Positions 1 through 64,000 of a stretch of 64,000 nt of DNA are shown piece by piece. The stretch comes from Chrysomallon squamiferum (lineage: Eukaryota; Animalia; Mollusca): positions 16,988,001 to 17,052,000 of the forward strand of contig CM022670.1 of NCBI GenBank assembly GCA_012295275.1, read 5' to 3'. Each line of letters starts with the position of its first letter. Position 1 is the stretch's first letter. The notes below the pieces were generated by a model, which had not been told where the DNA came from, made no database searches, and was given only the letters and a program-made list of their open reading frames with translations. Made by a program: the position numbers and the translations under genes.

Positions 1-537
1 TTTTATTATTATTTTTTTTTTTCACCATGTTCTTTCTGTTAGTTATATTATTTTTCAGCTGTGAGCCACCTAGCATCATTAAATTACAGCAGTACAAAAC
101 TGAAATTGTTCAGTTAAGAGCTATGTAAAGTTACTCGGGAAATGATATGTCAGCTGCTGTATTCAGTTTAAATTAACTTAATTTACAAAAAGGAATTAAA
201 GACATTTGCCAAAACACATAAAATGCATCACAAACTCTACATTTTTGCTAAATAACATAGATAATTCAAAAGATGCGTAAAATCCATTTGTTCATATTTT
301 CTGTCATACTAAATGTTACAAGAAAATCATTCAATTTTCCAGTTGATTAATGGTGATTGCTATTAACATTGTGAAAATAATTTCAGTTTAGTATTTTCAT
401 TTACATTTACAATTTCACAGTACATCTGATAAAAAAGAAAATATTTCACCAAGTATGTATGAATTCAAATTAAACATTTTTAAAACTGTAATACCGTAAC
501 AGATAGTCATAATAATTTATTTCTTTGATATTTTTAG

Positions 538-3500
538 GGCCAGCTTTGATAACATTACTAATGTAAAAGTTGTTGCTGATAACAAGACAGTTCAGACACC
601 TGATGGCCTGGCTGTTGATTGGATTTACAAACACATCTACTGGACAGATACTGGCAAGGATCGAATTCAAGTATCAAAAATGGATGGTTCCATGAGGAAG
701 ACTTTAGTGGGCACTGGTCTTGATGAACCTCGGGCTATTGTTGTTGATCCTAAAAATGGGTAAGTTTTTTTTTTTTTTTTCTGTTTTTAATTCTCTCTCT
801 CTATCTCTCTCTGTCTCCCTGTCCCTCTCCAGAAAACCAAAACAAATAGTTCAGCTACTTGATAATAGCTTATGAGTTTGTTCAGATGGTTTAAATATCT
901 CAGTAATTCTTTATTATATTCTAGATTAATACTTCAACAGTCTTTAACGTACTTTTTCGGTTTACTTAAACTTTCTCTTTATTATTTAGTTACATGTACT
1001 GGACAGATTGGGGAAACACACCAAAAATAGAAAAATGTGGAATGAATGGACAGGGACGTACTGCTATTATTGAAGCAAAAGATAACTTGCAGGAAATTGT
1101 ATGGCCTAATGGTCTTACTATTGGTAGGTTTACTTACTATTCTTTTTTTCTTATTGGTTTATCATAAAAAGACATCAGAAATGTGTTACCTGATTTCATA
1201 CTTTAAATTTCAGTGCAGTAGAAAACCAGTATGAATAGATGATTCATTATTGATGCACACAGTATTTTATTGCTGATGGTTACTTTATAAACAAAACTAA
1301 TTTAAATGAATTTGTGTAAGTGGTTATCCATGTTTGTCTCTTCAATTTTTTAATGTTTGTTTCATTTATTTTAAGATTATGTGGATCAGCGATTATACTG
1401 GATAGATGCCAAACTGCACATCATAGCAAGTTCCAACTTACATGGAGGTGACAGAAAAATCATTTTGCGGAATCATGTTGATTTAAACCATCCATTTGCC
1501 ATAACAGTGTTTGAGGTTTGTTTGCTATTTAAATGTGGTCATATTAAGTATATTTAATATTAGTTCTTTAGCAGACAAAGCACAATACAACATATTAGTC
1601 TGTAAAATATTAGTATACTTAAATTTTAGAAAAGTTGTTTTTCCTCTTTAGATTAGTACTTCAGATAAAGCACAACACAACAAATCTCATTTTCGCATTA
1701 ATTTAAATGTCTGTACATTTGCAATTATTACACATATGTATAGCCATTTGATTTGGTAAGAGTTTTGATTAAAAATGTTCTCCATTCAGCTTTTGTACCT
1801 GTTTGTTTTAAATGTCATGTAAATAAAAAAAAGAAATGTGTTTGAATCTAGTGATTCTGCTGATGGTTCTTGTATCAGGACAATAAACTTGCCAGCATTT
1901 TTATTCCAATTTAACTGATAAAACATTTCCATTTTTTCTTAGTTTCCTTGACTGTTTTTTTTTTCACCACCTCATCTGACAAAAACTGTACCTGCATTAA
2001 TAATAGCACTAATGATTCGAAAAAATATCTATAATTATACATAAATAACAAAAGCACACACTATTAACATTAAGTAGTTTTATGTACATTACCAGAAAAC
2101 ATCACATCTATCTTCAATTTTTATTTAATTTTATTTTTGTTCCTTTATTCAGGATTACTTATACTGGACAGACTGGCCTTCTGAATCTGTTCGTAAATTT
2201 ACAAAATTTGGTACTGAAAAAAATAGCGTGCAGACTATTGCATTAAATCTCCACTCTCCAATGGATGTTCAAGTTTTTCACAAATACAGGCAACCAACTA
2301 GTACAAGTAAGTTGTTGCAAAATACTTGACATAAGTTTTATATTTTTGGGGTAAAAGAAAAGAATATCACATTTTTACAAAAAATGTTTGTGTTTGGCAC
2401 AGTTTATATACAGCTTATGGAATATCAGTGTGAATATTAAAAAAGACCATCAGAAACTTGCTATCTATTACACATTTTTAAAATTACAAGTTTAAAGCGG
2501 AATTCCTGAAATGTTTTAAATTGTTCCACTATCAATAAAATCAATTATTCAATAAACTGCAATTATCTTGATTAATTAGTATATTGTTAAAAAATGGCAA
2601 AACAATACATGATACATTTTATTTCATTCTACAGATGCATGTGGCTCAAACAATGGTGGATGCTCTCATTTTTGCCTCCCTGCTCCAGATAGTGAAACGG
2701 CCAAGATTAAATTTACATGTGAATGCCCAGATGGCTATGTTCACATGCCATACAACATTAAAGAATGTGTTCTGGCTGGTATGTTTTTCATTTTAATGAT
2801 AAATAGTTATTACAGTTCATTTCCAGGGTTTTATTTATTTTTATTTTGTTCAGTTGTGGTTGTTGACATTTTTTATGAAAAAGTTTTTAAACCTTCTGAC
2901 TACTACAGGCAAGATAAGTTGGCCAGTTACAGAAACTAACACACTACATTTGGTATAAAGTATACTTATTTATGGTTCCTGCCACATCTCAATAGCAGAA
3001 AATAAAAACAGCACAATATAGGATTTTTAAGTAAAATCATTTTCTGCAAAAATGTACATTCAGAAAAACAGAAGCACATAACCATTTTAAAGAATTTATT
3101 GCCATTTTGTAATCTATAATAATTAATTTGTCTGAGAATACAGTCCAACTATCATACAAGTAAGTTTCCATTAGGCTAGTAGTCAGAAGGTTAATACTGT
3201 GTACAAGTTCTAATATTGTTAGTCACTTTATAACTTGTTATTTTTGCAACTAATGTACTAATGTTAAATATGTATTTCAGATTGTCCTGGAGAAATTTTT
3301 ATTTATTATACTTAGTTCTTTAATTGGATAAAACGGCACATGAAGCTAAACATTTGTCTTTTAATTTTATAGCAGTAGACTGACTACTATAATACCTGTA
3401 GGCTATAATGCATTTTGGCTTGTGCAACCATTTACTTTTGCATTTTTAATATAATATTTCCCCTTACTTAGTTTAGAAATTGTCATGCATTGTCTTCAGT

Positions 3501-6500
3501 AGTAGATAGCAGTTATGAAAATAGATGATCATAGTAGTAACCAGTACTGTTAAACAACTTTAGTTGTTTTGAATTTCTACTTTTTTTATAATGTCAAACT
3601 GCAGTACTAGCTTTTAAGGAGGTGGTTGATTTAATTAGAAACCTGTTTCGAAACATTGAATTACTTGTGTAGGATTTAGCACTCGTTGTCTTCTGCAGAA
3701 AATACAACAGAAGACATTACTACTGGTCCAAGAAATAATACCAATGGAAAGACTGAATCTCCAAATAGCAGTCATCAGTTACAAAATACTACTAAGGGTG
3801 AGATTTCTTCGTTGTTGTCGAGGTCACAATTCTGTAAAACTGTATTGTATTTTTACCATTACTTCCATTATTTGGATTTCAGAAGATAATGCTGACATAA
3901 TGAGGGCAGTATAATATTTGTTACTTCCATGTATTTACTTTCCCTTGCAGAAATAAACACATACATATTCACATATACACACACAGCTTTATACAAAATA
4001 TATATCCTGCTTGTAAGTAGTGAAATTAATTTGAGAATAACCATTAGTTTTCATAATTGAATTTATTATATCGGAGATGCCAATTATTGCAATTTGGATG
4101 TTATGATTGGTATTTACCCAATGAGCCAGTGTATTAAACCATAACTTGCAACCTTAAAAGAATACCTACGTTCCTCATTTCTGTATTTACTATGTTCGTC
4201 AGAGTAAGAGGCAAAGTGAAATTTTCTTCTGAAGTGCAGTTATGTTATACTTGACTGAAAATAGAAATTCCATATTGATGCAAATGATACTGCAATAATA
4301 ACTTAGTAATATTTATTAGCAAGATTAGAAAAACTGATTGCTCTCAAGTTCATTTGCAAACTTTTAAATGAATCTTTTATTGATTTTCAAGTCAAGAAAT
4401 AAATGTATAAGTAAATATAAAGTGGCTTGTTCCATGAAACAGTTGAGTGGTGGTGACTATTGAAATTCAGATAATACTTTATTTTTAAAACTTAATACTT
4501 TTGTGCAACCCTTTTAGGCAGAGTTCATTAGACTGCACTATTGAGCATCAGTTTAAACCAGAGTAGAATTTTAGGAGTTTATCCTCTTATTACAAAAACT
4601 GGCTCTGAAAAAATCATTACACTCATACTTCAGTAAAAGTTGGCATCTCTGCTGCATGTATGGTGACTGTTTTACATTTCTACTTTATTTTTACTTAACC
4701 AATTTTATTAAATATTTTTGTTGTTTATCTAACATAATATTCAGTGTTTAAAGTAATCGTGTTTCAATTTTACTTAAAGAAGTTAGTTTTTTTAAATGAT
4801 ATTGACAGTTGATTTTAAAATGTACATTTTTGTAGAGATTTGCGATACTGGAAATACATAGGTGTATCGATAAGTTTGCAAGATGGCATGACATTTACCT
4901 TAATAACTAACTGCACATACTTCTGTGAAATACCATAAAAATATTTAAATATAAGAAACGAAAATAACCATATATCATCTGTATTATAATCCACAACTGA
5001 ATGATAGAATGTGTTTTGTTATCCAAAACTGATATACAACCTAGTGAACTTCATGACAGGATTTGGTTTTTACAGAATGATTAAATAGCATATAAATTAA
5101 AGTTATAGACATCACACTTTTTCAAATATCATTTGAATTTTTACCAATGTTTTTTGGACTTTTTAAAACCATGCAGAGAGGGTGGCTTCTACAAAGATCT
5201 GATGAAGTCATTAAGTTGTTACAAATGTTGAAAAGCTAGTGAAATGCTGAGATATTGGTAAATGATTCTTTATGGGAGTAAACAAAGGACAAACTGATTT
5301 TTGACAAATTCTGATATTTTTGAAAAGGTGTTATGGAAAACTAAGTTTTACAGATTTGGAAGATTTTAGAGCTCTGGAAATCACTGCAAATAGTCCACTT
5401 TTTATTATTTAGTTACTTTCATACTGAACAAATGTTGCTGACAACAGGAAGCTAAATGGAGAATGGAAACAAAAAATATAAAAGAAGAAAAATTAACCCA
5501 GTAATTCACTCCATCTATGAAACCTCTCCATTACAAAAAAACAACAAACAAATAAAAAGCACAACTAAGCCTTCATCTAAATGTTTTCAGAATTTGGTAT
5601 TACTTTGTTTTTGTAGCTTTGGAATATAGTCAAACTATGTATATTTGTCTACTATTACATTTTTTAATTTTAATTTTTAAGATTTCCTTTCAATAACTCA
5701 CTATTTTTGCTAACAATTTTTGTTAATCGTTTGCAGGTTCAGTTGAACTTACTACCAAACCATCAGTTGAGGTGCAGACATCTGGGCACATCAAAGTTGA
5801 AGTGACATCTGCTCATGGTGGCTATTCTATTGATTCATCAAATCAATCTGTAACACTTAATTCTGGAAAACCTGAACAAAAAGAAAGCCAGAATATTGGA
5901 CATATTGCAGGAATTGTCATCGGACTGCTTGTCATAACTACTATAATAATTTCAATTGTAAGTTTGTGTGTATATATATATCTCTATATATGGATATATT
6001 AAGCTGAAAGCAAATACTATAAGATTAAAAATATTTTCAGTTAATTGTATGACATTAAAATCAAATTTTCCAAAATAATTTTAAGGCTATCAGGCCCCGA
6101 AATCTGATACATTTAGTTTTAAAGACAGTGGCAACAAATATAATTGTATCAAACATGTAACTGTCCAGCACATTCAGGGTTAACTGTCATTTAATTTTTG
6201 TTTAAGCACAAATGCCTAAGATTATGGGAGATGAGTTTCTGTAAATTAGTGTCAGTTTAAATTATTTTATTTCAGGTCTGCTTCTTCTTCTATAGAAGAT
6301 ATAGAGGTAGAAACGGAAAAAGCATGAACTTTGATAATCCTGTTTATCGGAAAACAACAACAGATGAACAGTTCATAATTGAGAAAAATAAAGCATTGCC
6401 TCCAGTAAGTTGCAGTTTTTAGGTTTCATTGCTAATCACCATAAAGAGTATTCTCGAGTATTTTCTCTTTTGTATTTGAAATTTCATGCAAATGTAAGTG

Positions 6501-6679
6501 TGAGTATATGTATTTTTGTTTCGTTCTTTTAAACAGATAATTTCATATGTTACTTTTGTCTAATATGTATATTTTAATGTTGATGAATTTTAGCTCCTTG
6601 ATAAAAACTGAAAATATTCATAAAATGTCATTTTCTTCTTCTTCCTCAGAGTTTGCAGCCACTTACACAGACAGTTTGA
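538..6679 (+). CDS. LDL-receptor family protein (VLDLR/lipophorin-receptor-like), 5'-partial, spliced
   Basis: Phase-consistent GT-AG exons: 538-759, 990-1123, 1376-1515, 2153-2306 (YWTD propeller: [40 protein letters not shown]); 2635-2778 (EGF: [22 protein letters not shown]); 3699-3797 (S/T-rich O-glycan segment); 5737-5957 ([20 protein letters not shown]); 6276-6404 ([13 protein letters not shown] internalisation motif); 6650-6679 (stop TGA). The ligand-binding repeats would lie upstream of the window. Confidence 0.93.
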
Positions 6680-7027
6680 TAGACCAGACTCTGCCTTAAC
6701 AGAACAACAACTTTATTCTATTGTGTTGATTAGTTTTCAAGTGAGTGTGATCATCATCTGTTAATACAGCACCTGCTATAGCTTGGTGTCCTGCTTGCTT
6801 GAATTCTGTTCTAAATGGAAGAGATTTGGATTTATCATCACAAATGACACTCTGCATTTTATTCCATTTTCTGTGCCAATTGAGTGTCCTGGTTATACTC
6901 TCTTGAGATCCTGATCTTCACTGGTTGTGTGACTGGTTTATTTTCTCTTTTGGTGTATGTATGTATGTATGTATGTATGTATGTATGTATGTATATATAT
7001 ATATGTATGTATATATATATATATATA

Positions 7028-7082
<55 letters not shown>

Positions 7083-7385
7083 ATATATGTATATATATGT
7101 ATGTATGTATGTATTATTTTTATTTTTTTTCTTTCTAGTTTTACAAGTGAGTCTGCATGGGTTCTTTTTTCAAGAAGATAATCATTTCTTTTTAAAATTA
7201 TTTTTGTTCAGAAGTACTTGTGTTTGAATGATTGAATGTTAGTGTATGTTTGATGAGAAACAAAGTTATTATTTTTCCAAATATTTGGATAACGTGACAA
7301 TAATAATGTTGAAGATTGTTTAAGTGTAAGTGTGTGTATATGTATATCTCTGTGTAATGGAGTAGATGAGGCTGTTTTCATATGG

Positions 7386-7424
<39 letters not shown>

Positions 7425-10140
7425 GAACTGTACACTATTTTCATTTGTGGCATATGTTTAAGCAGTTTGTTTATAAATATGTATAGTACTGAATATTGTG
7501 GTTCCTTTCCATAATTAGTGCAGAAATGTGATACTTATTTATATAGTCCAATATTGAACCTTAAATGAAATGATTAATACAAAAATAAATTAATAAAATA
7601 AAATGTATATACTACTGGTATAGCAGCAAGTAGTTTAGAAGTGCTTTCGTAACTTGGAAGTACTGTGTGCATGTGTGTTGGTGCATCTGAGAAAAATTTG
7701 GTCCAGTGTTTTTTTTTGAAATGCACCTTCTGATTGTTGATTACATTAACAAAGAGTAATGAATAGAAGAGGATAAAGAAGATGGTGGTGCATCCCAGCA
7801 CGGCTTGCGCTGGCCACATGTTCTTGTGTTAACATCAGACTGGCAACATCCTTGAAGTCTTTCACTTGATATGATAGGGAAAACTGGTTTTGACAGATTA
7901 ATATATTTAAAAATGTATTATAACATTTTGTATACTTTTGCAAATGGGTTGTCTGTTGTAGTCTACTTGCTCAAATTTAATATAAGATGCACTTTTTCAG
8001 TTATTAAAAAAACAATAAATGAAATAAGTCAGTAATAAACAGAAAAATCTTGGCAAACCACAAAAACAATTAAAATGAGTGTATTCATTTTTCAGATCTG
8101 AGCTGCAGTTATCTATATATTTTCTAAGTAATGTACAATAATACATAATGTTAGGTTTGTAAAATCTTAATAAAACTAATTTTTTATTTTTATTTATTTA
8201 TTTTTTTTCTCCCCTTCAGAAGTGATAGATCTGGTAACTTACATAATGACTAGAGAAAATGTAAAATGTAATGGAAAGATTTTTTTTCTTTTTTTTTTCT
8301 TTCTCCGTAAGTCAACATAAAAAGAAGCTTTGCATGTGTCATCGGGTAACGTTTTGGTTTTAAAACAAAATGTTTTATCCAATCTTGTTTCTGTTAAATA
8401 ACTTGGTGTAAAATTTCCATCGTTTTAAAATGATATTTAAGTACTGTATTGTTTTCTGATGAATTTGTAGGTAATGTAAGATTTTTAATCATTTCAACCA
8501 ATTATGACACCAGATTCTATGAAATATTTTTATTTTGTGTACATTGTTTTGTAACTAAGTGCAGCTTCTGTAAATAATTGTGAGTTACTGTTTAGTATTT
8601 ACAAAATGTAAATAAGGTAAGTGTTGTATGTGCTTAATGCAGTTGTTATTTACAAATTGTACATGATATAAAAGAATGTATTAAATTTTGTGCACTATAA
8701 ATTATTGTATGAGAAAGTAATTTGTTACAATGCCTGAATGGTTTTAACAAAATCAACAAATATTTTAAAATCAGTATTTATGTTTACAGTTTTCATATTT
8801 TAATTCATAGCTTACATCAAAGAAATAAGTAGCATTAACTGTCGGCTCGGAATTAGCATTGCTTGGCACAGAACATTACAACCTAAACTTAGGTTGTGGG
8901 TGTGTTGTGTGTGTGTGTGTGTTTTACATGAAAATGTACAGTAAATATTTCATGATAAAAGCAATTTTTGGACAATAGTGCTATAGCTTAAAGCTAATTA
9001 TTTTGAAACTGGATTTTATCAACATAAAGAAATTGTTTTCCTATTTAATATGAATGAATTTGTATATGTGTGTGTGCGTGTAAGTATAATGAAATAATGG
9101 GGTGGGGGGTGTTCCTCACTGATGTGCAGCTGAACTTGTAACAGTAATTTTGTGTGCTGAGTATTTAGAATCTCAAAACTGTTATGAGCAATTAGTGCTA
9201 TCTGATGTACATTTTAGATTCTTTATTTTGTTTTATTTTTAGTGCATGTAACAGCTGACTTGGTTATTTATTTTATTTATACAATTGTAATAGAATTTGA
9301 TTTGTAGGAAATCTGATATTGCTTCATACAGCTGTGTATTTATATATTTCAGATTTGTTATTTATTGATGTTGATAACATATTTAAATTGTGTCCAAGTA
9401 AATCTGTTAGGCTTTGTTGTTACATTAAATGTAAACAAAAAAAGAAGAAAAAACAGAAAAAGAAAAAGTGAATTGTTTGTCTACTACCTCTTTATATTTT
9501 CTGTCCAGATTAGATTCTTCAGATAATAATAATAATGAAACGTCTAATAATCAGGTAACCAGTGCAACCCTCAGGACATTGTTAACATCTTGTAAATGAT
9601 CTGATAGATATAGCAAGTAAAATATAATCTCCACATAGCAGTTATACTCGTAATGTAACACTTTCCCTCATTCCATTTAGTTGCTAAATCTTTTGCATGC
9701 TTTGTTTGTCAAGCTATAGTAACCGTAAGTTTTTATGCCTTGAATTCGTTTTAGTAAAGTTTTTGTTTAACTCTTGATACCCACCATAACTATCCAGGTA
9801 TTTGGAGATATATCGGTGTGGGTATGATGCATTCCTTGGCAAAGCAAAACTTTTTTTTTTTTTTTTTTTAATGTTCAGTAATATTAATTCCACAGTCTTA
9901 CAAAATATTTCATAATTTTCTTTTAAACCTTAGTGTCGTTACAGATATATCTCACTGGATGCGATTATAGTTGTTTGTATCACGTGAAAAACGTTGTTTG
10001 TGTAAAGTTGACAGGTTTGTGTGCTTTTTTTGTTTGTTGTATAAACTTCGAAAAAAAAAACAGAAAAAAAAAACCTTGCACGTTTGTAGATTTTGAATAC
10101 AAGTTGTAAATGTTTGCAAATAAATGTGACAATTATTAAA
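6680..10140 (+). other. Probable long AU-rich 3' UTR of the LDLR-family gene
   Basis: U-rich non-coding tract after the stop with many TGTA words. AATAAA near 10118-10123 is followed by T/GT-rich sequence, and composition changes after about 10.2 kb. The end point is inferred. Confidence 0.4.
6955..7112. repeat. Compound (GTAT)n/(AT)n microsatellite
   Basis: Directly visible; it produces spurious MYVC/YIYI ORFs. Confidence 0.9.
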
Positions 10141-11578
10141 ATTCTTTGTTTTCATTTTTGTATCTACTAGTATTAATACTACTGGTAAAAGCCATAAAAA
10201 TAGAAACAAATACATGAAGTATTATGCACTGAAAAGGATAAATGTCAGTAAAGAACTACAATCATACAGCACACAGTTGCCCAAAGTGACTTGGGGAGTA
10301 AAATTTTAAATGAAAACAAAAGAAAATGGGGTTTTTAACTTTGCAGTCGGTAAGCGAGCACGTGATAAAAACGCTAAAAAAATACCCCACGAGTCTTAAT
10401 GTCTATGATCGCTCCGTGCTTAAATGTATAGTCAAAAACTAAGTGGCACAGAAAACGTCGAAAGAAGTCACGTGGAATACATCGATCGACATTCATCTTG
10501 GAAGGCCTGGATCGGTTGGTTGCTCAATTGTGGTCATTTTTGAACTCGGAGGTGTTTCATGGAATCATATTTATGGACCATGCAGGCCACAGAACCTGAT
10601 TTATGCTAATCTACCTTATGAAGCTTAAAGGCTCGCGGATGCAACAATCGTCTTTTGTACCTTCTTTTTCGTGTTCATTTCGCGATACTTCTTTCGTCTG
10701 TTTTTTGCATCTATTTATTCTTCAGTTGTAATGTTAAGTCTTAAAACTAGTTCTTGGTACTTATCTTATTCTTTTTTTTACCGATTTCTTTACATATTTA
10801 TATATTTTAATGTTTTGGCTTTTCGTCATCATTATTTGGAATAACAAATATATGATCTACAGCAATATCGTTAATGCACGTTTTCTAAAAAGAACTATAT
10901 ATGACAATATTGTTAAGTGACTTCTTCAGCAACAAAAATAGTATATATGGCAATATGGTTAAGTTTTTGTCAACAAAATGTAAGTCGATCAACATCACTG
11001 AAAATATACAAAATTACAATGAAAGGAACGTTATATTTTGTTATTTAATTAAAAAGGAAAAAGAAAGATGCCTAATCCACTGATGGAAACAATTAATCGC
11101 AAAAGCTAAAACAGTTGCACTGCTACGGTATAACGGAGAACAGTTCTTAACTAACTAACGGAGGCCATTGTCATTTATTTTGGGATCATTTAAATACAAA
11201 GGGAAAAATTATAAATGTGAAAATAGTAAATACAAATAAAATGAAACATATAAGACCAACAATGCAAAAATACTATGATCTGAGTCAAATTTTCGAGAAT
11301 CTGATTTATTTTCACAACCAAAAGAAGCGGCCAGGACGGAAAGTAATTCAGTTCAGGAATCTCGAGGGTGTGTCATATGGGTATGTCTCATGTATATCTG
11401 TGGAAATGTGCTAACCTTCTGTTTAAGGTATGCAATGCAAGTTCAGCAGCTACGGCTTCTGTCCCTTTCACTGTTCTGCAGCGGCCATAGTAACTGCATC
11501 CTTCGGACTTTCTGTTACCTACCCATTTTCCATAGTGTTTGTAACAAAAATGTCTGATATTCATTACCAGAAATGTAG

Positions 11579-11609
<31 letters not shown>

Positions 11610-11755
11610 CAGTTATATTGATGAAAGGATTTGAAGCCGAGCTTGCTCCGAGCGCCTGCCACCCTAGGGTCGTACCTGTGTTCAGGACATGAACGAGAAC
11701 ATATATGAGAAAGCATCAGTTTATAACAATTTATACAGTCACAAACACGTATGAT

Positions 11756-14725
11756 TTAGTATACAGGCCACCTGGGACTTTTTTCACAGATGTAATATTC
11801 ACTTCTGTCACAGTGTATATTATGCCAGCTGAAGTAATGATCTCTGTGCATCCCGAAACATAATTCTTCTTCTTTGTCGGGTTCAGGGTTAAAGGGATGT
11901 GTGGATTTATCCCAGTCATTAAAAATTCCAACAGGCAAAGCTTTCCGATCCAGCCACTGGAAGGCATATCCTCCAGTAAAAGCATGACCACCCAAGTAAT
12001 AAATACGACCTGAAATTTTATTATTTTTGTTTTGTAAAATGCTTTTCTTTCTTACATTTCTTTCCTTGATATTTTTGTTTACTTATATATTTATCATCAT
12101 TTTAATATTGATCATTATATCATCGTCGTCATTGTTATTATTATCAGTAATATTATTGTTAAATACTGAATTAAATTTTAAAAATTAAAAACGTAGAATA
12201 AACTTAAAGACTGCAAATGATGGTAATAATATGCGGTGTAGCTGGGGGAAAGCTGCTTAAAATTAAACTCATTTGTTCAGAACACTGCACGTACCACTTG
12301 TTTTACCCAGCGATTTCAGACCAGATTTTAAAAATTTTAAGTTTTTGTATGCTGTCCACAATGGCAAGATCCGCTCCAAGTGTTCGACACATTTCCTAAT
12401 AAAAACAAATGTACTCACGTTGTTAATTCATTAATTAATATTACTACGATGTTGTTTTAAATTTTTACATATTTAATTTAATTTAATTTTTATTTTCAAA
12501 TTAAATTTTTAAATTTTATTTTATATTTTTTTCTTTCTTAAATTAATAAAAAGTTATTTCATAGTTTACATTAAGCAATAACGTAGGAATAATTTTCATT
12601 CATTTAATCAACATAATAAAGTAATAATATATGTAATTTTCTAAGAAGTGAGCACTGGAAGATGTCTAAGAACTGCTAATGAAATGTGTATTTCTACATT
12701 TGACAGACTAATCTACGTTCTACTTACTCGTGCCTGAAACCAGTTCCCCGCCTTAGTGGACGAGTAGTAGTAACAAAATTTATCAAGTGCCACAAATTCT
12801 GAAGGACATTCAACTGAAATGAACATTTTTATTAGAATTAATTTGTATTTTAGGTATACTGAAAAATAAATCTCACAAAATTGCTTTAACACTTAAAATA
12901 CAGGTTGAAGATCCCTTGTCCGAAATACTTTGCGCAGGAAGTGTTTTGAATTTTGGAATGTTTCGGATACTTCCGTTTGTATTTTATATGCAGCTTATAC
13001 ACATAGCCTGTTGGATAATTTTATATATTTTAAAATAATTTCGTTCATGGAATAAAATTTGAACGTGCTAAACCATCTGAAAACTGTAAGATATCAACAT
13101 TTCGATTACTCGGACTTGGAACTTTCCGGATTTCCGGATTTCGGATACGATATCCTCAGTCAGTAACAAACGTTTTAAACGTCATTGCAAATTCCAATCA
13201 TAGTAAACGTGTACTAAATAATGATCCAACAACAACAAATATTAATTTTATTCCTAATAACTTCCAAACTAAACACTCATGTCAAAACTCTACTTTGGCT
13301 AACAGTTAAGACGTTGGCAATACCAAAATTCTTACCCACCACTTTTCAAAATGACTTCTGTGTGACTTATCATTTGATATATTTGTAAGGGAATGCAAAC
13401 GTTCGTTAACTTACAAAATTCTTCTCCATTCACTATAACTTCACAAAGCATCAAAGCATCACAGTGAGTTTTAAATCGCTTTACGATTTTCAAATAACGA
13501 CCTTTCGTTGGACGTTTGCACACAAATGTTGTGTCTTTGCCCGAAGGTATAGGGTTAGGACCTTGTTCTGCACACAACACTGGAACTTCACCACTCGAGG
13601 GGTGAGTTTCATATATATTGATTTTAAAGCTTCTCATTCGACCACCTATATATATAAAAATTAATGTAAAAATTAAACATGAAATGAGAGCATAAGAAGC
13701 AATGCGAGAGACAGAGAAGAAATAAGATATACATTTATTCGCATTTAATAAACAATCCTATAAATAGCATCAAGTAAATATTTTATGTTAAGGCTGAGCA
13801 TCATTTTTTTTTCTTTTTTTTTTTTTCATTTTTTAAATCATTTAATATGTTTCTTTTTAATATATATATTTTACCGAATAGTGTGTCTTAAATATGCTAC
13901 AGCCATCCAGAGATTTAACTAAACGATATTTATAATAATTCGTGGACAAAAAAAAAGAGCGAGAATAAAACATCTTTACTCTGAGCATCTTTCTACTTTG
14001 GATTTAAAATGTAAGCCTGAGTTTCTTAAATATATTTTTGCTTAAAAACGTACTTACTTGCGCCGTTTTGATTGGCTATTGTCACCGAACTGATTACAAA
14101 CATCTCCCCTAGATCCACCATCCACCACGGCGATTTATCTCCGCAAGAAGTGTGCGCGCAACTTCCTCTAGTGAAATCCTTCTCGGGATTTCCGTCTACC
14201 GCTTTACTTGCGACGCTGTCTCCGTACAGTGAACTCTGAGTTGCTGGTTTTCCAACGGCTACGTTATACAGAGCTACAAATGTAATGTTATATTTTCAGT
14301 AATAATGTGCTGTCGATATATATATATATATATATTTATATATCAATGTATTGTTCAAACATAAAGTAAATAAAGTTTTGCTTTACGTTTAAACATTGAT
14401 GATATCTGAAATGTTTAAAGTTGAAATCTGTTTGACTAAAATAAATATTGCTTTTGGTAGTAATAAAAAATAATAATAATAATAACAATTCGGGAATAGG
14501 ATGAGTCTATAAGATATCTTCTTCCCTTTTTCAATAATTAAGTTTAATTGTATTTCATATATAAAAAACGACTCGGGGGGGGGGAAACAAATGCCCCAAC
14601 AGAGGTATTCTGAGTGAAAAATTTTATTAAAATTTTTACTTCTTTTACGTATCAAACATGAAAAACAAATGTTTACCTTTTGTTGTTGGAATTAATGTAA
14701 CCACGTATAGAATGAATCGAAACAT
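11756..14725 (-). CDS. Secreted F-type lectin + C-type lectin chimeric protein (~311 aa); one apparent 1-nt insertion
   Basis: Exons: 14725-14677 (signal peptide MFRFILYVVTLIPTTKA); 14273-14058 and 13645-13415 (fucolectin domain: NVAVGKPATQSS..ASKAVDGN..CAHT..PWWMVDLG..GRYLKI..LMLCEVIV); 12813-12728, 12395-12295 and 12009-11756 (C-type lectin: CPSEF..FCYYY..WFQAREMCRTLGADLA..EPD..C..WHNIHC..YICE). Exon 12395-12295 is 101 nt but the phases need 100 nt; the extra base lies in the A/T runs at about 12326-12340. Confidence 0.88.
12901..13163 (+). mobile_element. Tigger/pogo-like MITE, copy 1 (lectin intron)
   Basis: 263 bp, flanked by TA on both sides. Degenerate terminal inverted repeats CAGGTTGAAGATCCCTTGTCCGAAA ... 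TTTCGGATACGATATCCTCAGTCAG, with internal TTTC(C)GGA motifs. A related copy lies at 19254-19517. Confidence 0.75.
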
Positions 14726-14941
14726 CTGTAAACTGACATATATAAAGGTCAGTAGAAAAGGAAGTAGTACTTCTAGTAGTAGTAGGTTTAGTAAAGCAGT
14801 AATAGTAGTAGAAGCCGATGAACAATGACGATGATTAATTGATACTACACCTTTTTAAAATATTAAAAAAAAAAATGAGATAAAAAAAAAAGAAAAGAAA
14901 AAAGAAACGAAACAAAACAAAAATTATTATTATTATTATTA

Positions 14942-14973
<32 letters not shown>

Positions 14974-15395
14974 GAATTAACGACTCCATTAATTAAATAT
15001 ATTTCCAATTTATTCAAATTTCTAAGCTGATAAAGTGTCTTTTTACATTATTTTTTATGGATATAAGATGCCATGGATGGCATGCTTAAAGAAAAAACCC
15101 ATTATATATTCAACTATTTATAAACTATACTAGTGATATTTTATAAGTATTAAATTCGTGGTAAAATGCCATATATATATGACACATTACCATATATATA
15201 TGTAGACACACACACACACACACACGCACACATATATAAAGACATGTATTTAATATACCTATGGTGCTCCGAATAAAACTGATGATAATAAAATGCTTTA
15301 TACTCTTCTTCCAATTATATTATTTTAACATAACTCATAAAAGAATCAGACAATAAAATAATATGTTTAAAAAATACTAATAAAAAAATAAAAGG

Positions 15396-15469
<74 letters not shown>

Positions 15470-17059
15470 TTGTTTGTTTGTTTGTTTCTGACATTTGAAG
15501 AATTCTAAGAAGTTACACTCAAAACCAAATAACAAAGACACTTTATGCAGAATTAATATGTGATATGGACAATTTGTTCGATGGCGAAATATATATTTTG
15601 CATAGATCAACCGGTTATAATCATTCATTACATGCTAAATAAAAAAACACTTTAAAACGTTATTTTAAGAGATAAGTTGCCTATTCTGTATCATCACCAA
15701 TAAACTTAATCGACTAAAATAATATATGTCAACACCTGTAATGACGTGATATTGGTTAAAATACCTTCGTATATGATAACTTATTAAACAGAACATTTGT
15801 TGCTTTGGACTGCTGTCATCACTGAATCAAAATAAAGTAAGTAAACACTTCCATTACGTCACAAACCGACGTCAAAAGCAATATGTGTGTGTTTATGATA
15901 ATCTCCAGGGAGACGGGCTTTTTCCATTTCTGCCAGATTCAGGTTTTCTTATTCTCGTTTCATGAAAGTCATCACAGTTGTATTTATATTATTGAAGAAA
16001 ATAACTCAAAAGTTGCAGGTGCAGCATAAATAGTAATATATTGTATTAATATGCCTATCAGCTAAGAGACTATTAGTCCTGACATGGACGAAATAATCGC
16101 CAGTATAATTTGCACGACCACTATTAGCCTGTACCATATGTTATAACTTGGCCCTGAATTTAAAACAAGAACACACTGATGAAACTACTGTCACTGGGAA
16201 GCTAATTTTTCACGTGCATATGTTTATCTTTTCTATCTGTTTCAAATGATCATAGAGACAAGTTGGCTATGGATAGTTAATGTATTTGTCTCATGATATT
16301 TTCAAGCGAACAGGACCTTTGGTACAGATGAACTGATATATTATCAGTGATCATTCGTACGACTAAAATGTTCACAAATTGGATTTGCCTATTAAATTTC
16401 AACTCAAACCTATTCATTCTACTACTGTACTGGTCTAGTGATTCTGTTTAGTAAACAAAGCTTCATAGTAGTATCTGAGCATACCAGCCACGAGAATTGA
16501 TTTGAACTGTAAGATGCACAGTAACACAGTCGTGATGGAAGAAAACGACATTATTCAAAATATGTTCCTCTGTAACCGAAACAAGTTTAGGAAGCGGTGA
16601 CGATCTATTTTTGAAAACTTTTTTGACTTTCGGATTAGTTATTGTTTATGAAGCAGAATTAAATGAATAAGTAAAAAGCCATATACTTTTCCAAAAATAA
16701 ATCAGCACCGCTCACTACTTGACTTATAAGCGTTATTTTGGACATTTATTATTATATATATATTTTTTTTTTTTTGGCTTGAACACTGGTGAAAACAATA
16801 TACAAATGGGTGTAATGTGTACGCGAGGACGTCGTCGCTTAGTGATCGGTCACGTTCCATTTACAGTGGAGTGCGCTTCAAAATGAGTGTGGTAGGTGAT
16901 TATTTTCTCCAGTTTTTTTATCTGCTACTTCAAATTCAGTCTATTAGTGTCTTACAGCATTTTTTCAAAAAATAATCAGTTTATTGTATTTACAGAACGG
17001 CACACGAGAATCAGCTGGCCACATACATTTCTTGCTCTATATTATAAACTGCTTGAATT

Positions 17060-17186
17060 CTTCAGGACTTACCTATCAGATTGAAAATGGCTGCCAGTTA
17101 AAGACAGTAGGTGACCGCAGTCATTAACTGAAAAAATAATTAGGAAAAACATGGATATATAGAGTGATCAGCACTATGCAGTAAGT
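17060..17186. promoter_or_regulatory. Putative promoter / first-exon region of the giant gene, possibly bidirectional
   Basis: YY1-like AAAATGGCTGCC at 17084-17095. Plus-strand ATGCA|GTAAGT at 17176-17186 splices in frame to exon 2. A minus-strand perfect donor AG|GTAAGT lies at 17074-17067. Confidence 0.4.
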
Positions 17187-17389
17187 GTCAGAAGTTTGTT
17201 GACATTGTATATTATATGTGTCCATCTTCTCAGCGTTAAAGGGATTAAAATAAAATTACTTATCTTTCTAATATTTCATTAACTTATTGTGATTAAAACG
17301 AATTAATTTGCATTTAAAACCAATTGTACTGTTCTATTTCTTAAATTCTGAATGATAGTAATTTGATCTGATAAAGTATGAACATTTTA

Positions 17390-17436
<47 letters not shown>

Positions 17437-17769
17437 AAAAAGTCCTAACAAGACTTAGCCTTTGTCCTGTAACTTGTAACTAAATTGGGTTATTTTATAC
17501 CGACTATATTATTATACCAGTGACATTTTTGTGTGCATATATGTGTGGTGCCAGTTTTTAGAAGTATCCATCTATTTAAGATTTAGATTTCAGTCTGATA
17601 TTTGATTATTCTTTTTTATATATATATATATAGGAGCTATATTTATAATATAAAGACATCAGATGGCACACAGGCGTATCTGTATCAGAGAGGCTTTTTA
17701 AGATTAAGCTTAAGTGACCATATCTCTCTGTGTTATTGTACAAAATGAGAATATATATATATAATATAC

Positions 17770-17802
<33 letters not shown>

Positions 17803-17997
17803 TGTGTTTGTGTGTGTGATGAAACATCTTTAACCTTTGAGACCATTTCATGTTCATTATTTATGCATGTACCTTTTCATAAGTTATTAATAATTTGTTC
17901 TGTTTATTTACTTATTTATTTATTTTCTTCGTTTTGATTTGTTGTTTTGTTTTAAAAATCAAATCACCATCCAACCAAATACTGTAAATTAGCAAAA

Positions 17998-18079
<82 letters not shown>

Positions 18080-21000
18080 AAATATAATTGTAACTGTTAT
18101 GCATATCTAAACATTAATACGTTTGGCGTTAAGCGTTAGTCTATGAAAGTAAATTTTAAAGTACTTTTAAATATTCCAAGGCAGATTCTTCAGTAAGTTA
18201 TGCCTTTTGTCTAAATGAAGCTGAAAATGTCTGTTTCATGGAAAACATTATGTCCAGCGCTCATTAAAGTTTTGAGGATCTCTCCAAATTGTGGGATCCG
18301 ATATATGATACTTTTGCTACAAGGTTAATCTTTTTTTTTTTTTTTTTTAAATATTTTAAAATTAATTAATTAACTATTGTTACTATTTTCATTTCATTTA
18401 TTATTATAGTTGTTGTTGTTGTTGTTGTTGTTATCGTAGATTTGCCAAGGACTATGATACTAACAACGTAGGCCAGTATGTTTTCTCTTCGTCGCCAAAG
18501 CTTCCAAGGGAGAAAACTCCGGACATACTTATCAAGTTCCAGGCGATTAGTACCGAACAACCGTCCATTGTGAGTAAAACTTTTGATCTCAACTCAAGAA
18601 GCACACTCGCAGAAGTGAGACGAAAAATCCATTCGACATTCGCTTCATATTTCGAGAAAGGTTTTATTTTTCTGCATAAGAACAGCGAGGTTCGTCGATC
18701 ACAGGAAAGAAATATAAGCGTCTTCGACATTCTGCCAAAAGTACCTGAACGAGACTTGAATCCTTCATTCGTATTTCGAGATGTTCAATACAAACAGGTT
18801 AATAATAATAATAATAATCGTAATATGGGATAATGTTTTGTGTAGTTAATTTTTAAATGTTTATTAATCAGTCACTGTGACTCAGGGATTGGTGTCAGTG
18901 ACAGTGATTTTTATTCTTTTAATTTTTAAAGTGTTTTTAATTTATTATTAATAATTATTATTATTATTATTTTTTTTTTTCTTATTATTATTTGTTTATT
19001 TTTATATTTATTTTTTTAAAGATTCCATTTGAAAAAGATGGCCGCCGTTTCTGGTCTAGATGTATTGGATTGGTTTATCTGTTTGAAGACAGTGGGCTCA
19101 GGCAATGGTCACCGGAAGACCTGAATGCCGCCTTAAACGGAGAAGTAACAGATGCCTTCTCGTTTATTCCATTTGCTGTTAACAGTTACTTTCCAGACAA
19201 TTCAGGTATATTTCATAGAAAACATTTCTAATTGTATCAGAAGAATGTTATTACAAATTGAGGATCCCTTATCCAAAAGTACAGCAGAAATAGTGATATC
19301 TTACAGTTTTCGGATTGCTTTTGCAAACACAAAATTTATATTTACATAAAAGATATTATTAAAAAACATCCTGTGGACTATTTCTGTTAGCTGTATAAGA
19401 AATATAAATGGAATTCCTTTTTTAAGACATGGATCCTCTTACCAGGCCACCACCTTTTATTACAAAATCTGATACAGTTTCAGTCCCAATCATTTCATAT
19501 AAAGGATTCCAAATCAGTATTATTATTATTATTCTTATCGTTCAGTTTTTACTATATATATAAATAAATATTTCTTTTTTTTTATTTCTACATTTGTTCA
19601 TGACTAAACCAATCAATAAAATGTGTTTATTTTTATCTCTGTTTTTTACTTTTTTTAAAAGCACAATCACTATTTTCTTTTGATGCACCATTATCATATA
19701 TTTTTAATAGTTTGTTTTCAACATCACAAACATTTTGTAAACTGTTCATGACTAATCAGAAATAGTAATGATAACAAAAGTATCTTTGATGTAATATATT
19801 TTTAAATTTAATTTCATGGCAAATTACCAAACTAAATGACAACAAGAAGGAAGAATTGTTGATTTTACAAGTTGACAACTGAATCTCTATAATCTTTTTA
19901 TATCTGCACATAAAAAAAAACCCATGAAATACTCTGCTGACAAGTGATAGACTTACACTGCAAGATTACCAGGATTTCTTACCTGAAGATATGTTATGTG
20001 CTCATCATATCGGTTTTAAAATATATGTTATATTGTAAAACTTATAATTACTTATTTCAGCATTTACTAATTTTATCAACAGTTAGTGAGAGGTAGATAT
20101 TAATTTATGACAAGCACAAAAACTGTTAATAGATCATTTTGTAGGCACATCTGAAAAGTTATTTCCAGACTTGAATCTATGCATTAAATTTGAAATATTG
20201 ACCAAATAACATAAAAGATAATTTGAATCATCAGTTTTTTATCTAAACATAAATATTCTTTGACTAATTATAAATAAATATAAAAAATTAAATTGAAAGT
20301 ATAAAATAACATTTTAAATGATTAAATAACATCAGAAATTAAATAACAATAATAAAAAAAACTACAAAATAAATAAACTAATTCACTTAAATTTTAAATT
20401 ATTATTATCTGAAGTGTGAGGTCATTTCAAATCAGAAAAATCTAGTTATTTTGATAATTTTTTAATTGCCACTGATTATAAAACACTTGAACTGCTGGGA
20501 TATAATATTTTACAAACTGTTTTAAAGGTACATTGTATAGCTGAAATTATTTGACAACAACAACAACAACAATAATAAGAGAGCCTATAAAATATGTTGA
20601 AAGTAAACCAGGTTTGAACAAATATATATTATTTGTTTGGAACATGACAGAACAATAATTTGTGATTTAAAACTTCAAACAAGATAAAATCATACATTTC
20701 TCCAAAACTTATGACTGTTTCGTTAACAAACATGATAAAAAGGTTTTATCCCATGGTACACAGGTTTCATTAAGTAAAGAGTTGAAACTTATGTCAATAT
20801 GTTAACAGTAAAAAACTGAAAGATTGAAGCCACAGTGTTTTATATACTTCATCACCAAAATTCTTCGATTATTCAGCCATGGTAATTGGTCTGCCTTCTT
20901 CTCAATTTCTAGACTTGTTTTCCTATATTTGTTTGGTTTCTGAAGTAATGAATTTATTTATAAATTATCCACTGTCAAATTAAAGTTAAAATTAACTTAT

Positions 21001-21120
21001 TTATGTGTTATAAAGCTCTATATTTTATACAATTGTTATTTACAACTTCCATTTTACTGAAGTGTGTGTGTATGTATCCATTTTCATGTGTATATGTATA
21101 TATGCATTTGTATATGGGCA

Positions 21121-21151
<31 letters not shown>

Positions 21152-24100
21152 ACATGTGCATAGGTATGTGTGTGCGTGAGAAGTTAAAAGAATGTGGCAT
21201 TAGATCACTGGTAGATCACACTCTAGAAACAATTGTTCAGTTGACCTGTACTCCTTCCTACATTTATTTTTCAGTATAACTAGATCTCATTGAATAACAA
21301 AGGTTGTTCTGTAAAAGGTCTCTATTTGTTAACAGGTAACACTACAGAACAGTGTATTTATTTCACCACTAAAATACCATTATAACACTAGACATGACAC
21401 ACCTAATATATTAAAATTAATTCTTAAATAAATATTTTTTTTATTTATTTAGTTAGTTGGTTAAAATTAGGCTTTCCTTTTTAGCTGCTATTTGTATCTC
21501 CATCTTGGTTTCTATGAAAATTATATATTTTTTATTTAGGTGAATATTTTCATGTCAATCTTGAAGTGAATCATATGCTAAAATTACAAAGATACATTGA
21601 TAGACAGATATTATATTTAAAATCATACCTTTTTTTAAAAAAATGAATCAAGTCAATTTTAACGAACAAACATAATTAACAACAAACAAACTGGCTGGAT
21701 TTGTCTGTTTATTTTTTTACCTGCTGCATTTAATTTTTCTTCACCATCTGGTGAGAGAATTTTTTTTTATAAAGATTGGCACTAAATGATAAACATGTCA
21801 TGCCTGGGATCACTGGTTGACAGAAATCAAAAATGTGGTCAGCAACCAGGGCCTGGTACCTACTAATGGGTGTTTGATTGAGTATGGAGGGAGCTAAACC
21901 TTTTTCTTTTTCTTTAATATGTCATAATTATATGTTATAATCCACAAATTAATGGATTACCTTAAAACTGAAGAACTTTTGTTTCTCTTTTATCTTTTTC
22001 AGAATTGGAGTAGTTAAATTTTTTGACATAAAACTTTTATGATGAATTAATTAAACTTTTATTTAAACTTTAATAAATATAGTCCATTAATTCTAAAATT
22101 ATTGGGAGTTTGGTAGATATTCCAGCTTCACAATGTTAAAAAAATGTTATAGAAAGAAAGGTAGCTGGAGAACTGTTCTAGCATTTTAGTAAGCACAGAT
22201 GTCTTACCCTTTTTCATTTAACAGTTAAATTGTAACATACTTCACATATCATGTAATTTAGTTCTGTTTAATTTTATTCTGTAAAGCTGTGTAAATTCTG
22301 TTCCAGTACCAGTATTTCTAATATTTCTTAATAGTGTCAGTTTTTATATTTGTTTTAATGTCTAACATGAATTTTCATTAGATGTTCCAGTAGATCAGTT
22401 GAACTGTGCAGCTTCTCTGGGAGATACTGCAATTCTTCGTGATATTCTACACAAACTTCCAAATGAGGCAGATGCTCGTACGCTGAGAGATTACCGACAG
22501 GCCACACCTCTACACTATGCTGCACATTCAGGTCAGCTGGACATCTGTGAATTGTTGATTGGTCAGTTTGGACGATCTCTGATTTACATGAAAGATATGA
22601 ATAAGCGCACACCACTGCACAGTGCTCTTAATTTTAACAAACTGGATGTGGTTGTTTACCTTTTACAACTCAATCCTGCTTTGGACTGTCTGGATGTACA
22701 TGGACTCAGCTGTAGACAAATTCTTTACACTCTGAGTAATAAATCTACATTGTATATTTTACCTAGACTTGATCCTGGTCTTCTTGATGAAACCTTTGTC
22801 TTACATTTCACCTGCTACACAATTCAGTTAAAAATGAAAAAATTAGCAAAAATCTACTGTCAGCATCTCGTTCCTTTTGAGACTTCATTTTACAGATTTC
22901 TTCTTCATTTGGCAGCAGAATTAGGTGATGAAGAAATCATCAAGATTCTGTTAAAAGAAAATATGTCTGAACAGAAGTCAACAGATGATAATAAAGCTGT
23001 CGTATCAGGTCATGATCGAGGGATCAAAGATCCTGATGGACATCTGCCTTTCCATTATGCTTGCCAGCATGGACATGCCAATATTGTTCCATTACTTTAC
23101 TTTGAAAGTATGAGCAATGATGATTTTGTCAAGGGCATTCATTTGGCAGTGTCATGGAAGAGATATGAAGTTCTGAAGCTATTGCCAACTTTGAGAGAAA
23201 CCTTTCAGATCACAAATACAACAAAAGAATTGCTGATTAAAGAAGGAGAATCAGATTTTTCAAATCTTGCAAGGTATCATATTCCTTGTTTGAAAAATGA
23301 AAAACATTTGCTCTATAGATTTCTTTCACAAGCAGCATATCATGGTGATACAGAAATGATGAAATGGTTACTTGACCAAGGAGTTGAAATTGATCTGAAA
23401 GATTTCATGGGCAGAACAGCATTGCACGAAGCTGTCCAGTCAAATCATGATGAATCTGTAAAGATGCTGCTGGAGAAAGGAGCTAATCCAAATATAGGTG
23501 ACTGGCAAAAGTCCACACCACTGCATTATGCATGTTATTTAGGTCATCAGAAAACTGTCATGTTATTACTGAAGTGTGACAATATCAATCCAGCACTTCA
23601 AGATTCAAGTGGAAGGACTCCTGTTATGGTAGCAGCAAGAAGGAAACATGATAAACTAATGGACTATCTTATTCAAAACCATTTGGAACAAATGAATCCT
23701 AAAGCAGCTGATGTCACTGGTCACACCTTGCTATACTATATTCCACTTTTACATGAGAAAATAGCAGAATCACTAATAAAAAGGATTTCAACAATCTCGG
23801 AACAGCCCATTATTAAGTGCTAAACAAGAGAAAAGCTCTCAAGTGGTCAATCTTACAGAAATTTGGTCAGACTGGTCTCAGATCAGTCCTGACATCCCTT
23901 GTCCAGTGACTAGAAAACCAAAAAAGAATTCTATTACTGCTACACTTAAGAAGTGTACAGTATGTAGCAAGACTTGGACAGAATTTGGGAACCGACAGAG
24001 GTAAATGACCTTTTTATTTAATTTATTTATTTGGTGTTTAATTCATATTTAAATAGACTTTAATTAACCAGTACAAATTGTAACTGAATATATTTTGTTT

Positions 24101-27074
24101 TTTCTTGTTTCTTATACATATAAATGATAATTACTCTCTATATATTTCATATTTTATCTTATAAAGAAAGACTTACACGTGACATTAAATTTGAAGTTAC
24201 TAATGATTGTCCCAGTGGTTTTGTACACCACTCACCTCTACCTGTCACAGTTCTAGAAAATATATCTATATTTTATATTTCCAAGCTAATATTTTATATT
24301 TCAGGAACGTCCATTATTGTCGAGTTGGAAATGAAGAAGGTAAATTGGTTATGCTGAGTAAAGAAAATAATATTGTTACATGCCAGATCATAACACAACC
24401 TTTTCAGAGGTTTTCTTCAGTTCAGATCAGTCGTGACACTCCTTGTCCAGCGATTAGAAAACCAAAAAAGAATTCTATTACTGCTACACTTAAGAAGTGT
24501 AGAGTATGTAGCAAGACTTGGACAGAATTAGGGAACCGACAGAGGTAAATTACCTTTCTATTTAATTTATTTATTTGGTGATTAATTCATATTTAAACAG
24601 ACTGATTAACCAGTATAAACTGTAACTTACATTAAAAAAAAAAAAAAAAATTTCTTATTTGCCACATATATAAATAAATGATAATTACATATCTTATTAT
24701 CTTATAAAGAAAGCATTACACCATTCACATCTATCTGTCATAGTTCTGGAAAGCATATTTATATTTTATATTTCCAAGCTAATTAGACAAATTTTGTATT
24801 TCAGGAAAGTCCATTACTGTCGAGTTGGAAATGAAAAAGGTAAATTGGTTACGTTGAGTAAAGAAAATAATGTTTCTATATCCCACATCATAACACAACC
24901 TTTTCAGAGATTTTCTTCAGTTCAAAGTGATGATGTGTCATTGCTTCGTCAGCTAATAATGCATGACAGACCAGAATTAATTCACAAAATTGCTGTCTAC
25001 CTACCAGGTATTTTTCAGAAAGAATTCAAATCTGCAGCTATTGTTGCTGCTAAATACTGGTCTGAGAAATCTCTCATTTCACTGGATAAGTGTCATAATT
25101 TTACACAAGAACAACTTGATATTCTCCTGCAGGTGGCCATTTTAAATGAGACATTTAGTGACAAAGATAAAACAAAACAAGCTAATACTGTGAAGCAGCT
25201 GATTGAAATGGGTGCATCACCAAACTATATACCAACAGATCTTAAAAAGTACAAAGATTTATCTTTTTCTGAAAAAGAAAAACATCTTTTGGTCCATTCA
25301 GCTTTAGAATTAGCTGTTTTGAAAGAAAATAAAAGTTTAGTTGATGTTCTGTTAAGCAATAAGGCCTCCACTTTAATATGTTTTGCACTGCACTTAGCTG
25401 TTTGGAAAGGAAATACAGAAATACTGAGTACTGTGATAAGTCACTGGAAATCACAGTCACTGGAAAGTACAGGTCCTGCTGATGAGCACACTTGTATGTG
25501 TGCTAAAGGAGTGTTTCAGGCTGCAGTCAACAGTCCACACAAAAGTGAAGAATTGTTTTCTGTCATCATAAGAATTTGTCCAAAACTGCTGCAGTCAAAG
25601 TCATTGTTGACACAGGAGATGGTCAGTGAAACCAGACAACTTCTAAATGCTGCAGACTCACCTGTTAACACATTTACCTTCAGACATGAATCAGTGCTTC
25701 CTCTAACACACTTTATACAGCATATTTCACAGTATGAAGAGAGTATGGAAGCTGTTGTCTGTCAACTTATTGAAACTGGGGTTCATCTAGCGGATACTCA
25801 GATTACCAAGCACACTTCTATACACTGTGTTTGTCAAGCTTTTATCAGTGCTGTACAAAACAAGCTGTGGAAAGTAGTAATCATGCTTCTTCGCCACGGA
25901 GGATCAGTGATTTGGAACTGTTTGCTTTCAGCAAATACACCTTGTCACAAACATGTCTATATTCAGTACCAGAAAGTGCCACTGCCAATTTTGTCAGCAT
26001 TCTGGCAATCATTCTTCCAATCTGCACCACTGGAAATACAAATATATTTCTTTCAAGAAGGGCATACGTTTTTGAAAACAGTTGACACTGGGACTTAGAG
26101 AAAATCATTATGGAAATCAGCACAACACATGAAAGAAAAACTACTGCATTAGATATTCTGCAACAAATAGCCTGGCATCATTTAACAAAGTCAGGTACAA
26201 AAATGCAACATTTAATGGCCTCTAAATTTCTTTATATTTTTCCCAGATTGTTTCCCAAATATATACTAATGATACACCAGTATTTGTGTACCTGGATCAT
26301 GACTCAAAACAGATCTGAAAGAGCCAAAATCTTTAAATCAAATTATAATTTAAGAGCAAGAAGAGCTTGTCAGATTCTTCAGAAAAGCACAAAGGAAGCT
26401 AGTTTGATAACAACTCTAAGCAAACTGACAACCACAGATTTAGAATACATTAAAAAAATGGAAATTTCCATTCTACAGTTTGCTTCTGCCATTGGAGACT
26501 ATGATTTGGCAGAATCATGTTTGTCTGCTGTTGATGCACTACCAGTAGACTGCAGAGGAAAAGATGATGTCACTCCACTCTCCATAGCTGCTGCAGCTGG
26601 GAACATCAAGATGGTTGATCTGTTTTTACAACATGGCCATACTCTAGAACAACAGACTTTAAATGCTGCATGTTGTGGAAAACAATTTTTAAGTAAGTAA
26701 TCAACTGTTAACATGTCAGTCTTTGAAATTAAATTGTCCATTCTCTGGGAACAAATACTTGCTTCCTTTATTTGTGAGTTCTACCAGAATGTGGAAACAA
26801 GTTGCTCCCAGCTGCAAGTTAGAAAGCCTGCCAGTTTGCTTAGGTTCTCTATCACATACACCAGAAACCTATTGTTTACAGTACATATAAATAAAAGATA
26901 ATTGTAGCCAATAATAATGCTTTCCAAATTTGGTAAATATAAATTTAAATATTACAGGTACAGAAGATTTTGTCTGACAAAGAGTATTACTGGCACATTT
27001 TATGAAAATGTTTTTTTTTTGAATCAAAAGTATTTCATTATTTTTATTAATTTGTTATTCCTAAACTTACCCAC

Positions 27075-27142
<68 letters not shown>

Positions 27143-27783
27143 TATTTTTTATTTTTTTGTCTGTTTATTTGCTTGCTTGCTTACTTGTTTATTATTTTGA
27201 TCTTCTATTTAAGTACACTGAAGAAATTTATGTTGCTTTAAAATTAGAAATCTAGTGTAAACACTATTTTTTCTTATCTAGAGATGCCATATATAAAAAG
27301 TGTTACTCCAACACAAGAGGAAAAAGGTAAAACTCACAATTCTGAAAAAGCTTGAATCAAGGTATTTGCAAATCAGGGTCCAGATTCAATCAAATGTTCC
27401 AAATTTAGCTGTTTACTATGGTTCATACTGAGTTAAGCTATGTGATTGTGAATTAATGTTCTCCTGATCGGCTCTGGACATATGAAGCTATTTAAAGGCT
27501 AGTAGCTATTAAAATGTTTAGCATACACTGGAATTAGAATGGTTTAGAAACCAGTCAGATTTGGTGAGTTTTTTTAATCTGGGCTCAGATCTAGCTAGAA
27601 ACACTGATATCTGTTTTAATGTCAACACATCAAGTTCTGCCTTTATCTAGTATACCATTCAAAAATTAATTTTTGCATTGGAAGAAAAAAAATTAACTTT
27701 GTCTTTTTCTTCCTATTTTAATAGTAAGTAAATAATTGTTATTGTTATTATTATTATCATTATTGTTATTGTTGTTCTTCTCA

Positions 27784-27815
<32 letters not shown>

Positions 27816-28324
27816 GTTATTTTCATTACTCTTACTGTTAATTATTAAAATTATTATTATTAAATTACAGAAATATTCATGAAATCATCTCAGATATTTC
27901 AGGATTAATACATAAGCTAAAACATTTTGATAATTATATTTATTAATTTATTTTGAAAATATATATATTTTTAAATTTAGCTCCAAAGTAAGTTTTTGGG
28001 CAGACCATAGAGACAATGGAACTGTATTTAAAATGGCAGTAACCAAAACACACTGGCAAATAGTGGAGTACTTATTGAAAAATGAACTATATCCAATACA
28101 CCTGAAGTCACATCCAAAGTAAGATTCTTCCAAATTTAATCTTTCATTTTGACTTTGCTAATCATTATAAACATCTGTTACAAAGATTATCCCAGACTGA
28201 GAAGGATAAATAAATACTATTATAACTGGATAGTGTATTAATAATTCAGATTATGTAAATTATTTTTAACCATAAATCTGGTTTAAGAAATGTAACTAGA
28301 ATAATCGCTCCATAATGACCTCTC

Positions 28325-28358
<34 letters not shown>

Positions 28359-31300
28359 TTTGTGTGTGTGTATGTGGGTATGGATGTGTCTCACATTATT
28401 GAAAATAAATAACACAGAACTAGAAGGTATATTTCTGAATTTAAATAAAATAATTGTGTTACAGAGAATTTTTGAAACTGATTACTGAAGCACCTAGTAC
28501 ACTGTGTACCCTTTTACTGAGTAATTACAAATCTGACTTTCTGGATGTCATGAAAAATGGAGATAGAGGAATGTTGACATCTGTGTGCAAAGTGAGAAAT
28601 GATGATATAGTGAATTCCTTCTTCAGTGTTCTCTTGGAAAACTCTGAGATGTGCACAAAGCTGGCAGATCAAATGTTGTATTCTGACAGACACAACATGA
28701 CAGCCATCCATTACCTGTGTCAAAAAGGAAAATCTCAAACAGTGATTCTCATTCTTTCAAAACTTGGTGAAAGTGGATACAAATCAGTAAAAACTATTCT
28801 CAATATGAAAGATAAATCTGGTGCCACACCTCTATGGTATGCAATGGCAAATCAACATTGGAATATTGCAGAAAATCTAATTCTTAGTGGTGGAGGGCTT
28901 CATAGGAGACCTGTACAAGATTGGAAACCTAAACGGAAGTTTATCTTTTGTAAGAAAGAAGGTGAAACCAGTAGACTTGTGAATGTGAGCTAAAACAATT
29001 GGAAAGGAAGTGATTCTCATCAAATTGCTTCTCTGATATCTCCAGACAGTAAAACATTTGATATTTACCTCCACCCACCAAAACAGGTAGAAAAACCATT
29101 GACTCCACAGATCACCATTACACAAATGAAATCACAAGAAGACACACAGACTGTAGCTTTGAGAAAAAAGGTTGAATATTTACTGAGCCTGTGGAAATTC
29201 AGTGAAAAAACATCATCTACTATGGTTCATGCTGCTGCAGCACATGGAAATGTAGAGCTAATGGAATATTTGTTGAAGATGTCTGCATATCAATCAGTTT
29301 CAGAACTGTGCCAATTTCATTCACCTCTGCTGTTTGCTGTAGCAAACAGTCAGTTCCAGGCAGTACAGCTCTGCATAAAAAAGAAGTTGTTTTTAAAAAA
29401 TGAACCACAGCTGTTCGATGCCTTTGCTGTCTGCATATGTGAATGCTATGGCATTTCAAACATCATCAGAGAAATACATAAACAAAACAAGAAATTCAGT
29501 GAAGAAATAAAAACTGAGTTGAAACACCTTTCAGATAAAATGTCAAAAGATTTTTTTCTTGCCAATAAAATTCGGTTCACTTCTAATATTAGTGTGATAG
29601 AAAAAACAGAAATAGAAACTTTGGCAAGATTCATCCCCAAAGAAAAAATTGGTCCAGTTACAGACATTTTCCTTGTCACTTGTGCACTTGTTGGTCAGAC
29701 TTGGACTGGACACTTCATTAATGATTTCTATGGATGTGCTGATTTGTACTCTAAAAAAATCACAAAACACTTCACTGTTATAGATCTCCTTTTTGTATTT
29801 GCAAAGTATAATCTAGGCGAAAACAAAGATAGTGATTTACTGGAAAGAGCTAAGATGCTAGAACTGGGTAGCAGCCATATAACAATGATATTAGAAGAAA
29901 GTGTTTTGAAGAGAGCCATTGAAAAGAACCTGTTTCCAATGCTTGACATAGTGATACAAAATAATACCAAAAAAGACATCAAAATTGGTAAAATTGAACC
30001 ATGGAGTCAGCACTTGATGAACATGGGAAAATTTGGTTTGGGTCAAAATGCAGAGATGCTTATTGAGTGGATGAGGAAAGGATTGTCTCAAATGGATGTC
30101 CCAGTAAAAGATCAGTTTCACACACTGCTGCAGACTTTCCTGTGTTTGTGCTGCTTACATGGAAATAAAGAACTTGCTCAGTATTTGGTAAATGAGGGTG
30201 TTTCATTACATGCAGTTGCGGACAACATTCCATCAAGACGAAATCCCAAATCTGCTATTGATTGTGCAGTTATCAGTGGAAATTTAAATATAATTGAGTT
30301 TTGTTTCCAAGATTTGAAAGACCAAAAAGAAACTCCAAGCACAAGTTGTCTTTACTCTGCAGCAACCATGTCCAACACTAAGATTCTAGAGACAGTTTTA
30401 AAGTCAAAACGTTATTCTCATTTTTCAACAAAGAGATTTTTTGAGGATCTTCTTCTAGTGGCTGCAAAACATGGAAATGAATCAATCTGTATGTACTTGA
30501 TGTCAAACATAAGTTTTGATGTCTTAAAGACAGACTCATTTCATATGAGTACACTGCATTATGCCTGCCTATTTAACATGAAACAGGTAGCTGAAGCAGT
30601 CCTAAGACTTACAAAAGAAGCTGTGAAAAGTACTGACAGTACAGGTTTGACACCATTTGATATTGCTCGATCTATGGGAAACATTGAACTAGTACATTTG
30701 TTAGAAGAAATGGGTGAAATGGATTTGAAGCAAAAGAAAAGTAGAGATCTGAATCAGACAGGGTGGTTTAAACTGGCCCTCAACAACAATTCAAAACTAC
30801 CAAGGCATGAACAAGTCTTTATGCCAAAAGACATTACAGTGCTGGATGATTTCAGGAAAATGAGGAAAAAACGTGAAAATAAATATTTCTTTAGGAGATT
30901 TTGGAGAGACATAGATCTCCCACATCTTCTGGCAATGAAGGATGACAGTGGTGCTTGTGCAATGCTTGAAGTAGGTGGAGAAACCGTTGTTAACACCATG
31001 AAAATGTCTTATTCATTTTATCCACTTCTTCATCTTTGTGCAATAACTGGATGTGAGAAATCTCTCCTACATTTACTGAAGCTAATACAGAAATATTCTA
31101 CTGACAATATGACAGCATGGACTCGCAGATCCTCCCAGAAGGATAAAATACCAATTGTGTGTGCCATTGAAAACCACCAAGTGGAATGTGTGAAGATTCT
31201 TTTTGATGAGGACCAGTGCTTAGACTGGGTTTCAATCACTGGTGAGACAATACTGCATCATGTTGCATTGGCAGGCAATAAGAAAATCTGTAGACTCATT

Positions 31301-34300
31301 ACAGAAAAAGCTGAAGATCAACATTTCTTGAAATGTGACAAGAATAACTACATTCCAGCAGCTTTGTGTGTTGCATTTGGTCATCATTCTATCCTTCCAG
31401 ACTTGTTGAAAGGTGTTGAGGTGGACACTGCAGAACATGCATCACACACTGAGACTGATCTTTCCTGCATTGACTGTTTACTTGACAGATGCATTGGTTG
31501 GTCAAAAATGCTTTCATCAAGCTGTGACACATGTAATAATATATCTGTCCGTGATTTCAAGAAAAGAGAAAACTTTATGCTTACATATGTTCCTGATGGC
31601 ACAGGAACTTTTACTCATCCATTAATAAATCACCTTGCTTGGTCTGAGATGTGTCATACATCAGATGTCTTAGATATTGGATTAACAGCAATGGGATATC
31701 AATCATCAGTTGCTGTTGCCCAGATATTTATCATACACAATGAATCAAAGCCAAACGATATCACAGAGCTGATATATGAAACTTTACAGTGTGGTTTTGA
31801 TTCAGCAACATCTTACTTGTTTAGAAACAACAAAGAAATACTAACATCTGTAACTGTTGAATTATGTCTACAAGCAATTGCTGGTCAGAACAGAACCTTG
31901 TTTTCTACTATTATCACTGAAACTGATGTACTTAGTAAACCATTATCACCTTCTGCTTTGGACATAGCATTCGGTTTTGGATATCTTCATGCAGTGAAGC
32001 TAATTGAAGAATCAAATATTTACAAGGATTCACAACAAGTTCAAACTCTGACAGAACTAGGAAATACTTTACCATTGTCCATAAGAATGGCGCATTGGTC
32101 TTTCACATCCTGGAGATGAGGAGTGGATTAGTTCCATAATAAACCAGACTGAGAGAGTGTCACAGCCAGAAGCATTGCTCTGAATGAAGCCAGATGATCA
32201 CTTCAGACAAGTTCTGGAAGATGTAGAAGTGACAGAGAAATCATTTTTACCAAGTCATTTCATGGAAAAGAAGTTAAGAATTGACATAAAAAGCTTTGAA
32301 GCTGCAGGTAACAAGTATGGCATAAAAGGGATTTGGCTTTATTCAGTAATACTCTCCAAACTGGTAACAGGCAGGTATCTGCAAGAAATAAACTTAGAGT
32401 CATCTCAGTGGAAATCTATCACAACACTGATTGTATCTTGTGTAGAAGACGAATCTTCTCAAGAGCCACAGATGAAAGTGCTGGGTAATGAATTACATGA
32501 TAAAGTGTGTCTGAGGCTGAGTGATGGCAACAGAGGAAACCTGGTTGTGGACACATCTGAGATTCCTGTTGAACTTTCACAAGAAGAATCTCTGAAAACA
32601 GAAATAGAGGAATACATTCCTAAACTTGAAAAACGAGTAAGTACAATTTACATCATTACAGTTATTTCCACAACTAATTAATAAATGATTTATTGAATAA
32701 ATTTTAGCACTTTGAAAAGTTGATGTAGATAGATTAAATATTGATTGTTATTGTGGTCTTTATTTTAATATATTTCTCTTTTTAACAGATAATGGATATT
32801 TTGAAGGGACAAAAGATCAAAATGGAAATTGATTGGGATCACTTGATTCTGCAAAAGACAGACAACACAGAGAAAACATCTTTCTTGCTCTAACAGGAAA
32901 ACATGATGGATACATACTTGGAGGACTTGAATCAACAATTCTCCAGTCAGGTTTTCTTCTTGAGAATATTGAAACTGTTGGTGGTGAAGCTGCAGTGAAG
33001 AAAGCTATTGGTTTAGTATCTGCCATTAAAAATATAGTTGTCAAATATGTTGACATGTTACCTACAGATAAAAAGATCATCCTGTCATCAAATGATAGCA
33101 GAATTTTCTGGTACTTCACATTGAAAGATTTTTATCCACATTACAAAAAATCTCTTTTCCCAGTATATGAGTCATTTAGAATATTTGCTGCTGTTTTCTA
33201 CATGACTGATGATTGTTTTCTGGATGTCTCAGATAAACATCCTGACAATCAGTTAGAACTAGATATTGATCTGAAATCATTTGAAAAAACTGGTGTTTTA
33301 AAATCCATAGATTCCTTTTTTAGACAGAAAGTTAGACCTGTCATTAAACTGATTGCTATGGCATATAAATATTTGCTATGGTTTGAAATGGATGTAGTTC
33401 AGATTAAGATCCTAGCTGTTTCAAAGGATAAGTCAAATATTTTCTACAAGAATAGGATTTTAACAATTTGCCTTCAAGTAATAAAATCAATAAATGGAGA
33501 ATGGCAGATTGATGGACTGGATTTTGATAAAATATTTACAGACATGGAGATCAAGGATATAAGAGAGAACTGTACATGTGATGAATTAGTAGAGAGAGTG
33601 AAAAAGGCTGGAGAAACATTTGAGAAATCATGTGGACTGAGACTAGACATTAGGTTTAATTCCAACAACTGGGTGGAAGAGGTGGCTCGTTTTGACAGCC
33701 GTTCCATGACTCACCCATTTGACTTGCTTAAAATGTATGTGCAAACATTTTCTCAACAAATTCTGAATTGTTATGAAGAAACTTTGATTCGAGGACTGAC
33801 GACAGCTGACTGCTGGCTTCTGGGGGAAGCCACATTACCAAATGGATTCTGGTGTGCTTTTAATTACACCGAACTGAAAAACATGTCCAAAATGACAATA
33901 TACTTAATTAAACAGAAAAGTGAATGTTATAAAAAAAAAAAAATGAAAATATTTTGAATATACATTTTATAGAGAAATAATAAGAGAATACGATTATGAG
34001 GAATTCAAAATGAATTTTAAGATTTTACAGTATGAAGAAGTAGAGAAATGTGGCACACATTCTCTAACAGGCATGTGGTATTTCATTCCATTTAAACAAG
34101 TGACACAGTAATGAAAAACAGGCTGTACTACATTCCAGACAGCTCATTTGCAAGTCAGTTTGCATCATGCCTAAATACTGAAATTGAGGTGTTTTCAAGA
34201 CATTTAGAATCAAAAGAAAATAAATCAGAAAATGTCCTCTTTCTGTCATTTGATGATATTTGTACCGGAGGTTACAAAAGTTCATTAGTTAGCATCCCAG

Positions 34301-37300
34301 CAATTGAAAAGGCAACAAGGATGACAGGTGATATGAAAAAGTTGTTAGATGTTGGTTACATGCTCTATGATAGCTGGAGGATTGCTACAAATCTGGGTGT
34401 GAATCTGATGTTTGATTCTTCTGTATTCATACAAAAATCTGCCCTTCAAGTTGTAGCATATATTGTTTTGGTGACACTTCAGGATATATCAACTATTTTC
34501 ACTGGTGATAATGAATCTGTTTATAAATCATTTTTGAAAGCTTTCAGCAGTTTGGGAACTCTTTCAGTAGGTTTTTGTCCAGAATTTGAAATAGAAATTA
34601 CTGAAAAGGATGAAATGGCTGATGTAACTTCTGTAACAGAAAGTGATCTACATATAAACTTTAAATCATCACTGCTGGTTTGTGAGAAGCCATATCAACC
34701 AATAGCAGATACACTTAGACGTGCTTTATGCAAATCATTTGAAAGTCAAGCTCCTCAAGAGGTGACTCAGTGTCTGTCTCAAGTGTTGAAGATAAACCTG
34801 TCAAAAAATTCAGTAAAAGTTCCAGTGTTTCACAGCCTAAGAAATAACACTGAAACCCTGCATGCTGTTTCAACATCCATCAGAAACTTTGAACAGGCTG
34901 TGCAGTACATTTCAAACAACAAAGACAATGCCAGAAAACGTCTTCAGTCAGAATTGCAAAATGTTGAGTTTAAAGAAGTTGGTTCACCTACCACAACTGC
35001 TACATTTAAAGAAGGTGTTTTAGAATGTGCAGTTTTGAATGACACTACTGCTGAGCAATTGCAGAAAGACATTGTTGCTGCCCTTGAAAACACAGATATG
35101 TCTTCAGAGGTACCAAGATCTTTTTCTAAAGGATCAAATTTAAGACTGGTACGACACAAGGAAGCCATCAGGTTTGTTGTGTACATTTATTATGAAATTA
35201 TATATATTTATTGTCAGTATACATTTATTATGAAATTTATTTATTTATTTATTTTTATTTTATTTATTTATTAGATGTTTTTTTTTTTGTTATTTTGTTT
35301 TTCTTTGTGTTTTTTGTTTTTTGTTTTTTTGTTATCAGAACAGTAAGATGTAGAAAACTGACAAAATACATTTGGGATTCTAGAAAGCAGACAATAATAA
35401 CACATCTATGCATTTGCTAATCTCAGGCCTTGTTTAAATCTAAATCCTAGTTATATTTTTCTGAAAAATAAAATGGAAACTGTAATTATTTTCAAGTATA
35501 AAAATAAAAAGTATAATGCAATAATTAAATTTCAAAGTGGCAATACCTGAATGGAATAAACAATTTCTGTCACACATAATAAAAATCTGTGGTTCTGTAC
35601 TTTGTTTATAATTATTTCTTCTTTCAGTTATGTTTTTGAAAATGCCACAGACTTGTTATTTGATTATGTGGAACTTGGACAGACAGACAATACTGAAATT
35701 GAACTGGATAATGGAGCTGATATTAACAAGAGAGGAAAGGTGTGTTTCTGCTCTATCCTGATTAACTAGAATTTTAACACTAAAATCATGTCTTTAATAA
35801 ACATAAACTTTTATTCTACTGGCTATTTTTTACTCTCAAATGAGTGTTTTGCCAAATAGTTGATCAGAAACACAGTTGTATGAAAAAGGATGAGAAGTTG
35901 CTTTTAATTAACTAAACACTCATCAGAAACACATTAACATAATTTGTGTGACTAGCATCCAGCTCCACCATGTTCTCAGACAGTGATATGATTCTTTTTT
36001 TAGAACTCTGATTAACTTTTTACACAGACTCTCAGTTTGAAAAAGTAAAAATAGACACATACACAGATAGATACATAGATCACAAACTTTTTATACAGAC
36101 TGGCAGTTTAAACAAATAAAATCAGTGATGTGTCATACACACAATACACATATATACACAAACTTGCACACATATACATAGTAGACATAAACAAACACAA
36201 AACATACATACCAACACAAACACAGTCACACACAAACATACAGCTATTTTGTTTTCTTATTACATACATGTTTTTATCATTTCAGAATGGTACAACCCCA
36301 TTCATGCGATCATGTCAGCTGAGAAATTTTGTCATACAGAAACTATTACTGAGTCATGGTGCCAGTGTAAATATAGAGGATGATGTAAGAATAATCATGA
36401 TTTACTAGTGATGACATCGAATCACACTGTGTACACTTCTCCAGAGTCGAGATGTGTTGTAAAGGCTGATTGATAAACTTTTTTTAAAGTTCAGAAAGAC
36501 TATTTTTTATTACATATATAGTTTTTGTTTTGTTTTTTTAAGGAATGTAGTAGTCTTTTTAGTAATTACCTAATCTTGATTTTGGCTTTATTTTCCCTTC
36601 ACAGACAGATAACATAAAATATTAAAAATGTAAAAAAAATATCAGATAACAGATAGATGGATAGATGAGAGTTGTTGAAGACAAAATAATATATCAAACA
36701 ATAAAAAATTAAGAGAATGAAAAATGAAAAAAAAAATTGTTATTTATATATAACAGCTTCATCGGACTCCACTGCATTATATAGCTGCCTATGGTGACAT
36801 GGAAAGTCTGAGACTACTTCTAACAAACAAAGCCAAACTGAATGCCAGAGACTGTGTAAGTCTGATATTCTTATCTGTATCATAACACACACACATGTAC
36901 ACACACACAAAGACATATACAAATAAATACAAAAACAAAAACACAGCTTGTACCTAAATACATAAACACACATGCACACACAGATGATGTATATATATAT
37001 AATATAATAGCAAAATAAAATAGAAATTTAAGCTGGCTGATTTATTGTTATGTCTTGCTTGGTTTTAAATAACTATTGAAAATTACAAAGAATCTATATG
37101 TTGTCTTGACTTTCAGTATGGACGAACACCACTTCACTATGCAGTTAATAAATTCAAATGGGAAGCAGCTGATCTTCTTACCTTCTGTGGAGCTGACGGA
37201 ACAATTCTAGACAATGTAATTGTCTTCTTTGTTTCATTTCTTATGTATTTGTAACACCCACATTATTTATTTTTACTACTTGTTTTTATCTCACTATTCT

Positions 37301-39678
37301 TTCATTTCTCACTGGTGGGAAGAGGATTATTTTATTTTTTTATTACTTTTTTGTTTGTTTGATTCTTTCATTTCTCAGTCATCACAAATGCATTATTTTG
37401 TTTGTTTTTTAATAATTCTGAACTTTAATTATCACTACCTTAATATTTATAGAATGTATTTTTAACATTTCAGATCTCAGAAAAAAATATTTTTATGCCA
37501 TAATAGTCTTTTTTTTTCTTTTTTTTTAAGATATTTATTTTGTTTTGTTTGGAAAGAGGACTTTGAATTCTTCTGATGAGAGAAATATTTGTTTGAATTT
37601 AATTTTAATCATGACTTTGCATGTATGTAATTGAGTGCAGACTTTCAGTATAATATGCCACATAAAAATTAACTAATCAGTGAAATTAATTCTGTTGGAA
37701 AAACAGAGTCCAGCTTCTAGCTGCAGGAATCCTAAACTGTGCAGTCTGATGAAAGAATCCAAGGTTATTGCACTTGGCGTACAAAATGGGTAATTTTGTT
37801 TTATGTGTTGACTGACAGACAGACAGACAGATTTAGATATACATATGGATAGATACAAATATAGATATATATATATGTCTTGTTGTATGTTTATGTTTGT
37901 GTGTGTGTGCTTGTGTGTGTATATGTGTATATATATATAGAGAGAGAGAGATGCAACCAAATATATCTGAATATTTTAATATTTTAATATTATAACAACA
38001 AACAAACAAAAAATAGAAAAAGAAAGAAACAAAAACAAACAATAATCAATGAAATTTTGAGATAAAATAATTGTTTGTCACTACTATTAATGTCTTTTAT
38101 CTTTAGAAACTACATGAAAGATTTCAAGGTAAAGTATGAAAAATACTCATTTCATCTGATTAGATGAGTTCAGTTTCATTCTAGTGCAGCCAGTACATTT
38201 TCAACAAAATATGCTGTATCCTACAATAAGTTTTGAAATTTAAATAGGACATGAATTTTTTTTTTTTTAATATTATAAATTGATAAATATGCCATTTGAC
38301 CTGAAACCTATCTGCATCATTTGGTAAACTGCAAAAATTTCTTCATCCAGAATAGAAACAACAAATTTGCTTACTTCAGTAGTTTATACTTATCTTTATT
38401 AGTTTATACTTGTGCTTATTAGTTTATACTTATGTTTATACTTACATTAATAGTTCACACTTAGGTTTTTCAGTTTATGTTTATGTTGATTAGTTCATAT
38501 TTATGTTTATTAGTTCATACTAATTGTTTATTAGTAAATGTTGATTAATTTATACTTGCATTTATTAGTTCACAGTTATGTTTATTAGTTTATAATTATG
38601 TTTATTAGTTTATATTTATATTGATTAGTTCATATTTATGTCGATTATTTCATACTTATGTTTATTAGTTCATACTAACTGTTTATTAGTAAATGTTGAT
38701 TAATTTATACTTGTATTTATTAGTTTACACTTATGTTTATTGGTTTATACTTACATTTATTATTTATACTTCTATATTATACTTATCTTCATTAGCATAT
38801 ACTTATGTTTATTAGTTTATACTTATCTTTATTAGTATATCTTTATTGGTTTATACTTTTCTTTATTAGTTTATCTTTATTGGTTTATACTTATCTTTAT
38901 TAGTATATTCTTATGTTTATTAGTTTATACTTATGTTTATTAGTATGTATTTATGTTCATTAGTATATACTTAGATTCATCAGTTTATACTTATGTTTAT
39001 TAATTTATACTAAATGTTAATTAGTTTATATTTATGTTTTTAGCTACTTACACATAGAGTTTGTAACTCTTGAAGGAAACATGAACTATGACCTTCATCA
39101 GATTGGACTAACAATAAGAACTCCGAGTTCGCTGGGAAGTAAGCCAGTTGGTATGGTGTGGAGACGAATTCCGCCTGAATACAGCAGAACTGACATGCTT
39201 CCAGTTGACAGAGAACTCATCATGAGTGACGTTTTTGAGTTTCAAATCTTCACAACTGATGTGTCAGATGACTTCATCCTGGAAATACCAGTTTACTCCA
39301 AACCAGATAACTCTGAAGAGGTTTACATGAAAACAGACAGAAGCGAACGCATTGGAAAGCTTAAGGATATTAAAAAAGTTAAAAAGGTTATTTATTTATT
39401 CATTTATTTATTTATTTTTATGTATAATTATTATCTGCAATTAATTGCTCTAATTTTACTTTTTCTCTCACATCATTTTTCTTTTACATTTTGTGGGTTT
39501 TTATGTTGTTTTTTGGGGGGTTTTATGGAAAAAAACCCATTTATTTATTTATTTATTTATTTATTTATTATTATTTATTGTAGTAGTGTTATTTCTGTTG
39601 TTGTTTTTGAGTTTGTTGCTAATCCTACTGCTACTATGATTACTACTACTACTAGTGCAGTTATTATTACTGATGATG

Positions 39679-39712
<34 letters not shown>

Positions 39713-42700
39713 CACTACTGCTATTATTATCATTACTATTGTTGTTCATGTTATTAATATGTTTTCTGTTTAAAGGGTCAGTGGGTGTGCTGTGCTAAAA
39801 CCAATCCTTGTTCAATGAATTCCTTTGTTTTGGTGACATCACCAATAACAGAAAAGTTTCCAGTCACAGCAGCTGGTGGAACTTTCTCATCAAACATGGC
39901 AACAGTGGACATTTTTGTCAAACCAGAAACATTTAAGAAACGTGGACATCTTAACTTTGAGGTAGACATGTTTCATAGCTAACAACAATTTTGAAAGAAA
40001 AGAAATTGCATCTATAAACATTATAAATCTAGAAAAATTAACCAAACAAAGTTTAAGTGTTTTACCTTTGGTTAAAATTGCTATAACAATGCACAAGAAA
40101 TTTTATTATTATGGATCTATCTACCCATTCAGTTATTATTGCATGTCTAAAATATCAACTTTGTAACATTATGTTTTATTTTAATTTCCCTTTTTTCTGT
40201 TGTTTTTGTTTACTTTTTTAAAATTTAAATCTGTACAGTCTATAATAAATAAGATTTAGAAATGTTAAAACAAATCATGATCCATAGCTGTGAAATTATC
40301 ATTATCTTTTACTTTTTCCTGTAGGTAATTCCAAAACCACCACTTGAAGAAGACATATTTGACAACGTGCTCTCGTTATCCAATTTTTTTGATATCAGCC
40401 ATTCTGCTGGAGAACAGCCAAACAAAGAGATGATTATGACAGTTCCGCTGCCTGATAACTTCAAAGCAAAAGGTGACCTGTATGTGATGGCTTGCCATGA
40501 GCAAGTTGAAAGTGAAAATGAAGAAGATTTTTGGGAAATCCTTCATAAAAATCCTCCCATTGATAATGATACAGTTAGTGTGCACATGCAGCATTTCTCA
40601 GAGTGAGTATCATAAAGACTACATACATTATTGAAAAAATACTTTAAAATAAATATCAGTGAAGATATTGTATTTCTTTTCTTTAAAAATTAACTTTTAT
40701 TTCAATATTGAAACTATAATTTTCTTTGAACTTTTTAAATTTTAAACAAAAATGTTTTGTGTTTTATTACATTATTCATCAGTCATATAATTTTTTGGTA
40801 TAAAAATATCCATTCCTATATGAATCTCATCAGTTAAAAACAAAATACTTGTTTTAAAATAATGAATATGTAAACCATACATTTGGAAAATATATATTTC
40901 TTATGAAACAAGATTTTCTGTTTTCCTTTTTCTCCCTACTTTATTATGTATATAACTTTTATTACTATTTTCTTTATCTAGATTCAATTTAATAGAATAT
41001 AAAAAATTAGTCATAGACTACTCAAAATCAGAAATTGAGCAGAAGAAAGATGAAGAAGAAATAAAAAAAGAAGTCATCAAGTTAAATTCTGAGCTGCTGG
41101 ACAAAGCCAAACGTCGTGAGTGCAGTGTTGTGTTCATGGCCATGTTGAAGAATCTTTCTGACACCAATAATGGAGAAGTAGTTGTAGAATGCACCAGAAG
41201 CAACAAGAAAAACGAACGTCTTCAACACTGGAAATGTGAAGGTTACAAAGACCAGAAGCCAAGCTATACGACAGAATTCATCATACTTCCAAAACAAGAG
41301 TTTAAAATCAACATAGTTGGAAGTGCTCTGAAAGAAAAGCAAACATTGAGTAAATTACAGTATCATCCTAAAAGACAAAACGTGCTCAAGCTGCCTGTCA
41401 TTGTGGATGATAACAAAGATGGTTATGTGGATATTGCAAAGAAGGAGGAGGAGGATGTTCAGAAGGAGTTTGAGGACAATCCAAATTATAAAACTTTGGC
41501 ACAGATATTGCTACATTTTATCCAGATACACAAAAGTGAAGACAATGAAAATGTTGAAGAGGAAAAGACATCTGAAGGTAAAACAAACTGCATAATTAAA
41601 GTGGTGTAGGATTGTCTATTTTTGTTTCCTTTGGTGCATTATGAAGACACATGTTATTAAGTTGAATTCAGATATATTTAAAAAAATATGTTTTGATAAT
41701 CAGAAGCCTATCTTTAATCAGCTTCAAGCACTCTCTACACTTCAATACATCTCTCCCCAAACACTGGACACCGTCTTTTAGAAAACTTTATCATAAAATC
41801 AGCTAAAAAATACCAGTCAAGTTTAATAGAAAATGATCAGTGTCACCCCCTTCAAGTGGAACCCAGGGCACATGCCATAACTGTCATACTTAATTATGAT
41901 GCTGTTGACCATTTACAGGCAAATACTAGAATAAAGTTTGATGTTTGTGTGTGTGCATATTTGCATTTTTACTTAGAGTTCCTTGTTTAAATTTAAATAT
42001 TTGTAGTCTTCCTCTGTAACTAAGAAAACTTTGAAGTTATCAATACACTTCTTTGTTTTCTACAAGCAGCAAATATAATACATACAGTCTAAAACCCTTT
42101 CTAAATGTAACAAATTAATTTCTTCTGTCTGTCTGTCTGCCTGTCTCTTTCACAGAGTTGTTCTCTTGTTTTGAAAGGGTTTACAAATATCTGTCTGTCT
42201 GTCTGTCTGACTGATTCTTTCACAGAGTTGTTCTCTCATTTTGAAAGGGTTTACAAATATCTGTATGTCTGTCTCTCTGCCTGACCCTCTCTCTGATTCT
42301 TTCACAAAGTTGTTCTCTTGTTTTGAAAGGGTTTACAAATAGCTGTATGTCTGTCTGTTTGTCTGTCTAATTCTCTCTGATTCTTTAATAGTATTGTTCA
42401 CTTGTTTTGAAAGGGTTTACAAATATTTGTCTGTCTGCCTGTCTGTCTGTCTGACTGATTCTTTCACAGAGTTGTTCTCTTGTTTTGAAAGGGTTTACAA
42501 ATATCTGTATGTCTGTCTCTCTGCCTGACCCTCTCTCTGATTCTTTCACAAAGTTGTTCTCTTGTTTTAAAAGGGTTCACAAATGAAAAACTGCTGAAGG
42601 ATTTGGCTCAAGACCTGGGTTCTGAATGGCAGCGTGTTGCAGTACAGTTGGGATTTTCAGAAATATCTCTGAAAATGAAGGGAGGAAGGAAGAAAATCAG

Positions 42701-45700
42701 AGATACAGAGTCAGTTAACATGTTGAACTACTCATTTGTATCAGTCAGCTTTTGATAACTAAAACAGATAATTTTGTGTTGTATTGTTAAATATTATTCT
42801 AACAGTTCTGACTATTTTAAATGCCACTTTAACAGTCGTTATATAAAATATTTGAAACTAAAAAGAATTAAAGTTTGCTTTAAAAAAGTGTAAGAATAAA
42901 CAATCAAATAATCAGTGTGTTGGTGTGGTCAGTTTGACATATTCATTTTATTTACAAGTTTGTACTGAGTTTTTATTCATTTCTGTACAGTTTGATTCTG
43001 CTGTTACCATTACTCCAGATCTTTGATTTTAAAGAAAATTATTTGATTTATTAAAATTTTCTTACAAGAACATTATCTTTAATACATGTTTTGTAATTTT
43101 TTAATTGCTGAATTTGCTGGAATTGTTATCCTTTGTTTGTACCATTACTCCAAATCTTCTGTTTTAAAGAAAATTATTTATTTTCACTAATTTTATTAAA
43201 GTTACAGCTTTAATGCAAAAACAACCTCTTTAATTTTCATTTCATTATTTTTGAATCAGTTGCTGAAATCTTGGAGAGACAGTCGATTACACAGAAATGA
43301 CCACGGAGTTCCAGAACTTCTTATAGCTCTTCAGAAAGGAGGAAGAACTGATTTAGTGCAGAAAATCATGAAAAGACTTGAAGAATGGTAAAACCTCAAA
43401 TTTTATAACTGCAAAAAAATATTAAAAAAGATAAATAAATTAATCAAATAAAAATAAATAAATAATATTATTTAATAATGCAATATTTCTAAAACTGTTT
43501 CAAACACTGTAGCTGAGAGTTATGGAATTGGCTTCCATTAATTGTAAATAATAATATAATACAGTATAATGAAAACTAATAATACTGTGTAATGAAAAAT
43601 AATAGTATTGCAAAATAAAAAATAATAGTACTGTGTAATGAAAAGGATTATAACATATTAGATATTTTTTCCTGTACAGAAATTATAAATTAGTTATTAA
43701 TGTTATTTAGGATTATTAAATGTTACATATTTGTTTCTGTCTGGAAATTATAAATAAGTTATTATTGTTATTTAGGATTATTAAATATTTCTTTCTGGTC
43801 TGAATAGAAATTATCAATTGGTTATTACTATCACTTAGAATAATTAAATATTAAATATTTCTTTCTGTTTAGAAGTTACAAATGAGTTATTAATGTTTGT
43901 TATTTAGGATTATTAAATATTAGATATTACTTTCTGTATAGAAATTCTAAATTACTTGTTAATGTTATTTAAAATGATTAAATATTAGATATTTCTTTCT
44001 GTATGGAAATTATGAATAAGTTATTATTATTATTTAGAATTATTAAATACTAGATATTTCTTTCTGTCTGAATGGAAATTATAAATTAGTTATTAATGTT
44101 ATTATTTAGGTTTGGAAAAAATAAAATGCAAGAAGACAGATTCTGCAGTTGGCTGAAAGTGACACTGAATGGAAGTTCAGCAACTAAAAAGGGTAAAACA
44201 TAAACATTAAAACAGTTATATACATGACAACTGACTTGCTAAATGAACATATTCTGATGTTCAGTACGTTTGTAGTGTAGTAATGCTGACAGTTTACTCA
44301 AACTTAACTGTAAAAAACATGCATTTTATGTGAAATGTACTTATATAAATTTATTCTTTTATTTTATATATTTTACTTTCTTTGAATTTTTTTTTTTTTT
44401 TTTTTGTTTCAGTCAGTTTATCTGCTAATTATCAATCCATTTGAAAAAATTCTTATCCTGCAACTAAACTGAAAAATATTTGTAATTGTCATTTGATACA
44501 TTTTTTTATTTTTATTTTTATTTTTTTATAATAACAGTAGTTAGTGACAGACGTTTCTTAACATGTCTGAATATAGCACACCCGTGAGAATGAATTTAGT
44601 TCAGACCTCCGTACATATTTGCTTGTGTTATTGTTCTCCCCTGTATGTGCTAACTGTACCCAGGTTTCTATTGCACCATCACTTTACTGCACCACTGTTT
44701 CTTTTAAGACTTCATTATTTACTAAGTGAGCTAGTAACATGGGTATAGTTGTTGTTTTCATTTAGAAGATGGTTTTAGCAATACACAGACTCACAAGGGA
44801 AATAGTTAAGTAGACATGTTAAAATTGTAAATTCTGATTTCATTTAAATTCCATAAATTGTCACTTTTAATAGGAAGACAGAAAATTCTTAAAACTGGTA
44901 TTCATAGGGATGACTGAAATATAAATGCCCCTGTTGACTTTCCTGTATTACATAGTTAGAGAAACTGAATAATTCTTTTTATTTTTGTCTCAGAACTTCC
45001 CAAGCCGATGTCTGATGAGTTTATTGCACAGCTTGTTGAAAAGACTGGTGTAATTTTTGACTTGGCGAAAGAACTGGATGTTTCCAAACCTGAACTGGAG
45101 CTCATTCTCATTGATCCCCTGTCCTCCACTCCTGAGAGCAAAATGATCAAGGTAGATTTATAATTTTACTGAATTTGTAACAAAAACATTTATTATCTAT
45201 ATTTTGCTGTAAATTTTATGTTTTAATTTCAGTTATTTATGACAAGCAGGGATAAACAGACATCAGATGACAGAGCTTTCCAAGTAGTTGTGGAGGCTTT
45301 GTCAAAATTTTACCTGGAGGAACCTAGGAACTGGATGTTACAAACAGCGCGGTCCTGGTATGTGGTTGTTTGTTGTTGGTTTTTTGTCATTTTTTGTAAA
45401 AATAGCTTTTTTATGAAAAGTTAAATTAAAGTTAACTATAAATTAATCTACTTGTATTTATTTTAAAATGATGTCACACACCAATATAAATTTTATGAGC
45501 AAACCAGTTATTGTTTCATTTCTCTAAAATACATCTATTTTTAAAAATTTCATGTATGTATGTACAAGATTTTATTTTATTATTTTTTTTAGGGAAAACA
45601 CTGTAGAAAAATCACATCATCCTTTTGTTCAAAATATTTCTGATTATTTGGATGAAGCAGAGCCTTATTTTATGCCAGGCCCAGGAGATGATGAAGCTTT

Positions 45701-45704
45701 ATAA
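17176..45704 (+). CDS. Giant ankyrin-repeat / ZU5-ZU5-UPA / tandem death-domain protein (~4,500 aa); reading frame interrupted in this assembly
   Basis: Exons: 17176-17180, 18440-18797, 19022-19205, 22382-24000, 24305-24544, 24805-26696, 27282-27326, 27981-28118, 28465-32636, 32789-35171, 35628-35739, 36286-36384, 36757-36855, 37117-37215, ~37707-37789, 39044-39386, 39776-39961, 40325-40602, 40982-41577, 42574-~42737, 43260-43387, 44110-44192, 44994-45151, 45233-45357, 45593-45704 (TAA). Splice phases join consistently; about 13.7 kb coding. Many TPLHxAA-type ankyrin repeats, an HFS motif and death-domain motifs. The six frameshifts and two stops all fall in the four large exons. Confidence 0.82.
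18440..19205 (+). CDS. Giant gene exons 2-3: N-terminal putative ubiquitin-like domain
   Basis: Open frame from the acceptor at 18440 (QFAKDYDT...TFDLNSRSTLAEVRRKI..GFIFLHKNSEVRRSQERNISVFDILPK). Phase-0 join to 19022-19205, phase-1 join to 22382. Confidence 0.7.
19254..19517 (-). mobile_element. Tigger/pogo-like MITE, copy 2 (intron of giant gene), opposite orientation
   Basis: 264 bp, TA-flanked. Ends are CAAATTGAGGATCCCTTATCCAAAA ... TTTCATATAAAGGATTCCAAATCAG. Internal GATATCTTACAGTTTTCGGAT is nearly the reverse complement of ATCTGAAAACTGTAAGATATC in copy 1. Confidence 0.7.
22382..26696 (+). CDS. Giant gene exons 4-6: ankyrin repeats with duplicated Cys/His motif
   Basis: ORFs 22399-23823, 24794-26098 and 26110-26700 carry ankyrin motifs (ATPLHYAAHSG, RTALHEAVQSN, STPLHYACYLG, VTPLSIAAAAG). 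Frame breaks at about 23780-23821 and about 26086-26096. Confidence 0.88.
23878..24923 (+). repeat. Intron-spanning tandem duplication (~500-545 bp unit)
   Basis: CCAAAAAAGAATTCTATTACTGCTACACTTAAGAAGTGT...GGGAACCGACAGAG|GTAAAT ends at both 24000 and 24544. TTTCAG|GAAnGTCCATTAyTGTCGAGTTGGAAATGAA starts at both 24305 and 24805. The two introns are similar to each other. Confidence 0.92.
28465..35171 (+). CDS. Giant gene exons 9-10: ankyrin array followed by an uncharacterised repeated domain
   Basis: ORFs 28454-28993, 29099-32119 (1006 aa, ankyrin motifs), 32184-32681, 32833-33957 and 34111-35274. One clear intron at 32637-32788. Confidence 0.85.
35628..37215 (+). CDS. Giant gene: C-terminal ankyrin block with one repeat per exon
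   Basis: Exon 35628-35739 is followed by three 99-nt phase-0 exons (NGTTPFMRSC.., LHRTPLHYIAAYG.., YGRTPLHYAVNK..). Confidence 0.88.
38380..39043. repeat. ~20-bp AT-rich minisatellite (TTATTAGTTTATACTTATGT-like) ending at a splice acceptor
   Basis: Many degenerate tandem copies are visible; the array ends at TTTTAG|C (39043/39044). Confidence 0.85.
39044..41577 (+). CDS. Giant gene: ZU5-like, ZU5 (HFS) and UPA-like module
   Basis: FPVTAAGGTFSS..VDIFVKPETF..VLSLSNFFDI..MIMTVPLP..LYVM..WEIL..VSVHMQHFS|EF fits the ZU5 pattern, with HFS at 40592-40600. It is preceded by a similar beta-rich unit (LIMSDVFEF..FILEIPV) and followed by a UPA-like segment (VVFMAM..VVVEC..EFKINIVG..LQYHPKRQN). Confidence 0.72.
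42125..42585. repeat. 70-84-bp minisatellite, 6 copies, each containing the death-domain exon acceptor
   Basis: GTTGTTCTCTTGTTTTGAAAG|GGTTTACAAAT-like units with the AG at 42177, 42247, 42329, 42413, 42491 and 42573. Confidence 0.9.
42574..45704 (+). CDS. Giant gene: two C-terminal death-fold domains
   Basis: DD1: LLKDLAQDLGSEWQRVAVQLGFS...LLKSWRD..GVPELLIALQKGGRTDLVQKI (classic death-domain pattern). DD2, more divergent: MSDEFIAQLVEK..FDLAKELDVSKPELELI..KMIKLF..AFQVVVEALSKF. Confidence 0.8.
43650..44109. repeat. ~60-bp AT-rich minisatellite ending at a splice acceptor
   Basis: Repeated GAAATTATAAATTAGTTATTAATGTTATTTAGGATTATTAAATATTAGATATTTCTTTCTGT-like units; the last TATTTAG|G is the real acceptor. 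Confidence 0.82.
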
Positions 45705-46744
45705 AATCAGAAAAATAAAACATTTGTTGGTACCTTTTTTTTTGAAAATAACTAATATTCTTGTCACAAACTGTCACAGTATCATAATGATTTTATTTTT
45801 ATTTTACTACATGCATTTGCTGAAGTTAAATAGTTCTGGTTTTGTGCACCTATGTACTGACTTCTTGATATACACAAATATAATTAGTTTCATAGTTTAA
45901 CCATCCATTACTGAATTTATTGGCAGTTATATTAAAAATTACATTTTATATTTTGGTACTTTTTATGCTCTGTAACAGTAGACTGAGTATAGTTAATTAT
46001 AAATGTTTTGTGTTTTATATTTAGATCCATGATACAGAAATTTATTTTACTTTTAACTTTTGGTTATTTTTATGCATATGTATTTTTATCCAGTTTGGTA
46101 TAGCTAACACTCTAGAATTTGTTTTGAATGTTTAATATTTGGTAATTTTATTTATAATTTTCACCTATAATTAGGAATTGACAAATGTCTGTGTCAACCA
46201 CTGAAAACCTGCCCAGTGTTTCTTTTAAGCAGTTTTCACTGTTGATGGGCTTTTTGTTTGGTTTCTTTGGTGTGATTTGTTTGTTGTTGTTTTTTTGTGG
46301 TGGAGGGTTTGATCAATTAATTACATGTAGTGCTATGAATTTGAAAATGTTTTGAAATGTTTATTTTATATTATTAATAATTTTTTGAAGAAGGAACAAA
46401 ATTTAGAAAACATATTTCATATATATATGTGATTTTAAAAAAAAGGAGTAGTTTTGTACTCTGTGTATGTCTATGTTTTAACTATATTTTTATAAAATGA
46501 TTCATCTGTAAAACATGTTTTGAAACATTTTGAAGTAATAACCCTAGTTCTTTTCTCTGTATATGTTCTAACTGTCAAAATAGCAGAAGAAAATGTAGCA
46601 GAAGAGAGGGTATCATGTTATTCAGCAGACAAATGATATATCTGTGTTTATTTTTTATTTATTAATTTATTTTTATTACTGTTAGTAGTAGCAGTAGTAG
46701 TATTTTTGTTTATTATTATTATTATTATTATTATTAATTTATAA

Positions 46745-47225
46745 AATACTGTGATAAAGTAATATGAAAGTATTTTATAGAAGCACTATGATATAGAAAT
46801 ATGGAAGAATTTTATAGAAATGCTGTGATATAGTAATATGAAATTATTTTATAGAAGTGCTGTGATATAGTAATATGAAATTATTTTATAGAAGTGCTGT
46901 GATATAGTAATATGAAATTATTTTATAGAAGTGCTGTGATATAGTAATATGGAATTATTTTATAGAAGTGCTGTGATAAAGAAATATGAAATTATTTTAT
47001 AGAAATGCTGTGATAAAGAAATGTGAAATGATTTTAGAAATGAAAGAAATTAAATAATAGAAATGCTGTAATAATGTATCTTGAAATTATTTTATGAATT
47101 ATATAAATTTTGAAATTATTTTTAGAAGTGTATATAAAATATGAAATTATTTTTATAGAACGTTATAAAATTGAAAATTTTATAGAAATGTGATTAAAAT
47201 GAAGTTCTATTTTGTAGAAATGTGT
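46745..47225. repeat. 37-bp minisatellite downstream of the giant gene
   Basis: ATAGAAGTGCTGTGATATAGTAATATGAAATTATTTT head-to-tail (GAAGTGC at 46854, 46891, 46928), decaying at both ends. Confidence 0.88.
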
Positions 47226-48407
47226 GTGTGTATGGAATGATTTTCCAGATTTTTTAAATCATTTTTAAAAAAAATTAACAAGTTTTATTTATGAATTAAA
47301 TTTTATATTTTTTTATAAAAAGTAATAATTTGTATAGAACGTTTTAAAATTAAAACAAATGTGATTAAAAAAGTTCTCTGAGGATTTTTTTGAAAAAACA
47401 AAACAAAATTATATTTAAATATTTTTTACATGGATAAGTTCTGACCCTGACCTGGCTGTTTCTGTGCCAAACTCTGACTTGAATTTTGGCCAGATCTGAT
47501 ATCAAGTCCAGCAAGAACTGGCAGATTTTTGGATCAGTATGCTGGGTCATTGCAGCCATATGAAAATGCTTCCTTTAATTGTTTGGTGAAAACTTTGCAA
47601 TCAAGTATAGACTTCATCAGGAAGAGTTAACAGTTTATTTTGAATTTAATTTTTTTTTAATTTTAGTTACAGTTTTACAAAATGCTTCGTCTGTTTGCAG
47701 TATATGATCTTCACAGATATTGAGTAATATAAGTTTGATGCATAAAATGTGCATATTTATTAAAGCTTTCTGGAACTGTTTAGATGCAAAGACGACCTTG
47801 ATTTTATCAAAGAAGTCTAGAATTATTGATTGTGTAATTACAGCTGAAATAAAATTTGGTCCACAGAAAAATTAATTTCAAAATAAATTAGCAGGCCTAC
47901 CTAAATTTATAACAATGCACGAAATTTTAATATATATATGACGTGTATAAAAATATTTATTTTATATATTTACACAGTGACATCAAACACAAGATCTAAA
48001 TCTTCCTATAAAATCAGTTTGGGTTTTGTCCACATTTGCAATAAGCAGTTGCTTAAAGTATTTTGTATTTTGTATCTATACTTGTGAGACAGCAACAGAA
48101 AACAAACGATCAAGGCACTGAAAATGTAATTTAGAAATTCAGAAAGTATTATAATTTACAAATGTGCTTTTTAAATAATAAAAGTATGTTAAATTGTACA
48201 GGAATGACACGATGTTTAACAATACGAAATTCTATAATTGTCAAAAAAAATATATATCAAAATTAATTTTCTGTTAAGATAAAATTAATTCTTATGAATT
48301 CAAAAGAATCCTGAGTGAAAACAGTAACTGACCTCTACAAGCAGCAAAATGGATGCGATGAGTTGCTCAGATGTATATAAAGCAAATAATAATAATAATA
48401 ATAATAA

Positions 48408-48444
<37 letters not shown>

Positions 48445-49954
48445 AGCAACAACAATAATCTAGTGTACAAACGTATTCAAAGGAAAAACGGTTACTAAGA
48501 AAAAAAATGTCTCAATGAGAGATTTTTCTCCTTTTTTCAGTCATAGTAAAAATGTAATAACGAAATGACCTATGCTGCATGTTCTCCTGTTTCTCCAAAT
48601 ATCATAATAATGTTGAAAGAAAGGTTCTAATCTGGTGATTGTTGCTTCAGGCGTAGACTTTGTTTTTCATATGTAGACGTAATTAACCCTAACACAGGTG
48701 TTAGAATACTAAATAAATGAAACGTCTAGAGCGTGCTTTCAAAAAATAATTTGAATTCGTCAACATGTATAATCTAATATCACCTGATATATTTATTCAT
48801 CGGCTCGGATTTTATTTAGTCAACAAGTTTGTCATGGTTAGTAGAAACCTACGTTTCCATACATGTTTTTCGTAAATATTGGATTGTGACGTATTTTTTT
48901 CAATTTTTAAAGAGTATTTGCAGTTCTTGTTTTCTTGTATTAAAGAACATAATAAAGACGGAGTTACCTACAAAAACGGATTTAGACATCCGAAAAACAA
49001 GCAAACATTCATAACCATAGTGTGAAGAACTCTCACAAAAATAATTCCAGTTACTATAATGTTTTAACCCATTTTAAAATGAAACTCGCTTCTTAATGTT
49101 TTCGCCACGTCAGAGCCTCGTTATGTCAAAATCCAGCATCAGTTACAAATATGAAATAACAAACAACATTTTAAAACCAACTGAATTATATTTTACCAGT
49201 TTAGAAACAATACGTCGATACATCAGCGTCACTGACCGAAGTATTAAAATAAAAGGTTTAAAAAAATGATTAACATTTTACACTTGTTTTTGTTGTTGTT
49301 GTTGTTGTTTTTAAATTCAATTACTGATGCAGATACCACGATGCTGTCGAAAGATATTATAAATCAAATACGTTGACACTTGTTTCAATTCAACATTTCA
49401 TCATGAAGCCTTAATATACCAGATTAACTAATAATTTGTTGAACGTTCATGCATATTTTCGAATTTGTTATACCGTTTAACCCTCTTTTTTTTTTTAAAT
49501 TCAATTATGTTTGTTAACGTATGTGCATAAATTAATTCAGTTTCAAAACATTAACAAGAAAGACTCTTAAATGTGGTGTGTCTGTGTTCGTAAGTTAATA
49601 GGTTGGCAAACTGAATGCGCCTAACTAACAGAAAAAGTAAAACTGTTAGTACGAATACAAACATTTGAAACAAAAACGATTTAAGTCTACCACTATTTCA
49701 GTAAATCAAATTAAAAGTGATAATCAGTATTGTGGTGACACCTACTTGTATATCTATCTACACATTGACCTCTTTCTTAAAACAGTTTACTAGGTACAAA
49801 GGTGAAACGTTTAATACAACTGATTTAACAAAACTGTTTTAAATTCTGTATATACTAACGACGTATTAGTTAAGTTTTAACATAGTATACAGTATATACT
49901 AATGATGTATTAGTCAAACTGAAACGTCCAGATCTTCACTGCAACAGAAACTTC

Positions 49955-50252
49955 TCAGAGTCGAGTTCCTTCCTCCTGGTAACTTGGATTCACACGCCCA
50001 GCCACACCATTCATTTCTTCCTGCATAGAAGGATAAAGTTTTTTCAGTTGATGGTTTTCTCCTTTCTGCTCCATGATGGTGTCATAATCTTCTGGAATCG
50101 CTGAAATGTACGCTTCATCATTGGCTATTTCTTCGTCAGTGTCGGGTATGTTCGCAAATGTATTTCGGAAAAGGTGATTCAAAATACCAGCACCAATCGA
50201 ATCGCCCATAACATTTACTGCAGTTCGGAATCGGTCGCTGAAAATATTAATC

Positions 50253-50310
<58 letters not shown>

Positions 50311-50854
50311 TAACAGTAACAACAACAAAACTATTTTATTTATTTTATTAGTATCTGTATTTCATTTTTAAGTTTTTAATCTTCAAAGTTTTGTTTGAAG
50401 TAATTTTCATTATCATTTATATTTTATTTTATTTTATTTCATTAACTTAAATTACCTACATATTTTAGTCTATATATATATATATATTTTTTTTGGTATT
50501 AACATTTGAACTATGTAATTTTTGCCATAAAACACAACAAAATTTAATCTATTCACACTGATTATATACAGCTACTGCTACTACGGCTACTACTACTATT
50601 ATTACTACAACTATTGCTACTGTTACTACTGCTGCTATTACTGCTGCTACTGCTACTATAACTACTACTACTACCATTACTGCTAATAATAATAATAATA
50701 ATAATAATATACGAACAGGAACCAATCTATTGCCAGAATCAAGGTGACGTCATCAGTTGGAAGACCAACGGCAGTTAACACAATTACCATGGTGACCAGA
50801 CCCGCTTGCGGTACCCCAGCTGCTCCTATGGCGGCTGCAGTGGCAGTTATACTA

Positions 50855-50901
<47 letters not shown>

Positions 50902-51144
50902 TAATAATAATAATAACAACAAAAACAAACGCACAACGTTCGATAATGGGTTAATATTAATTAGATCGAATATTTCTGACTCTGTAAATTAAATGTTCAT
51001 ACAAATATATTATTGAATACATATACAATGAAGTTTTTTATTTATTTATTTATTTATTTACAATTAATTAGCCACCATTTTAGGACATTTTCGATTTAAA
51101 ACTCTTCAGGCTTGCTACAGTTCACTTACGGTTTTGAAATAAGG

Positions 51145-51223
<79 letters not shown>

Positions 51224-51874
51224 AGTCGACATTATGAACCCTCTTATCATTTGCAGCTGACGAGAAGAAAAACAAAAATCTATTTCAGATTCGCCAGAAC
51301 TTGGAAACTAAATAGTGCTTAACTTAAAAAAACAAAAAACAAAAAAAACAAACAAAAAAAACAAACAAATATACATATTTGTTTAAAATGTGTGTGACTG
51401 TGTGTGAACAAGTGAATGAATGTTATTTTTTGTTGTTGTTGTTGTTGTTTTTTCAGTACCTCACAACAATAACGTCAGCGACTCCGAGTTCTTTGTCGTT
51501 GTACTGAGCTATAAAAATGGCGGCCACAGCTTCATACAGAGCCGTGCCGTCCATGTTGATGGTGGCACCTATGGGCGCGACAAACCGCGCGATGTTGCGG
51601 TGAACGTGGTTCTTGTTAACCAGACAGTCCATTGTAACGGGCAGAGTGGCGGAGCTGAAAACACAAGACAAGGATTAAAGAGATGTAATACGCTCACAAG
51701 AAAGCCTGTTGCTTTCAGTGCCGGCAAATACAGAAAGTTCATTCATTCGAAATTCTGCGTTACAGCGTTCTGCGTTGTATGTACGATATTCTTTGTCACA
51801 TATCATACAAAATATATAAAAATTTTCATTACCATATCGTTATAACTGTTTATATAATAGAATTAAAAGTTCAT

Positions 51875-51950
<76 letters not shown>

Positions 51951-51965
51951 ACACACACACACACT

Positions 51966-52004
<39 letters not shown>

Positions 52005-52415
52005 GAGATTCCTGTAAACAAGATGTTATTTTACAATACCTGGAAGCTGTGCCCCAGGCTGTCAGTATAGCCTTCAGCATTCTGAAAAGAAACAAGTACG
52101 GGTTCTTTCTGGTAGCAACGAAATAAATCAGAGGCAAAACGATGCCGCCGTGGAATGAGGAGTCCAGACAACACGGTGATGCTGTAGAACCCTAGCTGCT
52201 CTATGACAGTCACTGGGTCACTCATCTCAGCAAACTTCTTAGCAATGAGAAACATGATGCCGATTGGAGAATACCTGAACAGAATTTTAATATACTTTTT
52301 ACTTATAAAAAAAAAAAATTGTAATCAATGACAACCGATATATGATTTATCAATCGTCATAATGAACCTGTTAACTAATTTTTATTGGCAAGCAATTTAT
52401 TGTTGCTGTTTAGAA

Positions 52416-52474
<59 letters not shown>

Positions 52475-54755
52475 TAACAATAACAATAATAATAATGGTA
52501 GTAATAATGATAATGATAATAAAAAGTCTTTATTACTGTTGAGCAACAACAGTAATAATAATAAATAATAACAACAATAATAACAATAACAACAACTTAG
52601 GTTTACTCACACAGATAATAATCTCGTCACAGACAATAATTGGCTGAACTTAACACTAGGTTCTGCTGCCCGTGTAACTAACAAAACGTTAAATCAGCCT
52701 CCGCCCACCAGGTTATTAACGTTAAATTCAACCGCGCTCATCATGTAGCTTAATTCCCACTCACCATATCACCAGTGTTATGAGAACCATTGTTGCTGCA
52801 TTGAGTGACTCGAAGAAATATCGTAGTGGCCGTCCGGCCTTGCCCAAGTGGTTGATGACGCATCCCAGAGCTATCGAGAAGACGATTAGACCAAGAACAT
52901 TGGTTCCATCTTTCGTTAGCAGTTTCGGGCTGTCTTGGAGTACGCCTGGAACAGAAAGGTTTCTAGACAAAGGTAATTATATTGTCTTTCATTGTGCTTA
53001 AATTATATATTTTTAGAAAGATTTAGTTAGTGTATTAACAGAGGTTTTTAAGCATATCCGCCTTTATGTTTGTACACAATGATACTCATATACGTTCGCA
53101 TGCAAGAAAACAAACATAGCAACATATATACAACGGACAAGGACAAAGACAGGGACAGACAGAATGAAAGAAAGAAATATGTACACGAGTATAATATATA
53201 ATCAGCTATCTACCTAACATACATATGTGTGTATGTATTTATATGTGTTTTGTTTGTATGTGTGTGTATGTGCATAGAGAAAGAGAGAGAGAGATTAACA
53301 TACAAACACATTCACACATATACAAGCATTCATAGGCAACAAAACAAAACAAGCACATACCCATACATACTTATGCACGTATGTACGAACATAAAAACAT
53401 GCATATACATACATACTGACAAAAAATATACTCACATACATACATACATAAATATACACATACATATATAAATATACACATAACTACCTAACTAATACAA
53501 ATAATTAATTACCTGTGGGATTTTCATCCGACGTCACATTTAACGTTCTTGGGTCTGTTTCCAGCTAAAAGAGGATCATTTTAAAATGATAGAACATTGT
53601 ATACATTGTTAATAATGGGAGTCAGTTATTTACTGTGAGAAGACTCCCATTAAAATCTTGCTTAAGACATCAAGTCATTATGATTATCTCCTTATTTAAG
53701 CTAACAGAATTTTAAAAGATGTTTTCATGGTAAAATTTGCTGATGGTTTTTTTCTTCTTCATATTTTGTTGTTATGTGTAGTTATAGCTATTTAAAAAGC
53801 TTCATTCATATTACTAATACATAATTTATTAATGCGGAATGACAGCTGAAAAAAATTACTCATAAAACACAAATGTGGCAGCTGTGTATGTTAAATGGAA
53901 GTCCTGGTTAAACACTATGAAGTAAGAGGAGATGTCGTGCAAAAGACAAAACACCAAACACACACAAAAACAAAAAACACCAAAAACAAAAACACCCCCT
54001 CACAACATCATTCTGTTGTTGAAAAGCAAACAAACAAACAAACAAACAAACAAACAAGCAAGCAAGCAAACAAAACAACAAAGCAAAACAATAATATAAT
54101 TAAACCTTAATTTTTATATGGATATGTGTGTAAACTTGATATTATAATTACATTTACGTGCATGCATTGTTGGGTTATATATGTAAACCAGATAACTTCC
54201 TACCTTTTCAAAACATGCAGTAACGATGTTTTGTGGAAAACAGTTTCTGAAAATAATAATAATAACAACAACAACTATAATAATAATGATGATAATAACA
54301 ATAGCAATAATAATAATAACAACAACAACAACTATACTATCGTTAATCCAATCTATCAATCTATTATTATTATTATCATTAAACAGCAATTCTACATTTA
54401 TCAAAAAATATTATTTTCTTCGTTTCCTTAATGCATGAATGTTTAGATATACCCACGTTCAAAATACTTTTTGTATAAAATTATATATATATACATTCAT
54501 ACATACATACATACATATACATATACATACACGCATACGCACACACACATACATACATATATAAATGGCTACCTAACAAATGCAAATTATATACATAAAT
54601 AAACATGACACTCACAAGCATACAGTGCTGATATATTTATTTATTCACCAAACTTTTGAAGTGAGACTTGAAAGAGACAAGTTCGGGTCAGGACGTAAGT
54701 GTAAACACACTAAATCACAAAGTACCCGGATGTCTCGTTAGTGGGACATCCAATC

Positions 54756-54786
<31 letters not shown>

Positions 54787-56404
54787 TATTTATTTGTTGA
54801 TCTAGTGGAATGGCTTAAATATGTAATAACTAAAACGATGGAAATGATTTTACTACTTATATATTATTTTAAATATCCGAATAATTGAATTATCAAAACA
54901 GCTCTAGTTGGAATGTGAAATAGACCGTTTTAGATCTTGCACGTGTCTCGTTCAGTTTAAGGTCCTGGTTTAACCAAGAAATAGTTGCTGAACATTTTTG
55001 TTTCCCTTTAAACTGTATAATTTTTAAAAAGAGATTCCCTGCAGTTTGCGACAACAGATTATTTATTGTCATTCACACATGCACACACTTTTAACACAGC
55101 CTAAAATAAATCAGTGGACGTACTGAAACGAAATGATTCTTCGACATATTATTTTGCAAAGGCAAATGCTCTAATCATACGGCTGCAGCCAGTTCTGCGT
55201 TTTCCGCGAACAAAGAGGCAAAGAAATATGGGTTATTTAGTTTCGCTTAGTTCTTGAAAACTGTGCTGGTGTGCAGTCATTTCGTGTAGGTTTATCTTAC
55301 GTTTTATGTTCAGCTAACTTTTATCGAAAGAAATACTTCATTTATCTCACCATGTCATCAGAAAGTCTCTATTATTGCTCAGTCTTTATTGCTGTCAGTT
55401 TGAAAACAGATTCGTGCTGGATTAGTTCATGCAACCATGATATGACAAACACGCAACTGCTGCTTTAAAAGGCACGAAATTAGAAAATAGTTGTGGAAAA
55501 AACAAGTGTTAATTGTCATTGATGTGTCTCATGCAGTTTTCAGGGCTGACCTGCGAATATGCAAAAAGAGTCGAGATAATAAAAGCAGAGACACACATAC
55601 ATGCAAACCCACACACCTATATATATGAAAAGCTTTCTTGCAAAAGTGGTTATATGTATCACTTATCACTTTGAAAGAAAATGCAGAATAACTGAAAAGA
55701 CTTTTTTTACTGTCAGAAAAATTCATCGCTCCTTCACATTTGGATATCAGTGACTTTACAGCTAATTAGGTTTTCCACATGAAGCAATTGTTAATCGCCA
55801 TCAATCAGCTAGCAAAAATGGATCGGAGCCTTTCTGCAAGTAGGCTCTGTGTATATGAATTAGTAAGAATTAACTGTACAACAGCCATGTTTTTTTTTAG
55901 TCTGATTTTAATATGAAAACTTATCACTTCCAGCTTTAAAAACTAGTTACCAAAAAAAAAAAAAAAATAGAGGGCTTTATCTTGTAAATATATTTTAAAA
56001 ATTTACCCCATTGTTCGTATCATCGAAAATATTTTTCAGAATATGACTATTGATAGTAATAAATAGAAATACATCTTTTTTTTTTCTTTTTTTTTTGGCC
56101 TTATTCTTTTACAGTCACCCAAGGAACGAAATCTAATCTTCTGTTTGTAAAGATTGTTAAGACGATGTATTATTTATGTTGGTTCGGTTGAGGAAACAGT
56201 AAAAGAAATCTGCACAAAGCTTGGTATTTGTTTATTAGGTGGTCCTGCGTTATGAGAGCCACGCAGAAACTCACTGAGAGAGGAATTGTACTAGAGAACA
56301 ACTAGCTGTGTAACCTTCCTCTGTACCACTGTTCCAAGATGGCGTTTGTTTATTTATTTACTTATTTATTTATCATTTATTTATTAATTTATTATTATTA
56401 TTAC

Positions 56405-56452
<48 letters not shown>

Positions 56453-57355
56453 TTTACTATTATTATTGTTGTTGTTGTTGTTGTTAAAGTTGATGTTGCT
56501 GTTGTTGTTTCTCAAATTCAGTGTTAGATTAACTGTTTTGAAGAATCTAATATCATTTTCCTTACGTTGGCTAATCCGACGTTTTATTATATGTTTATTG
56601 TCGCTGTTTTGTTATTCTCATTATTATTCATAATTACTCATTGCATATTTTAACATATTTTACTACATCAATTATTAGGTCAAATATATGTCTTCTTTTG
56701 TTGGGTTTATATATATTTATATGTATATATATAAATGTATATATGTATGTATATGCATATGTATATGTAAATGTTTATGTTTATGTATGTGTATGTGTTT
56801 TTATGTATATGTATGTGTATGTGTATGTGTGTATGTGTGTGTGTGTGTGTGTGTGTATTACAAAAGATAAACCCGATGGCTTTATTTTCAGTTTATTTTT
56901 ATAAAATATAAGTAAAAGATCTTTCCTAAAGAAGTATTTCGTACAATATAAAACTACATCACTTCGACAGCATTACGACTGGAACGAATATGGCGGGATT
57001 TGTGTCAATAAACTTTAACTACCGTCCAGAGCAAAGTTACACCTGTGAATATGACATTCAAATAAACAATGACTGAAGACACATTATACCTCAGTTCATA
57101 ATGCACATCGCGTGATTAACAAAACTGTCCTACTTTTATTTTACAGCAAGTCATCCTGTGTAACAAGGGTTAAAATGACCCGATCGGTAAAAAAAAAAAA
57201 AATTTAAAAATAAAAATTCTTTAAATATTTATATATCCAAGTGAGTTATTTTTATTAATTCATTTAATTTATTTTATTTTATTTTATTTTATTTTATTTT
57301 ATTTTATTTTTTTTTATTTATTTTTTATTTTTTTATTTTGTTTTTATTATAATTT

Positions 57356-57386
<31 letters not shown>

Positions 57387-58466
57387 CGTTGTTCAACCCT
57401 TCTTAATAATAATAATAATAATATAACACGCTGAAAGTGCCCAGTGATGAATAAAGATAACTATTTTTGACTACTTAAAGAGAAAAAAATGTCTGCTTGA
57501 CTTATTTACAGATAATACAACTGAACAAATAAATAATTAATCAAAGCTGACATTTCTTTCAGATAGTTTCCTTCTTATCATATTTTAAAGCTAGTGTACT
57601 CGCTTTTATGCATTGCCATGCAGAGAATTAGTACAAAAGAAATGCTTGTTGAACCTATATAATAATAGTGACACACACACAAAAAAAAAACACACACACA
57701 CAATAACAACCCTCAAAAAACAAAAAATAACCTAAAACAACAAAAAAATATACATACATACGTACAACACATACAGACCCCCATATATACAAGTATAGAA
57801 ACATATGCACACATATATACATATATACATACATACATATACATACATATACAAAACAAACACTTTTATACATATACATAGCTACACACATACACACAAG
57901 GACACTCTTATACATACAGACACACACACACACACACAAGCAAACATTCTTATATATATACATAGATACATACATATAATTATTAGTGTTAACGGCACTT
58001 ACCTAATCAGATCAAGTAAAGCGTAAAGCGGTTTGACGTTTTTCGAACTTCCAGATTTTTTGATGTTTTTATCGCCTCGGTTTCCAGGCTGAATTGTCAG
58101 AACCAAGATGATTCCAATGATGACGGCAACCAACGTCGTCGTCAAGTAGTAGAGGATGGCTCCGGCTCCCAGTTTCCCCGATGCTTTGCCGGGGATGGAG
58201 GAGACGGCGGAAATAATGCTGGAAACAACAAGCGGAAGTATCAGACATTTGAGCATGCTCAGAAGCAGCTGGCCGGGAAACTCCAAGAAGAAGAGTTTGT
58301 CACTGTCTTCTGGTAGTTTCCAGATGTTCCTCAGTCCAAACCCCAGTCCCACACCAACTGCGACAGCGACTATCAGCAGAATAATGATCAAGTTGTCTAA
58401 CAAGATGGCTTTCGTTCTTTGCGACCGAGTCATCCTTTCCTCTGGAAGTGCTGCTGGTTTGTCCAT
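49955..58466 (-). CDS. SLC1-family excitatory amino acid (glutamate/aspartate) transporter, ~528 aa; one apparent 1-nt insertion
   Basis: Exons: 58466-58003, 54246-54204, 53564-53513, 52945-52765, 52274-52040, 51654-51460, 50851-50717, 50237-49955. Hallmark motifs: [88 protein letters not shown] (the Arg is typical of acidic-substrate EAATs). C-terminal -TRL. An extra base at about 52152-52155 breaks [14 protein letters not shown]. Confidence 0.94.
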
Positions 58467-58541
58467 GGCTGCACTCAGATGTGTTCAGTCTGCAAGGAAG
58501 AAAGCTCTGTCTCTTTAGAACGGTTAATTCAATATGATCTT

Positions 58542-60769
<2,228 letters not shown>

Positions 60770-61856
60770 AAATGTTTATCGCTTTAATACCTACAAACAA
60801 AAATACATGATATAATAACACATACGTTTTTTATCATATAAACATTACATCAGCTCACTTTTTAAAAACAGGATATCCTAGAATAATTTTATATCATTTT
60901 CCTAAAACCTTATTTCTGCTCTTTTATCAGTTATATATTTAAATATAATAACAAAACAAGCTTTTCCCTTTCAGAATGGCGTATGAATCACAAGAAGTAA
61001 TATTTGTGTAAAAACAAAAAGTCATTAATATTTCATAGCGGATATTTCACAACAGTTTACAAATATCCTGTTTCAGACTGAGCAGTTTATTTATTGATTT
61101 ATTGATTTATTGATTTATATACAGATTTTCTTATTTATTCACTTACTTATTTTCAAATGAAAAATCCATTCGCTTATTTAAAAACGCAGAACAGTTAATA
61201 AATCTTACTAAAATTACATAAAAAGATCTTGTCTTCGTAACGTAATAATTCAACTGTTGAAATTTGAATATATGATTTTTTTTTTTTTTTTTAATTAACA
61301 TATCTGTCAAATGCCAGTTAAATAACAGATCCTGTCAACGCTGTCGTATCTCTGCGAACACCACCTTCACGTCGTGCGCAGTTACGTAACTGTCGTGTCC
61401 AACGTAAACACGGTGTAGGTATAGTCACAGACGTTCAGTTTGACCTAAATGTTGTGTGTGTGTGTGTGTGTCTGTCTGTCTGTCTAACTATCTACATATG
61501 TGTGAGTTCATGTGTATACAGTTATGATTACAGTAACAGCACGCATAAATACATCTCAAACATGCATCTTGATATTAGTTTGTTGTTAGGTGGTGGTGGT
61601 TGGTGGGTTTTTTTTTTTTTTCTGTTTACATTTTAGCAATATGGTTACTTACATTTTACAAAAGTGAACGGTTTTAAACGAAATTCCTTTAAAGTGTGTT
61701 TAGGTTTATATTTATAAGAGTATTTCTGTCTTTTTATCTGTACACAAATGTTTAACGAAAAAGTAACGGCTTTTAGATATCTCTATATCATTGTATGTAA
61801 ACAGTACTACACATAAATATACAGTTAAGAAATATATCCCCCCAAAAAACAACAAA

Positions 61857-62050
61857 ACTTACCCGAAATTTCCTATTTAACACAAACGAAAGAAATTTTC
61901 TAATATTTTCCTCTCTGTGCTTTCGCCTGCTTGATGATACAAGTAAATAATAGCGGATCTTGACTTAATTCCTTAGCTGTGTTCTCCTGCATGCTTGACC
62001 AATCAGGTTTCGTTATGCTTCAGTAATTTCACCGGGCACAGGTATTTAAA
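61857..62050 (-). promoter_or_regulatory. Possible non-coding first exon / promoter of the EAAT gene
   Basis: Minus-strand donor CGG|GTAAGT with the exon ending at 61863. The first coding exon has an acceptor (TTCCTTGCAG) about 24 nt upstream of the ATG, so an upstream UTR exon is expected. Confidence 0.35.
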
Positions 62051-64000
62051 GGTGTGTGTATATATACATTTAATTGTTTTTGTTTCTTTCCTTTACTGAC
62101 AGGTATGTAATATACTTTGACTAATTTGTCTGTTGTAATATTTATGTGTTTAAAGTGTTTCTGATATTATATAAAAATAAAAAATAATAATAAAATAAAA
62201 AAACAACAACAAAACATCTTATATACATTAATTTCTTATTTGTCTTTGGTGTTCAGTCTTTGCTAACAAAAATGTATACCAGTACAAACTGTTATAACCA
62301 AATGTTATTGTAGTGGCTGTTTTGTCACTTTGGAGCTGTACTGGTGACGTCGTCGTGTACGGAACAATAAAAAAAAATATATTTTCTGGAGACTATTTGC
62401 ACAGCACTCTTTGCGAATGAAAACATGTGGAAATATAAAACATGTTGAGGTAAAAACAAAAAAAAACTATTAAAAAACCCCACCACAAACCAACATAGAT
62501 GGATTCAAAAAGAAAGAAAAGAACAAATATATTTTTTACTAAAACCGAATAGAGAGGAAAAGAAACACAGAGGACAGAAATGGCATCACAATTAAGGCAC
62601 TGCACGTTGAAATGACGTTAAATATGGTACTCACTGGCTTATCTATCAGATATCGTTTGACTGACTACACAGGATCAGCTATTGCCATACATCACAGCAA
62701 ACCAAAGTTAAGTAATAGTTATCACTATTAGCCGTGAATCACTATTAGCGCATAAGTGGTTTGTGACTGCTTCATTTGCCCTCCGATTCAGGTTACCTGT
62801 TGCTGAACCTGCTAAAAATATAGGCCATCGATATCGCGCTATTAAAATGGGCGTATCTGATATGGATAAGCTCTGATTAGTCTCTGTGGAATAAATCGTG
62901 TAGGGTTAGGCACAGTGAGTCGCTGATCCAAGGGGTCAGCAGTTGGACGATGGCATCTTTCTGTGTCGTATCAATGTTAATACTGTACGGACACCGCAGC
63001 CTGTTTTGTTAACATCTTCGATCGAGATACTGTATTTTTTTTTAATTCACTCTTGCGTCATAATATTTCTCCACATCGGGGTCTGCCACAAACTACTTGA
63101 CAAAATAATATTAAATTAACTTACAAACGTATGTTTGTACCGATGGCACATGGATCGTAATACATTTATGTTATTTTATGTATATATATGCGTGAGTTTT
63201 AAGCTAATTAGACTGTATTTGTATATTTATACACATACTTGTGTAGGTAACCATTTATCTATCCATCTGTCTGAGTGTGTGTATATGCATGCAGTAATGT
63301 ACGTATGTATGTCAGATGATTTTTTTTATACAAGCTGGGACGCATATAAATATTACCACATTGACTGTGAAATATATGTTAATGATCGTAGGGCAAGCAG
63401 GCGTGAAGATATTTCAATTCATCAGAACGTTCATAAAGAGAAAACAACACAATTATAAATGATTTAAAAATATTTATATATGTAAACTATTTTAATATTA
63501 TTTCTTTACAAGTGATATATAATATAATTATATATATATATATATATTTTAATTCGTATATACATCTTGAATAATAGTAAAACATTCCTGAAAGTAAAAT
63601 ATATAAAAAAAAGTAGGAAAAAAAAAAAAAAAAAGGATTTGTCTGTTTTCCCACACCTAATATATTTTACTTATATCAGACAGGTTTTCAAAAGTTCATT
63701 TTTACCAGCTTATAAAATTATGCTACATACATTATGGTAATAATTAAATTTGTAAAAAGGACGATTTCTAAAAATAAAATAATAAAATCAATAAGAATGA
63801 AAGAAAAGTGTAATACGTTATTTAAAACATAATTTAAAACATAATTTTTTAAAGTTAAAAAAAGACCAAAGAAAATTAAAAAAACCCCAGTTATTAATAT
63901 AATCGTTTTGTGATGCAAACATATGTGTATTTACGTGATCACGACAATCGAGAAACAAACAATAAATAATTGAAAATTCATTTCCAGAATTGTTTAGTCA

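Follow-up and report, generated by a model that had tools for sequence, protein, structure and literature searches.

A probably inactivated copy of a giant gastropod ankyrin gene with a ZU5-ZU5-UPA-death-domain tail in Chrysomallon squamiferum

Does this locus encode a working giant ankyrin protein with a PIDD-like signalling tail, and how would such a protein act? The window, the whole stretch of 64,000 nucleotides that was analysed (Chrysomallon squamiferum, GenBank assembly GCA_012295275.1, contig CM022670.1, positions 16,988,001 to 17,052,000), had been predicted to hold one such gene, assembled from about 23 exons. Our answer, to which we give slightly less than an even chance, is that the window contains a copy, inactivated only recently, of a gastropod gene that in its intact relatives encodes a self-cleaving, PIDDosome-like ankyrin scaffold of ~4,600 residues.

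The gene model runs along the forward strand from the ATG at 17176 to the TAA at 45702–45704 and describes a single long gene of 25 exons and 13,669 nt (Table 1). Every inner junction is AG/GT, with the donor of the first death-domain exon at 42709. Two junctions of the gene are seen in RNA contigs, none of which spans the whole gene; the end of exon 27981–28118 is joined to 28465 in contigs of all three RNA runs (with loose ends), and the intron 32637–32788 is spliced out in all three. The out-of-phase junction 27326/27981 may be a lesion or a missed micro-exon. As read from the sequence, the hybrid exon is predicted to insert another CxxC...HxC motif without disturbing the frame, and its phases fit. 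The exons between 35628 and 37789 share 52–76% identity with homologue P0001, on which Pfam Ank was found.

Table 1 Features of the gene model and of the neighboring gene in the window.
Feature	Position	Strand	Evidence
Candidate first coding exon	17176..17180	+	ATG, phase 2; GT donor and phase match to next exon
Conserved ~170-aa N-terminal domain, possibly ubiquitin-like (exons 18440–18797, 19022–19205)	18440..19205	+	
Ankyrin block 1; CxxC...HxC motif, first half	22382..24000	+	Pfam Ank_2 E 1e-54
Hybrid 240-nt exon from ~500–550-bp tandem duplication	24305..24544	+	Direct repeats, 88–94% identity
Degenerate ankyrin-like exon	24805..26692	+	Pfam Ank E 1e-5 to 1e-3
Small exons 27282–27326 and 27981–28118	27282..28118	+	Out-of-phase junction between them
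4.2-kb exon with ankyrin and degenerate ankyrin-like repeats, leading into the uncatalogued region	28465..32636	+	Pfam
2.4-kb exon: uncatalogued alpha/beta region	32789..35171	+	
Four ankyrin-repeat exons (35628–35739, 36286–36384, 36757–36855, 37117–37215) and linker exon 37707–37789	35628..37789	+	
ZU5a and ZU5b (exons 39044–39386, 39776–39961, 40325–40602)	39044..40602	+	Profile and fold
His-Phe-Ser, candidate self-cleavage site, end of ZU5b	40592..40600	+	Sequence
UPA domain exon	40982..41577	+	Profile and fold; model pLDDT partly <50
Death domain 1 (exons 42574–42709, 43260–43387)	42574..43387	+	Pfam Death and fold
Linker exon 44110–44192 and six-helix C-terminal domain (44994–45151, 45233–45357, 45593–45704)	44110..45704	+	
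Neighboring F5/8-type C (fucolectin-like) and C-type lectin gene	11756..14725	-	Pfam F5_F8_type_C_2 E 6.7e-10, Lectin_C E 1.3e-4

The same domain order, sought in other lophotrochozoans, was found in colinear full-length abalone and limpet models. Residues 7–4590 of Haliotis asinina XP_067677725.1 (4,604 aa) align to the model with 1591 of 4336 positions identical (37%), Patella caerulea KAK6188909.1 is colinear with it over 14–4276 at 30% identity, and Gigantopelta aegis XP_041360010.1 shares 56% identity with its 3' half. The prediction of a single gene thus stands at the level of the family, with 25 exons in place of about 23 in the window. The architecture had also been put forward as not belonging to a described protein; in keeping with this, the literature yielded no paper describing an ankyrin/ZU5-ZU5-UPA-DD mollusc family, which is unnamed. 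Five further proteins from snails and bivalves, all uncharacterised, are paralogues of a second type, type B (XP_067679114.1, XP_046374758.2, KAL3868185.1, KAK3584823.1 and XP_069128217.1). From the N-terminal domain through the ankyrin trunk to the uncatalogued middle region, cysteine motif included, they correspond to type A, whereas they carry another tail of ~300 aa with a CxxC motif and nothing matching the ZU5 or death-domain exons.

The N-terminal domain exons are 41–56% identical to both family types. The domain is possibly ubiquitin-like; it has no Pfam or PDB profile match, and the Atlas leads reach only 0.78–0.81, those to ATG8/APG12 and Rad60-SLD 0.78–0.80. MutH matches to it (E 1.7–2.3) were judged to be chance. 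The N-terminal exon recovered 0 of 121 candidates among proteins of 210–2,000 aa, a weak search since the relatives are longer. Downstream, the predicted ankyrin repeats were borne out by the Pfam match to block 1, as was the putative Zn motif by the presence of CxxC...HxC in seven of nine relatives examined, one of the two misses having been scanned over 60 residues only.

The uncatalogued middle region spans ~1,000 aa. The model of homologue P0032 (765 residues) has an alpha/beta fold with a mean pLDDT of 78. Sequence searches gave no PDB match at E 10, and Atlas leads to Med14/Med1 (0.79–0.82) fall under the trust level. Searched whole, the model found nothing in Foldseek at E 0.001 and 0 of 48,161 entries in VIA at Z of at least 8, the best being HECT C-lobes and zincin-like domains at Z 6.7. 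A single-domain match may have been missed, as the whole 765-residue model was the query, and the fold may yet be a known one. A zincin metalloprotease was rejected, as the middle region of eight of eight proteins has no HExxH and the fold likeness is only Z 5–6. Two HExxH in the ankyrin trunk are chance motifs. The region had been described as novel repeats; an uncatalogued region without a close solved-fold match is upheld, whereas its repeat nature is weak, the best unit-to-unit match having a probability of 36%.

The predicted ZU5-ZU5-UPA module is supported by profile and predicted fold, though Pfam misses the family. The module profile aligned to ankyrin-1 933–1349 with an E of 0.011. 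The fold searches used the predicted model of the Gigantopelta orthologue XP_041360010.1, which matched ankyrin-B 4d8o with a Foldseek E of 4.1e-19 (VIA Z 19.0, rmsd 11.9, 458 aligned). Pfam ZU5 and UPA_2 gave no match at E 10 on XP_067677725.1 or XP_041360010.1, whereas ankyrin-2, used as a control, scored 139 and 182 bits, respectively. Searched against proteins of up to 1,290 aa, a scope that does not cover short PIDD-like relatives, the C-terminal module retrieved, out of 7,994 scored, only four unnamed pieces the size of an exon.

Two death domains had been predicted, of which the first is supported by Pfam and predicted fold. Pfam Death is above cut-off on XP_041360010.1 (E 5.7e-9) and on XP_067677725.1, and the best death-domain fold match is PIDD 2of5_H (Z 14.1, rmsd 2.1 over 96 residues, 27% identity), with which FADD (Z 13.1) is tied within 1. 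The C-terminal domain is modelled as six helices (pLDDT 30–68); its exons are 76–77% identical to XP_041360010.1 and it also occurs in XP_067677725.1. It has no Pfam match and its low-pLDDT model no death-domain fold match, and hhalign aligns it to death domain 1 with a probability of 0.5%; it is possibly a diverged death domain.

His-Phe-Ser closes the second ZU5 in three of five type-A sequences (window, Gigantopelta and Haliotis) and is absent in Patella and Elysia, from the first ZU5 and from ankyrin-2. According to PMC9162469, autoprocessing of PIDD1 requires this tripeptide, and its second-ZU5 site yields PIDD1-CC. The module model places His-Phe-Ser at residues 268–270, in the loop that precedes the final strand of ZU5b (270–276). 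This is where the FIIND cleavage motif falls, in a loop leading directly into the long final strand of ZU5 (PMC3210808), and the position was therefore counted in favor of cleavage.

The family can be equated neither with PIDD1 nor with the canonical ankyrins. It shares with PIDD1 the C-terminal ZU5-ZU5-UPA-DD, the His-Phe-Ser closing the second ZU5 and the death-domain likeness given above. It differs in being ~5 times longer, with a ~3,700-aa ankyrin and uncatalogued trunk and an extra terminal six-helix domain, and in having only one of the two motifs that end both ZU5 domains of PIDD1. In line with the claim that an ankyrin/novel region replaces the PIDD leucine-rich repeats, no LRR family matched XP_067677725.1 (E 10) or KAK6188909.1 (E 0.1) and the N-terminal region is ankyrin. 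His-Phe-Ser adds a point to the label PIDD-like that the original prediction lacked, whereas there are no LRRs and the module is equally ankyrin-like. The canonical ankyrins (-R, -B and -G) likewise have ankyrin repeats followed by ZU5-ZU5-UPA-DD and provide the best profile and fold matches. They possess 24 contiguous repeats, whereas in the snail family only four adjoin the module and the others are separated from these by ~1,000 aa of non-ankyrin sequence; moreover, the module is only 14–21% identical and no long disordered exon is seen in the snail gene. NLRP1 and CARD8, whose FIIND is a ZU5-UPA, have their self-cleavage motif at the same place of ZU5, followed by UPA and a death-fold domain (fold matches 7crw and 7jn7, Z about 10). 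The snail family differs from them in its two ZU5 domains, a death domain instead of a CARD, no NACHT/LRR, and His-Phe-Ser instead of Ser-Phe-Ser. UNC5 receptors carry a cytoplasmic ZU5-UPA-DD supramodule (3g5b, Z 9.1), as do DTHD1 and UNC5CL; the snail family differs from UNC5 in having no transmembrane or Ig/TSP ectodomain among its Pfam matches, two ZU5 domains and a giant trunk.

The ankyrin likeness suggests another, somewhat unlikely, reading, namely a non-cleaving structural adaptor for membrane or cytoskeletal complexes, in which the death domain would fold back on ZU5-UPA or bind non-apoptotic partners and His-Phe-Ser would be a leftover. The top fold matches are to ankyrins, which are structural adaptors, and the domain order is the canonical one (ankyrin repeats, ZU5-ZU5-UPA, DD) given in PMC5135030. 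However, the spectrin-binding motif of ankyrins, DAR (PMC9356056), is absent from the first ZU5 of four of four type-A relatives and present in ankyrin-2, and the Pfam models that score ankyrin-2 strongly miss the family. The loss of His-Phe-Ser in Patella and Elysia and the existence of type-B paralogues without a death domain fit an adaptor, whereas abalone, Gigantopelta and the window copy have all retained the tripeptide at identities of 37–56%. Duplication and fast change (11 of 39 differences synonymous, P 0.002 if dN/dS were 0.3) fit conflict genes rather than an adaptor.

In the window, the exon phases proved not to be consistent as originally claimed. Relative to Haliotis XP_067677725.1, there are eight frameshifts (~23818, ~26085, the ~27291–27326 junction, ~32087, ~32835, ~33952, ~34110 and ~42670) and two in-frame stops (28991 and 32181), ten breaks in total, such that no single open frame runs across the exons; three further stops sit within one frameshifted stretch. 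The first and the last frameshift are placed near 23800–23820 and 42665–42690. Contigs from four runs, RNA among them, were compared with the window copy over 28440–35180. They represent a ~94%-alike copy with frame-restoring lengths at all four frameshifts in this interval, the base at 32086 being missing from contigs of all four runs and frame-restoring length differences lying near 32835, 33952 and 34110. This close copy is transcribed and spliced. The TGA at 32181 corresponds to Cys in Gigantopelta; selenocysteine read-through was rejected because it cannot account for the TAA or the frameshifts.

That all ten breaks are assembly errors in an intact gene is unlikely, even though the close copy is expressed and several breaks lie within short base runs. 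Three control genes in the window (3.8 kb) carry one to two single-base frame errors, namely a clear +1 frameshift in an SLC1 transporter gene and, in the lectin, a phase mismatch, a rate that could account for four to seven of the eight frameshifts; the single-base breaks may thus be assembly noise. However, the controls have no exonic stop, whereas both stops of the window copy show no gap against bridging contigs, the contig letters at these stops not being among the 40 listed of 609 differences. Relative to the contigs, the copy further lacks 22 bases at one place and carries 7 extra ones at another, and 238 of 406 differences (X1) are transitions, as in real divergence. A 1,041-codon open frame in the window indicates that the assembly is not raw. 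Since the two stops and the 22-base deletion are not single-base noise, they point to a recently dead copy, in all probability a pseudogene or null allele. The two stops imply a drift since death of only ~0.3% (95% range 0.04–1.2%). An old pseudogene was rejected because polarised amino-acid changes gave no sign of it; of 28 differences, the outgroups were matched eight times by the window and four times by the contigs. The absence of a pile-up on the window branch also fits assembly errors.

It is very unlikely that two or more adjacent genes (trunk and ankyrin-ZU5-death-domain) were wrongly merged, as in three genera a single annotated protein comprises both trunk and tail (XP_067677725.1, KAK6188909.1 and homologue P0002) and the Gigantopelta model, though restricted to the 3' half, starts inside the single 4.2-kb exon of the window and links middle region to tail, against which stand the sparse RNA junctions, an Elysia chlorotica model covering only the middle and the type-B trunks without the ZU5-DD tail.

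In a quick, unrooted tree search with long branches flagged, all type-A sequences share one side of a branch whose SH-aLRT is 93, below 95. The trunk, which bivalves and snails have with the other tail, is older, and in gastropods one of the paralogues probably received the ankyrin-ZU5-ZU5-UPA-DD tail as a graft.

In the favored reading, an inactivated copy of a self-cleaving scaffold, the second ZU5 would cut itself at His-Phe-Ser and free a UPA-death-domain fragment, around which a PIDDosome-like complex for cell death or inflammation would assemble. The ankyrin trunk and middle region would serve in sensing or localisation, a death-domain adaptor, for instance CRADD, FADD or a RIP kinase, would be recruited, and the loss of function of the window copy would be real. 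The predicted head-to-head arrangement with a chimeric lectin was confirmed, the divergent gene carrying F5/8-type C and C-type lectin domains and the two ATGs (14725 and 17176) lying 2.45 kb apart; a functional link between the two is putative and drawn from adjacency only.

PIDD in molluscs is disputed. According to PMC11463336, gastropods possess CRADD and caspase-2, and its survey of lophotrochozoans recovered these two without recovering a PIDD, whereas PIDD homologues are reported in clams and squid (PMC7836458, PMC9389742). With CRADD and caspase-2 present and PIDD in dispute, a His-Phe-Ser-bearing ZU5-UPA-DD protein is a candidate activator. The fullest version of this proposal, that type A is a gastropod-built PIDD analogue with a giant ankyrin sensor, a new repeated alpha/beta fold and a grafted self-cleaving tail whose fragment activates CRADD-caspase-2, is quite unlikely; if true, the blindness of Pfam to these ZU5 and UPA domains could explain the lophotrochozoan PIDD missing from the survey. 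As the window copy is probably dead, the value of the finding rests on the intact abalone and limpet orthologues. They belong to a mollusc family, so far undescribed, whose ancient trunk, including a middle region with a confident model and no close solved fold, bears two alternative tails, the gastropod one having a ZU5-UPA unseen by Pfam.

The giant gene was modelled as 25 exons from an ATG at 17176 to a TAA at 45704 (13,669 nt, ~4,550 codons). In frameshift-aware alignments the model covered residues 7–4590 of the 4,604-residue Haliotis asinina protein (XP_067677725.1) at 37% identity and residues 14–4276 of the 4,289-residue Patella caerulea protein (KAK6188909.1) at 30% identity. The 3′ half aligned with the Gigantopelta aegis protein (XP_041360010.1) at 56% identity, the last domain included; all three proteins are annotation models with unproven mRNAs. 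The coordinates and the overall order given in the original prediction are correct. A few micro-exons have no placement, leaving gaps at 27326–27981 and 35171–35628; for ~25 residues that the relatives have in the latter, the window offers no clear exon. At 37690–37710 the linker exon has apparently lost its expected acceptor, and it is three residues shorter than in relatives. The intron preceding the first death-domain exon contains five copies of a 70–82-bp unit (42120–42584), which duplicates the splice acceptor of that exon.

Pfam detects ankyrin repeats clearly in the first big exon; they continue through 32100 in more degenerate form and occur again in four small exons. A CxxC...HxC motif follows the first ankyrin block in seven of nine relatives examined; the window has a local duplication that would give a second motif. 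The N-terminal domain is well conserved, and weak Atlas leads hint at a ubiquitin-like fold. The middle region was folded via a homologue (P0032, 765 aa, pLDDT 78). The model consists of recurring strand-helix-hairpin units, for which the structure search returned no fold match reaching Z 8. Profile similarity between units is weak; abalone proteins of type B (described below) contain a clear ~350-residue duplication.

Pfam ZU5 and UPA_2 missed the family even at E 10, and the C-terminal region profile aligned with ankyrin-1 residues 933–1349 (E 0.011). The AlphaFold model of Gigantopelta residues 1735–2472 (mean pLDDT 66) matched the ankyrin-B ZU5-ZU5-UPA-DD structure with an E-value of 4.1e-19 and a Z score of 19.0, and its first death domain aligned with those of PIDD (Z 14.1) and FADD (Z 13.1). 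The last domain, modelled at low confidence as six helices, is a candidate second death domain that yielded no death-fold match in the model and profile comparison.

The homologue search gave 23 matches among 2,972 candidates, seven of which are colinear relatives; the others, of weaker ankyrin-repeat similarity, were dropped. Searching with the middle region retrieved 12 proteins among 1.84 billion representatives, and all seven with a species name are molluscan. Type A proteins (window, Gigantopelta, Haliotis asinina, Patella caerulea and Elysia marginata) end in ankyrins and the ZU5 module, whereas type B proteins (three from abalone, and those of Patella vulgata, Sinanodonta, Potamilus and Argopecten) end in another tail, uncatalogued and ~300 aa long, in which a CxxC motif close to the C-terminus is conserved. 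Both types occur in H. asinina, on contigs of equal length and thus probably on one chromosome. In a quick tree built from the region common to both types, a branch with SH-aLRT 93 set type A apart; long branches were flagged. Two UPA exons in another assembly, on contigs of equal length, suggest tandem copies.

The window is AT-rich animal DNA containing, from left to right, the LDL-receptor-family 3′ end, the lectin gene, the giant gene and the SLC1 transporter gene. The giant gene has its closest named relatives in gastropods, which makes the source probably a snail. The first lectin exon is signal-peptide-like.

Neighbouring genes of the window and type-B paralogues
Feature	Position	Strand	Content
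LDL-receptor-family gene, 3′ end	538–6679	+	YWTD repeats, EGF, transmembrane segment, NPxY tail
Lectin gene, six exons	11756–14725	-	F5/8-type C (fucolectin-like) domain and C-type lectin domain
SLC1 (sodium:dicarboxylate symporter) gene, ~8 exons	49955–58466	-	
Type-B paralogues with uncatalogued tail			P0033, P0005, P0030, P0008, P0037, P0039, P0040, P0038, P0041, P0042

The exon phases had been thought consistent, which did not hold. Against the Haliotis protein the aligner reported 13 events: eight frameshifts, two in-frame stops (28991 and 32181) and three stops within one shifted stretch. The protein would end at the first break, after ~660 codons. Five public sequencing runs contained 16–30% of the sampled words of 28454–35274, and contigs from four of them (X1, X2, X3 and X5) were compared with 28440–35180. 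About 6% of places differ, mostly fixed (406 differences in X1, 238 of them transitions), and thus the contigs represent either a close relative or a different copy. The splice from 32636 to 32789 and the junction of exon 27981–28118 with 28465 appear in all three RNA runs; X5 is probably a DNA run, since it covers intron 32637–32788 without a joint. The contigs have frame-restoring lengths at all four frameshifts within the compared stretch. In all four runs they are one base shorter than the window at 32086 and one base longer at 32834. Near 33952, in a length-variable segment (33928–34007), they are shorter by 7 (X5) or 67 bases (X1, X2), and near 34110 they are 22 bases longer (X5 and X3, with loose ends in X1). 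Both stops are bridged by contigs without a gap, the letters there lying outside the 40 of 609 difference rows listed.

Assembly error was assessed with the three neighbouring genes as controls. The LDL-receptor-family gene keeps an open frame across 1,273 nt, and the lectin gene has one phase mismatch in ~930 nt, between its last two exons. In the ~1,600 nt of the SLC1 gene there is a single clear +1 frameshift, near 52150 in a conserved exon, where successive segments of the Pfam profile are matched in two different frames; this frameshift is likely an assembly error. Because of these lectin and SLC1 breaks, single-base noise could explain four to seven of the eight frameshifts; it does not readily explain the two stops and the 22-base deletion. 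Among the 39 coding differences listed, 11 are synonymous, compared with 24.5% expected under neutrality (P 0.35) and 52% at dN/dS 0.3 (P 0.002). Amino-acid changes show no preference for the branch of the window (8 assigned to it, 4 to the contigs, 16 undecided), and drift matching the two stops is about 0.3%. These data fit best with a gene that evolves fast and was recently inactivated, either in this lineage or in this haplotype. We consider it quite likely that the inactivation is real, and the copy in the window is probably dead.

DTHD1 and UNC5CL share the ZU5-UPA-death-domain module. The giant family is a new form of ZU5-UPA-death-domain scaffold with an uncatalogued region. What the original prediction observed is partly confirmed, and its interpretation, a PIDD-like protein with two death domains, is partly supported. 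The second ZU5 contains His-Phe-Ser in the window, Gigantopelta and Haliotis, and lacks it in Patella, Elysia and ankyrin-2. The same motif is the self-cleavage site of PIDD1 (PMC9162469), and its place appears to correspond to the loop preceding the last ZU5 strand, where the cleavage motif of NLRP1 and CARD8 is located (PMC3210808). Unlike ankyrins, the four type-A relatives compared have no spectrin motif (ankyrin motif as in PMC9356056). From the position of His-Phe-Ser and this absence, we infer a scaffold that would be cleaved in the second ZU5 and release a UPA-death-domain fragment, while the trunk may act as sensor or anchor. A structural, ankyrin-like role is a strong rival to the releasing scaffold. 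One survey reports CRADD and caspase-2 in gastropods and no lophotrochozoan PIDD (PMC11463336); for clams and squid, PIDD homologues are reported in two other papers (PMC7836458, PMC9389742).

The literature searched, which did not extend to supplements and most subscription journals, yielded no account of the family, and gene tables of genome papers may list it. A search for six of its accessions or locus tags returned no paper, and the accessible text of PMC8195603, PMC5135030, PMC11874512 and PMC9334734 contains no description. Abalone or limpet is the best place to study this giant family.
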